This document shows, in pieces, positions 1 to 64,000 of a stretch of DNA of 64,000 bases. Location of the stretch: positions 1 through 64,000 of the forward strand of contig JBBPEB010000022.1 in NCBI GenBank assembly GCA_039096225.1, in the 5' to 3' direction. The notes beneath the pieces are model-generated. The model made no database searches and was not told the DNA's origin. It saw nothing but the letters and a program-made list of their open reading frames with translations. The position numbers and the translations under genes were made by a program. The DNA comes from Blastocystis sp. Blastoise. Its lineage: Eukaryota; Protista; Bigyra: Opalinata. Every line of letters starts with the position of its first letter. Positions within the stretch are counted from its first letter, which is position 1.

Positions 1-619
1 ATGAGAATAGGCAAAAAAATTCCCATTGGTCAGTTTTTGGAAAAACCATTTGATTGGCTAATGTATACTATAGTTTGTCGCCGCAACTCCTCTAAACTTA
101 CGGGGAGTTAACTTTTGGCTGAAACACAGTTCAATACGATATAACGTGTAGTTGTGCACCGTATATTTGGTTAAGCGATATTATTAATAATTAAAAAGTT
201 ATTAATAAAAAAACAGAAAACATGATTTTTGAGTCGTTTTTGATTGGCTCTTTGGGATCATCCCGATAAAAATTGTTGACCAGACAATTGGAAAATAAAC
301 ATGGGGTAAACTTGATTTTTTCTCAATCCCACAATATACGTTATCCGTGTTTATTCTTTATATTTATCTACTTTTTAATACTTTTTCATATTGAACACGT
401 GAGGCCTTAACGGTCAAATTTAGATTCTTATTTTGACATGATATTCTGATTCAGGAGGTCGAAAAACCTAGGTGTACCAATTTTGAGCTCCTGAGGACGA
501 TTTTTGAGTGATCGATATTTTCTTTGATCTTCTTATAATCAACTAATATTGTAGTATTGTAATCAATAGGTCATCAAACTACTATATCTAAAACAAAGTC
601 TTAAAATAATGAGTTTTAG

Positions 620-1620
620 TGTCACAATTTTGAAAAGTGTGAATTAAGTGGTCTTAGAGTGAGAGATTCAATATAATGACTTTTATTTAGTAAACTAGAG
701 ATAATACTCTATTCTATGTTAAAAGGAAAGTCAAAATTATGAAGGTCAAAGTGTATGACCAAATGACAAAATGTGTCTTAAAAAGTAAAATGGTTTATAT
801 ATGTGTATAGAATCTTATATCAAGTCTATTCTATGAATAATAGCTTTAAATAAATAGTTTAAGGTTGTCAAATTTAAAAGAATGTGTAAAACATAGTCTT
901 AAACTGTGAATAAAAAATTTAGAGATATTAATTAGTATACAGCTGTAGTAGCTCTACAACATATCAAAAGTACAAAGAAAATAATTTTTAGAGAGTGGAT
1001 GTGTGAGGTGTTGTGACTATTATTTAAAATTTATTTTCACTTCAGTTTATATAAAATCGTGAATTTCGTGCATTGTAGAAAAATTGAGTCAAAATATCAA
1101 CTCTAAGGGTCTTAAATTTTGAAAAATGTAAAAATGAGTGACTTAGAGGACGAGATTCAAAATAAGAGCTTTTATTCATTAAACTAGAGTGTATGATCTA
1201 TATTATATTAAAAGAAGGGACGAAAATGTTTTGATCAAAGTGTATGAGCAAATGGTAAAGTGTCTTTAAAAGTGTTATGATGATGACAGTTGTGTATATA
1301 GGTTTAAATCAAGTCTACTCTTAAAATATTAGCTTTAAATAGCAAGTTAAAGGTTGTCTATTTGTCAAAATGTTTTAAAGACTGTCCTAAAATAAGAGAT
1401 TCAAGAAGTTGACTTTCATTTTATACATTATATGTCTATATAAACACTTTACTAAAAGAACTTTGGAAAATATTGTGGATGAGTGTTTTATCAAATGGTA
1501 AAGTTGTATCAAGAGTTGATTGTTTTCATTCCTTTTAGTATAAATCAATGTTTTGTGTCTACTCTTTAAAACTAACCATTTAACACTGAGTTTAAAGTTT
1601 TAAAGTCAACATGTGTGTTT
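620..1620. repeat. Degenerate ~245-bp tandem repeat array (A-B-A'-B' dimers) in the Helitron 5' subterminal region
   Basis: GAGATTCAA at 663, 1152, 1396; AAGTGTATGAsCAAATG at ~748 and ~1238; TCAAGTCTA, AGCTTTAAATA and AAGGTTGTC recur ~489 bp apart. Confidence 0.8.
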
Positions 1621-1921
1621 GGTTTGTTTACTTTTAATTATTAAAATTGAGTTTAAATCAATAAAACAAGTTTAACACATGTATTTTGATTGATATAATC
1701 AGTTTTAAGATGACTTGGCTGTTTAAGTATAAATGGATTTGTTCTCATTGTGACTGTTGTTGAGAAGAGTAAGTCTAAAAAAACTATAAAAAGTTAGATA
1801 TATATATATATAAGGTCAAAATTGAAAAGTATAAATTAAACTGGATTAAAATAAATTTAAAAAAGAGAATATATATATATAATAATATATAAATAAAATA
1901 TTTAAAAAAAGAAAAATAAGA

Positions 1922-1988
1922 CTTCATGTCAGGAATTGAACCTGAAAACAATCTATAATGATTGCTTCTCTCCTTCCAGAGCATAAAG
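1922..1988 (-). ncRNA. tRNA-like cloverleaf with B-box/T-loop (5'-type, copy A)
   Basis: Minus strand reads CTTTATG CTCT-GGAAGG-AGAG AAGCAATC-ATTATA-GATTGTTT(T) TCAGG-TTCAATT-CCTGA CATGAAG. Confidence 0.7.
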
Positions 1989-1989
1989 G

Positions 1990-2014
1990 GAGTTTAAAGA
2001 GTAATAATAATAAT

Positions 2015-2050
<36 letters not shown>

Positions 2051-2434
2051 GGAATGAAGGAAGTAGGAAGAATGTGGAAGTAGGAAGTAGGAAGAAAGAA
2101 GAAGGAAGGATGAAGGATGAAGGAAGAAGGAAGAAGTAGGAAGAAGGATGAAGGAAGAAGAAGGAAGAAGGAAGAAGTAGGATGAAGAAAGAAGGATGAG
2201 GAAGTAGGAAGAAGAAGGAAGAAGAAGGAAGAAGGAAGAATGACGGATGAGGAAGTAGGAAGTAGGAAGGAAGAATGAAGAATGAAGAATGAAGAATGAA
2301 GAATGAGGAAGAAGGTAGTAGGAAGGATAAGGAAGAAGTAAAATGAAGTAGAAAGAAGGAAGAAAGAAGAAAAAGGAACAAGAAGACTATTAAACCTATA
2401 TACAATAGAAAAAATATAAAAAGATAACATAAAA

Positions 2435-2465
<31 letters not shown>

Positions 2466-2669
2466 AATAAATAAATAAATATAATAAATATAATAAATAT
2501 AATAAATATAATAAATAAATAAAAAACATAAATAAATAAATAAATAAATAAATATAATAAATAAATAAATATAATAAATAAATAAATAAATATAATAAAT
2601 AAATATATATAAATATAATAAATATAATAAATAAATAAATAAATATAATAAATAAATAAATAAATATAA

Positions 2670-2700
<31 letters not shown>

Positions 2701-3180
2701 AAAACATAAATAATAAATAATAAAAATGAAAACAATAAATAAAATATAAATATATACCTAATAGAATAATCTGAAACCACAGACTAAGAAGAACGACATG
2801 AAAAAACGAAGACCACAACACATCAACAACATTTTCTTTCCTATAGAATAAAAATAATTAAAAACAATTTAATAGATGATATAAAAAGACAAAATAAATA
2901 ATATAGATAATAAAATTAAATAATAACAAAAAGTAATTAGTAAAAAATAAACAGATGTTAAGAAATAAATAATATATTTATATACCTGATAATAAGTAAC
3001 CCATTTCACACAACCAGGACCACTTTAAGAACCACTCACCACCACAACCAAGACAAATACAAGAGAATCCTATAAAAAAGTGTATTATTATAAATAAATA
3101 AATTAATATATACAAATAAATATAAAAATAATAACTAAATAACATCAAATTAATTAATAAAACATACCCAGACAATCAAT
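1990..3180 (-). other. Divergent spliced transcription unit, probably non-coding or degenerate: 84-nt exon 3069-2986, exon ~2840-2757, long CTT-rich last exon from ~2395
   Basis: TATAG|G acceptors and CAG|GTATA donors flank GC-richer islands conserved in all five copies; introns are TTTA-rich like host introns. Confidence 0.55.
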
Positions 3181-3216
3181 ACAAACAAATATTTAAAAAA
3201 TGTAAAAAACTATAGT

Positions 3217-3232
3217 TTTTGGGTACCCAAAA
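3217..3232. promoter_or_regulatory. Perfect 16-bp palindrome TTTTGGGTACCCAAAA in the putative bidirectional promoter
   Basis: Lies between the two divergent exon series; recurs at ~18311, ~28081, ~43119 and as a variant at ~36547. Confidence 0.5.
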
Positions 3233-3426
3233 TGTTTTTAATAAAAAATGTCCCTATTATCAGCTTAGCATAAGATAATAATAAAAATTCGAGGTTATTT
3301 ATGATTCCTATTAATTTTTAAATATGCATATTTTAAATATTGTCCCTATTTTACAAAAGTTCAAATATGAATATGTTTTTGTTTTCTACATAAAAATACT
3401 TATTTTATAATTAGTTATTAAATAAG

Positions 3427-6400
3427 ATGCCTAGAAAAGGCAGAATGTCATCAAGGCGGAGGTCCTTGAATCAAAAAAAATACGTTTCTCAAAGACGGTC
3501 CAGTATGTATTGTATTTATTTTTTTTTATTATTCATATATAGGTTCTTCTACTCAACAGGATGCAAGTATGGATGTCATTGATGGTGATGGTGCTTATCA
3601 ATATGGTCTTGAAGGTATATATTTATACATTTCTTTTTGTTTTATTATTTTATATTATCTTAGACTCTTCTCTGTCCTTGGTGTCCTTTACTGATGATGG
3701 TATAATGTTTTCAAGTGGTCTTGAAGGTATGTTGTCAATCATTTGTTTTTATTTTTATATTTTTATTTATCTATAGGTTCTTCTGTTGTTGTGGACTCTG
3801 TTGCTGGAGCTATTGATGATGATATACACTCCACTAATGGTCTTGAAGGTATGTTGTCAATCATTTATTTTATTTTTTTTTTTTATTTTTATTTATCTAT
3901 AGGTTCTTATACTCATGATGATGTTGTTGCTGATGCTACTGATGGTGATGCTAACTCTTCTCATGGTCTTCAAGGTATGTAATCATTTATTTATTTATTT
4001 ATTTTTAATTATTTCTTTTATTTCCTATTTATATGTTATTATAGGTTCTTCTGTTGCTATGAATGTTGGTGCTGATCTTAATCATAAAGAAGGTATATAT
4101 AATATATTTTCTTTTTCTTCTTTTTGATTTACTTTTATTTTATAAATATATATAGGTCCTTCTGTTCTGATAGTGTCTTCTGTTCATGGTACTGTATCTG
4201 ATGGTGATCATCCTTCTAATGCTAAAGGTATATAGATATATCATATATATATATTTTTTATTATTCTTTTAATTCTTTCTTATTTGTTTTTATATAGGTC
4301 CTTCAACTCAGTTAGTACATGGTCATTCTTCTATTCCTTCTTCAGAAGGTATATATATATATATATATATATATGTATCTATGTTTATTCTATTTTATGA
4401 TTCTATATAGGTGTGTCTTTTAATTTGGGATCGTGTGACTCTGTTGTTGGTCTTGATATAGTTACTACTAATATATATAAAGGTATATATATATATATAT
4501 AATATTATTTATTTATTTATACTTATACTATTGTATATATATATATAGGTGATGGTGTTAATAATTCTTCAGTCGTTGATGGTGTCAACAATTCTTCAAT
4601 TATTCAATGTATATTTATACTTATATTATATTCTATACTTATATAGGTTCAAATAAAGTTGTGGGTAAGTATTATTTATTATTTTAGTTTCTTTTTCTTT
4701 TGTTTTATTATTTTTTTTTCTTTCACAGATAATAGCTTTCTGTTGTCTGCTTTCTTTTTATTATCTATTTATATATTTATTTACTAAGCTTAGCTTTAGC
4801 TACTTAGTATTTAAATATTTAATAGAATCCTTTCTTTTTTCATTTTTGTTTTGTTATTTTTTTTTTTATTTTAATTTTACTTTAATCGTATCGATTAACG
4901 GGAAGGTGTCGGATATTAAGATAATTTTTGAATTACTTAATATTAAATAGTGTTGAGTATTTTAATATTTGTATTTAATTTAATTAATACAACTATTGAT
5001 TACCTATATGACTCATACTATTGCTGACTATTGTTCGCTTCTAACTCTATATAGTCTAACCGATGTAATACTATCAATGATGAGATATCTAAGTGTTAAG
5101 ATTCTTCACTTACTCACATTGTATATGATATTAACTGGTAGTTAGCTATATGTTTATAGAATGTTGTAACAAAGCACAATAGCTATAGATGTCCTCTATG
5201 AGGTTGAATCATATAGATTGTTTAATAAATTATACAATATTAATTACCTATACTTATTTAATATTAGTTTTCATTAATTATAATATTATCTTTCATTACA
5301 TTATAGTATTGAAGATAATTATTAATTAATAAAGTTTTTACTTTATATTATTTAATATATCATACTATATGTATGTATTATTATATTAATAAAGGTTATA
5401 TACTTTATATTAATAAATATATCATAGTATATCTATGTATTATTATATTAATAAAGGTTATATACTTTATATTAATAAATATATCATAGTATATCTATGT
5501 ATTATTATATTAATAAATGTTATACTTTATATTAATTAATATATCATAGTATATTCTATGTATTATTATATTAATAAAGGTTATATACTTTATATTAATA
5601 TATATAATATCATACTATACTTATGTATTATATTATATTAATAAAGGTTATACTTTATATTAATAAATATATCATAGTATATCTATGTATTATATTATAT
5701 TAATAAGAGTTATATACTTTATATTAATAAATATATCATACTATATCTATGACTTATATTATATTAATAAAGGTTATACTTTATATTAATTAATATATCA
5801 TACTATACTTATGTATCATATTATATTGATGAAGGTTATACTTTATATTAATTAATATATCATACTATACTTATGTATGTATTATTATATTAATAAATGT
5901 TATACTTTATATTAATATATATATTATCATACTATATCTATGTATTATATTATATTAATAAAGGTTATACTTTATATTAATTAATAAATACTTCAACAAC
6001 TATAACAATGAAAGTTAATTTATATACTACACAACTAAACTTTATTCTAAACTTAAACATAATATATTTAATATCTAATAATTAATATATATAGGTTCCA
6101 ATAAGGATAAAATAAATAATAATGATTTATCTAAATCATTTGGTTTTAACTCAAAACCTTTAGCTTTGTTTTCGACTTTTAATTTTCAAAATAATATTCC
6201 TTTACAAAACATTCAAAACAATAATTCAAATAACAATATTGATATTGATATCGATAATCGTTATTCACAAATAAATAATAATAATTCTATATTAAATAAT
6301 GGTTCAAACCTATTCAATCAAATGAATCCAGTTAATCAATCAATTAATAACATATCTATTGTTCAAAGTCAAATTAATAATAATAATCAATCTATTCCTA

Positions 6401-9400
6401 TATCAACTACTATTATACAACCTACAGAAAAAAATACTTCTGTTTCTAATAATAATAATGATTCTATTAATACTTCTTCACACTCTTTACCTGTTGTTAC
6501 TACTATTCCAACTGATGTAAATATATCTAACAATAATAATTCTACAATCATTAATGATAATACAAATAATTCAAGAAATAACACTAATACTAATAATAAT
6601 GAAACAATAATACATAGAAATAATAGATCTATTAATTCCATTATGAATAGTTATTTAACTATTCCTGATTTAAGTCCTATTCTTCCTCCTTTAAGTATTC
6701 TAACAAATATTCCTCATATTAATTTAAATAATGATAATGAATCAGAAATTATAACAACAATACCTAATAGTAGTAGTAGTAGTAGTTCAAGTGATAGTAG
6801 TAGTAGTAGTAGTAGTAGTTTTTCTGATAATGATTCTGATTCTGATTATATTGATCCTTTTCCTAATATTAATAGTAATACTCAAAATAATGACGAAATA
6901 CCAGTTGTAAGAACTATTAGAAGACCTATAACAGATAATAGTATGTTTTTTATTATTTAAATATATTTATTTAATACTTTTTTATAGTTGAAGAAGATAT
7001 AATTATTCATCCTATTATTAATAGAGGAAGAAGAAGAGCTTTAGATATTTGTATGCTATTTATTTTTTATAATTCTTTATGAATAATTAAATAACAAATT
7101 ATTTTTATAGATAATCAACAAAGATTATTATATCCTGGATTACATAATTGTATTGCTTCTATTCAAAGAAGTATTTATATATATTTAATATTTATTTTAT
7201 ATTATTTTATATAGATTCTCATGGTGATTTCGTATTAAATGAAGCATTGAATACTTATAAAGCTAATTATTTAGGTGATTTTAATGTTCATTGTGAATAT
7301 TGTCATGCTAAACATTTTGAATTAGAGAAAGGAATGAATGATAAGTTTTATACTTGCTGTGGTAGTGGTAAAGTAGTTCTTCCTGAGCTTCCTGATCTTC
7401 CTAATACTATTCGTTCTTTATTACAAAGAGATAATCCAGATTCAAGAGAATTTATTAATAATATTATTCGATATAATAATTCTGTTGCTTTAGCTTCTTT
7501 AGCTGGAAATAATACTTCTGATGATGATTTAAGAAATTCTTCTGGACCTTTACTATTTAAATGTGGAGGTAATATATATCATACTTTTAAGAGTGCTTTA
7601 GATTTTGATGTGAATGATCCTACAAGACATCCTGTATTCAATCAATATTATATGATAGATGGAGATGAAGCTACTCATATGAGAAGTATGAATCGATATT
7701 TTTGTGATTTAAAACCAAATATTTTAGAGATATTAGATAGTACAATAAGAGAATATCATCCATTAGCTCAAATATATAATTCACTTCGAGAAAGAGTAGA
7801 TGAAGTATTAGAAGAGAATAGTCAAATGAATAGAAATAATATTAATTTATTAATAGAGTTTAAGAAACAAAGAAGAGAAGTACCTGATATAAGAAGATAT
7901 AATACTCCTCAAGTAGATGAAGTAGCAGTAATATATCAATATAGAGAAGGAGGAGTAATGCCAGAAAGAAGTTATTGTTGTTTTCCTAGAAGTGGTATGG
8001 AAATAGTAGCTACTAATAGTAATAATGAACAGAATCGTTATACTTCAGGTCAATATATAGTAATGAAGAATACTAATTCTTATATAGATTGTATGGTTTA
8101 TCCAGTTATGTTTCCAACTGGAAGACAAGGTTGGTATCCAGATTTATTATCATTGAATCGTTCTAATCAAATTACTATTACTATGTTAGAATATTATAAT
8201 TATATGCTTCAAATGAAAGATCCACCTTATGATAATTATTTATTAAAATATAAGAAATTAACTTTACAATATATTACTGATAATTATATTCGAGTAGAAC
8301 AAAATAGAATTAATTATATACGAAATAATCAAAATAAGTTAAGAGCTTCAACTTATCAGAATATAAATAATATGTTAGAAGAGAGAGGAGATCAAATAAA
8401 TGAGAATGATAGAAATATAGATAGAATAGGTAAAGCTATTATATTACCTTCTTCTTTTGTTGGTAGTCCAAGAAATTTGCAACAGAAATATATGGATGCT
8501 ATGAGTGTAGTTCGAGAATATGGTAAACCTGATTTATTTATAACATTTACTTGCAATCCAGATTGGTTAGAAATAAAGAATAATATTCCAGAAGGTTATA
8601 CTGTTAATGAATTTCCAGATTTAGTTTCAAGAGTGTTTCATTTAAAGTTGAAACAATTACTTTCTGATATAAAGGATAAGAATATATTTGGTACTGTAGA
8701 AGCTTTATTATATTCAGTGGAATTCCAAAAGAGAGGTTTACCACATTCTCATATATTAATTATTTTAGATACGAATTCTAAATATAGAACAGAAGATGAA
8801 GTAGATAGTATAATAAGTGCAGAGATTCCTGATAAAGAATCAACTCCTCTTCTTTATGAATTAGTTAAGAAACATATGATTCATGGTCCATGTGGTCCTG
8901 ATTATGATACGAATTGTGTTTGTATTGATAGATCAACAGGTAAATGTAGTAAGAGATTTCCAAAAGAATATATAGAGCAAACTAATTGTCATTTAAATTC
9001 TTATCCTTTATATCAAAGAAGAAATATTCCTGATAGAACTATTACTCTTATTCGTAGTCATAATACTTATACTATTGATAATCGTTGGGTAGTTCCTTAT
9101 AATCCTTATTTATTATTGAAATATCAAGCTCATATTAATGTAGAAGTCTGTTGTAATATTCAAAGTACAAAATATATATATAAGTATGCATTAAAAGGAA
9201 ATGATTCTGTGATAGCTCAATTAAGAAGAGTGAATGATAATGGAATAGTAGATGAAACTCAAGCTTATTTAGATTGTCGATATGTTTCTCCTCCTGAAGC
9301 TTCTTATCGTTTGAATTGTTTTGAAATTACTTATAATTCTGTTTCTATTAATAGATTACCTATTCATTTACCTGATGATCCATATATATTATTTCGAGAA

Positions 9401-11827
9401 GGACATGAAGTAGAAGCATTAAGGAATAGTTTAGAGAAAGGTACTAAATTAACAAAATACTTTGATTTAGAGAAAGAAGTTCAGAATCAAAGAAAGATAT
9501 ATACTTATTATTATATAGAGAAGAAGCATGGTATTCGTAATATGAATAATGTAGAAGAAGAAAGAGAATTGATTCAAGTTCGTTTAGAAGAGATAAATAG
9601 AATAAATAGTTATGAAGTAGATGATGATAATATATCCGAAGAATTATTGAAAATATTAGATGAGAAATATCCTATTTATGCTTATCATGAAATACCAAAA
9701 TATTATGTATGGAAATCGAATACAAATACTTGGAATAGACGTCAGAGAGATATAAAAGCTTTAGGAAGAATGTATTATGTGAATCCAAAAGATAAGGAAC
9801 GATATGCTTTGAGATTATTATTATTGAATACGAAAGGAGCTGATAGCTTTGATTCTTTGAAGATAGTAAAAGGATTGAATAGTAATGAACCTTATAGAAC
9901 CTTTAGTGAAGCAGCTATAGCAAGAGGATTATTGAATAATGAGAGAGAAGTATTTGATTCATTTTCAGAAGCTATTGTTTTTGCTACTCCATGTCAATTG
10001 AGACAATTATTTATTACTTATATTTCAGAATCATTATTAACAAATGTGAAAGAGTTTTGGATTCGATTTAAATCATTTCTTAGTGAGGATTATAAACATT
10101 CAATGCATAATAATGAAATAGATTATATAAATACTCCTTTAGCTCAAGATTTAGATTCATCAAGTGTTATAGAAGATGATACTAATAGTGTTCTTCAAGA
10201 TTATGAAATACGTACTTTACAAGATATAAAAGAGATGATGATAAGTATAGGAGTGAATTATAATGATTTAGGATTACCTCAAGTAGAAGAACAACATCAT
10301 TATAATGATTATAATTATAATCCTACATTAGAATTACAAGAAGCTAATAGAGTAATAGAATTATTAAATGAAGAACAAAGAAATGCATTTGATAGAGTAA
10401 TTCATTCAATAGAAAGTAGTAGAATAGAAGATAAGTTATGTTTCTTTATAGATGGTCCAGGTGGAAGTGGAAAGACTTTCTTATATAATAGTTTATTAAG
10501 TTATTTACGTGGACATAATAAGAATGTATTACCTGTAGCTTCAACAGGAATTGCTTCTACTTTATTACCAGGTGGTAGAACAGCTCATAAACAATTTGGT
10601 ATTCCTTTGAATGTTGATCCTGATTCTACTTCAAATATAGATTTAGCTAGAGATAGAAGAAAAGTAGAAGAAATAAGAATAGCTGATTTAATAATATGGG
10701 ATGAAGCTCCTATGATGAAAGGTGATTGTTTTATGGTAGTACATAGATTATTATGTGATATAATGAATACAGAATTAGATATTCCTTTTGGTGGTAAAAC
10801 AGTAGTATTAGGAGGAGATTTCAGACAATGTTTACCAGTTATAAGAAAAGGAACTCAAGCTCAGATTGTTAGTTCTTCTATAAAGTTTTGTTCCTTATGG
10901 AATTCTATCAAAAATAATGTCATTCATTTATCAAGAAATATGAGAGCTTTAGAAGGAGCAGATGATTTTAGACAATGGTTATTACAAGTAGGAGATGGTG
11001 TTCTTTCTAATAATTATACTATTAGTCATCATTTAGATATAGATTATATTCCTATTCCTCCTCAATGTATTGTGAATGATGATTTATGTGTTACTGTATT
11101 TGGACATCGAATCAATACTTCTCTTGATTCTGATATCAAACGATTAGCTTCTTCTGTTATATTAGCTTCTACTAATGATTGTGTTGGTACTTTAAATGAT
11201 TTCATTGTTGATAATCTTCTTTCTGGAACTACTACTCCTTATATCTCTTCTGATTCTATTCTTGATTCTGAAACAGATGATCCAGAATCAAATTATCCTA
11301 TCGAGTTTATCAATTCTCAAACACCTTCTGGAATGCCTCCTCATATATTAAATTTAAAAATAGGTTGTATCATTATGCTTTTAAGAAATCTTAATCCTTC
11401 TAAAGGATTATGTAATGGTACTAGACTTATAGTAACTCGATTAGGATCAAATAATATTACTGCTACTATTTTAAATCCTCCTCCTTCTCTTACTATTGAT
11501 GAACAAACTGTTATTATTCCAAGAATCATCTGTAATTCAAATCCTGAAGATCTTCCTATTATTATATCCAGAAGACAATTTCCTATTCGTTTAGCCTTTG
11601 CCATGACTATCAACAAATCTCAAGGACAAACATTTGAAAGAGTTGGTGTTTACTTAGATCGTCCTGTCTTCTCTCATGGTCAACTCTATGTTGCTTTCAG
11701 TCGTGCTCGATCTTTCAACGCTCTTTTTATTAAGGTAGTTGATAGTGTCTCTCAAGGTAAGATGATTAGTAGTAGTAATGAAATATTTACTAAGAACGTG
11801 GTCTTCAGGTCTACTCTAAATAATTAA
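3427..11827 (+). CDS. Helitron RepHel (HUH Rep + PIF1 helicase); predicted 15 exons, 2,085 aa
   Basis: Exons 3427-3502, 3543-3614, 3664-3726, 3777-3848, 3903-3974, 4045-4092, 4156-4227, 4298-4348, 4411-4482, 4549-4608, 4647-4664, 6095-6940, 6988-7050, 7111-7170, 7215-11827 join into one open frame. Motifs: CEYC..CC Zn-knuckle-like, PDLFITFTCNP, VEFQKRGLPHSH, YIYKY, GPGGSGKT, IWDEAPM, GDFRQCLP, FAMTINKSQGQT, HGQLYVAFSR. The last exon is certain; the upstream joining is inferred. Confidence 0.9.
5320..5985. repeat. ~60-bp AT-rich minisatellite (~11 units) in RepHel intron 11
   Basis: Unit TATTATATTAATAAAGGTTATA(TA)CTTTATATTAATAAATATATCATASTATATCTATG repeated in tandem. Confidence 0.9.
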
Positions 11828-12016
11828 ATGCTTTATTTTTTCTTTTTTCTTCTTTTGTTATATTTGTTTGTTTTTGTTTTATGTTTGTTAATTATTTTTT
11901 CTTTTTAATCTATTACTTCTTCACTTTTTATTTGTTTTTTAAATGTTTATAATAAACAAGGTTGTTTTGTTCAATAAAGTTAAAGAAATAATTTTAAAAC
12001 CCAACTGCACAACGCA

Positions 12017-12063
12017 GCCGCGGCGCGTCGCCGTTAGGCGGTGCGCCAGCGGCGTTACCCTAG
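12017..12063 (+). terminator. Helitron 3' terminal hairpin + CTAG (rolling-circle termination signal)
   Basis: GCCGC GGCGCGTCGCC-GTTA-GGCGGTGCGCC A GCGGC GTTACCCTAG. Confidence 0.9.
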
Positions 12064-12900
12064 TAGTATATAGATATACATAAATGATATATATATATAT
12101 AATATATAATATTATATAAATGATATATAGATATAGATACAAGTAATAGATAATATATATACGATATATAGATGATATATAGATGATATATAGAAGGAAT
12201 AGATTGTAAATAGAATGAATACATGATATATACATGATATATACATGATATATAAATGATATATAAATGATATATAGATAATATATAGATAAAATATAGA
12301 TGATATATATAGAAATTATGTATATAATGTATATAGAATGAATAGATGGTAAAGATAATATATAGAAGAAATAGATAATACATAGAATGAATAGATTGTA
12401 TATAGATAATATATAGAATGAATAGATAATACATAGAATGAATATATGATATATAAATGATATATAGATTATATATAAAATATATATAGATAACATATAT
12501 ATAATATATAGAAATTATGCATATGATGTATATAGAATGAATAGATGATATATAAATGATATATAAATGATATATAAATGGTATATAAATGGTATATGGG
12601 TAATATATATATGACATATAGATATATATATAATATATAGATATTATGCATATGATGTATATAGGATGAATCGAAGGTATATAGATAATACATAGAAAGA
12701 ATAGGTCATATATAGATGATATATAGTAATATATAGTAATATCTAGATATAAATGGTATATATATAGATAATATATAGATGATATATATAGATATTATAT
12801 ATGTGATATATATAGAAGGAATAGATGGTATAAAGATAATATATAGAAGGAATAGATAATACATAGAAGGAATAGATGATATATAGATGATATATAAATG
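12064..12900. repeat. Degenerate low-complexity tandem repeat (GATGATATATA / AGAATGAATAGAT)
   Basis: Short motifs recur throughout. Confidence 0.75.
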
Positions 12901-13575
12901 GTATATATATATAATATATATATAAATTATATCATATATTATATATATATGTAAAATGATATAAGGATATATATAAAGATGTAGATGAGTTATATATTGA
13001 TGTAAATGGTCTTTAGATTCATTTGTGATATAATGTTATATATATAATATATATATTCTATATATAGTATATATAGTACTTATATAGAATATATATGTTA
13101 TATAGAATATATAAATAGTACTTATATAGCATATATATATTATATAGAATATATAGTATATATATAACCAATATACATAAAGATATATATAACTTGTATT
13201 ATAAAGATGCGAAATTATTATAACTACGAAGAGATATTATTTTTTTATGTAAAACCATTCTATATACTAGTTATATATATCTTTATGTATATAGGTTATA
13301 TCTATACTATATATACTATATATCATATATATATGTTCCATATAAGTACTATATATACTCTATATAATATATATATTCTATATAAGTATTATAATATAGA
13401 ATATATACTATATATACTATATATAGTACTAATATAGAATATATATATTATATATATAACATTATGTCACAAATACATTCAAAAATCATATACATCAATA
13501 TATAACTCATCTACATCTTTATATATATCCTTATATCCTTTTACATATATATATATTATATATCATATATATACC
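12900..13575. repeat. ~670-bp foldback (long inverted repeat), MITE-like
   Basis: 12941-13060 is the reverse complement of ~13433-13555; ~13166-13199 pairs with ~13264-13297; central loop ~60 bp. Confidence 0.8.
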
Positions 13576-13599
13576 TGTAATGACAAGAGCTACACTACT

Positions 13600-14640
13600 G
13601 AGACCCATGAAAGTACCACAAAGAAGGATTACTGATGGAGATAAAGTTAATAGACTTATGTTACCTACTATCATGGTATACTATGATAACAAACGAAGAT
13701 CCTTAGGTATACTGTGACTATTCAAAGCTATTTCATTATTGGTTTTCTATTTACCAAATAACATGAAGAATACTTAATTATTTATATTCATTTTATTAAC
13801 TACTTCTATTATTAAAACGATATAACTATATGAATTTTCATTAAGTATAATATTAGTAACAGCATAATGAATATTGTTGTAGTTAATTTTAGGAAATCTC
13901 TCTCTTATCCTCTTCTTAGCTTAACCTATAGATATGGTCTTAAATTCTGAATGACTCTTTAATAATTCAGAACAAATGTATCATTTAATGGATCAGAGCG
14001 TCAGTTTATATTCTGTTTTTATAAAGACTATATTAATTGTATAAGTAGATTGATCCAATAATGATTGACATTTATTTATGTCAACAGTATATACAATTTT
14101 TGTATTTATTAATAAAGCTTGAATCATATCATTTTCCATATATCTCTTCACAAATATCGTTTTTCTCTTCATCTATATAATCTTCATGTTAAATATAATT
14201 AAAAGAAACTATATTATTATTATCTCTATTATTTAGAGTCTGTAGAAGCTTATCTATATATGATGAATTAGTAATATCAACTGAAGATGTAGACTCTTTA
14301 ATTTTATTAATTAATTCTTCTTCATCTTTTGCTAAATTATCATCTATATCTTGTTCTATATATACTTCCTCTTCTATGTTAAAAAAGTATTTATTTTAGT
14401 AAAACTTTGATTATTCATTTGTTTCATGAATTTTTTTTTCAGATTTTGAGAAGTTTTACATTCTTCTTGTGTTATTGTAATAGAAGTATAATTAGAATTT
14501 ATACTATCATTAGTCTCATTTGTTTGATTATTGATTGAATCTGATATCATATCTTTATAGTAGTCATATGATGATTCTCTTATACTATTATATTTAAATA
14601 ATTCTATATAATCAGCATCATGTTTTGAATATTTCTATAA
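13600..14640 (-). pseudogene. Possible decayed coding fragment of unknown identity
   Basis: Coding-like stretch EEEVYIEQDIDDNLAKDEEELINKIKESTSSVDITNSSYIDKLLQTLN... broken by stops and frameshifts. Confidence 0.3.
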
Positions 14641-15192
14641 AAATCTTATGTTAATAATAATAGTTACTACATTTATTAATTTAATAATATATATAATATA
14701 TATAATATATATAATATATATAATAATACATAATAATATATAATAATATAAGATATATAAAATAATATATAATAATATATAATAATATATAAAATAATAT
14801 ATAATAATATAAAATTATATATAATAACATACAATAATATATAATAATATAAAATTATATATAATAACATACAATAATATATAATAATATATAATAATAT
14901 ATAATGATATATAATAATACATAGTAATATATAATAATATATATAATAATATCATTACTATACTAGGGTCACGCCGCAGGTCCGGGGCCTAACGGCACCG
15001 GACCGCGGCTGCAATGAATAATAAGTGTTTGGTTTTTATACAATTTCTTTCCTTATTATCTATAATATATTATATATTATATATTATATATTATATATTA
15101 TATAATATGTATTATTTATTAAATATTATCTATTAGATGTTACTTATTATATATAATATATTATATATATTATACATTATTTTAATAAAACT

Positions 15193-15260
15193 TCTTATAC
15201 TCTATATGGAGAGTAACAATCATTTATTGATTGTTATCAGGTTCAATTCCTGATATAAGA
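15193..15260 (+). ncRNA. tRNA-like cloverleaf (3'-type, copy B)
   Basis: TCTTATA CTCT-ATATGG-AGAG TAACAATC-ATTTATT-GATTGTTA TCAGG-TTCAATT-CCTGA TATAAGA. Confidence 0.7.
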
Positions 15261-16769
15261 ATTAAATAGATTATTTAAATAATATCTGAAAAACTAAAAA
15301 CAAAAAAAAATATATAAATTCTTGTTTGATTCATTATATTTGTTATTTATTTTTTTTTAAATATATTTTGTATTTATAAATAGTTTAGTTACTTTTTTAA
15401 TCATTATGGAATTTCTAAAGCTAATAAATCTCGAAATGGGTCACAATGTGAAGTATTGAAAAATATTTTTATTTTATTAAATTAATTTAAATAGATTAGA
15501 ATAAAGTAGTTTAAACTATTTTTAACCATTTCATAAAACTAAAACAAATTTAACACAACAATATCAACATTTATTTTCACATTAACGACTTAAACACATA
15601 GTTTTAGAATTAATATTAATGAAATCAATCTAAATAGAATTTTTATACATAACAGTATCAACAATATCGCTTTTAGAGAGACTTTACCATTTCGATATCC
15701 ACTGTATCAAAATCGTTTTAGACATAACTTTCACACAGTATAGATCTCATTGTATTATTTATTAATTATAGTTTAATGTCTTGAATCTCTGACCTCATGA
15801 CGCTTTTTAATACATTTTGAAAAATTGACACACTTATAGTTAATTTAAAACTCTAATATTTAAACACTATACTCAACATAACTCTATCAATACATTAGTT
15901 ACCATTTTAACACTCTTTATAAACATTTTACATTTGGTCATACACTTTTTCAAGAGTATTTTTGTCACTTCTTTTAATATAATTTAGACTATAGTTCATA
16001 GTTTGATAAATAAAATGTTTTATATTGAATCTCGTCCGTTGAGTAACTTATTTCTACATTTAAAAAAATAAACCCCTTTAAACTTGTTTTTAAAAGTCAA
16101 AATTTTCATAGTATAATAAAAACACAATTTTAAACAAAGAAGCTAACTCTTTAAAATTTCTAGACAACTCAAACACATTGTTAATTAACTTTTCAAAAAT
16201 GAAATTCTCTTAATTTTTAATATGTTGTAGAATTTAGCTTAGTGTATATTAAATCATTTTTTAGAATTTCGAATCTCTTAGTTTAAGAACCCCTTTTTAC
16301 AATTTTTTAAATTTTACAACCTTAAACTTACTTTTATGACTTTATATTTACACAATAATATATATATGCAAGATGAATTAGTGGAGAAAAACAAAACTTA
16401 AATATCTCAATCATTGACAGTATTAAATCAGTTATACTATATAAAGTTAAAAGTGGACAATAGATATTTTAAATTAAATTGAATCCAAACATTTAAAAAC
16501 TTGACACTATTTAATATATTAAGTAATTGAAGAATTATCTTAATAGTCGACACAATTTAAATAAAAAAAAAAAAAAAGAAAAAGAACAAAACAAAAATAG
16601 AACAAAAGAAAACATTTAAATATAGAATAGCTAAAACGATAACAACAGCATAAATAAATAAATAATATAAAGAAAGCAGATAATAGAAAGCTATTAAATG
16701 TGAAAAATAATAATAATAATAAGCAAAAGAAAAAGAAAAAGAACTAAAAAAAAAAAATCTAAACATAAC

Positions 16770-18119
16770 CATAACACTAAGAGAACCTATATAGATAAAA
16801 GATATATATATATATAATAAGAGATAGTATAATAAATATATCTAACATATATATATATACCTTCAGTATTAAAAACTATTCACACCATCACTATATAGAT
16901 ATAAGATATAGATATATTAAAAGAAATATTATAAATATTTGTTATATATATATATATATATATATACCTTTAGATACATTTTTATTATTAAAATGAAAGC
17001 TAACATTAGGGTGATAAGATCCCCTATTAGAAAAGACACCTATATATAATATAATAAATGATAAAATATATATAAACAATAAATATATATATATACCTTC
17101 TAAAGAAGGAACAGAGGAAACACCATGATATCTTAACTGACTTGAAGAACCTATATATAATGAAAAGATAATTAATAAATCAAAAAAAAAAGAAAGGAAG
17201 AAATAAGAATATACCTGTATCATTATTACCATTAATCCAAGACTCCATAAGAAAAGAACGACCTATATAAGATAAAAATAATAATAAACTAAATTAAATT
17301 TAAAAAGTAGACATACCTTCATCATTAATACGTTCAGCAACTACAACCACAACAGTAGAATAACCTATAAAGAAACAGTAATAGACAAATAATAAATAAA
17401 AAAAAATAATAATAAATGAATGACAATATATATATACCTTTAATATCATATGAGCAGTCTACCTGATCACCAACAACATCCATAGCAACATTTACATCAA
17501 TAAAACAAACCTATATATATAAAAGTAAAAAAAGAAAAATAAATGAATGACAACATACCTTCAACACCACACAGACATCTATTATCAACATCACTGTTAA
17601 CATGTACAACAACTGAAGAACCTATATATATAGAAATAATAAAAAAATAATAATAAAATATAAAAAAAAAAAAATAAATGATTGGTAACATACCATCTAT
17701 AAAGCAAGAAGAACCTACATCAACACCGATATCACTATTGGAATCACTTACAATAACAGAAGAACCTATATATAAAGAAAAGTTAAAAAAATAAAAACAA
17801 ATCATTGACAACATACCTTCACAGTTAGCATAACAGGCAACACCACCACCTCTGTATGATACAAATAACATAGAACAACCTAAAATAATATAATAAATAA
17901 TTAATAAAAAAAGAAATGGAAAATATATACCTTTAAGACCATCAGAGCAAGTACCACCAAGACTAAGAACATACATAACTGGATTCTATTGAGTAGAAGA
18001 ACCTAAATATGAATACTAATAACAAATAGATACAATATACCTGATTTTCTTTGAAATATAAATTATTTTTTATTTCCAGACCTCCACCTTGAAGCAATTT
18101 TGTTGTTCTTAGACATCAT
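16770..18119 (-). pseudogene. Micro-exon array of the RepHel N-terminus (copy B); in-frame stops, introns present
   Basis: Homologous to 3427-4664; TAA in exon 1 and TAG in exon 2. Confidence 0.8.
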
Positions 18120-18891
18120 AATTAATAATTTAATATATAAATGAGTATTAGATTATGTATTTAACAATCCTATTTCATTTGAATTAATAAATATAATAGG
18201 GTCTATTTTTAAAATATGCTTCTTAAAACATAATAGAAATCAAAAATAGCCTTAATTTTTCATTGATTTTATTACAAAAGTAATAATTGGGTCATTCTGG
18301 TTTAAAATCATTTTGGGTACCCAAAAAACATAGTTCTTTACTCTTTTTTAAATATTTTATTGTATTGATTGACTTAGTGTGTTTTATTTATTTATTTAAA
18401 GTTATTTAACTTAGTATTATATTTATCTATTTATATACTAATTTATTTATTTAAAATAATACACTTCTTTATAGGATTCTCTTGTATTTGCCTTGGTTGT
18501 CATGGTTAGTGGTTCTTGAAGTGGTCCTGGTTAAATGAAATGGTTTATTTAGTGTCAGGTATATAAATATATATATTTTTTATAATATTTCATTTTTAAT
18601 TCATTTGTTTCTTTAATTGTTTCTTTTTTTATTATCTTTTTGGTTTATATTTTCTTTATATATAATTAATCAATAGATTATTAGTTATTTTTATTCTATA
18701 GGGAAGAAAATGTAACTGATGTGTGTGTTATACTCTTCGTTTTTTCATGTCTTTCTTTTAAATCTGTGGTTTCAGGTTGATTTATATGTATATATTTATA
18801 TTTTATTTATTATTTTTGTTATTTATTGTTTCTTTATTTATTTATATTTTATTTATTAAATTTATTTTATTTATTTATTTATTTATTTATT

Positions 18892-18934
<43 letters not shown>

Positions 18935-19512
18935 TTATATTTATTATATTTATATGTTTATTTATTTATTATTATTTATTTATTTTATATGTTTATTTAT
19001 TTATTTTTAATATTTATTTATGTATTTATTAATTATTTATATTATCTTTTTTATATGTTTTCTATTTTATATAGGTTTAAAATCTTCTTATTCTTTTTTT
19101 CTTCTTTCTTCTTCCTTCTTACTTCTTTCTCATTCTTTCTACTTCCTATTTCCTTCTTCATTCCTTCTTCCTTCTTCCTATTTCCTTCTCCATTCATGCT
19201 TCCTTCTTCCTATTTCATTCTTCATTCATGCTTCCTACTTCCTACTTCCTACTTCCTTCTTCCTTCTTCCTCATCTTTGATTCTTCTTACTTACTTCTTC
19301 TTCATTCTGGATTCTTCCTTCTTCCTCATCCTTCCTTATTCTTACTTCTTCTTACTTCCTTCTTTCTCATCCTTCTTCCTCATCCTTCCTTATTCTTACT
19401 TCTTCTTCCTAATCCTTCCTACTTCCTTCTTCCTCATCCTTCCACTTCATTTCCTTCTTATTATATATATATAAATATATATATTTGATTATTATTATTA
19501 TTTATAAACTCC

Positions 19513-19578
19513 TTTTATGCTCTAGAAGGAGAGAAACAATCATATAGATTGTTTTCAGGTTCAATTCCTGACATAAAG
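19513..19578 (+). ncRNA. tRNA-like cloverleaf (5'-type, copy B)
   Basis: TTTTATG CTCT-AGAAGG-AGAG AAACAATC-ATATA-GATTGTTT TCAGG-TTCAATT-CCTGA CATAAAG. Confidence 0.7.
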
Positions 19579-19611
19579 TGTTATTTTTTTATTTTTTAAT
19601 ATTTTATTCAC

Positions 19612-19668
<57 letters not shown>

Positions 19669-22600
19669 TCTTTTTTAAATTTATTTTAAACCATTTTAAT
19701 TTATACTTTTCAATTTTGATCTTAAACATATATATCTAACTTTTTATAGCTTTTTTAGACTTCCTCTTCTTAACAACAGTCACAATGAGAACAAATCTAT
19801 TTATACTCAAACAAATAAATTATCTCTAAACTGTTTGAATCAATCAATATAGACGTGTCTGACATAATTTATCAATTTAAACTCAATTTTAATAATTAAA
19901 AGTAAACAAACCAAACACACATGTCGACTTTAAAACGTTAAACTCAGTATTAATAATTTATTTTTATAGAGTAAACACGAAACATTGATTTATACAAAAA
20001 GGAATGGAAACAATCAACTCTTGATACAACTTTACCATTTGGCAAAACACTCATCCACAATATTTTCTAAAGTACTTTTCATAAAGTGTTTATATACACA
20101 TGCTATCTATAAAATGAAAGTCAACTTCTTGAATCTCTTTGTTTAAGACACTACTTAATACATTTTGACAAATAGACAACCTTTAACTTATTATATAAAG
20201 CTAATATTTTAAAATTAAACTTGATTTAGACCTATGAACACATTAGTCAACACTTTAGACTTTTTAAAGACACTTTACCATTTGGTCATACACTTTGATC
20301 AAAATATTTTTGTCCCTCCTTTTAATATAATATAGGTTATACACTCTAGTTTAATGACTAAAAGCTCTTATTTTGAATCTCGTCCTCTAAGTCACTCATT
20401 TTTACATTTTCTAAAAATTAAGACCCTTAGAGTTGATTTTTTAAGTTAATTTTTCTACAGTGTTCCAAAAACACGATTTTGCTCAAACTGAAGTAAAAAT
20501 AAATTTTAAATAATAGTCACAACACCTCACACATCCATTCTTTAAAAATTATTTTAACTGTACTTTTGATATGTTGTAGAGCTACTATAGCTGTACACTA
20601 ATTAATATCTCTAAATTTTTTATTCATAGTTTAAGACTATGTTTTACACATTCTTTTAAATTTGACAACCTTAAACTATTTATTTAAAGCTCTTATTCAT
20701 AAAATAGACTTGATACATGATTCTAAACACATATATAAACCCTTTTACTTTTTAAGACACATTTTGTCATTTGGTCATACACTTTGACCTTCATAATTTT
20801 GACTCTCCTTTTAATATAGAATAGAGTTATAAGTCTAATTTACTAAATAAAAGTCATAATATTGAATCTCTCACTCTAAGACCACTTAATTCACATTTTT
20901 CAAAATTGTCACTTTTAAACTCGTTATTTTAAAACTCTGTTTTAACTATAGTAGTTTGATGACCTATTGATTACTATGCTACAATATTAGTCCATTATAA
21001 GAAGATCGAAGAAAAATATCGATCACTCAAAAATCGTCCTCAGGAGCTCAAAATCGCTACACCTAGGTTTTTGGACCTCCTGAATCAGAATATCATGTCA
21101 AATTGAGAATCTAAATTTGACCGTTAAGGCCTCACGTGTTCAATATGAAAAAGTATTAAAAAATAGATAAATATAAAGAATAAACACGGATAACGTATAT
21201 TGTGGGATTGAGAAAAAATCAAGTTTACCCCATGTTTATTTTTCAATTGTCTGGTCAACAATTTTTATCGGGGTCACCCCAAAGAGCCAATCAAAAACGA
21301 CTCAAAAATCATGTTTTCTGTTTTTTTATTAATAACTTTTTAATTATAAACAATATCGCTTATCCAAATATACGGTGCAAAACTACACGTTATATCGTAT
21401 TGAACTGTGTTTCAACCAAAAGTTAACTCCCCGTAAGTTTAGAGGAGTTGCGGCGACAAACTATAGTATACATTAGCCAATCAAATGGTTTTTCTAAAAA
21501 CTGACCAATGGGAATTTTTTTGCCTATTTGCTTTATAATAGTAATGATTGTGAGAAATATGATTAGCAGTGTTTGGGAAATATATTAGTAAATGTTTTAA
21601 TGTATTTTATACATAAAGAGTATACGATAAATGATGACTACGATTCTATATTGTTCCTAAAGTAGTTGAATGTTTTTATTTTGTTCTTTCACTTCTCAAT
21701 TCTGTAAAACCCTCCTATATATCAGAAATATTTAATTATTGTGTTTTTTTAGTTGACAAACTGGAAATGTTCTTGAATGTTGTTGACATTTTTTAAACGT
21801 TTTCATGATAGATGAGAATATTTCGTTTATCATAATATAATATACTTGTATATTACTTAAATAACAAATATTTATTTTATTTTGTAAACCACTTACAAAT
21901 AGTTTTTTCTTATGAATGTCAACATTTCTCATTTACACAAAGTATAGAAACCTTTGTTTCATTTATTTTTTATATATTGTTTTATCACCTTTAATATATT
22001 CTATACTTAAATCATTTTGTAATAAATAATTATTGTCAATAGAGATAAAATATTGTTTTAAATATGCCAAAAAAAACTTTTTTAAATACCTCTAATAAAC
22101 CGTCAGTCACATGTTGAACTATTTTAATATTCTAGTTAGAAATGAAACAACATAGAGATTTATAATAACAAAACAAAAAGATTTTGTGATATATTGTATA
22201 TTGTTTTCTGAAGAAAATTGCAAAATGGTTAAATTCAATAATAGCTAAGATTAATACTTTATTAATATCCTTAATTTAGTTCATGTAGCGTACGGTGTCT
22301 CACACACTTTCACTATTATTGACTTTGTTATTAACTTTTATAAAATAAAAATTACATCATAAAATCCAGAACACAATTCTGAAAATGACTGTTAAAGAAA
22401 TTTTTCAAAAACTCTAAATTTCTGGCTAAAAAACGGAAAAAACCATTTTCGCACAAAATTTTAACCAAAATTATTGGATTATTTTTATTTTATCCAATAT
22501 TTTTCATTTTTATAAAAACACTTATTTTTCGTTTTTCATTTTTTATTGTTTTCTTATTTTTCCTATATCACTTCACATACTCTATATTTATTTTTATAAA

Positions 22601-25600
22601 ATTGACTTTTATTGACGGGTTAGTCTTATAAATAGTTTTGACGGGTAAATTTGTTTATATTTACAACTTGACAACATATCAATACACACATCACTAACTA
22701 TAAACTCTAAAATGGTTTCAGTTGTTATGATACTGACCTCAACTACTCTGAAACCACAATAATTCCTTTAAATAACAACAAAAGTCAAACTGATATCCGA
22801 CACATTCCTTCTTTATAAACTTATTTGAGCTTTAATGTATTTATTTAACTCTGTATCCGTCATAAATATGTTTTATATTTTAATAATATGTTTTAATAAG
22901 AAAATATTTGATAATAGAAATTTTGATGTTTTGATAGTATAGTTTGTTATTCGTCTTTCTCCTTGAGTTTTGGGTATTTTTTAAAAATAAAAGTATAATT
23001 ATAATTAAGATAAGCTATTGCAGATACATATTTTTTATTTTATCTAAATATTTAATATTGACTGAGAAACATTCATTTATATGAAAAACATAAAAATGAA
23101 AATTTTCAAAAAAAGGGTATAGTTTGTTATTGTGATTTCTCAATCAATTCTTAATAAGATAAAAAAGTTAGAACATATTTAGAAACTAGACATGTCATAG
23201 CAGATACATATTTTTCATTTTTTTAATTAATTGAAAACTCAGGTGACAAGAGTCAATAGTTGAACTCAATAAAAAATGACTTTCAAAAAATTTTCTTAAA
23301 AAGTTTTCATTTGTTTTTTGTTTATATTTTCATCATTAACAATTTTATTTGATATTTGACTTTATATTTAAAAACTACATACCAAAATAAACATATTTTA
23401 CAATTTTATTTTGTTTTTAAAAGACTTTAACAACAGATCACCAGACAATGTTAACTCAATAAACTCTTAAAACGTTTTAATACGTGTTTAGAACCACTCA
23501 TAGACACTGTACGTGACTTATTTGAAAAAGTTAAGACAACATGTTGAACTGATACTGACAATGTTTGTTCTAAAAAGTTCATTATGAGTCTTTATGAGTT
23601 GTATATGTCATAAATAAACTTAAAATAAATAAATTTGTTTTTAATTGTCTTTAATTAGTGAAATAAGTCGTTTAAAAAGAAGAAAGCATTTTGGATACTA
23701 TAGTTTATTTTGACAATTTCTCCATCAATATTAATTTAAATAAAATAAATAAATCTTATTTATAAACTAGACAACCTATAGTTTATATATTTATAAAAAT
23801 ATTATCAAAATATAAAATAACTTTTGAGATAAAAAATTATATATACAAAACATAAAAAAATTAATTTTTGAAAAAAGGGTATACTTTATAACATTAATTT
23901 CTCAGTCAATATTTAATTATTTTATATAATTTTAACAAATAAATATAGAGAATAAAATATATTAATTATATTATTTTTAATATTTGAAATTAATAAAAAA
24001 ATGAGTTCAGTAGAGTCAATAGTGTAACATGTTAAAAAACTGAAAATTGAAAAATCATTTTTCTAAAAATTTTCCAAAAGTTGACAAATCAAATTCATAT
24101 TTGACAATTAATTTTTACATTTTTGAAAACTAGACCTTATATGTATTGCATATCTCAAAAAAATAGTCAAAAATAAGTTAGACGAGTGTATGAGTATATG
24201 CACATGTTGACTCATAATTTTGAAAAAAGTAGTTAAATATGTCCTAAACCACATATCAAAGCAATTCTATAAATATTATCACTTTATAATGAGTTTAAAG
24301 GGTAAAATAATTTTGAATTGTCTGTTTGACTGTCTTAAGTGAAGAGATTCAATACACTTTTTGTAAAAATGAGTATTAGAGTGTTTAATGTTTATAATAA
24401 TAAAAGAATTGTTTGAAATAAAGGTGGTTATGTGTTTGACCAAAATGTTAAAATGAGTCTATTTTTAAAAAATGGTTAGAATAAGAAAGTATTGAGTGTT
24501 TTTGGAGTATTTTATATTAAAATCTACAATAAATAAACATTTTAAGTTGTTTAAAAATTTGATTCTTTAGAATTACAATAGTTAAGTCAAGAGATTCAAG
24601 TCACTTTTTATAAAAATAATAAATAGACGTATTATAGAATATAAAATATTAAAAATTAGTCTAATTAAATGTGGTTGACTGTTTGATAGGAATGTTAAAA
24701 TGGGTAAAAAGATTTTAATTGTTTCTAAAACAGTATAATACGTTTTTTTGTCACTAAATAAAAGAATATTATTTTTATAAGAATGTTTTTTGTCTTTCAA
24801 AAGAACTCATTTTTTGTAATTGTGACTTTAAACAAAAGAGATTCAAGTTATCATTACTATATATATGAGAATAGGCAAAAAAATTCCCATTGGTCAGTTT
24901 TTGGAAAAACCATTTGATTGGCTAATGTATACTATAGTTTGTCGCCGCAACTCCTCTAAACTTACGGGGAGTTAACTTTTCGTTGAAACACAGTTCAATA
25001 GGATATAACATGTAGTTGTGCACCGTATATTTGGTTAAGCGATATTATTTATAATTAAAAAGTTATTAATAAAAGAACAGAAAACATGATTTTTGAGTCG
25101 TTTTTGATTGGCTCTTTGGGATCATCCCGATAAAAATTGTTGACCAGACAATTGAAAAATAAACATGGGGTAAACTTGATTTTTTATCAATCCCACAATA
25201 TACGTTATCCGTGTTTATTCTTTATATTTATCTATTTTTTAATACTTTTTCATATTGAACACGTGAGGCCTTAACGGTCAAATTTAGATTCTTATTTTGA
25301 CATGATATTCTGATTCAGGAGGTCAAAAAACCTAGGTGTAGCGATTTTGAGCTCCTGAGGACGATTTTTGAGTGATCGATATTTTCTTCGATCTTCTTAT
25401 AATTGACTAATATTGTATCATAGTAATCAATAGGTCCTCAAACTACTATAGTTAAAACAAAGTCTTAAAATAATGAGTTTGAGTGTCACAATTTTGAAAA
25501 ATGTGAATTAAGTGGTCTTAGAGTGAGAGATTCAATATAATGACTTTTATTTAGTAAACTAGACTTATAACTCTATACTATGTTAAAAGGAGAGTCAAAA

Positions 25601-26727
25601 TTATGATGGTCAAAGTGTATGACCAAATGACAAAATGTGTCTTAAAAAGTAAAAGGGTTTCTATATATGTTTAGAATCATGTATTAAGTCTATTTTATGA
25701 ATAAGAGCTTTAAATAAATAGTTTAAGGTTGTCAAATTTAAATAAATGTGTAAAACATAGTCTTAAACTTTGAATAAAAAATTTAGAGATATTAATTAGT
25801 GTGCAGCTATAGTAGCTCTACAACATATCAAAAGTACAAAGAAAATAATTTTTAAAGAGTTGATGTGTGAAGGGTTGTGACTATTATTTAAAATTTATTT
25901 TTACTTCAGTTTATACAAAATCGTGAATTTCGTGCACTGTAAAAAAACTGAGCCAAAAAGTCAACTCTAAGGGTCTTAATTTTTAGAAAATGTAAAAATG
26001 AGTGACTTAGAGGACGAGATTCAAAATAAGAGCTTTTAGTCATTAAACTAGAGTGTATGACCTATATTATATTAAAAGAAGGGACAAAAATATTTTGATC
26101 AAAGTGTATTAGCAAATGGTAAAGTGTCTTTAAAAGTGTTATGATGATGACAGTTGTGTTTAAGTAGTTAAATCAAGTTTACTCTTAAAATATCAGCTTT
26201 AAATAGCAAGTTAAAGGTTGTTAATTTGTCAAAATGTTTTAAACACTGTCTTAAACAAAGAGATTCAAGAAGTTGACTTTCATTTTATACATAATATGTG
26301 TATATAAACACTTTACTAAAAGAACTTTGGAAAATATTGTGGATGAGTGTTTTGTCAAATGGTAAAGTTGTGTCAAGAGTTAATTATTTTAATTCATTTT
26401 TGTTTAAATCAATGTTTTATGTCCACTCTATAAAAACTATCTTTTAATACTGAGTTTAACGTTTTAAAGTCGACATGTGTGTTTGGTTTGTTTACTTTTA
26501 ATTATTAAAATTGAGTTTAAATTGATAAATTATGTCAGACACGTCTATATTGATTGATTCAAACAGTTTAGAGATAATTTATTTGTTTGAGTATAAATAG
26601 ATTTGTTCTCATTGTGACTGTTGTTGAGAAGAGGAAGTCTAAAAAAACTATAAAAAGTTAGATATATATATATAAGGTCAAAATTGAAAAGTATAAATTA
26701 AACTGGATTAAAATAAATTAAAAAAAG

Positions 26728-26804
<77 letters not shown>

Positions 26805-26837
26805 GTGAATAAAATATTAAAAAATAAAAAAATAACA

Positions 26838-26903
26838 CTTTATGTCAGGAATTGAACCTGAAAACAATCTATATGATTGTTTCTCTCCTTCTAGAGCATA
26901 AAA
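26838..26903 (-). ncRNA. tRNA-like cloverleaf (5'-type, copy C)
   Basis: Reverse complement of the 19513-19578 element. Confidence 0.7.
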
Positions 26904-27476
26904 GGAGTTTATAAATAATAATAATAATCAAATATATATATATATATATATATAATAAGAAGGAAATGAAGTGGAAGGATGAGGAAGAAGGAAGTAGGAA
27001 GGATTAGGAAGAAGAAGTAAGAATAAGGAAGGATGAGGAAGAAGGATGAGAAAGAAGGAAGTAAGAAGAAGTAAGAATAAGGAAGGATGAGGAAGAAGGA
27101 AGAATCCAGAATGAAGAAGAAGTAAGTAAGAAGAATCAAAGATGAGGAAGAAGGAAGAAGGAAGTAGGAAGTAGGAAGCATGAATGAAGAATGAAATAGG
27201 AAGAAGGAAGCATGAATGGAGAAGGAAATAGGAAGAAGGAAGAAGGAATGAAGAAGGAAATAGGAAGTAGAAAGAATGAGAAAGAAGTAAGAAGGAAGAA
27301 GAAAGAAGAAAAAAAAAGAATAAGAAGATTTTAAACCTATATAAAATAGAAAACATATAAAAAAGATAATATAAATAATTAATAAATACATAAATAAATA
27401 TTAAAAATAAATAAATAAACATATAAAATAAATAAATAATAATAAATAAATAAACATATAAATATAATAAATATAA

Positions 27477-27515
<39 letters not shown>

Positions 27516-28287
27516 AATAAATAAATAAATAAATAAATAAAATAAATTTAATAAATAAAATATAAATAAATAAAGAAACAATAAATAACAAAAATAATAA
27601 ATAAAATATAAATATATACATATAAATCAACCTGAAACCACAGATTTAAAAGAAAGACATGAAAAAACGAAGAGTATAACACACACATCAGTTACATTTT
27701 CTTCCCTATAGAATAAAAATAACTAATAATCTATTGATTAATTATATATAAAGAAAATATAAACCAAAAAGATAATAAAAAAAGAAACAATTAAAGAAAC
27801 AAATGAATTAAAAATGAAATATTATAAAAAATATATATATTTATATACCTGACACTAAATAAACCATTTCATTTAACCAGGACCACTTCAAGAACCACTA
27901 ACCATGACAACCAAGGCAAATACAAGAGAATCCTATAAAGAAGTGTATTATTTTAAATAAATAAATTAGTATATAAATAGATAAATATAATACTAAGTTA
28001 AATAACTTTAAATAAATAAATAAAACACACTAAGTCAATCAATACAATAAAATATTTAAAAAAGAGTAAAGAACTATGTTTTTTGGGTACCCAAAATGAT
28101 TTTAAACCAGAATGACCCAATTATTACTTTTGTAATAAAATCAATGAAAAATTAAGGCTATTTTTGATTTCTATTATGTTTTAAGAAGCATATTTTAAAA
28201 ATAGACCCTATTATATTTATTAATTCAAATGAAATAGGATTGTTAAATACATAATCTAATACTCATTTATATATTAAATTATTAATT

Positions 28288-29568
28288 ATGATGTCTAAGA
28301 ACAACAAAATTGCTTCAAGGTGGAGGTCTGGAAATAAAAAATAATTTATATTTCAAAGAAAATCAGGTATATTGTATCTATTTGTTATTAGTATTCATAT
28401 TTAGGTTCTTCTACTCAATAAAATCCAGTTGTGTATGCTCTTGGTCTTGGTGGTACTTGCTATGATGGTCTTTAAGGTATATATTTTTCCATTTCTTTTT
28501 TTTTTTAATTATTTATTATATTATTTTAGGTTCTTCTATGCTATTTGAATTATGCAGTGGTGGTGGTGTTGCCTGTTATGCTAACTGTGAAGGTATGTTG
28601 TCAATGATTTGTTTTTATTTTTTTAACTTTTCTTTATTTATAGGTTCTTCTGTTATTGTAAGTGATTCCAATAGTGATATCGGTGTTGATGTAGGTTCTT
28701 CTTGCTTTATAGATGGTATGTTACCAATCATTTATTTTTTTTTTATATTTTATTATTATTTTTTTATTATTTCTATATATATATAGGTTCTTCAGTTGTT
28801 GTACATGTTAACAGTGATGTTGATAATAGATGTCTGTGTGGTGTTGAAGGTATGTTGTCATTCATTTATTTTTTTTTTTTACTTTTATATATATAGGTTT
28901 GTTTTATTGATGTAAATGTTGCTGTTGATGTTGTTGGTGATCAGGTAGACTGCTCATATGATATTAAAGGTATATATATATTGTCATTCATTTATTATTA
29001 TTTTTTTTTTATTTATTATTTGTCTATTACTGTTTCTTTATAGGTTATTCTACTGTTGTGGTTGTAGTTGCTGAACGTATTAATGATGAAGGTTGTCTAC
29101 TTTTTAAATTTAATTTAGTTTATTATTATTTTTATCTTATATAGGTCGTTCTTTTCTTATGGAGTCTTGGATTAATAGTAATAATGATACAGGTATATTC
29201 TTATTTCTTCCTTTCTTTTTTTTTTGATTTATTAATTATCTTTTCATTATATATAGGTTCTTCAAGTCAGTTAAGATATCATGGTGATTCCTCTGTTCCT
29301 TCTTTAGAAGGTATATATATATATTTATTGTTTATATATATTTTATCATTTATTATATTATATATAGGTGTCTTTTCTAATAGGGGATCTTATCACCCTA
29401 ATGTTAGCTTTCATTTTAATAATAAAAATGTATCTAAAGGTATATATATATATATATAACAAATATTTATAATATTTCTTTTAATATATATATGTTAGAT
29501 ATATTTATTATACTATCTCTTATTATATATATATATCTTTTATCTATATAGGTTCTCTTAGTGTTATG
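28288..29568 (+). pseudogene. Micro-exon array (copy C); stops present, introns 1-3 present
   Basis: Introns 28367-28404, 28477-28529, 28593-28643 and onward; AAA TAA in exon 1 and CAA TAA in exon 2. Confidence 0.8.
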
Positions 29569-31060
29569 GTTATGTTTAGATTTTTTTTTTTTTTAGTTCT
29601 TTTTCTTTTTCTTTTGCTTATTATTATTATTATTTTTCACATTTAATAGCTTTCTATTATCTGCTTTCTTTATATTATTTATTTATTTATGCTGTTGTTA
29701 TCGTTTTAGCTATTCTATATTTAAATGTTTTCTTTTGCTATTTTTGTTTTGTTCTTTTTCTTTTTTTTTTATTTAAATTGTGTCGACTATTAAGATAATT
29801 CTTGAAATACTTAGTATGTTAAATAGTGTCAAGTTTTTAAATATTTGAATTAAATTTTAAAACATTTATTGTCACTTTTAACACTGTATAGTATTACTGA
29901 TTTAAAACTGTCAATAATTGAGATATTTAAGTTTTGAGTTTCTCTGTTTACTCGCATTTATATTTACATAATTTTGTGAACGTATTAACTCATAAAAGTA
30001 ACTTTAAGGTTGTAAAATAAAAAATATTATCTTAAAATAGGAGATTCGAAATTCTAATAGAAGTTTAATATATAATAAGCTAAATTCTACAACATATTAA
30101 AAAATAAGAGAATTTCATTTTTGAAAAGTGAATTAACAATGTGTTTGAGTTGTCTAGAAATTTTAAAGAGTTAGTATATTCTTTTAAAATTGTGTTTTCA
30201 TTAGACTATGAAAATTTTGACTTTTAAAAACAAGTTTAAAGGGATTAATATTTTTAAATGTAGAAATGAATTATCCAAAGGATGAGATTCAATATAAAAT
30301 ATTTTATTTATCAAACTATGAATTATATTCTAAATTATATCAAAAGAAAGGACAAAAATACACTTGACAAAGTGTATGACCAAATGTAAAATGTTTATAA
30401 AGAGTGTCAAAATGGTGACTCTTATGTTGATAGAGTTATGATGAGTATAATGTTATAATATTAGCTTTTAAAATTAATTATAAGTGTGTCAACCTTTCAA
30501 AATGTGTTAAAAATGATCTTGAAGTCAGAGATTCAAGACATTAAACTTGAATTAATAAATAAAATAATGAGATCTATACTATGTGAAAGTTATGTCTAAA
30601 ACTATTTTGATACACTTGATATCGAAATGGTAAAGTCTCTCTAAAAGTAATATTGTTGACACTTTTGTGTTTAGAAATGCTATTTAGATTGAATTTATTA
30701 ATATTAATTCAAAAACTTTGTGTTTAAGTTGTTAAAGTCAAAATGAATGTTGACTTTGTTGTGTTAGATTTGTTTTAGTTTTATGAAATGATTAAAATAA
30801 GTTTATGCTATTTTATTATAATCTATTTAAAATGATTTTACAACATAAAAATATTTTTCAATACTTAACATTATGACCCATTTCTAAATTTATTAGCTTT
30901 AGAAACTCCATAATAATTAAAGCAGTAACTCAACTATTTATAAATACAAAATATATTTTTAAAATAATAAATAACAAATATAATGATTCAAAAAGGATTT
31001 CTTATTTTCTTCAAGTATTGTTTTTAGTTTTTCAGATACTATTCAAATAATCTATTTAGT

Positions 31061-31128
31061 TCTTATATCAGGAATTGAACCTGATTACAATCAATAAATG
31101 ATTGCTACTCTCCATATAGAGTATAAGA
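31061..31128 (-). ncRNA. tRNA-like cloverleaf (3'-type, copy C)
   Basis: Same fold as 15193-15260, with a GCAATC/GATTGT G-U pair. Confidence 0.7.
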
Positions 31129-32292
31129 AGTGTTATTAAAATAATATATATAATATATAATATATAATATATAATAAGTAACATATTATAGATAATATTT
31201 AATAAATAATATATATTATATAATATATAATATATAATATATAATAGATAAAAAGGAAAGAAAGTAAATAAAAACCAAACAGTTATTATTCATTGCAGCC
31301 GCGGTCCGGTGCCGTTAGGCCCCGGACCTGCGGCGTGACCCTAGTTTTTTATAAATTAAAATACTAAATTAAATATATATGTATATTAATATAAAATTCG
31401 TTTTAACAAAAGTGGATATGTGTATTTAAAAACGTTAAAATCTTTTAGAGTTTTTTAAAAATAACTTATTTGTTTTATAAACTATATTTTATGTATAATA
31501 GGTAAAGTTTCCAAAGTATTTAAATCTATTTAGTTATGAAATGGAATGTAATTTTTGGTTTATATTTAGTTTTTCGTTTCATTTAATGAAATGATTTTGA
31601 TAACACTATAAAAATTGAATTAAACTTGAATTAATTAATTTTAAATAATGAAAAGATAATTTCTCTATAAATATTCTCTTTTACTTAAAACGAATAGATT
31701 CTATTAATGATAAATATTAAAATAAGACTCTAATTTTTTTGTTTAGTATATAAAGTAATAAATATCTTTTAATTATTAAGAGTACTTTTGTATTAATAAT
31801 TCAAACTAAAATAAGTATAATAAAAGAAAAATTATAATATTTATCAAATAATATCAAGATATGATTACTATTTATATAATTAAACATTTATTAATTGAGA
31901 AAAGCTGTATAATAAAATTTCTAAAATATTTATATAATAGTATATATAAAAGGAAAGGATAAAATATAAAAAAACAAATAGATATCAAAATTATAATATT
32001 TTAAAAATAAAACAAAACAATATATGAAAAGAATATATAATGTTTTTTTTAGACAAGAGAATAAGCTATTTCTCACAATAATAATTATATAGACTAATTC
32101 AAATAAAACATAAATATTTAAAGGTAGGGTATAAGTGATAATAATATGTTTTAAAAGAAAAAGTATTTTATAATCATATTGATATTATTTAAAATACTAA
32201 ATATTTATAAAACTAAATGAATTGATAAAATACATAGAAAGTTATAAATGAAATAACAAAGAAAAGTGAATTAATATTGAAAACTAAAAACT

Positions 32293-32519
32293 AAATAGAA
32301 ATAGAAATAGAAATAGAAATAGAAATAGAAATAGAAATAGAAATAGAAATAGAAATAGAAATAGAAATAGAAATAGAAATAGAAATAGAAATAGAAATAG
32401 AAATAGAAATAGAAATAGAAATAGAAATAGAAATAGAAATAGAAATAGAAATAGAAATAGAAATAGAAATAGAAATAGAAATAGAAATAGAAATAGAAAT
32501 AGAAATAGAAATAGAAATA
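32293..32519. repeat. (GAAATA)n microsatellite, ~37 units
   Basis: Perfect hexamer tandem run. Confidence 0.98.
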
Positions 32520-33558
32520 AGATCAAAAATAAAACACAAGAGTTAATTAATTATCATTGATAAACAATAAATATATATAATCAATAATAAAAATGGCTAA
32601 AAAGAATATTAAAAAAAAAAAGGAAATAATACTCAAGAACATATAGAATGTTAAGTAAGAATTATCAATATGTATGAATTAAATTATTTAAAATACTAAA
32701 TTGAAAATTAAGATTAGAAGATAACAATTAAAAGCAATTGAAATAATATTTTATAGAATATGAAATAGTTTTAATCCTAAAAAAAATAAAAACAGAAATG
32801 AATAACAAAAACATAAGAATAAATATTCATTTTTTAAAATTCACTGTAAGATATAACAATTGAGAGATAATAATTATCTAAACTCAAGCGTAGGCTGGCG
32901 TAGCCAGTCGTGAAACGCTTGTTTATCTAAATTCTCTGCATTATCAAGTATTTATTGTAAATATATAAAGAATTTGAAATTAAATATTTTTAAAGAAAAA
33001 TTGAGAAGAAAACTAGAAAAATAGTGTTTTTTGGCAAATAGTTTAAAAGAGTCTTTGAGTTATATCTTATAATATTGCATTCACAGAGTAACTAATCTTG
33101 TCTTCTTACGTGATATTCGTACTTAAGTGTTTCAAAATAAGTAGTTACAGAGTTTTGTTTAATTGCCATTTTCGGTATTTTATTTTTTGATTTTAAAGTT
33201 GGTTTTCTAATAAATAAAATTAAAATGACTATCTTAATAAAAAAAAGTTTATATTATACTGAAATACATATACAAAATGTTGGACAATTGTGAGCCAAAT
33301 CTTTAGAAACTTAATGTAAACTTACAAGAATCTAAACTTTGGTAGCTGACATCCTTATGATTAAAAATCATTATTATCATTACTATATACTAGGGTCACG
33401 CCGCAGGTCCGGGGCCTAACGGCACCGGACCGCGGCTGCAAAGAATAATAACAGTTTGGCTTTTATTTTCTTTTTTTCATTATTATCTATTATATATAAT
33501 ATATAATATATATTATATACTATATATTATATATTATATATATTATTTTATTAACACT

Positions 33559-33626
33559 TCTTATACTCTATATGGAGAGTAATAATCATTTGTTGATTAT
33601 AATCAGGTTCAATTCCTGATATAATT
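33559..33626 (+). ncRNA. tRNA-like cloverleaf (3'-type, copy D)
   Basis: ATAATC/GATTAT compensatory variant of ACAATC/GATTGT; T-arm intact. Confidence 0.65.
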
Positions 33627-34917
33627 ATTAAATTGATCATTTGAATAGTATCTGAAAAACTAAAAACAATACTTAAAAAAATGAGAAACCCTTTTTGAAT
33701 CATTATATTTGTTATTTATTATTTTAAAAATATATATTGTATTTATAAATAGTTAAGTTACTATTTTAATTATTATGGAGTTTCTAAAGCTAATAAATTT
33801 AGAAATGGCTCACAATGTTAAGTATTGAAAGTCATTATTATGTAAAATCATTTTAAATAGATTATAATAAGGTAGTTTACACTTTCTTTAATCATTTCAT
33901 AAAACCAAAACCCATTTAACACAACAAAGTCAACATTCATTTTCACTTTAACGACTTAAACACATAGTTTTAGAATTAATATTAATAAAGTCACTTTAAA
34001 TAGCATTTCTATACATAAAGGTGTCAACAATATCGGTTTTAGAGAGACTTCACCATTTTGATATCCAGTGTATCAAAATAGTTTTAAACATAACTTTCAC
34101 ACAATATAGATCTCATTGTGTTATATATTAATTAAAATTTGATGTCTTGAATCTCTGATATAGAGACCCTTTTTTATACATTTTGAAAAGTTGACACACT
34201 TAAAGTTAATTTAAAAAGCTAACATTTACACACTATACTCAGCATAACTCTATAAACACGTTAATAACGATTTTAACACTCTTTATAAGCCTTTTACATT
34301 TGGTCATACACTTTGTCAAGTGTATTTCTGTCCCTCGTTTTGATATAGTTTAAAACATAAATTATAGTTTGATAAATAAAATGTTTCGTATTGAATCGCA
34401 TCCTCCTAAAACTTATTATTATATTTTTTTTAAATAAAACCCTTTAAACTTGTTTTTAAAAGTCAGTACTTTCATATTATAACAAAAACACAGTTTTAAA
34501 CAAACAGACAAACTCTTTTAAATTTTTAGACAACTCAAACACATTTTTAATTCACTTGTGAAAAATAAAATTATTTTAATTTTTTACATGTTGTAGAGTG
34601 CATGCTATTTTATATTAAACAATTTTTAGAATTTTTAATCTCTTAGTTGAAGAGCCTATTTTTTAACATTTATTAATTTTTACAATTTTACATATAATAA
34701 ACTATATAAAAAAAGTATGTGGAGGATTCAAAACTTAATAATAAGTCAATTATTGATATGATTACATTGGTGAGTCTATATAGAATTAGATGAGATCAAT
34801 AAATGTTTTAATTAAATTAAATACAAAGATTAAAATGATCCATACTATTAATATTAACTAATTTAACAATTGTTTTAATAGTCAACAATTAAAATTAAAA
34901 AACAAAGCAAAAAAACA

Positions 34918-34948
<31 letters not shown>

Positions 34949-35093
34949 CAAAGTATTATATTAAATAAGTAAATATAGATTAGCTAAAGCTAAACAAAGT
35001 AAATAAATAGATATATAAAGAAAGAAAATATAAATAAAAAATAATAAGCAAAAGAAAAAGAAAATTAAAAAAATAAAAACATTCTAAGTATAC

Positions 35094-36352
35094 CCATCAT
35101 ATTAGAAAAGCCTAAAAAATAAAAGACATATATATATATATATATATAAGAGATATAATAATAAATATATGATATATATATATACCTTTAAGTATTAGAG
35201 ACCTATCCACACTATCACCTATATAGATAAAGATATATATATAAAAGATACATTATAATAAATATATGTAATATATATATATACCTTTAGATATATTTCT
35301 ATTTATAAGAATAAACATTATCATCATGATGATAGTATTCCAAATTAGATGGTACACCTATATATAATAAATGATTGAGATAATAATAATAATATACATG
35401 AATAAACAATAAATATATATATATATATACCTTCTAAAGAAGGAACAGAAGAATAACCATGATATCATAACTGAGTTGAACAACCTATATATGAACAAAT
35501 TAGTATTAATAAAATAAAAAGAAATTAAAAAATAAAGAAATATGAATATACCTGTATCATTACCTATAATAGAAGACTCGATCAGAATAGAAGGACCTAT
35601 ATATAAATAATAAATAAAAATAAACTAAATTAAATTTAAAAAATAGACATACCTTAATTATTAACACCTTCAGCAACCACACACACAACAATAAAAGAAC
35701 CTATAAAGAAACAGTAATAGACAAATAATAAATAAAAAAATAATAATAATAAATGAATGACAATATATATATATACCTTTAATACCATAGGAACAGTCTA
35801 CCTGATCACCAACAACATCAGCAGCAGTATTGAAAACATCAGAAGAACCTAAATATATATAAAAGTAAAAAAGAAAAATAAATGAATGACAACATACCTT
35901 CAACACTACACAGATATCTTCATCTACACCACTGTTTACATGCACAACAACTGAAGAACCTATATATACAAAGAAATAACAAAAGAAAAATATAATAAAA
36001 TAAATGATTGGCAACATACCTTCAATACCATAAGAGGAACCTATATCTACGTAAACAGAACCATTAGCATCATTTAAAGCAACAGAAGAACCTATAAATA
36101 AAGAAAAATTAAAGAAATAAAAACAAATCATTGACAACATACCTTCACAGTTAGCATAACAGGCAACACCACAGCCTCCGTATGATACAAATAACATAGA
36201 AGAACCTTTAAGACCATCAGAGCAAGTAATACCAAGACCAAGAACATACACAACTGGATCCTATTGAGTAGAAGAACCTGAAAGTTTTTGAGAAATGTAT
36301 ATTTTTCCATCTACACACTTCGATCTTGACAGCATCATGCCTTCTGAGGCAT
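35094..36352 (-). pseudogene. Micro-exon array (copy D); introns 1 and 2 precisely absent
   Basis: Exon-exon fusions at 36278/36277 and 36206/36205; intron 3 (36142-36092) retained. Confidence 0.8.
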
Positions 36353-37882
36353 CTTAGATAATATTTTAATTATAAAAAATAAGTGTTTTCTCTTAATATA
36401 AAAATTGTGTTTATATTTCTACTTTTAAAGAAAAGGGTCTTTTATAAAAATATGCTTCTTAAAATCTAATAGAAATCAAAAATACCCTTGAGTTTTCATT
36501 GATTTATTTACAAAAGTAATAATTGGGTCATTTTCTATTAAAAACATTTATGGTACCCAAAAAACATAGTTTTTTACATTTTTTAAATATTTGATTATAT
36601 TATTTGATTCTGTATATTTTATTTATTTATTTGATATTGTTTTATATTGCATTATATCTATCTATCTATATAGTTATTTATTTATTCAAAATAATACACT
36701 TTTTTATAGGATTCTCTTGTATTTGTCTTGGTTGTTGTAGTAAAGAGTTCTTGAAGTGGTCACGGCTATGTGAATTGGATTACTTTGTGTCAGGTATATA
36801 ATATATATTTATTTTTATAGTATTTGTTTTTTAATTCTCTCATTACTTTGTTTTATTTTATATTTTTGTTATCTATATTATTTATTTTGTCTTTTTATAT
36901 CATTTATTAAATAGTTTTTAATTATTTTTATTCTATAGGAAAGAAAATGTTGTTGATGTGTTGTCGTCTTCGTTTTTTCATGTCATTCTTCTTTAGTCTG
37001 TGGTTTCAGATTAATCTATTAGGTATATATTTATATTTTATTTATTATTTTCATTTTTATTATTTATTATTTATGTTTTTTATTTATTTATTTATGTTTT
37101 TTATTTATTTATTTATTATATTTATTTATTTATTTATTATATTTATTTATTATATTTATTATATTTATTTATTATATTTATTTATTTATTATATTTATTT
37201 ATTTATTTATTTATTATATTTATTTATTTATTATTTATTTATTATTTATTTATTTTTATATGTTTTCTATTATATATAGGTTTTATAGTCTTCTTGTTCT
37301 TTTTTCTTCTTTCTTCCTTCTTTCTTCTTCATTTTACTTCTTCCTTCTTCCTTATCCTTCCTACTTCTTTCTTCCTTCTTTCTTCCTTCTTTCTTCTTCC
37401 GTCTTTCTTATCCTTCCTACTTCTTTCTTCCTTCCTTCCTCATCCGTCATTCTTCCTTCCTTATTCTTCCTTCTTCCTCATCCTACTTACTTCTTCCTTC
37501 TTTCTCATCCTTCTTTCTCATCCTTCTTCCGTCTTCCTTATTCTTCCTACTTCCTTCTTCCTCATCTGGCATTCTTCCTACTTCTTCCTACTTCTTCCTA
37601 CTTCTTCCTGCTTCATCATTCATCATTTCCTTCTTCCTGCTTCCTTCTTTCTTCTTTCCCATCCTTGATTCTTCCTTCTTCCTTCTTCCTCATCCTTCAT
37701 CCTTGTTTTTTCCTTCTTCTTCCTCATTCTTCCTTCTTCCTCATCATTCCTACTTTTACATCCTTCCTCATTCTTCCTTCTTCCTCATCCTTCCTCATCC
37801 TTCCTACTTCATTCTTCCTCATTCTTCATTCTTTCTTCTTTCTTCCTACTTCCTACTTCTTTCTTCCTACTTCCTTCATTCC

Positions 37883-37923
<41 letters not shown>

Positions 37924-37948
37924 ATTATTATTATTATTTATAAACTCC

Positions 37949-38015
37949 CTTTATGCTCTAGAAGGAGAGAAGCAATCATTATAGATTGTTTTCAGGTTCA
38001 ATTCCTGACATGAAG
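37949..38015 (+). ncRNA. tRNA-like cloverleaf (5'-type, copy D)
   Basis: CTTTATG...TCAGGTTCAATTCCTGA CATGAAG. Confidence 0.7.
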
Positions 38016-41000
38016 TGTTATTTTTCTCCTGTTTTTTAATATTTTTTTTTACATATTATTATTATATATATATATTCTCTTTTTTAAATTCATTTTAATC
38101 CATTTTACTTTATACTTTTCAATTTTGACATTGCATACATATATCTAACTTTTTATAGTTTTTTTTAGACTTCCTCTTCTCAACAACAGTCAGAATGAGA
38201 ACAAAATCCATTTTAACTCGAGCAACTAAGTCATCTCAAAACTGTTTGAATCAATCAATATAGACGTGTATGTCATAATTTATCATTTTAAACTGATTTT
38301 CAACTCTCAAAAGTAAACAAACCAAACACACATGTTGACTTTTAAACGTTAAACTCAGTATTAAAAGGTTATTTTTATAGAGTAGACATAAAACATTGAT
38401 TTAAACAAAAATGAATGGAAACAATCAACTCTTGATACAACTTTGCCATTTGACAAAACACTCATCCACAATATTTTCCAAAGTTCTTTTAGTAAAGTGT
38501 TTATATATACATGTTATGTATAAAATGAAAGTCAACTTCTTGAATCTCTTTGTTTAAGACACGCTTTAAAACATTTTGACAAATTGACAACCTTTAACTG
38601 GTTATTTAAAGTTGATATTTTAAGAGTAAACTTGATTTAGACCCTTAAACACAACTGGCATCACCATAACACTTTTAAAGACACTTTACCATTTGGTCAT
38701 ACACTTTGATCAAAACATTTTCGTCCCTTCTTTTAATATAATATAGATCATACACTCTAGTTTAATGAATAAACACTCAAATATTGAATCTCGTCCTCTA
38801 AGTTACTCATTTTTACATTTTTTTAAATTAAGACCCTTAGAGTTGATTTTTTGACTCAATTTTTCTACAGTGCACGAAATTCACGATTTTGCTCAAACTG
38901 AAGTAAAAATAAATTTTAAATAATAGTCACAACCCTTCACACATCCACTCTCTAAAAATTATTTTCTTTGTACTTTTGATATGTTGTAGAGCTACTACAG
39001 CTGTACACTAATTAATATCTCTAAATTTTTTATTCATAGTTTAAGACTATGTTTTACACATTCTTTTGAATTTGACAACCTTAAACTATTTATTTAAAGC
39101 TCTTATTCATAGAATTGACTTGACTTAACATTTGAAACACATATAGACACCCTTTTACTTTTTAAGACACATTTTGTCATTTGGTGATACACTTTGACCA
39201 TCATAATTTTGACTTTCCTTTTAACATAGTATAGAGTATTATCTCTAGTTTACTAAACAAAAGTCATTATATTGAATCTTATCCTCTAAGACCACTTAAT
39301 TCACATTTTTCAGAATTGTGACACTCAAACTCATTATTTTAAGACTCTGTTTTAACTATAGTAGTTTGAGGACCTATTGATTACAATACTGTAATATTAG
39401 TCGATTATAAGAAGATCAAAGAAAATATCGATCACTCAAAAATCGTCCTCAGGAGCTCAAAATTGGTACACCTAGGTTTTTTGACCTCCTGAATCAGAAT
39501 ATGATGTCAAATTAAGAATCTAAATTTGACCGTTAAGGCCTCACGTGTTCAATATGAAAAAGTATTAAAAAATAGATAAATATAAAGAATAAACACGGAT
39601 AACGTATATTGTGGGATTGAGAAAAAATCAAGTTTACCCCATGTTTATTTTCCAATTGTCTGGTCAACAATTTTTATCGGGACGATCCCAAAGAGCCAAT
39701 CAAAAACGACTCAAAAATCATGTTTTCTGTTCTTTTATTAATAACTTTTTAATTATAAACAATATCGCTTAACCAAATATATGGTGCACAACTACATGTT
39801 ATATCCTATTGAACTGTGTTTCAACCAAAAGTTAACTCCCCGTAAGTTTAGAGGAGTTGTGGGTACAAACTATAGTATACCTTAACCAATCAAATGCATT
39901 TTCCAAAAACTGACCAATGGGAATTTTTTTGCCTATTCTCATATATATAGTAATGATATGAGAATAGGCAAAAAAATTCCCATTGGTCAGTTTTTGGAGA
40001 ATGCATTTGATTGGCTACTATATACTATAGTTTGTCGCCGCAACTCCTCTAAACTTACGGGAAGTTAACTTTTGGTTGAAACACAGTTCAATAGGATATA
40101 ACGTGTAGTTGTGCACCGTATATTTGGTTAAGCGATATTATTTATAATTAAAAAGATATTAATAAAAGAACAGAAAACATGATTTTTGAGTCGTTTTTGA
40201 TTGGCTCTTTGGGGTGACCCCGATAAAAATTGTTGACCAGACAATTGGAAAATAAACATGGGGTAAACTTGATTTTTTCTCAATCCCACAATATACGTTA
40301 TCCGTGTTTATTCTTTATATTTATCTATTTTTTAATACTTTTTCATATTGAACACGTGAGGCCTTAACGGTCAAATTTAGATTGTCAATTTGACATCATA
40401 TTCTGATTCAGGAGGTCAGAAAACCTAGGTGTAGCGATTTTGAGCTCCTGAAGACGATTTTTGAGTGATCGATATTTTCTTCGATCTTCTTATAATGGAC
40501 TAATATTACAGCATTGTAATCAATAGGTCATCAAACTACTATAGTTAAAACAGAGTCTTAAAATAATGAGTTTAAGTATGACAATTTTGAAAAATGTGAA
40601 TTAAGTGGTCTTAGAGGACAAGATTCAATACAATGACTTTTATTTAGTAAACTTGAGATATTACTCTATTCTATGTTAAAAGGAGAGTCAAAATTATGAA
40701 GATCAAAGTGTATGACCAAATGACAAAATGTGTCTTAAATAGTAAAAGGGTTTCTATATGTGTTTAGAATCATGTATTAAGTATATTCTATGAATAAGAG
40801 CTTTAAATAAATAGTTTAAGGTTGTCAAATTCAAAAGAATGTATAAAACATAGTCTTAAACTATGAATAAAAAATTTAGAGATATTAATTAGTGTACAGC
40901 TGTAGTAGCTCTACAACATATCAAAAGTACAAAGAAAATAATTTTTAGAGAGTGGATGTGTGAAGGGTTGTGACTATTATTTAAAATTTATTTTTACTTC

Positions 41001-41879
41001 AGTTTGAGCAAAATCGTGAATTTCGTGCACTGTAGAAAAATTAACTTCAAAAATCAACTCTAAGGGTCTTAATTTTCAAAGATGTAAAAATGAGTGACTT
41101 AGAGGACGAGATTCAAAATTCCGCCTCACTTTCATATAACTAGACCACACAGTCTATATTATGTCAAAAGAAGGGACAAAAATATTTTGATCAAAGTGTA
41201 TGACCAAATGGTAAAGTGTCTTTAAAAGTGTTATGGTGATGACAGTTGTGTTTACATGTCTGAATCAAGTCTATTCTTTAAATATTAGCTTTAAATTGCA
41301 AGTTAAAGGTTGTCAATTTGTCAAACTGTTTTAAAGACTATCTTAAACAAAGAGATTCAAGAAGTTGACTTTCATTTTATACATAATATGTCTATATAAA
41401 CACTTTACTAAAAGAACTTTGGAAAATATTGTGGATGAGTGTTTTGTCAAATGGTAAAGTTGTATCAAGAGTGAATTGTTTCCATTCCTTTTTGTTTAAA
41501 TCAATGTTTTATGTCCACTCTATAAAAACTATCTTTTAATACTGAGTTTAACGTTTTAAAGTCAACATGTGTGTTTGGTTTGCTTACTTTTGAGAGTTGA
41601 AAATCAGTTTAAATTGATAAATTATGTCATAGACGTCTATATTAATTGATTCAAGCAGTTTTGAGATGACTTAGTTGTTTGAGTTAAAATGGATTTGTTC
41701 TCATTGTGACTGTTGTTGAGAAGAGGAAGTCTAAAAAAACTATAAACAGTTAGATATATGTATATAATGTCAAAATTTAAAAGGTATAATCTAAAAGAGA
41801 TAAAAATAAGTTTAAAAAAAGAGAAAATATATATATATATATAATATGTAAAAAATATTAAAGAAAAAGAAAAATAAGA

Positions 41880-41946
41880 CTTCATGTCAGGAATTGAACC
41901 TGAAAACAATCTATAATGATTGTTTCTCTCCTTCTGGAGCATAAAG
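41880..41946 (-). ncRNA. tRNA-like cloverleaf (5'-type, copy E)
   Basis: Same fold as 1922-1988. Confidence 0.7.
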
Positions 41947-42490
41947 GGAGTTTATAAATAATAATAATAATCAAATATATATATTTATATATATATAATA
42001 AGAAGGAAATGAAGTGGAAGGATGAGGAAGAAGGAAGTAGGAAGGATTAGGAAGAAGAAGTAAGAATAAGGAAGGATGAGGAAGAAGGATGAGAAAGAAG
42101 GAAGTAAGAAGAAGTAAGAATAAGGAAGGATGAGGAAGAAGGAAGAATCCAGAATGAAGAAGAAGTAAGTAAGAAGAATCAAAGATGAGGAAGAAGGAAG
42201 AAGGAAGTAGGAAGTAGGAAGCATGAATGAAGAATGAAATAGGAAGAAGGAAGCATGAATGGAGAAGGAAATAGGAAGAAGGAAGAAGGAATGAAGAAGG
42301 AAATAGGAAGAAGGAAGAAGGAAGAAGAAGGAAGGAAGAAGAAGTAAGTAGGAAAGATGAGGAAGAAGGAAGAAGTAAGAAGGAAGAAGAACGAAGATAG
42401 AAAGAAGAAAAAAAAACTAAGAAGAATATTAAACCTATATACAATAAATAAACATAATAAATAAATAAATAAATAAATAAATAATAAACA

Positions 42491-42540
<50 letters not shown>

Positions 42541-43328
42541 TAAATAAATAAACATATAAAAAAAATGAATAAATAAATAATAAATAAATAAATAAATAAT
42601 AAAAAAAAAGTAAACAATAAATAATAAAAATAATAAATAAAATATAAATATATACCTTTAAAATAACCTTGAACGACAGATTAAAGAAGGAAAATATTTA
42701 GCAACGAAGACCACAACACATCCATTAAAGTTTCTTTCCTATAGAATAAAAATTATTAATAATATATAGAATAAATTATATGTAAAGACTAAATAAATAA
42801 TATTGATAATAAAAATAATAAATAATAAAAACGAATTAACAAAAAGAAAAACAGATCTTAAGAAATAAATAATATATTTATATACCTGATCATAAATAAA
42901 CCATTTTACACAGCCAAGACCACTTCAAGAACACTTCAACACCACAACCAAGGAAAATACAAAAGAATCCTATAGAAAAGTGTATTATTTTAAATAAATA
43001 AATATATACATACAAATATATATAAAAATAATAACTAAACAATATCAAATAAATAAATAAAACATACTCAGTCAATCAATATAATTAAATATTTAAAAAA
43101 AGAGTAAAGAACTATGTTTTTTGGGTACCCAAAATGATTTTAAATAAGAATGACCCAATTATTACTTTAGTAACAAAATCAATAAAAAATTAAGGTTTTT
43201 TTTTATTTCTATTATGTTTAAAGAAGCATATTTTGAAAATAGACCCTATTATATTTATTAATACAAATGAAATAGGATTCTTAAATACATATTCAAATAC
43301 TTAATTGTATATTATATTATTAAATAAG

Positions 43329-44464
43329 ATGTCTGAAAACAACAAAATGTCATCCAGGAGGAGGCCTGGAAATAAAAAATAATTTATATTTCAAAGAAAA
43401 TCAGGTTCTTCTACTCAATAAAATCCAGTTGTGTATGCTCTTGGTCTTGGTGGTACTTGCTATGATGGTCTTTAAGGTTCTTCTATGCTATTTGAATTAT
43501 GCAGTGGTGGTGGTGTTGCCTGTTATGCTAACTGTGAAGGTTCTTCTGTTATTGTAAGTGATTCCAATAGTGATATCGGTGTTGATGTAGGTTCTTCTTG
43601 CTTTATAGATGGTATGTTACCAATCATTTATTTTTTTTTTATATTTTATTATTATTTTTTTATTATTTCTATATATATATAGGTTCTTCAGTTGTTGTAC
43701 ATGTTAACAGTGATGTTGATAATAGATGTCTGTGTGGTGTTGAAGGTATGTTGTCATTCATTTATTTCTTTTTTTACTTTTATATATATAGATTTGTTTT
43801 ATTGATGTAAATGTTGCTATGGATGTTGTTGGTGATCAGGTAGACTGCTCATATGATATTAAAGGTATATATATATTGTCATTCATTTATTATTATTTTT
43901 TTTTTATTTATTATTTGTCTATTACTGTTTCTTTATAGGTTATTCTACTGTTGTGGTTGTAGTTGCTGAACGTATTAATGATGAAGGTATGTCTACTTTT
44001 TAAATTTAATTTAGTTTATTATTATTTTTATCTTATATAGGTCGTTCTTTTCTTATGGAGTCTTGGATTAATAGTAATAATGATACAGGTATATTCTTAT
44101 TTCTTCCTTTCTTTTTTTTTTGATTTATTAATTATCTTTTCATTATATATAGGTTCTTCAAGTCAGTTAAGATATCATGGTGATTCCTCTGTTCCTTCTT
44201 TAGAAGGTATATATATATATTTATTGTTTATATATATTTTATCATTTATTATATTATATATAGGTGTCTTTTCTAATAGGGGATCTTATCACCCTAATGT
44301 TAGCTTTCATTTTAATAATAAAAATGTATCTAAAGGTATATATATATATATATAACAAATATTTATAATATTTCTTTTAATATATATATGTTAGATATAT
44401 TTATTATACTATCTCTTATTATATATATATATCTTTTATTTATATAGGTTCTCTTAGTTTTATT
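43329..44464 (+). pseudogene. Micro-exon array (copy E); introns 1-3 precisely absent
   Basis: Fusions at 43404/43405, 43476/43477, 43539/43540 relative to copy C. Confidence 0.85.
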
Positions 44465-45954
44465 GTTATGTTTAGATTTTTTTTTTTTTAGTTCTTTTTC
44501 TTTTTCTTTTGTTTATTATTATTATTATTTTTCACATTTAATAGCTTTCTATTATCTGCTTTCTTTATATTATTTATTTATTTATGCTGTTGTTATCGTT
44601 TTAGCTATTCTATATTTAAATGTTTTCTTTTGCTATTTTTGTTTTGTTCTTTTTTTTTTTTTTTATTTAAATTGTGTCGACTATTAAGATAATTCTTGAA
44701 ATACTTAGTATGTTAAATAGTGTCAAGTTTTTAAATATTTGAATTAAATTTTAAAACATTTATTGTCACTTTTAACACTGTATAGTATTACTGATTTAAA
44801 ACTGTCAATAATTGAGATATTTAAGTTTTGAGTTTCTCTGTTTACTAGCATTTATATTTACATAATTTTGTGAACGTATTAACTCATAAAAGTAACTTTA
44901 AGGTTGTAAAATAAAAAATATTATCTTAAAATAGGAGATTCGAAATTCTAATAGAAGTTTAATATATAATAAGCTAAATTCTACAACATATTAAAAAATA
45001 AGAGAATTTCATTTTTGAAAAGTGAATTAACAATGTGTTTGAGTTGTCTAGAAATTTTAAAGAGTTAGTATATTCTTTTAAAATTGTGTTTTCATTAGAC
45101 TATGAAAATTTTGACTTTTAAAAACAAGTTTAAAGGGATTAATATTTTTAAATGTAGAAATGAATTATCCAAAGGATGAGATTCAATATAAAATATTTTA
45201 TTTATCAAACTATGAATTATATTCTAAATTATATCAAAAGAAAGGACAAAAATACACTTGACAAAGTGTATGACCAAATGTAAAATGTTTATAAAGAGTG
45301 TCAAAATGGTGACTCTTATGTTGATAGAGTTATGATGAGTATAGTGTTATAATATTAGCTTTTAAAATTAATTATAAGTGTGTCAACCTTTCAAAATGTG
45401 TTAAAAATGATCTTGAAGTCAGAGATTCAAGACATTAAACTTGAATTAATAAATAAAATAATGAGATCTATACTATGTGGAAGTTATGTCTAAAACTATT
45501 TTGATACACTTGATATCGAAATGGTAAAGTCTCTCTAAAAGTAATATTGTTGACACTTTTGTGTTTAGAAATGCTATTTAGATTGAATTTATTAATATTA
45601 ATTCAAAAACTTTGTGTTTAAGTCGTTAAAGTCAAAATGAATGTTGACTTTGTTGTGTTAGATTTGTTTTATTTTTATGAAATGATTAAAATAAGTTTAT
45701 GCTATTTTATTATAATCTATTTAAAATGATTTTACAACATAAAAATATTTTTCAATACTTAACATTATGACCCATTTCTAAATTTATTACCTTTAGAAAC
45801 TCCATAATAATTAAAACAGTAATTTAACTATTTATAAATACAAAATATATTTTTAAAATAATAAATAACAAATATAATGATTCAAAAAGGATTTCTTATT
45901 TTCTTCAAGTATTGTTTTTAGTTTTTCAGATACTATTCAAATAATCTATTTAGT

Positions 45955-46022
45955 TCTTATATCAGGAATTGAACCTGATTACAATCAATAAATGATTGCT
46001 ACTCTCCATATAGAGTATAAGA
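45955..46022 (-). ncRNA. tRNA-like cloverleaf (3'-type, copy E)
   Basis: Same sequence as 31061-31128. Confidence 0.7.
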
Positions 46023-46966
46023 AGTGTTATTAAAATAATATATATAATATATAATATATAATATATAATAAGTAACATATTATAGATAATATTTAATAAA
46101 TAATATATATTATATAATATATAATATATAATATATAATAGATAAAAAGGAAAGAAAGTAAATAAAAACCAAACAGTTATTATTCATTGCAGCCGCGGTC
46201 CGGTGCCGTTAGGCCCCGGACCTGCGGCGTGACCCTAGTATATTAATATAAGCTTAGTCAATAACAAAATAATAAACAAAACAAGATTTTTTTTCTCAGT
46301 CATTTTTTTGGAAAAACCGGGTTTTTTCCAAAAAACCGGGTTTTCCCCATGAGTGTAAAATAACATTGATATAGTCATCATCTTTGTCATAAAACCCATT
46401 ACAATTGTTTTGAGCTACCCACGACACATAATCAGTAACATAATTGGACGGAACTCGTATAAAAGATGCTTTCGTTAAAGGGTTTATTACTCTGGTGTCT
46501 TTTGATCGTTTATAAAAGGTTTATTGACTAAATAAAACGTTCTGACAGTAATCATATTGTGAATCTGTTTGATAAACTTATTAAAATTCATACTTTGAAC
46601 TCTGTCAACTATTGCATTATAAATCTCGTCATAAGACTCCATAACACTCGTCAACAACGTCAAATATAGAATAATTAATATAAACAAAGAATTGTGTATT
46701 TTTTTCCCCTTAATTATTTTCTCTATAATTTACAACAATAAAAACACTGCCATTTTGTCAAGTTTATCGCGGTAATAATAGTACTCAAAAATAGACTGTC
46801 CTGAGTCAAGTTTTACAATTTAGAGCGTCCTGAGTCAATTATCTCTTCTGTTCTTACATATTCCCATGAATATGGCAAATTGTAGTAATTCCTTCTTTTA
46901 TTCTAATTGAAGAACTACAACTCGTAGCTAGTATATTTTGTGTTAGTTTTAAGAGTTTTGTGAGGA

Positions 46967-48886
<1,920 letters not shown>

Positions 48887-49296
48887 ACAAATATTATTTC
48901 TTATATATACATCGCTTCTCTATTGTATTTCTTATAATTAAGAGTAATATATTATACATAATTTTTAAGTTTTATTTTTGTTTTGTTAATAGTAAATAAT
49001 CCCTTTTTCTATCCAAATACTATACTACAAATAATATGACATTTATATTCTATTTTAATTTTTTTTTATATTTGAAAATATAATCACATTATTACTTATG
49101 CTATAGGTATTATCTAAAGAGAATACTTTTTCAAAACTAAATTCCATTATTACTACAAAATTGTCTATACGTTCATATAGTCGAAAATAAAACAAGCGAA
49201 TAACTAATTTATTACATAAAAAAATAAACTAAATAAACAAAATTTATGTATAGTATATAAACAACAAAAGAACTGAATGAAAAAATAAAAAAGAAT

Positions 49297-49380
49297 TGCC
49301 AGCTGTGGGGTTTGAACCCACGCATGCGTTCGCATAAGGGATCTTAAGTCCCCCTCCTTGGACCACTCGGACAAACTGGC
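49297..49380 (-). tRNA. tRNA-Leu (anticodon TAA)
   Basis: GCCAGTT..TGTCCGAGTGGTCCAAGG, anticodon arm GGGGA-CTTAAGA-TCCCT, long variable arm, GGTTCAAACC, T-run terminator. Confidence 0.95.
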
Positions 49381-49987
49381 TTGTAACTTTTATTTTTCTA
49401 ACTCTATTTGTACCATATTAAATAATTGTATGTCACAAATGCATCTCTTTTATTCTTCATTTTATTCAAATTTTATCAACATTAATTCTATTTGAAATCT
49501 ACAAATTATTAATATGAAATATATATTATGACTTCAATCGGAATATCTCTAGAATTAATTAAAATAAAAAAACGAATAACATCTTGTTGGTCAAATAAAT
49601 ACTACTGATGCATAAAATTATTAAATAAATGCTATAGAATACATATATCAATTTATAAACGTTTTTTAAGCATTCTTATGTACGAAAAAGAATTGAAAAA
49701 AAATAAAATTTTTGAATCACTCTTTGTATAAATTATTCATGTGTTATATCATTGTTTTTGGATTATAAACAAAAAATACGTTAATTATCTATATTTTGGA
49801 AAACATATTTTGTTTGTAGTTCATCAACTTTGTTTATTGAGGAAACGACAATAAATTACCATTTCATAATTACATTATTTTTTAACAATTCAAAATAAAA
49901 CTTTTCATATTACGTACGATACATGCGCATGAATTTGAGTTGATTAATCGAAATAAAAGCAAATGCATATTTTTTTTTACTATTTAC

Positions 49988-52816
49988 ATGGATTTAAAGA
50001 ACTTAATAAAAAAGAAAAAACTCGTTAATGAGTATGATCAAGCACAAAAAGTATTTACATATAAATATAATGTATGTTTGACAATATAGAATGTGATTGA
50101 TGGAAACTCTATTGATAATTTGAGTTCAGCAAATATTTTAAAATGGATGACAAACAGTGAAAACTTCAAAAACTCTACTTCTATGGCTATTGATGTTGAT
50201 AAGTATTTCATTTTTATCTCTGTTTCTATGTATAGCAACAAAGAATCTCAAAGTGAGGATATATCTCAATATGAGATTGTATTTAATAATACTGACATGA
50301 ATACACACAAAAAGAAGTATAAAAATAATCAATCCACTTCAAATCCTTCATTAATAAATGAAAATAATAAAATGGCTATCTGTAAAAAAGATATATCGGA
50401 TACAATAGGTCAATTTATTATTACAAATGAACAAACTTATGAATCCAATGTATATATTTTTTATTATAGGATACTATTGAGTGTTTTATACTAATACTAT
50501 TATTTAGTTCGATATAGGTAATTGTATTATCTATTGGGCAACAGATAGATTTTATGTAAAGAATAACATAGCTTTGTATTTAGCAATGGAAATCAGGTAA
50601 GCATTCATTATTGTAATAATAACAATATTCATTTTATTAAGAAATATTAGAATAAATTAAATATTAATATCTATATATAGTATGAAGATGAGTCTTCCCT
50701 TGTTAGTTATGTCTGTTTTTACTAATTTTATTGAAATCCCTCCAAAACCATCTCAAATACAATTATATTCTCAAATAATTCAATTCCGATGTGAATTATA
50801 CATTCATTTTATTCCTTATTTATGTGTTTTTACTGATGATATATATGATACTGTCACTAAATATATATCTATCTATAAACCTAAATATGTAATAACAGAA
50901 TATTCAACAAGTATTTCATACTCTTCTTGTCTTGAATTACTTCAGATCGATTTCCCGCGGTTAATTATTCAAGTATATCAAGACTTACTTGGTATTTCAA
51001 AGAAATGTATAGAGGGACAATTAAATACATGTATTTATTTAATTATATAATAATTGTGTAGCGTTTCAAATTATATATGTTTATATTAATAGTTATCTCT
51101 CTTTATGTTTAGTAACAGTATTTCCTTCTTCCTCAACTCTTTCTGCAATAACATCAACACTTTCTTCTTCTCTTCTTTCTCTCTCTAATCAATTATCAAT
51201 TTATACTCCTTCCTCTCTTCCTCTCTCTAGTCAACAGTATTTCTGGAAAAATCATGAATATATATCAATTTTAACAGACATAAACTCTATTTCCCTTGAT
51301 TCCCTGAATAGTTCTATCTATACATGTTTTCCTCTATTAAATACAATAGATCTATATAATAAAACTATAGAGTCTATTACTCGATCTATTCCTTCTATTT
51401 ATATTCCTGATGATACTATTCTAGAATGTGATTGGAGTCATATATATATGTATATACAAAGCATGAACAAGACACTTCATTTTGAGGGTAATCTATATAT
51501 ATATTGATATTGAATATATTTATATATATTGGTATTTAATTTTATTTTTCTCATTATTAGTATAGTATATGTATATTATAATTGAATATCTCTCTAGACC
51601 TTCTTTTTAGTGGTAGCGGATTATATACAGCGTCAATTGCTTTATCTTATCTGAATAATAATCAGTCAATTTCATCGCTTTATCATTATCTACATTTATC
51701 TCCTAATATTTATGTACATAAATCATCTATAGTAGAACTATATTCGTATATAAAGGATAATTCTATTTCTATATTTACAATAATGCAGTATTTTAAAGAT
51801 ATAAATGTATGATAATTATATATATTTATATTTCTTATATTCATAGAGTATATATAATACATTTGTTGAATGGATATCTAGTTATATGTTTTCGTTAATC
51901 TATGGTCAATCTTTATATAATAGTATATCTATAACTAGTTCTTTGTTAGTATTTATATATATATATATTTATATCATATATATAGAATATGGTATATATG
52001 ATATATATAATAGCATACCAAAAGAACAGATAATTATATTCAAAGAAATGACAGATAAGTTCTTAGATATACAGTATATTGAATTTATATAATTATATAT
52101 TATTATATCTACAATAGTTTATTATATAAAGTTTTTTTTGTATATTATTATTAAAGATTTATTTTTGTAATATATAACTATATATATAGTTATACTCCTT
52201 TAGATATAAAAGAAGGAACTATTCCAAATCAACTTTATAACTGTATAATTCATTTATACCAATTATATAATGTATATATATATTAAATAATCCTTATTTC
52301 AGCTTTATATTATTATTACATATATAATGTAATATATAAGTCTCTATAATATATATCTATATAATAATATATAGTCTATTCCATTTGTTTGTCGTGTTTA
52401 TATCATTCAATATCGAATTATATTTTTATTTCATATTCCTCCATATCTATTTATAAGACCTTTATTAGATCTATATACAGATAATACAAATATAAGTATA
52501 TACATATATTTTTTTAATTGTAATTTTGAAAATATCTATATAAACAATATATATTATATATTATATATTTAAAGTGATTACCTATGATATACTTACAGAT
52601 ATAATTCAAATTCTGACTATTATAGCAAATCATTATATTCAAAAAGTATTCTTTTATATATAATATTATATATGTATAGAAATATATAATTGATTCTACA
52701 GAAATAAAAAAGGTATATATTTCATAAAATACATACTTAATAGTATTATAATATAGATTATTCCAGATTTAAACAGTTTTTATCAGTATATAACAGAGTT
52801 GAAAAATAAAATATGA
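49988..52816 (+). CDS. Hypothetical multi-exon protein
   Basis: Successive coding-like exons (50093-50448, 50682-51030, 51092-51488 and others) bounded by GT/AG; last exon 52757-52816 ends in TGA; no recognisable motif. Confidence 0.6.
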
Positions 52817-53027
52817 ATAAATTTTTGTTTGTTTTTTGCTTTCATTTCATTTTATATATATTCAAAAAGTTAAATGATCAAAATAAATATTAAAAACATA
52901 CATATAAACATTCAACAAAACAATAGCTAACAAAGACAACATTTACAATATAATAAAAAAAAATGAAAAAGTTAAAAAGATACAGATAGACTGATAAAAA
53001 ATAATTACTATTTATAGAATAATAAAT

Positions 53028-53490
53028 TTATGAGTTTTTGACAGAGAAATAATTAAATATGGTGTTTTGTTTTGAAGGTGTTTGCTGATCATTTGTATTG
53101 ATTGAAGAAGATGTATTATTAACAATAGTAGAGTTATTTGATTCGTTATTAGTTTCTTTTCTTCGTTTTTTATTGGATATATTAGAATCTTTAATAGATC
53201 GTTTTTTCTTATTACTTGTATTTGAGTTTATAGAAGAAGGAGAAGAAGAAGAATAAGCTTGTTTAGTAGGTGTGACTAATAACATACTTACATCTTGATC
53301 TTCATCACTATCTTCTTGAATAATTTGTGTACCCGTAGTAGTTATATCATTATTATTCTTTATTATAAGATTTGTATGAATTCTATTTATTGTTGACAAA
53401 GTAGTTGAATCGTTACTTTGCTCTAAATCTGAATCTAAAATAGTAATTACTGGTGAGTTAGAATGAATAATCTCTTCTTCTTTAGAAGGT

Positions 53491-53533
<43 letters not shown>

Positions 53534-53801
53534 CTGAGATATTATTATTATCTGAGATATTATTATTATTAGATTGTATGGGAATAATTTCTTTGGTTTC
53601 TAAAACGACAGATGATTGTATACCTTTTTCTATAGGATGATTTTGACTATGTTCATTTACTAATTTATTAATTAATTCAATATCATTATGTTCTTCATTC
53701 ATCATTGTTTCTTCATCATTATCTGTTGAATCATGGAATGATGTTGATAATGTAGAATGAATTATACTATTTGATATAGTATTTTGAGAAGACAAAGTCT
53801 C

Positions 53802-53895
<94 letters not shown>

Positions 53896-54093
53896 ATAGG
53901 TAATCTATCTAATGAAGGCATATGAAGAGTTGAATTACTATTACTTGATTCTTTAATAATTTCTCTGCTTGCTTCATCTAATACTATAGTTTCTTGTTTC
54001 ATTTCTTGAGATAAACTTAATCTTTGTTCTTTATTTATTATATTCTTCTTTGTATCTCTAATAAACTGTCTCATTGGACTACCTTCTTCTTCA

Positions 54094-54151
<58 letters not shown>

Positions 54152-54780
54152 TAAAAGTAAATATTTCTTTATTATCTTTCTTAGGAGTATGTAATAAATC
54201 ATTTGAGTCCTGTATATCTATATCTATATCCATATCTAAATTTAATTTATCTAATTCATGTTTTTGTTTTTTATTTATATTAAATAATGAATGATTATTA
54301 TTTATATAAGGTAACGATTGAGGATGAAGAGGACAACTTGGTCCCATACATATATTATTATTATTAATATTATTATTATTATTATTATTATTAGTTATAG
54401 AAGAAATAGTAGGAATTGAATTATTTGTAGAATTTGAAAGCATATTATTCGTAGAAGATAGTGTTTTATTTGTATCTAATTGATTTCTTATACTTTGTAT
54501 AGATGAAAAACTAAAAGAAGAAATAGAATTACTATTATTATTCTCTTTAATAGGTAATAATCCACGATAACTATTACTAAATTCATTAAAGGAATGTTGA
54601 GATAATTCGATTATTTCATGTTGAGTTAAAGTCTGTGGAACAATATGCTTCTTCTTCTTAGAATTTGAATTATTATTATTATTACTAGTTGAACTAGTAG
54701 TAGAAGAAGATGAAATTGTACTTGAATTTGATATCTTTTGAGGGGAAACAGGTGACGAAGAAGAGAATGTAAATGAAGAT

Positions 54781-54822
<42 letters not shown>

Positions 54823-54913
54823 GTATTATTAGTATTAGTATTATTAGTATTATTATCAACAATAAAATTAAATCCTGATGAATAACAAGAAGAAGATACA
54901 GGCATTGAGAAAC

Positions 54914-54980
<67 letters not shown>

Positions 54981-56766
54981 TGGAGTAGATAAAGTTAATG
55001 GATGAGGTAAGAGTGTAGATTTATTATTAATATTATTATGAGGAGTATTGATTTTAGGAGAAGGAAGAGCAGGAGACATAGCTATAGGTATATAGGGTAT
55101 TTTATAATCATATATAAAAGAATCATCAATTTGATAATTATCTAAAATTTCTTTTTTAATTTTCCATACTTTTGCTTTAGAAAGTTGTGTTTTTTCTTTT
55201 CTATCAACTATTTCTCGGAATTTTCGTTCAATCTATATTATTAACGAGGTTCATAGATAGAATAAATATAATAATAAAAGAATAATAGTAAAAATATTAA
55301 AAATAAAAGACAAACTAAAATTAATAACAAATAAATTACATAAATAATAAAAACTAAAACCTTAGAAAAAAAAAGAAACATAAATAAAACTAAGCTATTA
55401 ATAATAAAAATATATGTATATATATACTTGTATTTTCTTTAAAACAGGATATTTATCAAATACTGTTTCTACAACATTAGGAATAGAAATAGAATGATTA
55501 TGACTAATATAAATAATATATTTTATCATTTCATCATTAATTTCTATTCTTTGTTTAGATGGAGAAGTAATGTCACTTCTATTTATATGGTTATCATTAA
55601 TAGTATTAATAGAATCAAGACCATGTTTCTGAATAACATCTTTCTTTTGTTTAATATCATTATAATTTAACATATGTAAACAACAAAAATATAAATCAGA
55701 TTCTTTTTTAATTGTTTTAATAGTATTTACAGTAATAGGAAGTATAGATTTATTATTATTATTATTTATATTTTCATTATTATTATTATTATTATTATTT
55801 TCTATAGTCATACAATTAGATAGATCAATAGACATAGAAGAAGAAGAAGACAGAGTATTTATAGTATCTTCTTGATATATATTTGTTAAAGGACCAATAC
55901 AAATAGGTTTTTTAGTACGTAATGTAGCATCTTCACCATTTCTTCTTCCTGATAATTGATTTAATATATATGTACTTTTCTCTTCTGCAGACATTTGAAG
56001 ACCTTCTGGTATTTCAACATCATCTTCTACCATAAATCCATCATTATAATCAAATTTATTAGGTTCTTGTTCATTTTCTTGATCATTCTCATCATCATCA
56101 TCTTCTTCATTAATATCATCATTAATAATATCACTATCTACATGACTATCTTCATCTTCATCTTCTGACCATTCTATACCACTATCAAAACTATAATCTA
56201 ATTCATTCTCTTGCTTAAAAGGAGTTCTAGGAGTTATTATTAATGAATGTTTATGCCTTCTACCAAAGAAGGCAGGACGATTATCCTCATAAAATTGTGT
56301 TAATTGATATCTATAATATTGGCGAAGATGATAATATATTTCATTTGAAGTATACTGTTTTATAGATTTATGTAAAGATATATATGGCTTTATAGAAGAA
56401 ACAGAAGGAGAAGGAGAACAAGGAGATATTGAAGACGTATTTAAAATTTCGATATCATTTGAATTCTCATTTTGATAGCTAGTATTATTATTATCACTAT
56501 TATTATTATTATCATTAGATGATGGAAATAGAAGGGATTTATGAGTATTTGAATTCGATTTTAATCCATTATATATAGTATTATATTCTTGTTTAAATTG
56601 TTTATATAATAATTGATTCTCTTTTTGGATATTTAATTTCATTTTACGAAATAATTGTATATCATCCATTATTAAATTAGGTATAGAATCATTATTATTT
56701 AAAGAATGCTTATATTCTACTTTCTTTCTCTCCTCTTCTTCTAAATAATAATAATAATAAAGAGTA

Positions 56767-56801
<35 letters not shown>

Positions 56802-56982
56802 ATATATATATACGTTGTAACTGTGTGAGTAATTCAGGATTATTTTCTTGTTTCGTAATAATATCTTTTTTCTCTTCTTGTTTAATTTTAGGAGCAGCAC
56901 TAAAGAAATTAAATATACTATTTATTTGCTTTGTTTCTTTCTCTTTCTCCTTTTCTTTCTTATCTTCTATCTTCTCTTTTCT

Positions 56983-57073
<91 letters not shown>

Positions 57074-58376
57074 TCAACATAATATATTTAAACATTCATT
57101 ATTAAATGAAAATAATATATATATAAACTAAATAATATATATACTTTTCTTCTTCTATTTTCATTTTCTTTGCTAATTCTTCTTCTTTTTTCTTTTGAGC
57201 TAATAATTCTTTCTGTTTCTTTTCCTCTTGCTTCTTTAATAATTTCTCTTCTTCCTTCTTCTGTTTTTCTTCTTTCTTCTGCTTTTCTTCTTTTATCTAT
57301 AAATAGTGTAGAAAAAATAAAATGCTTATAAATTAGATTAATAATTTTATAATATATTGATACCAAAAAATATATGAATAGGATATCATAAAAAAAAATA
57401 ATAATAATAATAAAAAAATAAACAATATAAAACCATTACAACTATCGTAAATCATATAAAAATACTTTATTATCAATTTCAATATATTTCTGATGAGCTA
57501 ATACTTTTGCTTGTGCATTTTTTGTGTTTATATTTTCTAATTTACTTATTTTTTCAGCAGATTGTTGCTCTTTTATTGCTTTTATTAATTGACTTAATGA
57601 AGAAATAGTTTTCTGACGACATTTCCTTTCTTTGCGAACTGCAAATATATATCGTTTTGAATCTGAAGGAAGAAAATTTGTATTAATACATTGCCAAAAC
57701 CATGCATAAATAGGATTTGTATCATCATAAGGTTCAACAGAATCCGTTGGAGTAGCTCCATTATACTCTCTTGTCGCTAAGAGCTTTATATAACTTTTCA
57801 TTATATCTTTATTCAACTTTGAATAAAGAGAAGACACTTCATCTGTTATATCTATAGGTATATCTTCATCGATATCTTCATCATTCATCATTTCTTCAGT
57901 CTCTGGACGAAGAAAACTTAATATATAGTCAGCTAACACATTCAATGAGAGTGATGATCCTTCACAAAGTCTTGCAATCAATGTAGAAACACTACTGTCA
58001 AGTTCATCAGGCGTACTGGGAGCCGTAGCAACTTTGATATTTCGAAATGTTTGTAATAATTCTTGAGTATTCTCATGTTCTGTTAAATTAAAGGTAATAT
58101 TATCCTCCGATGCTTCTTTAATTAAAGTATCATACTGACTCTTTAATAATTCCAATTGGTCAGTCGATGACTATATTCAAATTATCGTTGATGAACATAA
58201 AAACAATATACCATATCTATTTTTGACTTCTATATAACTTGATATTCTTTGTAATTGATAAATAACTAATAAAAGACGTATATCAGACAGTATCAAACGA
58301 GATATACAAAAATATTGACCTAGAACAGTCAACCGATACTAAAATGGAGGGAAAATTTCCCACAGGAGGTATTCAT
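53028..58376 (-). CDS. CHAF1A: Chromatin assembly factor 1 subunit A (p150/Cac1)-like with long Asn-rich tail; start approximate
   Basis: K/E/R-rich coiled coil, PIP-like KQINSIFNFF, FYEDNRPAFFG..PRTPF..LDYSFDSGIEWSEDEDE..DGFMVEDD, terminal QNTIFNYF. Confidence 0.8.
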
Positions 58377-58751
58377 TTTTGTTTATAGAAAAAGAAAATG
58401 CTGTTCCTCATAGAAAAAAAATAATTGTGGGAATTTCTACAAAATTGGTCAGAATATTCGGATTTCCTGAGTACTAGGAATACAATGGGAAGAAATTGAG
58501 TTTGCAATTTTCATTTTTGTGTTAAAATAGAAAAATAGATCTTTGGATTTTCAAAGGAATTCAAACAAATTCTGCATAAAAGTCAGAATAATTACGATTG
58601 TGCTCTACATATGGGAAGGGGATAATTGAAGTGTCCTTTATTTTATCGGGTGTTCGTAGCAAAGTTTACCCCCTGGATGGAAAAATCCAAAATAATCTTT
58701 ATTATTTCTGTTTTTTTAACTATAATCTTTGTTAATAAAAGACAAAACAAG

Positions 58752-59647
58752 ATGATTCGTATGTTTTCTAAGAAGGGCGTTGATGCAGGAGAGAAGAAAA
58801 ATGAAGAAATAGAAGAAGTCGACAACCATGATCTTATTCCTCCTCCTCAAAAAAACTTTGAATTACCTCAAGAATTTATTGATGCTGAAGAAGAAGATTT
58901 CAATGGAAGAAAAACAAATCCTTCTGTATTTTGATGATTTCTCTACACATATGTTTTCTACATTATTCTTTATTTAGATTAAAAAATATATTATGGATCA
59001 TTATATTGAAAGTGAAATGAGAAAAAAGTATTTTCAATAAATTTTATTTATTTTTCATTATTCATAATATATATCTACGTATTATGTCTTTTTAGGGAAG
59101 ATTCTTTTTCTACTTATAAAGATGTCTCAGTATGGTGTGGTACTTGGAATGTAAATGGTAATAAAGTAGATGAAGATATTACTGAATGGCTTACTGGTGA
59201 AAAAGAAGGAGTTCCTGATGATGATATTTATGTTCTTGGTCTTGAAGAAATGGTTGATTTAACAGCTACATCTATTGTTATGGAAAATCAAAGTCAAAAA
59301 CGTGCTGAAGTTTGGAAAGAAACTTTATATAAAACACTTAATAAAGATTATGAAAACCCTGAAGTATGTATTATATATATATGTATTATTTTATTCATAT
59401 TTTATTTATTTTATTATATTTTATGTATTTTTATTATATATATATATATAGGAAGATGGATATAAATTTGTTGATCAAAAGATATTAGTAGGTGTTTATA
59501 TATGTATTTATGCTAAAGCTGAAATCTATGATCTTATTTCTAATGTTATGGGTATATATATATATATATTATTTTATTTATATTATTATATTTATATATA
59601 TTATTATGTTTATATTATTATATTTATATTATTATTATTTTTTTTGC

Positions 59648-59702
<55 letters not shown>

Positions 59703-60676
59703 ATGATACTGCAGCTGTTGGTTTTATGGGTATTATGGGTAATAAAGGAGGTGCTGGTATTCGATTCAATCTAGATTGTAGTAACATATGCTTTGTTTGC
59801 TCTCATTTAGCTGCTCATAGAGAAAAAGTTTATAATAGAAATGCTGATTTCCATAGGTATATATATATATATTATTCTATTTATTATTAATATGAATATA
59901 TTATAAAGAATATATTTTATTTTATCTATTATTTTAAAAATTTCTCTATATATAATAATTATTTTATAGTATTATTGATCGTTTAAGATTCAGTAATGAA
60001 GCTAAGCCTTCTTTAACAGAATCTAAATCTTATAATAATATTGTAAAGACTGAAGAAGAAGAAAAAGAAGAAGAGGAAAAGAAAGAAAAGGAAGAAGAAG
60101 AAAAGAAAGAAGAAGATGATGAAGAAGAAGATAATAGTAATGCTTATAAAGTCTTAGATCATGATGTTGTTATTTGGGTATTTATATATATTATTATATA
60201 TATTATTATATTTATTATTATATTTATTATTATATTTATTATTATATTTATTATTATATTTATTATTATATTTATTATTATATTTATTATATTTATTATA
60301 TATAATTATATTTATTATTATATATTATTATATATAGATTGGTGATTTGAACTACCGTATTACTACTGATGTTCCTACAATGACTGTGTTTGAACAAGCA
60401 GAAGCTGGACAATTAGATTATCTCTTAAAGAAAGATCAAGTATATATTATTATTTATTATTATTTACTATTTTGATAAATATCATTATATTTATTTATAA
60501 TAATAATATTATTATTCCCTATACTATTTCTATATAGTTAATTGAATCTCATAAGGCTGGATTAGTCTTTGAAGACTTTACGGAGCCCGCCATTACCTTC
60601 CCGCCTACTTATAAATATGTTAAGAAGACTAATACTTATGATAAGAGAAATGAAAAGAAACTTAGAGCTCCTGCTT

Positions 60677-60721
<45 letters not shown>

Positions 60722-61805
60722 AATATTATTATCTTCTATTTATATTATATTTATCTTCTATTTATATTATATTTATCTTCTATTTATATTACTATTATTA
60801 TCATAATACTTATTATATGTTATAGGTGTGATAGAGTATTATATCATTTGAATGATACAGTTAATGAGGACACGATAGAGGTTCAGAAATACGACCATGT
60901 TATGGACATGATGGCCTCGGATCATAAACCTGTATACTGCTTATTTAAGATGAAAGTGAAACATCATAATAAGAAACAAATGAAAACTATTCGTAATACT
61001 ATCGAAAAGGAATTAAATGATGTTAATAGCAATGATATTCCCGATGTATATTTTATTTTTTATATTTATTTATATTTTATTTTTATTTTATTTTTATTTT
61101 ATTTTTATTAGATTATATTATTTATTTATTTATTTATATCTTTTTTTTTATTTATATTATTTATATTTATATATATTATTATTATTATATTTATTTATAT
61201 TATTATTATTATATTTATTATATTTATAATAGATAACTGTTAGTACTGAATCTATTTCTTTCGATAATATCAGTTATAAAGTACCTCAGGAACAGACTAT
61301 TCAAATTACTAATAATGGTTCTAATATTGCTTATTTCAATTTCTTAGCTAAGGCTGAAGATCGTTATATATGTAAACATATGTATAATATTACTCCTTCT
61401 TATGGTATGATATTACCTGGTGAACATACAGATATTAAAGTTGAATGTAATATTGATATCAGATCTGCTCAAGAATTAAATAAAGGTGATTTATTATTAG
61501 AAGATATAGTTACTTTAAGAGTTCATGGAGATAATGATTATCATATACAAATAGATGGTTCTTATAATATATCTTCATTCGGTCAAACACTTGATAACTT
61601 AGTTAAGATGAAATTACCTATTCGTAAATGTACTAATTTGGTTCTTACTCCTGTTTCTCCTTCTTATATGAATATACCTAAGGAAATGTGGAGAATGGTT
61701 GATTATTTATATAAGAATGGATTATATACAAAAGGATTATGGATTGAAAAGGGTAGTTATATATTTTATTATATATATTATTCTATTTATTATTATTATT
61801 GTATT

Positions 61806-61884
<79 letters not shown>

Positions 61885-61950
61885 AGAAGAAGATAAGATT
61901 CGTACTATTCGTGAGGCTTTAGATACAGGTGATGCCTTCCAAGGTGTTGA

Positions 61951-61982
<32 letters not shown>

Positions 61983-62622
61983 TACTAATAATAATAATGA
62001 TTATATATATATAGTGCATTAAGTATGGCGGATGCTTTCCAAGATTTCTTATCTTCTTTATATATACCTATATTACCTGATATATATACTCAGAAATTAG
62101 AAGGAGTTAAGAAAGTAAATATGAAGGCTGCTAGAGCTTTTGTAGATACTTTACCTACTATTCATCGTAATTCATTTATTTATATTATTATGTTCTTAAG
62201 AGAATTATTAAAATATGACCAACAAAATGATCTTACTCCTGCTTTCTTATCTATGGTATTTGCTCGTTGTCTTATATCTCCTCCTGTTAATAAACATAGT
62301 ATAAGCAAGAAATATAGAACTATTCAAGTATATATATATTAATAATAATTATTAATCAAATATGAATATATCATCAATTCTTATAATTATATCTATAATA
62401 TTAATTATTATTATATACATCAATACATATATACTATTATTATAGGAAGCTGTAACTAGCTTATTAGCTGTATTCCTTAAGAGCAGTGTTGCTGAATTAT
62501 GTGGAGAAGAAGAAGAAGAAGAAGGAGAAGAGGAAGGAGAAGGAGAAGAAGATGATGATGATGATGATCGTACTCCTATGTCACCTGCTGAAGGAGAAGG
62601 AGAAGGAGAAGAAGAAGAATAA
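58752..62622 (+). CDS. OCRL/INPP5B-like inositol polyphosphate 5-phosphatase (5-phosphatase, ASH and RhoGAP-like domains)
   Basis: GTWNVNG, GIMGNKGG, FVCSHLAAH, WIGDLNYRI, FPPTYKY, PAWCDRVL, SDHKPV, PSYGMILPGE, IPKEMWRMVDYL. Confidence 0.92.
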
Positions 62623-63669
62623 ACAAATTATTTATAATTGTACTATTATTTATTTTTGTATTCTTATTCATTATATATATATTTGCTTATATATATTATA
62701 TTTATTTTATTCTTTCTTCTTTTTATAAAAGAAACATACTTTTGAATTTATTTTATTTTTCAACTGTTGTTTTTTTTTAATTTAAATTTTTAATTGACAT
62801 CTTCATCACTTGAATAATTATTTATATTCTTATCATTTCCAATACTCAATACTCTTTTTCCTATTTACTTTAAAACCATTTTAACTTTATGATTTCATTT
62901 ATTTATATCTTTATAAACAAAATATACATTCTCCTTGTTTTAATAGTTTTATTATTTCATATTTACAATTCATTATACTATACATATTATGGATGTATCC
63001 TATTTGTATTACTACTATATTATGTATATCTTTTATTCTAAAGATTTTTTATTTTTTAATATAAATAATTTTTCTTTTATTTTTAGATAGTTTAAATTGT
63101 GTTTTGCTTGTATAGTTTATGTTTTCAATATAATTATAAGCTATTCATTAGTAATTATGTTCATGATCGACATAAAAAATCATGATTTCTCAAAACATTA
63201 TAATATATGTGCTTTGTATATAGCACGAAAACAATAAAAAATCAACATTATTGATATGAGGCATATTTTAATTGAAAATGTTTTTAGAAAAGTTGACTGT
63301 TTCAACATATAATGTCAGGAGAACAATACAAATAACATGAATAAAATAAGGAAACTTTCAAATATGATTCTTGAAATAAAACCAACTCCATTGCTACGTT
63401 ATTTAATAAATATATTCTTGTATATCTCTAAAAATAAACCAAATGTCTTTTATTTAGCTGTCATTATCGTTGAATAACATGCTATGATTAAAAGAATAAA
63501 ACACAATGAAATTTGAAAGAAAACAGTTGTGTTTTTAAAATTTATTGTTTATTCGTATTTCTTTCTTCAATTTTTCATTTTCATATCAATCTACTTTTTT
63601 CGTAAAGAACAGACGTACCGTGGTTTTTCATACAAATTATTGTCTCTTCATTATTTAAGATAATTGCTC

Positions 63670-64000
63670 ATGAATTGCTTTTCAATTGTTTTTCTCTTCC
63701 TAATCTCTATTGTTTCAGCAGTTACAAAGAATGGAGAACAACAAATCAACTATTTTTCACTCAATAAAGTTCCATTAGATGAAACAGATGAAGATAAAAG
63801 ACGTTTAAGTGATAGTTTTTATAAAGCTCCTACATTTGGAAGTGTTCTCAGACTTGGGTATATGCTTTATTCTATTATTCTTACTTTATTAATAGTTATT
63901 ATTATGCTATTGGATACATTGGAACACCTCCTCAACGAACAACTTTGATTATAGATACAGGTAGTCATTTAACAGCTACACCATGCTCAGATTGTAGAGA
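63670..64000 (+). CDS. A1 aspartic protease (plasmepsin V-like), 5' part only
   Basis: Signal peptide, then after a short intron GYYYAIGYIGTPPQRTTLIIDTGSHLTATPCSDC. Confidence 0.85.

Follow-up and report, generated by a model that had tools for sequence, protein, structure and literature searches.

Helitrons are usually regarded as pure DNA elements, with non-autonomous relatives that require no more than both ends. Non-autonomous Helitrons or Helentrons that carry tandem repeats, e.g. DINE-1-type elements, are known as well. Among cellular RNAs, the tRNA-like mascRNA and menRNA act as signals for the 3' ends of MALAT1 and NEAT1 in vertebrates. Finally, intron loss mediated by reverse transcriptase (RT) has been proposed for the transposase genes of CACTA elements (Buchmann et al. 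2014, PMC4158355). An earlier note on the DNA studied here, which proposed a Helitron family with an RNA layer, knew of no described Helitron with such a combination of features. This has to be toned down in view of the CACTA case; for Helitrons themselves, we found neither a tRNA-like element nor intron-less copies described in any paper.

Copies, ends and identity of the family

The window, i.e. the whole 64,000-nucleotide stretch that was analysed, is the start of contig 11 of the tortoise-gut Blastocystis sp. 'Blastoise' and contains one autonomous Helitron (copy A, about 12.1 kb) and four non-autonomous relatives (copies B–E, 6.3–6.6 kb each).

1–12063, + strand: copy A, autonomous Helitron; Helitron_like_N and PIF1 domains in its RepHel ORF, 3' hairpin and CCCTAG|T at 12063
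12014–12063, + strand: 3' terminal hairpin of A, from ends compared among copies
14963–21547, − strand: copy B, non-autonomous; array with its full set of introns
24851–31344, + strand: copy C, non-autonomous; array with its full set of introns
33390–39956, − strand: copy D, non-autonomous; nested inside the leader of E, without introns 1 and 2
39957–46238 plus the first 13 nt at 33377–33389, + strand: copy E, non-autonomous; split by D, without introns 1–3

The family shows the hallmarks of Helitrons throughout. RepHel of copy A (ORF 7148–11827; PF14214, 2e-56; PF05970, 2e-64) combines an HUH Rep with a PIF1-type helicase, and all copies have the termini TCATTACT... (5'-TC) and ...CCCTAG, i.e. 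the 5'-TC/CTRR-3' pattern, with a GC-rich subterminal 3' hairpin. B–E carry a variant of this hairpin (e.g. 31295–31344), the inner stem of which differs from that of A by paired changes. Insertion occurs between A and T without target-site duplication: removing D in silico restores the leader of E, and C interrupts another repeat at an A|T position, with an empty-site paralogue confirming its ends. B is inserted after nucleotide 11 of a leader remnant (14952–14962). The leader of A lacks its first 16 nt, which lie beyond the contig start; its other end, which the earlier note had wrongly placed near 14950, is at 12063 and recurs in five other genomic copies. Many genomic copies are 99–100% identical to each other, and the copies are mosaics; E, for instance, combines two subfamilies with a switch point inside exon 1. 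With its identity and ends established, the family is a recently active Helitron, consisting of an autonomous element and shorter non-autonomous derivatives.

The common module and its cloverleaves

What these copies have in common goes far beyond their ends. The order described previously (5' end, repeats, antisense cloverleaf, antisense unit, palindrome, sense micro-exon array) is found in all five copies, except that the palindrome of D is degenerate. Likewise, the non-autonomous copies were said to have kept splice sites, cloverleaf pairing and palindrome, which is correct for the first two, whereas the palindrome is intact in B, C and E but not in D. Beyond that description, B–E have a second cloverleaf and a second diverged repeat block near their 3' ends.

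about 573–1614, + strand: about four diverged tandem repeat units of ~245 bp in A, from self-matches
2000–3168, − strand: putative antisense spliced unit of A, from splice-site comparison among copies
3168 (end of exon a1) and 3167–3070, − strand: exon a1 and intron 1 of this unit
3069–2986 and 2985–2841, − strand: exon a2 and intron 2
2840–2758 and 2757–2396, − strand: exon a3 and intron 3 (ATTT repeats)
2395 to about 2000, − strand: exon a4, CU-rich, followed by (AU)n and then the cloverleaf
3217–3232, no strand: 16-nt perfect palindrome of A, centred on GGGTACCC, from sequence comparison of copies
18311–18326 (B), 28081–28096 (C) and 43119–43134 (E), no strand: intact palindromes
36547–36562: degenerate palindrome of D, reading TGGTACCC
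3427–4664, + strand: sense micro-exon array of A, the RepHel N-terminal leader, matching annotated protein P0001
4665–11827, + strand: remainder of RepHel in A, with a 1430-nt intron containing 62-bp tandem repeats and an exon from 6095
near 6940–6986 and 7173–7213, + strand: small RepHel introns of A; the main ORF runs to 11827

The repeats of A match themselves at offsets of 244, 490 and 735 with 61–70% identity, and homologous blocks are present in B–E. The palindrome lies inside the best conserved part of a 260-nt spacer between the antisense and sense units. The sense array, which occurs in all five copies, comprises in A 11 exons of 18–76 nt and introns of 38–70 nt, all in phase 1 and with an open reading frame; its exon model, set by hand and then verified, is identical to the annotated 2079-aa protein P0001, for which the annotation pipeline used RNA-seq. 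In the non-autonomous copies RepHel is absent and in-frame stops in exons 1 and 2 are common to the four subfamilies compared, in agreement with the earlier note. A second Helitron family (P0013) was considered as the source of their arrays and rejected, as its N-terminal arm has no similarity to them.

With the ORF dead, the splice sites are nevertheless kept. In the sense array of the four non-autonomous subfamilies, 1/34 GT/AG positions are variable, as compared with 62/386 in intron interiors and 139/516 in exon interiors. The antisense unit has three GT..AG introns, with 10/10 aligned splice dinucleotides kept in 25 copies (0/10 variable, versus 82/217 for intron interior and 58/165 for exon positions), whereas its exons are conserved no better than its introns; its long ORFs tell nothing about coding, since stop codons cannot occur in polypyrimidine or ATTT repeats. 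Thus, variability at splice-site dinucleotides is 3% (sense) and 0% (antisense) against 16–41% at neighbouring intron and exon positions. The second conserved component is the tRNA-like cloverleaf, which is present nine times in the window, once upstream in each of the five copies and once downstream in B–E, and has at least 150 matches in the genome.

1922–1988, − strand (antisense): upstream cloverleaf of A; fold z −3.2, covariation
19514–19580, + strand, antisense to the element: upstream cloverleaf of B
26837–26903, − strand, antisense to the element: upstream cloverleaf of C
37949–38016, + strand, antisense to the element: upstream cloverleaf of D
41879–41946, − strand, antisense to the element: upstream cloverleaf of E
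15193–15261, + strand: downstream cloverleaf of B
31060–31128, − strand: downstream cloverleaf of C; Rfam tRNA score 27.9 bits, cut-off 29
33559–33627, + strand: downstream cloverleaf of D
45954–46022, − strand: downstream cloverleaf of E

The cloverleaf model scores 79–96 bits on the antisense strand versus 23–24 bits on the sense strand, and 97.6% of stem cells are paired, as compared with 41–49% for slid partners, with five compensated pairs. On the antisense strand, the 12 cloverleaf variants contain 11 G.U versus 2 C.A pairs, and the cloverleaf is a local minimum of variation (5% variable versus 16–32% in neighbouring windows). Since compensatory changes maintain pairing in the stems, which on the antisense strand accept G.U but not C.A, this constraint suits RNA signals. 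The excess conservation over neighbouring sites that had been proposed as a check was thus found in both units as well as in the stems, and the alignments support the view that the constraint on the module would be sensible only for RNA signals; of the earlier claim that the module works as RNA, it is the signals that are borne out, whereas transcription and any role of the RNA itself are predictions.

The reading that we consider most likely, with moderate confidence, combines divergent RNA units, 3'-end processing at the cloverleaf and recombination of cDNA into element copies. Two Pol II units would start divergently from the ~260-nt spacer, with the palindrome as part of a divergent promoter. 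The sense unit would be the micro-exon leader of the RepHel gene, and the antisense unit a four-exon, CU-rich non-coding RNA that is unconstrained in sequence. The antisense RNA would run into a tRNA-derived, non-decoding cloverleaf, where RNase P and RNase Z of the host may cut, which would set its 3' end and halt antisense transcription before the 5' repeats. By its structure and covariation, the cloverleaf has acceptor and T arms fit for both enzymes. Its covariation-backed consensus departs from canonical tRNA architecture in having no linkers (8–9, 26), an 8-bp anticodon stem and a 6–7-nt loop (6 nt in the upstream set). The upstream cloverleaf has no match to Rfam tRNA (RF00005), the downstream one stays below the gathering score of 29, and ARAGORN called none of them, its sole call in the window being a tRNA-Leu at 49297–49380. 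The second cloverleaf could act in the same way on antisense transcripts reading into the non-autonomous copies, and lineages that still transpose would retain these RNA signals even without an ORF.

Alternatively, the cloverleaf may be a Pol III unit of its own or a TFIIIC-bound B-box site, i.e. a gene for a small tRNA-like RNA, or a barrier in chromatin that brackets the transcribed part of the element; we regard this as possible if rather doubtful. Its T arm contains a GGTTCAATTCC B-box that is invariant in 11/12 variants, the loop being changed solely in the most divergent one, and a run of 5–7 T follows within about 5 nt of the upstream cloverleaves. Moreover, two cloverleaves bracket the module in B–E, and the downstream ones (~220 nt from the 3' end, with (TA)-rich repeats ahead of them on the antisense strand) have no element-borne unit upstream on the antisense strand within B–E, that of C coming near the Rfam tRNA cut-off. 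When A box, B box and T run were inspected together, however, the A box was poor and the downstream cloverleaves had no T run. Also, stem covariation indicates that an RNA fold and not merely a DNA motif has been selected, and the cloverleaf directly follows the CU-rich exon in all five window copies (the 25-copy set was examined for splice sites and palindrome only).

Exact intron losses and their origin

The two copies that had been noted for intron-less junctions are indeed exact at the splice junctions.

36278|36277 and 36206|36205, − strand: junctions of D, introns 1 and 2 absent
43404|43405, 43476|43477 and 43539|43540, + strand: junctions of E, introns 1–3 absent

Exact removal applies to all five introns that are lost, in every copy. 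Genome-wide, losses are confined to introns 1–5 of about 12, with none in introns 6–12 of 25 copies. Introns 1–5 are all absent from three copies, introns 1, 3 and 5 from one, and just 2 or just 5 from others. The first 25 copies had suggested that losses are strictly nested from the 5' end, but match tables, from which further intron patterns beyond these copies were read, led us to reject this. Over 2.7 kb, E has 99.2% identity with C and yet lacks three adjacent introns, with no other large indel, and one copy (L033) equals another (L034) minus intron 1. The genome has 21 RVT_1 matches, most of them in ORFs of >1000 aa, and at least 20 of its RT ORFs are intact.

In the reading favoured above, retroelement RTs would occasionally reverse-transcribe spliced or partly spliced sense transcripts, and the cDNA would recombine with element copies such that introns are erased exactly, mostly near the transcript's 5' end. 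Exact junctions, joint loss of adjacent introns and RT in the genome are all as expected for RT-mediated loss. The losses show no 3' bias, being at introns 1–5 of about 12; this 5' bias would be compatible with short or prematurely ended transcripts. The earlier proposal that RNA-derived information returns into element DNA thus agrees with the exact, adjacent losses and the RTs, but the borders of the introns fit another route as well: all array introns are bordered by AGGT...AGGT, a 4-nt microhomology, and deletion between these repeats yields the same product as the cDNA route.

Such DNA deletion, by slippage or microhomology end joining and perhaps favoured by the single-stranded Helitron intermediate, would involve no RNA at all. 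Loss is most frequent for the shortest intron (about 40 nt), followed by those of 50–54 nt, and is rare for the 76-nt intron; single and non-nested losses occur, as this route would predict. Introns 7 and 9, however, which have about 60 nt and the same microhomology, are retained throughout the 25 copies. Among deletions of ≥30 nt in the array of these copies, exact intron removals are more numerous than all others together, although this very AT-rich DNA offers hundreds of other 4-nt repeat pairs at similar spacing; and three adjacent introns are gone from E at a mere 0.8% difference from C. We consider deletion between AGGT repeats to be unlikely as the source of the junctions. Microhomology borders, the frequent loss of the shortest intron, non-nested patterns, mosaicism and downstream cloverleaves without a unit nevertheless all count against the cDNA and processing reading. 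Since copies are mosaic, a single loss can reach several backgrounds through gene conversion of DNA, which makes the number of independent events uncertain.

It is still less probable that the retained features are cis-acting DNA or single-stranded DNA signals for transposition, e.g. for RepHel loading or second-strand priming. The 5' 1.9 kb is indeed the best match of B–E to A (92–93% versus 73–82% further in), the interval 201–600 is variable at merely 2–9%, and the paired changes in the 3' hairpin are what a DNA signal should show. The strand moved by Helitrons is the sense strand, however, on which antisense G.U pairs become C.A mismatches; GT/AG constraint has no obvious reading at the DNA level, and the exon model agrees with an annotated gene. 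Absence of selection, i.e. young copies homogenized by gene conversion in which splice sites and stems have not yet decayed, is the least probable account: many copies are nearly identical and mosaic, but the tests compare sites inside one and the same alignment (3–6% variation at splice-site positions versus 16–27% at adjacent ones), the stems change via compensated pairs and the cloverleaf is a local minimum of variation.

Implications and relation to known systems

Overall, these findings point to RNA that would work in, and be copied back into, a DNA transposon. More tentatively, propagation of the family might depend on this RNA layer, with an antisense RNA terminated by a tRNA mimic and a spliced sense RNA acting in cis or trans for mobility or escape from silencing, and with spliced RNA being copied back repeatedly in a 5'-anchored gradient. 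Non-autonomous lineages here keep RNA-type signals, i.e. a folded tRNA mimic and the splice sites of both the dead ORF and the antisense unit. If transcripts confirm this, the use of tRNA-processing machinery at the ends of long non-coding RNAs would reach beyond vertebrates and include a transposon of a stramenopile, selection on a transposon would act on splicing itself, and the copies would provide a dated, copy-by-copy record of intron loss able to separate cDNA from microhomology models. If the RNA-layer reading is true, the family would be a natural system of RNA-templated editing in a rolling-circle DNA transposon.

The family resembles canonical Helitrons in RepHel, 5'-TC/CTAG-3' ends, GC-rich 3' hairpin, A|T insertion without target duplication and non-autonomous relatives with common ends. 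In contrast to these, B–E share with A, far beyond the ends, a 4.6-kb module of antisense tRNA-like element, antisense intron-bearing unit, palindrome and a micro-exon leader that is ORF-dead in B–E, and the hairpin stems differ between A and B–E. DINE-1-type elements and Helentrons also have internal tandem repeats within non-autonomous rolling-circle elements, but the repeats here are ~245 bp long, diverged, subterminal and paired with a cloverleaf.

With genuine tRNA genes the cloverleaf shares a 7-bp acceptor stem, a canonical T arm and loop and a D-arm-like hairpin, whereas its sub-threshold Rfam scores, the missing ARAGORN call and linker nucleotides and the long anticodon stem set it apart. 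As in mascRNA and menRNA, a non-decoding cloverleaf would end a putative long non-coding unit, with acceptor and T arms kept and the anticodon arm altered; in contrast to these, there is no sequence relation, the carrier is a stramenopile transposon, cleavage is a prediction from sequence and a second cloverleaf lies where no upstream unit exists. As in CACTA elements (PMC4158355), introns are lost exactly from a DNA-transposon gene, which in that case was ascribed to cDNA made by retroelement RT and homologous recombination. Here, however, the losses are found among near-identical copies of one genome, including non-coding non-autonomous ones, and at the 5' instead of the 3' end of the unit, in a rolling-circle element.

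Element ends and insertion sites of a young Helitron family

All defining features identify the element as a Helitron; the ORF at 7148-11827 has Helitron Rep and PIF1 domains, and the RepHel protein matches an NCBI entry for Blastocystis sp. 'Blastoise' at 100% identity. The host belongs to the tortoise isolates of PMC12129017, a paper that gives 21-23% GC and longer introns and says nothing of Helitrons; its assembly comprises 33 Mb at about 22% GC, and the window covers contig 11 from its start to 64 kb. Since at least eight genomic copies share 100% identity over 1.26 kb of RepHel, the family is young. Self-comparison gave five related elements in the window:

1-12063, plus strand, A, the autonomous Helitron with RepHel
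14963-21547, minus strand, B, non-autonomous
24851-31344, plus strand, C, non-autonomous
33390-39956, minus strand, D, non-autonomous
33377-33389 plus 39957-46238, plus strand, E, non-autonomous, split by D

An earlier note on this DNA had carried A on to about 14950; this has to be corrected, because five other genomic copies end exactly where A does, at 12063. The contig itself starts 16 nt inside A's leader. Judged by identity to C, the 3' region of the non-autonomous elements falls into subfamilies of about 100% (C/E), 89% (B), 82% (a third group) and 79% (D).

All five copies have a common leader, which starts with TCATTACTATATATAT followed by GAGAATAGGC, and B-E finish with one GC-rich hairpin, GTGACCCTAG and a flanking T. 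Between the autonomous (12014-12063) and non-autonomous (31295-31344) 3' hairpins, the outer stem, the loop and the terminal CCCTAG are the same, whereas the inner stems differ by paired changes, i.e. covariation in a DNA signal. This hints either at one RepHel that recognises the hairpin by shape and not by sequence, or at a different partner for B-E.

C sits between the nucleotides A and T of another repeat (22237-24850 plus 31345-32968, AT-rich and without ORFs), of which an uninterrupted paralogue exists on contig 31, contiguous at 92-94% identity and thus a clean empty site; at 32293-32519 lies an (AAATAG)38 microsatellite, perfect throughout (100% matches). D is inserted after nt 13 of E's leader (33377-33389/39957), which is exactly restored once D is removed, and B adjoins the first 11 nt of a leader remnant (14952-14962). 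Together with the window start in A's leader, these cases suggest that the family inserts repeatedly into its own TATATA-rich leader, or merely prefers AT-rich targets. Past the Helitron cluster, the host region contains a genuine tRNA-Leu(UAA) (49297-49380) and minus-strand ORFs (53028-58155), one of them with a CAF1A dimerisation domain.

Module order and the tRNA-like cloverleaf

The common module order proposed in the earlier note is present in all five copies, except that D lacks the intact palindrome. After the leader come a unique, well conserved stretch and then diverged repeats of 245 bp, roughly four in number, which match one another at offsets of 244, 490 and 735. Next are an antisense cloverleaf, a run of (AT)n, tracts of polypurine and of AAAT repeats, two short blocks richer in GC, the palindrome spacer and, last, the micro-exon array. 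The palindrome is perfect over 16 nt around GGGTACCC, which in D and its subfamily is replaced by TGGTACCC. The last 1.1 kb of B-E adds a second repeat block, cloverleaf and TA-rich run (74-81% identical), all absent from A. The first 1.9 kb of the non-autonomous elements is 92-93% identical to A, and further in identity is 73-82%. Their best conserved part, only 2-9% variable, is the unique stretch between leader and repeats (element positions 201-600, e.g. 25050-25450), which is probably a cis region for transposition.

In the nine cloverleaves of the window 97.6% of cells are paired (41-49% with slid partners), and five pairs have changed on both sides. Among 58 matches in retrieved DNA, 52 are strong and on the antisense strand and the other six weak and on the sense strand; the strong ones comprise 12 variants, with 11 G.U or U.G pairs versus 2 C.A. 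Our own covariance model scores the antisense strand of Helitron copies at 79-96 bits (one divergent outlier at 54) and the sense strand at 23-24 bits, so that selection for the fold acts on the antisense strand, and not on the sense strand, which is the one that Helitrons are known to move. At 79 bits or more, this model has at least 150 matches in the genome. Across four non-autonomous subfamilies, the 100-nt window with the cloverleaf is 5% variable and its neighbours 16-32%.

The T arm is canonical, bears a B box and is invariant in 11 of the 12 variants. The Rfam tRNA model gives the downstream cloverleaf 27.9 bits (cut-off 29) and does not match the upstream one, and ARAGORN calls neither; the element is thus derived from a tRNA without being one. 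Read with the Rfam model, the downstream cloverleaf (31060-31128 and homologues) comes close to a canonical tRNA, with UUA, which would pair with UAA, in the middle of a 7-nt loop; family-wide covariation backs a linker-less fold instead.

Two divergent, putatively spliced units

On the sense side, A contains eleven exons of 76, 72, 63, 72, 72, 48, 72, 51, 72, 60 and 18 nt, which join in phase 1 to an open frame that resumes at 6095, past a 1430-nt intron with 62-bp tandem repeats. The N-terminus of the annotated 2079-aa RepHel protein, P0001, is exactly this model; its annotation pipeline used RNA-seq junctions and ab initio models (PMC12129017). The coding arm differs much between A and another autonomous copy, C14. 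In-frame stops in exons 1 and 2 are common to every non-autonomous subfamily, so the array there does not code from its ATG. Among four non-autonomous copies (B, C, D and L034), 1 of 34 GT/AG positions is variable, and so are 4-6% of extended splice-site positions, 16% of positions in intron interiors (p 0.04) and 27% in exon interiors (p 0.0008). That exon interiors (3427-4664 and homologues) vary more than intron interiors, even in ORF-dead copies, would be in line with GC-richer sequence decaying neutrally in a genome rich in AT.

The antisense unit, predicted to have four exons, has these candidate introns in A:

3167-3070, minus strand, borders G/GTAT...TATAG/G
2985-2841, minus strand, borders G/GTAT...TATAG/G
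2757-2396, minus strand, borders G/GTAT...TATAG/G, containing ATTT repeats

Such borders are usual for introns of this genome. The predicted last exon is CU-rich and about 400 nt long, and leads via (AU)n to the cloverleaf. All GT and AG are kept in 25 copies, in which two of the donors are preceded by a variable last exon base. Among subfamily representatives, none of ten splice dinucleotides is variable, compared to 82 of 217 intron-interior (Fisher p 0.015) and 58 of 165 exon positions (p 0.03), and the exons are conserved no better than the introns. What is kept appears to be splicing, not coding sequence. Long antisense ORFs were rejected as coding evidence, as the repeats there cannot contain stop codons. 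That non-autonomous copies gained stops and retained cloverleaf pairing and splice sites, as the earlier note had it, is upheld.

Intron-less copies and the route of intron loss

D lacks introns 1-2 and E introns 1-3 of the array, and their junctions are exactly those of the predicted spliced product of intron-bearing relatives, which bears out the two copies with intron-less junctions of the earlier note. Among 25 non-autonomous copies, out of a family with over 100 copies in the assembly, intron 1 alone is lost in two, introns 1-2 in D, 1-3 in E and one other, and 1-5 in three, while introns 6-12 are not lost in any. Match tables for naturally intron-less queries add the patterns 1 only, 2 only, 5 only, 1+2+5 and 1+3+5. 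Losses thus cluster towards the 5' end without being strictly nested, as 2 only, 5 only, 1+2+5 and 1+3+5 demonstrate. E and C share 99.2% identity between exon 1 and the 3' end, with the three intron removals in E as sole large indels, a configuration without a second copy in the assembly. L033 matches L034 at about 100% identity across some 1.5 kb save for the missing intron 1.

E is also a mosaic, its first 3.4 kb resembling the 82% subfamily and the remainder, from inside exon 1 on, resembling C; another copy, L027, is likewise a patchwork. The switches between subfamilies are sharp (E 39957-46238, L027, L033), and that of E in exon 1 adjoins the intron-less stretch. Recombination or template switching among copies is accordingly frequent. 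Because copies are mosaic, DNA recombination can carry an intron loss from one to another; our estimate for independent events is at least ten across introns 1-5.

We regard an RNA-mediated route as probable: RNA would be reverse-transcribed and serve as template for intron-less copies, returning to element DNA. At least 20 intact RT-bearing ORFs are present in the genome. Deletion at the DNA level via microhomology would produce the same junctions, since AGGT stands on both sides of every array intron, and the intron lost most often is the shortest one. However, downstream introns of about 60 nt with the same microhomology show no loss in the copies read, exact intron removals in the array outnumber all other deletions of at least 30 nt, and in E three neighbouring introns have gone within 0.8% divergence from C, three points that argue against microhomology deletion as the main route. 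RT-mediated intron loss is classically 3'-biased, i.e. opposite to the pattern found here; under the RNA-mediated route, short, prematurely ended or partly spliced transcripts might have been the templates and thus account for the 5' concentration.

In our literature search, no Helitron was described as carrying a tRNA-like element or an antisense unit that is spliced, nor as having copies that lack introns. The flow from RNA to DNA in a DNA transposon, however, is not without precedent, as RT-mediated intron loss has been argued for the gene of CACTA transposases (PMC4158355). The cloverleaf, in turn, may work like the mascRNA class without being a member of it, with a fold that fits, as does its position after the predicted spliced unit.

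Follow-up and report, generated by a model that had tools for sequence, protein, structure and literature searches.

We analyzed a window of 64,000 nucleotides from Blastocystis sp. 'Blastoise' strain Rus-B (tortoise gut). A mechanical search for exon chains gives a predicted Helitron transposase gene of 15 exons at window positions 3427-11827 on the forward strand. When the exons are joined, the translation is a stop-free frame of 2085 aa, in which 548 aa precede the final exon. All 14 introns begin with GT and end in AG, and all 14 lie in phase 1. The internal exons measure 72, 63, 72, 72, 48, 72, 51, 72, 60, 18, 846, 63, and 60 nt, every one a multiple of 3, and each is preceded by AG and followed by GT. 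A sequence-only reading of the window had already proposed the 14 phase-1 introns, these exon sizes, and a stop-free join of a basic first exon to RepHel adding ~548 aa, all of which the mechanical search reproduced. The micro-exon structure of this Helitron gene is confirmed, and every structural statement that we checked holds. The features are as follows.

3427-3502, forward strand: exon 1, with the start codon and a basic NLS-like leader (10 K/R per 25 residues), ending in phase 1
3543-4664, forward strand: micro-exons 2-11, ten exons of 18-72 nt with introns 2-10 (38-70 nt) between them
3543-3614, 3664-3726, 3777-3848, 3903-3974, and 4045-4092, forward strand: micro-exons 2-6
4156-4227, 4298-4348, 4411-4482, 4549-4608, and 4647-4664, forward strand: micro-exons 7-11
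3716-4021, forward strand: tandem exon+intron unit of 126 nt, 2.5 copies, in the region of exons 3-5 (Tandem Repeats Finder)
4093-4155, forward strand: intron 6, precisely excised in a contig of the public run X1
4665-6094, forward strand: intron 11, 1430 nt, the sole long intron of the gene
6095-6940, forward strand: exon 12, encoding 282 residues of low complexity with abundant Asn and Ser
6988-7050 and 7111-7170, forward strand: exons 13 and 14, phase 1, with nearly no change among lineages
6941-6987, 7051-7110, and 7171-7214, forward strand: introns 12, 13, and 14, all phase 1
7215-11827, forward strand: final exon, 4.6 kb, the RepHel core of 1536 residues (Rep/HUH-type plus PIF1-family helicase)

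Homology and domain searches were run with single exons or with the GenBank proteins P0122, P0127, and P0135 as queries. The final exon matches the Pfam families PF14214 (E 2e-56, across all 191 positions), PF05970 (E 2e-64), and PF21530 (E 2.5e-19), and it aligns to Helraiser (7LCC) over residues 118-836 and onward with an E value of 1.4e-296. Judged by these matches, a predicted Rep/HUH-type domain is followed by a PIF1-family SF1B helicase within one exon, as is expected of an autonomous Helitron. Eight copies share ~100% identity across 1274 nt and identity in other copies ranges from 95 to 67%, a pattern that indicates recent activity; homology among copies extends 5' beyond position 1953. 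The usual description of a Helitron transposase is that of a compact protein of Rep and helicase, and the closest relatives outside this genome, animal Helitron proteins with ≤43% identity, are of ordinary length (mostly 1100-1900 aa). The element resembles Helraiser in its Rep (HUH-type) and PIF1-family helicase order and in its many copies, which include non-autonomous deletion derivatives, but differs in that ~548 residues from 14 exons, ten of them of 18-72 nt, stand ahead of the Helraiser-matching part. For comparison with the gene in the window (copy A) we used three extended lineages, c85, c81, and c74, each with a complete and unbroken RepHel exon. Four non-autonomous copies, with 2-7 stops each in the homologous frames, lie further along the window.

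16356-19056, reverse strand: copy B, with the 5' module, a decayed array, and an extra unit; 5 stops in homologous frames
27355-29900, forward strand: copy C, with an extra unit and the exon-10 unit absent; 3 stops
34795-37271, reverse strand: copy D, with introns 1 and 2 exactly lost; 7 stops
42425-44794, forward strand: copy E, near copy C, with introns 1-3 exactly lost

The peptide encoded by the micro-exon array is an acidic stretch of ~200 residues with S, G, V, and D in abundance. Pfam gave no match for leader residues 1-230, only sub-threshold noise for residues 226-880, and none for exon 12, and a search of the ESM Atlas with the leader returned no usable match. A single-sequence AF2 model of residues 1-560 has a mean pLDDT of 33, and the acidic stretch is probably disordered. 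The basic exon 1 probably encodes a nuclear-import signal.

The layout is unusual, yet it is already present in public annotation, without a name: the GenBank hypothetical protein P0122 is the same 2085-aa chain, and P0001 is that chain begun at Met7. A transposase family with more than 20 genes is found among this genome's 'hypothetical proteins', together with array-only fragments. These models come from a BRAKER3/StringTie/Mikado pipeline tuned toward introns backed by RNA-seq. Junctions 1-3 are supported, as had been proposed, by intron-less DNA copies, since copy D is without introns 1-2 and copy E without introns 1-3, both losses being exact at the predicted junctions. Run X1 consists of contigs only, with thin coverage and an RNA library type that is a guess; intron 6 is excised exactly in one of its contigs and kept in another. 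This intron is present in 20 of 20 genomic copies of ≥95% identity, and no DNA copy without it was found among them. The joints for introns 1-5 and 7-14 were not seen in these thin contigs, which are uninformative on absence.

We computed the effect of retaining each intron. An in-frame stop within the intron results for 11 of the 14, retention of intron 1 or 2 shifts the frame, and intron 4 (54 nt, stop-free) is the single one that would read through. Because all introns but intron 4 bring a stop or a frameshift when retained, production of RepHel requires full splicing. The P element controls its transposase through intron retention, and the present gene is similar in that a retained intron would block RepHel. 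The truncated Helitron product, however, would be the leader alone, with no DNA-binding repressor.

Intron 11 is 20-35 times as long as the remaining introns of the gene (38-70 nt). It contains a 62-nt tandem repeat (5318-5986) that is missing from lineages c81 and c74, its initial ~470 nt are common to the non-autonomous copies, and in other, otherwise identical copies it carries insertions of 3-7 kb. Its length would fit an arrangement of two genes, in which exons 1-11 are a separate small gene or non-coding leader ending early in 'intron 11', and RepHel has a promoter within 4665-6094 and starts at the ATG at 6322 or in another first exon. Contigs of run X1 map within intron 11, the non-autonomous copies retain the array together with the ~470 nt, and GenBank holds array-only models (P0135) as well as RepHel models (P0129, P0133, P0134) that splice different first exons onto the same acceptor. 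The joint from 4664 to 6095 was seen neither among the run X1 contigs nor as an intron-less DNA copy. We nevertheless regard two genes as quite unlikely. The alternative first exons sit within insertions or within the tandem repeat missing in c81 and c74. A stand-alone gene at dN/dS ~1 would lose its frame over 15-23% divergence and five indels, and the final micro-exon, of 18 nt, retains both donor and phase in lineages where its sequence differs. The frame of exon 12, an exon found in twenty copies, opens 13 nt upstream of the acceptor and runs for 75 codons without an ATG or a stop (P = 5e-4 for the stop-free stretch, by shuffling), the first ATG being codon 76. Lacking an ATG for 75 codons from its acceptor, exon 12 needs an upstream start, and we infer the junction of exon 11 with exon 12 (4664 to 6095).

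The array grew through tandem duplication of exon+intron units, as the first reading of the sequence had claimed. The 126-nt unit at 3716-4021 is repeated with 79% matches, and introns 3 and 4 have identical first 18 nt. The further claim that the non-autonomous copies gained one unit and that some lost another is also borne out: copies B-E have an additional unit between exons 4 and 5, and C and E are without the exon-10 unit. Lineage c81 contains a 105-nt unit repeated 3.7 times and also a homologous 123-nt repeat, and units were amplified independently in copy A (126 nt) and in c81 (105 nt x 3.7). By the classical rule of exon shuffling, an exon and its intron can be duplicated in tandem only when both borders share a phase. 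The array introns are probably all in phase 1 because only units with same-phase ends can duplicate without destroying the downstream transposase. The likeness to classical duplication of symmetric phase 1-1 exons lies in the same-phase borders and in the intron being duplicated along with the exon (126 and 105 nt), but the units here are low-complexity acidic pieces of 6-24 residues, not folded domains, and they belong to a transposon gene. Introns 1, 11, 12, 13, and 14, which lie outside the duplicated units, are in phase 1 too, and duplication leaves this unexplained.

When the lineages are compared, it is apparent that the array is held open. The arrays of c85, c81, and c74 comprise 11, 13, and 13 exons, all open and all in phase 1, and the independent exon length changes among lineages (-6, -3, -18, -42, and -3 nt) are multiples of 3 in five of five cases, compared with 7 of 34 differences in intron length. 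Exon 12 likewise measures 846, 888, 858, and 861 nt in the four lineages, all multiples of 3. In a neutral simulation the probability of encountering no stop was 0.012-0.12 per lineage pair, and chance is excluded as the cause of the open frame. Thus RepHel-bearing lineages gain and lose array units, yet they show no stop and no frame-breaking length change.

The peptide itself is far less constrained. Between lineages, dN/dS is ~0.65-1.4 in the array and 0.4-1.0 in exon 12, as against 0.01-0.08 in the final exon, and exon 1 has pS 0.74-0.84 vs pN 0.11-0.16 (P down to 4e-6). The exon 1 peptide and RepHel are under strong purifying selection. We set aside positive selection on the array, since the dN/dS of 1.2-2.9 among clear orthologues derives from only 3.5-5.5 synonymous changes and is also inflated because AT-biased mutation hits the GC-richer codon positions 1 and 2. 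Acidic and basic residues (D+E vs K+R) number 28 vs 4 in the array of copy A and 23-30 vs 4-6 across the four lineages; the acidic character is thus conserved even as the residues themselves change. A check for splicing enhancers found exon ends only marginally better conserved (87-89% vs 85%). Taken as a whole, selection on the array seems to act on translatability and splice sites and not on peptide sequence.

These results bear on the proposal, made when the structure was first noticed, that symmetric exons are skipped in combinations to give transposase isoforms differing in their N-terminus. Skipping of any internal exon in frame is indeed possible, as all sizes are multiples of 3, and inspection of the exon-end bases indicates that no combination of skips makes a stop at a junction codon. 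Schistosome micro-exon genes (MEGs) offer a precedent, with very small symmetric exons in runs between ordinary exons and fast evolution of the peptide (PMC4350168), and the Helitron leader shares with them a symmetric run of tiny exons and a fast-evolving product. MEGs, however, have a coding region made up mostly of micro-exons, secreted products, and documented alternative splicing, whereas the Helitron micro-exons account for ~10% of the frame (~200 of 2085 residues), below the coding share that characterizes a MEG. No skipped form was seen in the very thin contig data of run X1, the full-length public models each include every micro-exon of their own copy, and the variation that we observed is between DNA copies (11 vs 13 leading exons, with gain and loss of units). 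A peptide without sequence constraint also makes it unlikely that isoform identity would matter. With the frame kept open and the peptide drifting, a leader that merely stays translatable is the better fit, and we consider a selected set of isoforms very improbable.

The first reading of the sequence had offered splicing-dependent control of expression as an alternative. A different function could reside in the introns. Introns 1-8 are more similar than micro-exons 2-9 in five of five tabulated lineage pairs, and divergence between close lineages is 8-9.5% in exons 2-6 and 1.2-2.5% in introns 1-6 (P from 4e-5 to 6e-4). The micro-exons of close lineages have diverged 4-6 times as much as the introns between them, a feature that is new. 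Gene conversion by spliced cDNA, which would also be the process behind the intron losses in copies D (1-2) and E (1-3), is a possible source of divergence limited to exons. The array might be kept for its introns, with repeated, efficient 5' splicing marking, licensing, or boosting the mRNA of the intron-free 4.6-kb frame through export, translation, or escape from the silencing that would befall unspliced transcripts, and with the exons as in-frame spacers. Retention of splice sites and frame while the peptide drifts would agree with this, as would the introns added by duplicated units and the apparent splicing of decayed non-autonomous copies, which is indicated by the exact loss of introns in D and E. 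If true, it would explain why introns are better conserved than exons, why the frame persists at dN/dS ~1, and why units multiply. Against it, the P0127-type sister variant has the basic first exon and no array, and the conserved acidic composition hints at a role for the protein. We consider this unlikely.

We suggest that the gene probably encodes the transposase of a young, autonomous Helitron and carries a same-frame leader of ~548 residues, whose array arose by exon+intron duplication and is selected for translatability and splice sites. The enzyme (Rep plus PIF1 helicase, Helraiser-like) lies within the single 4.6-kb exon. The leader would consist of the conserved basic exon 1 as a probable nuclear-import signal, the acidic and probably disordered stretch from ten exons of 18-72 nt, and the Asn/Ser-rich exon followed by two exons of ~60 nt. 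The array would still expand and contract by duplication and loss of units, and only same-phase units would be tolerated, so that the array introns all interrupt a Gly codon in phase 1 (G|GT). This currently active Helitron family would then have placed ahead of its Rep-helicase enzyme a leader of tiny exons that is long, prone to duplication, and neutral to the frame. It would provide a natural example of symmetric exon+intron units expanding within an essential frame, of translatability selected without sequence selection, and of recombination among transposon lineages yielding mosaic 5' modules. Should expression or nuclear entry be governed by the leader or its introns, they would offer a new handle on how a host with short introns and a very AT-rich genome coexists with a rolling-circle transposon that is active.

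Gene capture is a familiar property of Helitrons, and the base composition of the array invites the thought that it originated as a fragment of a host gene, which the element captured and fused to RepHel: GC is 0.32-0.42 in the micro-exons, 0.05-0.16 in the introns, and 0.28 in RepHel. (A host coding GC of 43%, read from Table 1 of the genome paper, was rejected because that column is apparently a completeness figure.) We judge such a capture to be highly improbable. In a word-index protein search, residues 1-225, which cover exon 1 and the array, match only this genome, in five proteins (P0135-P0139) that by their sequences appear to be array-only models of other array copies. The higher GC of the array is explained by its content of Gly, Ser, Val, Asp, and Ala with T at third positions; in the predicted frame, G occupies codon position 1 in 44% of codons and T occupies position 3 in 71%.

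Base composition across the window is strongly AT-biased (GC about 0.19-0.28 in 2-kb steps), and a mechanical search of the RepHel gene of element A, an autonomous Helitron, for stop-free segments bounded by AG and GT recovered the exon chain, the exon lengths and the all-phase-1 introns that the sequence-only reading had proposed:

3427-3502, + strand, exon 1 (AG/GT segment search)
within 3543-4664, + strand, ten micro-exons of 72, 63, 72, 72, 48, 72, 51, 72, 60 and 18 nt
6095-6940, + strand, exon 12 (AG/GT segment search)
exons 13 and 14, + strand, 63 and 60 nt (AG/GT segment search)
7215-11827, + strand, final exon, RepHel-coding

All introns (14/14) are GT..AG and phase 1, and translation of the joined chain is open for 2085 residues, which bears out the proposed in-frame leader of about 548 residues ahead of RepHel. 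GC is 0.32-0.42 in the micro-exons versus 0.05-0.16 in their introns, and the micro-exons have a coding-like periodicity in the predicted frame, where 44% of first codon positions are G and 71% of third positions are T. The final exon matches the Helitron_like_N, PIF1 and Pif1_2B domains, and its alignment with the Helraiser transposase (7LCC) begins at Helraiser residue 118 (E 1.4e-296). Since 548 residues precede the Helraiser-matching part, the leader of this Blastocystis protein is an addition to an ordinary RepHel. Among the best 120 matches listed for RepHel (7217-11824), the nearest relatives beyond this genome are animal Helitron proteins of at most 43% identity (from a pseudoscorpion, a lizard, insects and cnidarians), with no other Blastocystis protein among them. 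The observed structure is real and robust: the gene encodes the transposase of an autonomous Helitron, and its micro-exon leader is unusual and dynamic.

The gene model is already public, although it is unnamed and undescribed, because the top protein match (100% identity) is titled 'hypothetical protein, Blastocystis sp. Blastoise' and the genome paper does not discuss Helitrons (PMC10690189). Two GenBank proteins in the cluster of that match reproduce the 2085-aa chain, P0122 residue for residue and P0001 starting at Met7. The genome (33.3 Mb, GC 23%) matches that of strain Rus-B from a Russian tortoise, which was annotated with BRAKER3, StringTie and Mikado, set to favour RNA-seq-supported introns (PMC10690189).

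Four junctions (introns 1, 2, 3 and 6) are backed independently of gene prediction. As had been read from the intron-less copies for junctions 1-3, introns 1-2 are gone exactly at the predicted sites in the non-autonomous copy D (34795-37271, minus strand) and introns 1-3 in copy E (42425-44794); copy C, a close kin of E, retains introns 1-3. In the public sequencing run X1, whose library type is guessed and whose coverage is patchy, one contig skips 4093-4155, exactly intron 6, another retains it, and none joins 4664 to 6095. Intron 6 is present in 20/20 genomic copies of at least 95% identity; the joined form is therefore an RNA, or a DNA copy outside this assembly, and either way splicing occurs at this site.

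No genomic copy without intron 11 (4665-6094) was found, and there is some support for the array and RepHel being two genes: intron 11 is long, X1 contigs lie within it, and GenBank holds array-only models as well as RepHel models with alternative first exons. However, those first exons fall within inserted DNA or within a tandem repeat missing from other lineages, and the two-gene reading is further weakened by the start of exon 12 and by the array frame. For joining of 4664 to 6095 there is good indirect evidence: the exon 12 frame opens 13 nt upstream of its acceptor, an ATG first occurs at codon 76, and the preceding 75 codons contain no stop (P about 5e-4 by shuffling), while 4 and 18 stops interrupt the two remaining frames there. 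Given this open start, translation must reach exon 12 from an upstream exon ending in phase 1.

Array copies in the genome comprise eight about 100% identical to that of A and others at 95, 94, 93, 85, 81, 77, 74 and 67%. Three divergent lineages, c85, c81 and c74 (named by array identity to A), were extended through RepHel, and in each the 4613-nt final exon is complete with no internal stop and the array has an unbroken frame and phase-1 introns throughout; the leading exons number 11 in c85 and 13 in both c81 and c74. Exon lengths changed between lineages by -6, -3, -18, -42 and -3 nt, all multiples of 3 (5/5), whereas only 7/34 of the differences in intron length are divisible by 3; one 60-nt exon in the array of A corresponds to three 33-nt exons in c81 and c74. 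Combinatorial exon skipping would be possible by the arithmetic of the internal exons, which are all multiples of 3 nt, and is unsupported. In simulations of neutral evolution matched to the substitution density seen, the array stays stop-free with a probability of 0.012-0.12 per lineage pair, and the homologous frames of the four non-autonomous window copies contain 2-7 stops. Together, the in-frame lengths, the simulation and these stops show that selection acts on the array reading frame in those of the studied lineages that carry RepHel. Selection differs along the gene as follows.

Substitution along the RepHel gene
Exon 1: pS 0.74-0.84, pN 0.11-0.16 (P down to 4e-6); dS saturated
Micro-exon array, whole: dN/dS 0.65-1.43; dS 0.10-0.30
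Micro-exons, clear orthologues only: dN/dS 1.2-2.9; few synonymous changes behind the figure
Exon 12: dN/dS 0.4-1.0; dS 0.03-0.09
Final exon: dN/dS 0.01-0.08; dS 0.03-0.05

Values above 1 are inflated, because AT-biased mutation hits the GC-richer first and second codon positions. The basic peptide of exon 1 is kept across deep haplotypes, and the array peptide drifts in sequence while its composition holds (23-30 acidic versus 4-6 basic residues; S+G+V+D 52-56%). The leader matched no Pfam family, and its single-sequence AF2 model has a mean pLDDT of 33. This pattern is exactly what would be expected of a leader in frame with an essential enzyme; a stand-alone gene would not preserve a frame on which no other constraint acted, and an untranslated leader would hold no frame at all.

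The proposed tandem duplication of an exon+intron unit is evident in A as a 126-nt unit of 2.5 repeats (3716-4021), and c81 has both this same repeat and a separate 105-nt unit (33-nt exon + 72-nt intron) in 3.7 copies. Unit number also varies as described earlier, with one extra in copies B-E and one fewer elsewhere in C and E. By eye, the 60-nt exon 10 of A contains an internal 30-nt duplication. Capture of the array from a host gene is an alternative origin for which a protein search found no donor. A tandemly duplicated unit is tolerated only when it begins and finishes in one phase; this need for equal phase at both ends explains why the array junctions are all phase 1 and split a Gly codon, and leaves the phase 1 of introns 1, 11, 12, 13 and 14 unexplained. 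The 18-nt exon 11 (4647-4664) resembles the start of exon 12 (6095-6112), acceptors included (GSNKVV versus GSNKDK; 10/12 of the first nucleotides identical), which suggests that intron 11 arose through insertion or duplication there.

Identity between lineages shifts block by block: c81 and c74 are 74-80% identical to A in the 5' module and 96.5-96.9% in RepHel, single-exon identity spans 62% to 100% within one lineage pair, and c93 and c74 have the upstream region and exon 1 in common and differ by 19% downstream. Such shifts indicate that the lineages recombine within the array. The upstream region and exon 1 constitute a module recombining independently of the remaining array. When 3227-4700 was compared with the genomic copies L009, L011, L013, L020, L023 and L025, micro-exons 2-6 differed by 8-9.5% between close lineages and the introns between them (1-6) by 1.2-2.5%, a 4-6-fold excess (P 4e-5 to 6e-4); deep lineage pairs had no such excess. 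Synonymous sites are also elevated in the fast-diverging micro-exons, so positive selection on the peptide is insufficient to explain it. AT-biased mutation predicts only about 1.5-fold. The excess may stem from strong constraint on the short introns or from conversion by spliced cDNA that is confined to exons. Selection on the array for its introns is likewise a candidate reading, which fits their better conservation than the exons.

Intron 11 of A contains a 62-nt tandem repeat (5318-5986; 10.7 copies, 88% matches), absent from c81 and c74, from which the GenBank model P0129 draws an alternative first exon. In three copies with arrays about 100% identical to that of A (G000 C6:30207-36354, C7:8256-17345 and C31:777297-787227), the array and exon 12 are 4.5-8.3 kb apart, as against 1.4 kb in A, so intron 11 took up insertions there; the GenBank models at these copies start in short exons that the insertions supply (MQPRSG...). 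The first exon of the RepHel models P0124 and P0130, MLYPIELC, is encoded outside element A, at 39796 (+) and 25011 (-), which suggests that these models are chimeras with neighbouring elements. A sister variant of RepHel typified by the GenBank protein P0127 (L034, G000 C31:556568-559792; L035/L036, C15) opens with a basic exon resembling exon 1 (MP..R.RMS.RRRS) and lacks the micro-exon array; its Asn-rich exon is longer, and its second intron is predicted to be phase 2. Finally, a tRNA-like, GC-richer stretch (1922-1990) lies directly upstream of purine-rich repeats; its conservation in the same position in c85 and c81 assigns it to the 5' part of the element.

Follow-up and report, generated by a model that had tools for sequence, protein, structure and literature searches.

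A Helitron inserted in the 5' terminus of another Helitron in an AT-rich protist genome: a rare event, possibly at a mild hot spot

The stretch of DNA analysed here (the window, the first 64 kb of contig C11 in a 33.3-Mb assembly of 34 contigs with ~23% G+C) contains one Helitron, copy D, lying inverted inside the 5' terminus of another, copy E. The insertion is of the canonical nested kind: the guest is complete, the target is A|T and the target site is not duplicated. The choice of target by Helitrons is commonly summed up as A|T in AT-rich DNA, and a first reading of the window, made from the letters alone, had gone further in proposing that Helitrons are directed to the 5'-terminal motifs of other Helitrons. 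That strong self-targeting claim does not hold. Across the genome, insertion of a Helitron into the first 13 nt of another is a rare event and not a general self-targeting rule, although three such insertions, within nt 9-13, do exist. The explanation that we favour, and which we regard as evenly balanced between being right and being wrong, is that the 5' terminus acts as a mild hot spot, one that arises incidentally from transposase chemistry and does not amount to a dedicated system for capturing incoming elements or disabling rivals.

The first 46 kb of the window form a transposon island at the contig end, and comparison of copies within the window distinguishes five Helitron copies in it, A to E. 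Copies of the family start TCATTAC.. and end ..CCCTAG, giving 5'-TC and CTRR-3' ends without terminal inverted repeats, and their GC-rich 3' hairpins, which fold at about -33 and -34 kcal/mol (copy A about -34), end 6-10 nt short of the 3' end. Copy A (1..12063, plus strand), delimited by BLAST to copy C, is an autonomous Helitron; the contig begins at its nt 15, and its 3' end is a hairpin variant of its own, ..GTTACCCTAG at 12063. The RepHel ORF of this copy (7148-11827) is intact, running for 1,559 aa without a stop, and matches Pfam Helitron_like_N (2e-56) and PIF1 (2e-64), with the HUH motif (HSH) at residue 533 and the YxxxY motif, as YIYKY, at 676-680. Copy C (24851..31344, plus strand; 6,494 bp) is intact and non-autonomous, has no long ORF, and served as the reference for Helitron comparisons; its target, GTTA|TTTT, lies within another high-copy element that is itself nested in a TIR transposon, R. 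Copies B (14963..21547, minus strand) and D (33390..39956, minus strand; complete, 6,567 bp) are also non-autonomous, and copy E is divided by D into nt 1-13, its 5' terminal sequence, at 33377..33389 and the remainder, from nt 14 to the 3' end, at 39957..46238, both on the plus strand, with CTAG at 46235-46238.

The A|T target is used without target-site duplication throughout the family: in the flank listings from the pattern searches, which omit ~15-20% of flanks (those whose last scanned base was G or C), T begins 109 of the 109 3' flanks listed and A ends 95 of the 95 genuine 5' flanks. In its termini, 3' hairpin, A|T target and RepHel domains this is therefore a canonical Helitron (Helitron1) family. 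We considered whether the 13 nt that follow the CTAG of D might instead be a terminal inverted repeat of the Helitron2 or Helentron-like kind, and this was ruled out by copies C and E, which lack those 13 nt at that place. The 3' hairpin stems of the autonomous (12004-12063) and non-autonomous (31285-31344) elements differ in sequence and have the same shape and loop, with compensatory changes between them.

The nesting of D in E can be followed base by base. On the plus strand, 33377-33389 reads TCATTACTATATA, and from 33390 a Helitron 3' end, with its hairpin and CTAG, can be read in reverse complement. This is copy D, inverted, which finishes with its own 5' terminus (TCATTAC..) at 39956, and from 39957 on the sequence reads TATGAGAATAGGC.. 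When 33377-33389 is joined to 39957 onward, the product is identical, base for base, to the first 49 nt of the intact copy C (24851..). Since the rejoined start of E is the start of copy C, and since D is complete, this comparison shows that D entered E cleanly, between A13 and T14. In this respect the sequence-only reading was correct, having placed D in inverted orientation at an A|T after nt 13 of E with a base-perfect rejoined end.

The target of E itself had also been taken for a motif resembling a Helitron 5' end, and this did not survive comparison with related loci. The flanks of E are TCATTATTA | TATATTAAT, and the uninterrupted site, ..AAAAATCATTATTATATATCAATATAAGC.., is present in two paralogues (on C14 and C17; 95% identical) with one substitution and no duplication. 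These empty sites prove that E was inserted. They also place its target inside R, a ~1.5-kb non-autonomous TIR transposon whose ends, as paralogue comparison revealed, are inverted repeats of ~57 nt with GGAAAAACCGGGTTTTTTCC-like palindromes. The downstream sequence CAGT..TTTTTGGAAAAACC at 46297, previously seen as an echo of the Helitron family, is the terminal inverted repeat of R and is found inverted at the opposite end of that element, and we therefore rejected the idea that E entered an old Helitron 5' end. R occurs in at least four places, with paralogues on C14, C17, C23 and C5. The copy in the window hosts three separate nests and is split by nested elements into three plus-strand parts, each recognised from the paralogues: a left-central part at 21548-22263 (~95% identical to C14 and C17), a part at 32919-33376 that ends in TCATTATTA and so supplies the 5' half of the E target, and the right end at 46239-46359, which carries the terminal inverted repeat and supplies the 3' half. 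Another transposon begins at ~46356, after the right end of R.

The empty site of E nevertheless agrees with 13 of the first 14 nt of the Helitron terminus. How often such a likeness should arise can be gauged from a background sample of 259 kb of Helitron-rich DNA (C6 whole, C7 from 1 to 80 kb, and the C11 window): non-Helitron look-alikes of those first 14 nt, with at most one mismatch, number ~8 per 259 kb, and one insertion of the E kind into a look-alike would be expected by chance ~0.16 times among 125 insertions. The high-copy element that hosts copy C sits in R at 22257-24850 and 31345-32918 and has more than 40 copies, many of them 95-99% identical. A GC-rich stretch spans 32881-32922.

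Copy B had been described as sitting in a further Helitron, H0, and here the earlier description was right in one part and wrong in another. A stub at 14952..14962 (plus strand), TCATTACTATA, corresponds to nt 1-11 of a Helitron 5' terminus and directly adjoins B at the latter's inverted 3' end, the remainder of H0 having been deleted. Immediately upstream, at 14300..14951 (plus strand), lies a fragment of a repeat, T, which belongs to a high-copy family unrelated to the Helitron, and whose homology to 100%-identical copies ends exactly at 14951|14952 (C15:100168 and C15:110064 match positions 1-653 only of the T query). As the start of H0 coincides exactly with the loss of T homology, the stub is best read as that of a Helitron inserted into T at A|T. 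The DNA beyond the 5' end of B (21548..), on the other hand, is R, which at that point is preceded by ..TTTCATTTGTAA in the paralogues. The two flanks of B are therefore not one target site, and we rejected a simple interrupted Helitron that resumes after B.

Copy B itself is apparently recombinant, its identity to copy C being 95.8% over the 5' 4.65 kb of B and 88.7% over its 3' 1.9 kb. The simplest reading would be that a minus-strand guest in H0 recombined with another in R, an event in which ~430 nt of T, the left end of R and whatever else remained of H0 may have been lost. A single large repeat family, T, which includes a TA-rich minisatellite, accounts for both 14300-14951 and 46356-46838, stretches that lie ~430 nt apart in other T copies. 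The 100%-identical copies of T at C15:100168 and C15:110064 form an inverted pair.

Beyond the A|T step itself, the family prefers ..TA|TA.. and often enters microsatellites of the (TA)n or (TAA)n type. Of 90 3' flanks, 68 have A at +2, and of 95 5' flanks, 51 have T at -2; the last three bases of these 5' flanks are ATA (39), TAA (24), TTA (12), AAA (12), ACA (7) and AGA (1). About 14 of the 90 3' flanks start TATATA, several of these being long (TA)n, and ~12 of the 90 are (TAA)n, with some copies having matching (TAA)n on the 5' side as well. The Helitron 5' terminus contains a 9-nt TA tract of its own, TATATATAT, at nt 8-16, and the three terminus insertions sit at successive A|T steps of this tract (nt 9, 11 and 13). 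Taken as a whole, ~1 in 8 insertions lie in microsatellites of (TAA)n and have that repeat on either side, and a similar share lie in long (TA)n; examples of such insertions are at C20:966877-973248 and at C24:255307-255356, where two copies are parted only by (TAA)8.

A more specific attraction to TCATTAYTA had also been suggested, and enrichment of this kind was not apparent. TCATTA lies 0-12 nt upstream in 5 of ~160 genuine 5' ends (C3:420585, C6:20906, C6:109775, C11:33368 and C14:1075030), compared with 2.7 expected from a background of 1.7% at A|T sites; the difference is not significant (P ~0.14), and generic targeting of TCATTA near insertion sites was rejected. TCATTAYTA units are frequent in low-complexity repeats elsewhere.

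The frequency of terminus insertions was established by pattern searches over the 33.3 Mb. These returned 105 Helitron 3' ends of the non-autonomous type and at least 127 5' regions; the autonomous type has at least 20 3' ends, 19 of them retrieved by the search and one at 12063. Of the 100 5' regions listed, all are intact but for those at C6 and C11 and a single odd copy. Genome-wide, exactly three 3' ends have an inverted 5' start within the next 16 nt, and in each case the guest is inverted: at C6:21862, after nt 9 of the host; at C11:14952, after nt 11; and at C11:33377, after nt 13. The reciprocal head-to-head junction, in which the inverted 5' end abuts the remainder of the host terminus, occurs twice, on C6 and on C11, and the genome-wide pattern search returned no direct-orientation guest inside a terminus. 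On C6 the guest (39795 to 21871, minus strand) is autonomous and contains nested copies of its own, and it lies in a non-autonomous host whose rejoined start is identical to that of copy C, and the junctions are base-perfect in both of the complete cases, C11 and C6. A spacing of 7 nt separates the C6 host terminus from a long (TA)n microsatellite, and such a microsatellite is by itself a strong target. Genome-wide junction searches found no second copy of any composite, such as E with D.

The terminus is thus hit by ~2% of insertions, that is, at 3 of at least 125 3' ends, in counts that include segmental duplicates (for example, identical flanks on C1, C6 and C10). A dedicated target would receive most insertions, and this one does not. 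The proportion in the sequence-only reading, by which three of four young insertions hit nt 9-13, was a local figure. In the 259-kb sample there are ~11 insertions of one Helitron in another, three of which are in the terminus and two in or beside an internal (TA)n near nt 1,930-2,100, the rest being scattered in the body of the element. Outside the terminus four nested insertions are inverted and four direct, whereas within it all three are inverted.

Some further features of the nests may be recorded. The whole of the 115-kb contig C6 (C6:1-114926) is a Helitron-dominated island with nesting up to three levels deep, and host flanks on it are 100% identical over 150 nt to window copies A and C, which points either to very recent activity or to segmental duplication. 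The pattern search also found head-to-tail junctions of the form CTAG-TA-TCATTAC at C1:410916 and C10:16524, probably a single event that was duplicated later, and CTAG-TAA-TCATTAC occurs four times in a tandem array of ~3-kb period at C4:1507553-1540195.

Three events are few, and how unexpected they are depends upon the null that is chosen. The background sample, whose regions were picked partly for containing the terminus cases, holds 39,255 A|T sites, 22.5% of them in a TA|TA context and 3,825 in perfect TA runs of at least 8 nt; its 22 terminus tracts contribute 88 A|T sites, or 0.22% of all sites and 2.0-2.3% of those in TA runs. If the preferences at -2 and +2 are taken to be independent, ~41% of insertions use TA|TA, so terminus sites weigh ~1.6 times the average. 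With all 125 insertions assigned to regions as dense as the sample, regions that were chosen post hoc, ~0.45 terminus insertions would be expected against the 3 observed (Poisson P(>=3) ~0.01). A null confined to TA runs, whether sites or whole runs are counted, gives ~0.5-0.7 (P ~0.01-0.03), and spreading insertions uniformly over the genome gives ~0.02 (P ~1e-6). An excess of insertions in the first 9-13 nt over a TA-aware null is thus partly supported, by three events and from counts that contain duplicates. The hypothesis itself arose from the window, where two of the three lie; the sole independent replicate (C6) has a chance P of ~0.1-0.3 under the cluster null, and the finding that 3 of 3 guests are inverted carries a one-sided P of only 0.125.

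It may therefore be asked whether anything other than coincidence is at work. A preference for TA steps, together with clustering in islands that are half Helitron, might bring about the three hits, in which case neither they nor their orientation would carry meaning; we think this a possible explanation, if a rather doubtful one. The hits are spread over nt 9, 11 and 13, as would be expected of a TA tract and not of a fixed distance from a bound protein, and the element's internal (TA)n receives insertions too. Termini also make up 12-13% of the 9-nt TA runs in the sampled islands (19 intact plus 3 hit, of 162), and the chance expectation for E's look-alike target and the lack of TCATTA enrichment can be placed on the same side. 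However, even the most generous null predicts no more than ~0.45-0.7 insertions, and TA runs of at least 8 nt, which comprise 9.7% of A|T sites, take only ~12-18% of insertions, so that the per-site preference for TA runs is weak; the single orientation common to all three events also argues against coincidence.

The remaining explanations appear considerably less probable. According to the strongest form of the earlier proposal, RepHel bound to a terminus captures incoming circles, with TCATTAYTATA as a preferred site, and the resulting nests spare host genes while rival copies are disabled or fused. The three terminus insertions are real, further head-to-tail junctions close to element ends have spacers of 2-3 nt (those on C1 and C10 and the four on C4), and maize Helitrons are reported to insert near or inside other Helitrons (PMC3288121). 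We nonetheless consider capture improbable: ~98% of insertions are elsewhere, many of them in ordinary microsatellites and unique flanks, at least 124 listed 5' ends are intact, and the target of E is not a Helitron end. The low frequency and the lack of a second copy of any composite, which leaves no sign of spreading fusion elements, contradict the model. Were the transposase instead to recognise TCATTAYTA(TA)n anywhere, whether in a Helitron end or in R, and to insert just 3' of it, the 13 of 14 nt matched by the empty site of E and the five genuine 5' ends with TCATTA upstream would be accounted for. This is less probable still, given that the background alone predicts about half of those five, that look-alikes outside Helitrons are not scarce in the sample, and that E is in direct orientation whereas the insertions into true termini are all inverted. 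Finally, the arrangement might involve no insertion at all, being either an assembly chimera or a fold-back inverted duplication made by rolling-circle copying at a palindromic TA tract. In favour of this are the position of the window at a contig end rich in repeats and the self-complementarity of the TA tract, but the guest D is complete from TC to CTAG, the host E rejoins perfectly, and the same anatomy recurs at a second locus on another contig, C6, with an autonomous guest in a non-autonomous host. D and E are, moreover, only 79-90% identical, and are hence independent and not sister copies, which excludes a fold-back duplication; we regard explanations of this type as extremely unlikely.

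Returning to the mild hot spot that we favour, the anatomy of the insertions, the genome-wide counts and the target preference are demonstrated by the sequence, and to these we add, by inference, a role for single-stranded DNA and for the bottom strand of the host. An inverted guest implies that the guest strand was joined to the bottom strand of the host. At the 5' end of a resident copy, RepHel would nick and peel the top strand, and this would leave the AT-rich bottom strand single-stranded, the form that an HUH nuclease can cut. A second transposase-DNA complex could then take the exposed bottom strand as its target, yielding an inverted guest. The terminus would be a mild hot spot because its AT-rich DNA is opened by RepHel itself. 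That it is a genuine hot spot, at which guests would always enter inverted because RepHel exposes the bottom strand, is a proposal that we make tentatively, judging it slightly more apt to fail than to hold.

There is some biochemical precedent for such a scheme. In vitro, the purified transposase of Helraiser, a reconstructed bat Helitron, cleaves the bottom strand of the Helraiser 5' end at an internal AT, its HUH domain cleaves single-stranded DNA only, and the AT-rich stretch beside the 5' cleavage site was remarked upon (PMC4778049). Helraiser resembles the present family in its A|T target and AT-rich surroundings but differs in that no integration into the 5' end was reported (PMC4778049), and it is we who would connect its bottom-strand cut with the inverted guests seen here. 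If the proposal is true, then that unexplained cut in the 5' terminus would acquire a meaning in vivo, and there would be a route to head-to-head Helitron pairs and to orientation-reversed composites.

Nesting near a 5' end is already a known kind of event. Maize Helitrons are reported to insert near or inside others and to form multi-terminus elements (Yang & Bennetzen 2009; Du et al. 2009, in PMC3288121), and one of them is described as having entered its ancestor's 5' terminus no more than 25 bp from the end (PMC3288121). The present family shares this nesting near or inside other Helitrons; unlike the maize cases, its guests are inverted and located at nt 9-13 in a TA tract, its composites are not remobilised, and the rate has been measured, at ~2%. 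In Fusarium oxysporum, copies of FoHeli1 with two to five 5' termini have been attributed to self-insertion near the 5' end (PMC5148889; PMC13342296), which is a likeness in that one copy enters close to the 5' end of another. FoHeli is, however, Helitron2-like with a TNAT|A-type target, and its duplicated termini are direct and are carried into new copies, whereas the family studied here is canonical (TC..CTAG, A|T) with inverted guests and no multi-terminus derivatives. A preference for TA microsatellites is shared with MuTAnT, a DNA transposon that targets them and builds nested arrays, though MuTAnT belongs to another superfamily and has another mechanism (PMC4486113). The features that may be new in the present case are the exact site of insertion, the restriction of guests to the bottom-strand orientation and a frequency that has been measured.

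An orientation-specific excess at the 5' terminus, if measured, would offer a cheap genomic read-out of single-stranded DNA during Helitron transposition, and would help to explain how multi-terminus Helitrons and head-to-head pairs come about. For the present, the locus serves chiefly as a well-resolved case of ordinary nesting in the AT-rich genome of a protist with a recently active Helitron family. Further along the window, a pair of neighbouring GC-rich stretches at 49297-49381 looks like a putative tRNA gene on the minus strand.

Follow-up and report, generated by a model that had tools for sequence, protein, structure and literature searches.

How can one copy of a DNA transposon lose three consecutive introns to the base and keep the seven that follow? 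The question is raised by a resident non-autonomous Helitron of ~6.3 kb, copy E, which lies in the 64,000-nt stretch of Blastocystis sp. Blastoise contig JBBPEB010000022.1 that was analyzed as a whole and is called the window hereafter. The mechanism of intron loss is a long-standing question, usually approached through rare events that lie millions of years apart and no longer reveal it. The family to which copy E belongs comprises ~50 near-identical copies that record more than 12 fresh, exact losses.

The Helitron Family in the Window

The window is AT-rich (~22% GC) and eukaryotic, uses the standard genetic code, and belongs to an assembly of 33.34 Mb in 34 contigs. By self-comparison, it holds five copies (A to E) of one repeat (Table 1). 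The element that carries the loss is a true Helitron, as originally proposed, judging from its ends, its hairpin, its insertion sites between A and T, and a RepHel partner. Thus, copies B, C, D and E share a 5′ TC terminus (TCATTACTAT...) and a 3′ CTRR terminus (...GTGACCCTAG) that ends in ...CCCTAG, and a GC-rich hairpin (GCCGCGGTCCGG...CCGGACCTGCGGC) is found 10 nt before the CTAG in all four of them. Copies C, B and E have an A on one side and a T on the other. The younger copy D is nested in the 5′ end of copy E, between an A and a T (33389|33390, 39956|39957) and with no target-site duplication. Its insertion between nucleotides 13 (A) and 14 (T) of copy E explains why the first 13 nt of the latter are found apart from the main body, and its nesting also accounts for the head-to-head inverted repeat formed by the two copies.

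The autonomous relative is copy A, which shares the 5′ end of the family and its arm of micro-exons (~3427-4700). It is ~75% identical to the non-autonomous copies, to which it is an outgroup. Its RepHel frame runs uninterrupted over 1559 aa and matches the Helitron_like_N (E = 2e-56) and PIF1 (E = 2e-64) profiles. Crude exon chaining with a local script showed that the arm of copy A is open and stop-free, with GSS...GLE modules, once the homologous introns are removed; a full gene model joining the arm to RepHel was not recovered by this chaining. No tRNA (ARAGORN) and no known RNA family (Rfam) was found in the 39900-42500 region, and searches of protein collections with the exon 3-4 stretch of copy E, which is contiguous in the DNA, returned neither protein homologues nor encoding contigs.

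Table 1. Positions in the window of the repeat copies and of the features of their arms.
Feature	Position	Strand	Basis
Copy A	1 to ~5000, continuing into RepHel gene	+	self-BLAST
RepHel ORF of the autonomous relative, copy A (Helitron_like_N + PIF1 helicase)	7148..11827	+	profile search
Copy B	21547-14963	-	self-BLAST
Copy B introns 1-3	18040-18003 (38 nt), 17930-17880 (51 nt), 17816-17766 (51 nt)	-	alignment
Copy C	24851-31344	+	self-BLAST
Copy C introns 1-3	28367-28404 (38 nt), 28477-28529 (53 nt), 28593-28643 (51 nt)	+	alignment
Copy C introns 4-7	28716-28786, 28850-28896, 28970-29043, 29092-29144	+	alignment
Copy C introns 8-10	29193-29256, 29311-29367, 29440-29551	+	alignment
Displaced first 13 nt of copy E (TCATTACTATATA), abutting the 3′ CTAG end of copy D	33377..33389	+	termini
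Copy D, younger Helitron nested in the 5′ end of copy E	33390..39956	-	self-BLAST, termini
Copy E, non-autonomous Helitron, main body	39957..46238	+	self-BLAST; termini, motif positions
Homopurine (G/A) tract, GC skew +0.92, ~0.9-1.3 kb upstream of exon 1	42000..42400	+	skew
Copy E exon 1 (ATG 43329, in-frame TAA 43380)	43329..43404	+	alignment
Copy E exon 2 (in-frame TAA 43419 and 43473)	43405..43476	+	alignment
Copy E exon 3	43477..43539	+	alignment
Copy E exon 4, followed by retained intron 4	43540..43611	+	alignment
Copy E seven retained introns, whole stretch	43612..44447	+	alignment
Copy E intron 4 (retained)	43612-43682	+	
Copy E intron 5 (retained)	43746-43791	+	
Copy E intron 6 (retained)	43865-43938	+	
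Copy E intron 7 (retained)	43987-44040	+	
Copy E intron 8 (retained)	44089-44152	+	
Copy E intron 9 (retained)	44207-44263	+	
Copy E intron 10 (retained)	44336-44447	+	
Copy E 3′ terminus: GC-rich hairpin, then ...GTGACCCTAG, then host T	46190..46238	+	motif positions

Exact Loss of Introns 1 to 3 in Copy E

In its complete form, for which copy C was taken as the reference, the arm consists of 11 short exons, most of which start with GGTTCTTC (Gly-Ser-Ser), and of ten short introns, which are all of the GT...AG type and in phase 1. The introns are 38 to 112 nt long and have the same borders, AG|GT...AG|GT, except that intron 4 of copies C and E reads TG|GT. Intron 1 is the shortest (38 nt), and introns 7 (53-56 nt) and 9 (50-57 nt) match introns 2 and 3 in size. 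The homologous introns 1 to 3 of copy A measure ~40, 49, and 50 nt.

Copies A, B, and C retain introns 1 to 3, and copy E lacks all three of them. In the alignment of copies E, C, and A, its exons are fused at 43404|43405 (exons 1-2), 43476|43477 (exons 2-3), and 43539|43540 (exons 3-4), each junction reads ...AG|GTTCTTC, and what is missing to the base is the GT-AG introns that measure 38, 53, and 51 nt in copy C, with which exons 2 to 4 are identical. Introns 4 to 10 could all be located. Both parts of the original prediction, the exact absence of three consecutive introns and the retention of those downstream, are thus confirmed as real features of the assembled sequence. Among the ~50 family candidates in the genome, the triple-fused state of copy E is found at a single locus.

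A transcript of this arm would contain stops, as had also been claimed, since three in-frame TAA codons are present in exons 1 and 2. They are true stops, given that the standard code yields an uninterrupted frame of 1559 aa for the adjacent RepHel; a ciliate code with TAA read as Gln was considered and ruled out by this frame and by the host frames, which the standard code leaves open as well. At the positions of the second and third TAA, copy A reads CAG and GAA. The arm in copy E is a decayed, stop-containing relic of the N-terminal micro-exon arm of the transposase.

Siblings of Copy E and the Order of Its Losses

Relative to copy C, copy E is 86-92% identical upstream of exon 1 and ~99% identical downstream. 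It might be supposed that this switch near intron 1 marks the edge of a conversion tract. This reading was rejected after a whole-genome search, which found three other copies that share the upstream region of copy E at 99-100% identity. One of them, C6 (L008/L041), has this 5′ region at 100% identity together with all ten introns, of which intron 1 measures 38 nt, as in copies B and C. The shift in identity is a subfamily trait, and copy C, with which copy E had originally been compared, was the wrong partner. The other two siblings both lack intron 1: C10 (L017/L042), without a single substitution relative to C6 in 4246 nt, and C14 (L016/L043), which is a mosaic. Copy E differs from C10 by five substitutions in 4144 nt, plus introns 2 and 3, in keeping with the claim that the loss was recent. 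The bases 41936 G and 43768 C are private to copy E.

This series, from no loss (C6) to the loss of intron 1 (C10 and C14) and of introns 1 to 3 (copy E), indicates that the state of copy E probably came about through two or more successive losses, with the removal of intron 1 first, a state shared with C10 and C14, and that of introns 2 and 3 later. A loss of three adjacent introns at once is less likely, as the true siblings lack either no intron or intron 1 alone. The spacing between the arm-bearing copy and a neighboring A-type fragment is 6396 nt for C6 and 6393 nt for C10, which suggests that the two are segmental duplicates and that intron 1 was lost in place. Copy D, in contrast, is a transposed copy. 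The tie to rolling-circle copying made in the original prediction is hypothetical.

Copy E might also have been converted by an older intron-less copy, e.g., one of the group of copy D, in which introns 1 to 5 are missing, with no new loss being involved. Copies of the family do recombine, as seen from the mosaic C14 and from the four-gamete pattern formed by introns 1 and 5 across the family, and the intron-poor copy D adjoins copy E. However, exons 2 to 4 do not differ between copy E, its intron-bearing siblings, and copy C, while exons of the D group are only ~82-88% identical to them. A tract copied from copy D would have brought these differences along. No intron-less donor with exons 1 to 4 identical to those of copy E was found among the ~50 family candidates, and we regard conversion as very improbable.

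Intron Losses across the Family

Of the ~50 arm copies in the genome, 41 were aligned for a census of introns (Table 2). Intron 1 is missing from 13 copies, intron 2 from eight, intron 3 from six, intron 4 from three, and intron 5 from eight, and introns 6 to 10 are present in all. The junctions are exact (...AG|GTTCTTC) at every loss, in 17 copies; in copy D, which lacks introns 1 and 2, they lie at 36278|36277 and 36206|36205. L035 lacks intron 1 and, in addition, a whole exon-intron module; an apparent loss of intron 5 in L035 and in copy A was excluded from the counts, because in both cases it reflects the absence of such a module rather than a precise loss of the intron.

Table 2. Introns missing from copies of the family.
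Copies	Introns lost
C10, C14, L027, L028	1
L018	2
L029-31	5
D	1-2
E, L036	1-3
L032	1, 2, 5
L033	1, 3, 5
L037-39	1-5

On a tree built without the columns of introns 1 to 5, ~13 to 16 exact losses can be placed, all of them in introns 1 to 5. Were all ten introns lost with equal likelihood, such a confinement would have a probability of ~1e-4 or less. The number of independent events might be lower than that of the losses placed, since gene conversion may spread an intron-less allele and make copies look younger than their intron polymorphisms. The census by position bears out the original view that loss is 5′-sided and not 3′-sided.

As judged from the tree, the change is a loss and not a gain of introns, because the outgroup copy A and the basal clades carry homologous introns. 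The converse history, in which the intron-less state is ancestral and introner-like sequences with AGGT target duplications inserted elsewhere, would suit introns that are present in some copies and absent from others and that have 4-nt direct repeats on either side, as well as the resemblance between introns at different positions. It is nevertheless hardly credible, in that the introns of all basal clades, and those of the 75%-identical copy A, are homologous and lie at corresponding positions, and intron-less copies are tips inside intron-bearing clades.

Copies with 99.9-100% identity over 4 kb often differ by the loss of introns and by nothing else. The group of copy D, with five loci on four contigs and 0-4 substitutions per 4 kb between copies, forms a nested series in which introns 1 and 2 (D), 1 to 3 (L036), or 1 to 5 (L037-39) are missing. 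Copy D and L038 have no substitution between them in 3896 nt, yet differ by three introns. Where nearest neighbors differ by several introns, these are adjacent (introns 2 and 3, 4 and 5, or 3 to 5). Single losses also exist, of intron 2 in L018 and of intron 5 in L029-31, and in L033 the missing introns 1, 3, and 5 are not adjacent to one another. Such single and non-adjacent losses are part of the outcome that had been named as refuting the original prediction.

Between pairs of copies at most 0.15% divergent over ~4 kb, indels of at least 8 nt amount to 12 whole introns and three changes of microsatellite units; no other indel of that size, imprecise or within an intron, was found in these pairs. 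Exact deletions of introns are thus in excess of chance. Selection on the reading frame cannot have hidden imprecise deletions, given that the arm has in-frame stops. In the 14 autonomous A-type copies (at least 93% identity), the lengths of the matching segments (HSPs), the only measure taken of them, reveal no intron-sized change in the arm.

An origin of these patterns in assembly or polishing is improbable. Spliced RNA reads or cDNA incorporated into the consensus, and spread randomly over near-identical copies, could yield copies that differ by introns alone, and the triple-fused state of copy E is indeed present at one locus only. On the other hand, the published pipeline for what is presumed to be the source strain, Rus-B, relied on genomic DNA reads, with Flye run on genomic ligation nanopore data followed by racon (nanopore), PolyPolish (Illumina DNA), and POLCA, and RNA-seq served for annotation (PMC12129017). 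Moreover, poly(A) RNA-seq coverage would be expected to affect the 3′ introns as well. One and the same intron-less state recurs at the three loci L037-39, each on a different contig, and copy D, which lacks introns 1 and 2, is inserted within another copy and has termini of its own.

Spliced RNA as a Possible Template

The best explanation for these losses appears to be that spliced RNA of the element was used as a template for DNA, a reading to which we assign a probability of roughly 0.55. It is suggested by the combination of boundaries defined by splice sites, multiple losses of adjacent introns, and runs nested from exon 1. Two routes from the spliced RNA of the Helitron to DNA may be envisaged. 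A cDNA might be made by a reverse transcriptase encoded in the genome and then recombine into a copy, or the RNA might directly template the repair of a break. Sources of reverse transcriptase, which the original prediction had asked for, are at hand, with 20 RVT_1 matches above the cut-off in a profile search of the genome and open frames of up to 2787 aa; no rve integrase was found in the genome.

In either case, we infer that priming would occur at a DNA end or internally and that the polymerase would proceed toward the 5′ end of the RNA, so that the tracts would be anchored at exon 1. Tracts with different starts that all reach exon 1 would generate a nested series, with intron 1, introns 1 and 2, 1 to 3, or 1 to 5 being erased. 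The composition of the element offers a lead. GC skew reaches +0.92 in the 400-nt homopurine tract upstream of exon 1, which may be a fragile site or form an R-loop, is +0.27 to +0.40 over 43400-44000 (exons 2 to 7), and is near zero beyond. R-loops or breaks near the 5′ part are plausible on account of the tract and of the positive skew.

Several observations weigh against an RNA template. The introns are short and have the full 4-nt AGGT at both ends, the shortest of them, intron 1, is the most often lost, single (L018, L029-31) and non-adjacent (L033) losses occur, the 3′ bias of the classical cDNA model is not seen, and no length change of the size of an intron is seen among the 14 autonomous A-type copies. 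The first three of these favor a purely DNA-level process, in which end joining on the flanking AGGT repeats removes each intron singly by microhomology, with no RNA being involved. Such a process must be taken seriously as an alternative, given that all ten introns are short and bordered by AG|GT and that small size and microhomology are known to raise the rates of intron loss in worms and flies (PMC3698931). The stepwise history suggested by the siblings of copy E is compatible with it as well.

Nevertheless, microhomology alone fits poorly, as the original prediction held, and we consider it unlikely to account for the whole pattern. All ten introns have the same borders, and only the first five are lost; in particular, introns 7 and 9, with the size and borders of introns 2 and 3, have gone from no copy, compared with eight and six copies for the latter two. 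In addition, the 12 whole-intron deletions between near-identical copies are accompanied by no imprecise deletion of at least 8 nt, in a stop-containing arm whose frame is unprotected. Lastly, multi-intron differences concern adjacent introns, and successive patterns extend one another from the 5′ end. The preferred reading, that of a spliced RNA template, can be extended to a general model, in which transcribed Helitron copies are repeatedly rewritten from their own spliced RNA by DNA-primed tracts that run to the RNA 5′ end. We put this extension forward as tentative, and on balance doubtful.

Implications

As the ten introns have the same borders and similar sizes, the comparison between them is internally controlled. 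The positional rule that emerges, with losses restricted to the 5′ half and often nested, is predicted neither by the 3′-primed cDNA model nor by simple microhomology deletion. The family would constitute a natural assay for RNA-templated change of DNA in a protist, provided that the copies are borne out by genomic reads.

Should the general model hold, a DNA transposon that encodes no reverse transcriptase would nonetheless be edited through RNA. The flow of information from RNA to DNA would then represent a frequent mutational process in this organism, faster in these elements than point substitution and readable as a 5′-to-3′ gradient of intron erasure. It might contribute to the streamlining of introns in the genus Blastocystis, and it is relevant to the question of why intron size varies so widely among Blastocystis lineages.

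Comparison with Known Systems

The mRNA-mediated loss of introns by reverse transcription, i.e., the model of Fink and of Derr and Strathern that has been tested in Dictyostelium, shares with the present case the exact removal of introns at splice junctions, the presence of reverse transcriptase genes in the genome, and possibly the joint loss of neighboring introns (PMC4683709). In its classical form, priming at the poly(A) tail entails a 3′ bias (PMC4683709). Here, the polarity is reversed, with 5′ introns only being lost. The rate is also very high relative to that of substitutions, and the target is a non-coding relic in a DNA transposon.

RNA-templated repair of double-strand breaks has been described in human cells, where it involves Pol zeta and yields deletions of whole introns and of sequential introns (PMC12065846). 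The precise whole-intron deletions, sometimes sequential, and the dispensability of a retrotransposon are features in common with the Helitron family. As the broken end primes synthesis toward the 5′ end of the RNA, this mechanism would fit a series anchored at the 5′ side (PMC12065846). The events reported there are experimental or found rarely in tumors (PMC12065846), whereas those in the Helitron family are germline-like, recurrent and fixed, and are read from sequence alone.

With the microhomology-mediated losses of van Schendel and Tijsterman (2013; PMC3698931), the family shares short introns, matching AG|GT borders and many single losses. It departs from them in the restriction of the losses to the 5′ half despite equal microhomology, in the loss of adjacent introns, and in the lack of imprecise deletions.

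The CACTA transposases of plants provide another case in which a gene of a DNA transposon has lost introns, and its authors favor a route by reverse transcription (PMC4158355). That case concerns deep clades of coding transposases (PMC4158355), in contrast to the near-identical copies of a single Helitron family studied here, which are non-autonomous, contain stops, and display a positional gradient.

Finally, processed pseudogenes, or retrocopies, resemble copy E in that the information of a spliced RNA ends up in DNA. Unlike them, however, copy E lacks a poly(A) tail and retains seven of its introns, 3.3 kb of the element upstream of the arm, and the two Helitron termini. It represents a partial rewrite in place rather than a retrocopy. 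The phenomenon as a whole belongs to a known kind, that of precise intron loss, most likely RNA-templated, and it is set apart by its unusual polarity and rate.

Intron and Module Losses in the Arm

Exact losses affect the arm, a series of 11 short exons and 10 short GT-AG introns found in each copy of the Helitron family, in the non-autonomous copy D, from which introns 1 and 2 are precisely absent (junctions 36278/36277 and 36206/36205; window 36195-36284, minus strand). When copy D was compared with a copy on contig C31 that is devoid of introns 1-5, no substitutions were found over 3896 nt, the two being otherwise identical. In the family locus L035 and in the autonomous copy A, it is not an intron alone that is missing but a whole module, composed of exon 5 and one flanking intron. 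This absence is consistent with unequal recombination between similar neighboring introns, and module loss is a process distinct from the precise intron losses.

The same arm codon is a stop in all non-autonomous subfamilies (window 43419-43421 and equivalent positions in other copies). Types C and E carry TAA there, types D and L024-L033 carry TAG, and copy A reads CAG. As this stop is shared, the arm has long been untranslatable in the non-autonomous lineage. Despite it, the splice-site consensus has been kept at all 10 introns of the non-autonomous arm.

Repeats, Nested Insertions, and Genomic Distribution

Upstream of the arm, every copy harbors a 400-nt tract of nearly pure G/A, with a GC skew of +0.92 and built of short imperfect repeats, whose number differs among copies by changes of 13-33-nt units. 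In copy A, the arm is also separated from the RepHel frame by a tandem array of at least eight units of ~62 nt that are 70-89% alike (window 5221-6004).

Copy D is nested in the 5' end of copy E, where it separates nt 13 (A) precisely from nt 14 (T) (window 33377-33404 and 39947-39961), an insertion that generates a head-to-head inverted repeat of >2 kb. Similarly, a TCATTACTAT 5'-end fragment (14952-14961) adjoins the 3' end of copy B (14963-14977, minus strand). Together, these two arrangements suggest that the family prefers to insert into the 5' tip of fellow members.

Many family copies are grouped in the first ≤150 kb of contigs, often several per cluster and in both orientations, which suggests subtelomeric accumulation and segmental duplication. 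Host-like open reading frames at window 53028-56900 (minus strand) contain very long poly-Asn and poly-Ser runs, which are typical of the extremely AT-rich genome of this Blastocystis.

Locations of module-less copies, G/A tracts, family clusters, and reverse-transcriptase genes
Feature	Location	Remark
Module-less copy L035	C19:949800-953600	
Module-less copy A	window 3777-3974	
G/A tract, E	42000-42400	
G/A tract, C	26900-27350	
G/A tract, A	2000-2800	
G/A tract, further	18700-19450, 37000-37900	minus strand
Family clusters	C6:1780-70839; C10:2104-21549; C11:1-46250; C1:121350-149289; C20:736-11898; C7:7373-9827	
Reverse transcriptase	C10:55024/63615; C13:624268/632859; C29:412516/421012	tandem pairs
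Reverse transcriptase	C14:664277/672868/681360	tandem triplet

Reverse-Transcriptase Genes

The genome assembly contains reverse-transcriptase genes with open frames of ~2600 aa, arranged as tandem pairs or triplets with a spacing of ~8.6 kb. As the whole genome yielded no rve integrase domain, these tandem genes appear to differ from ordinary LTR elements.
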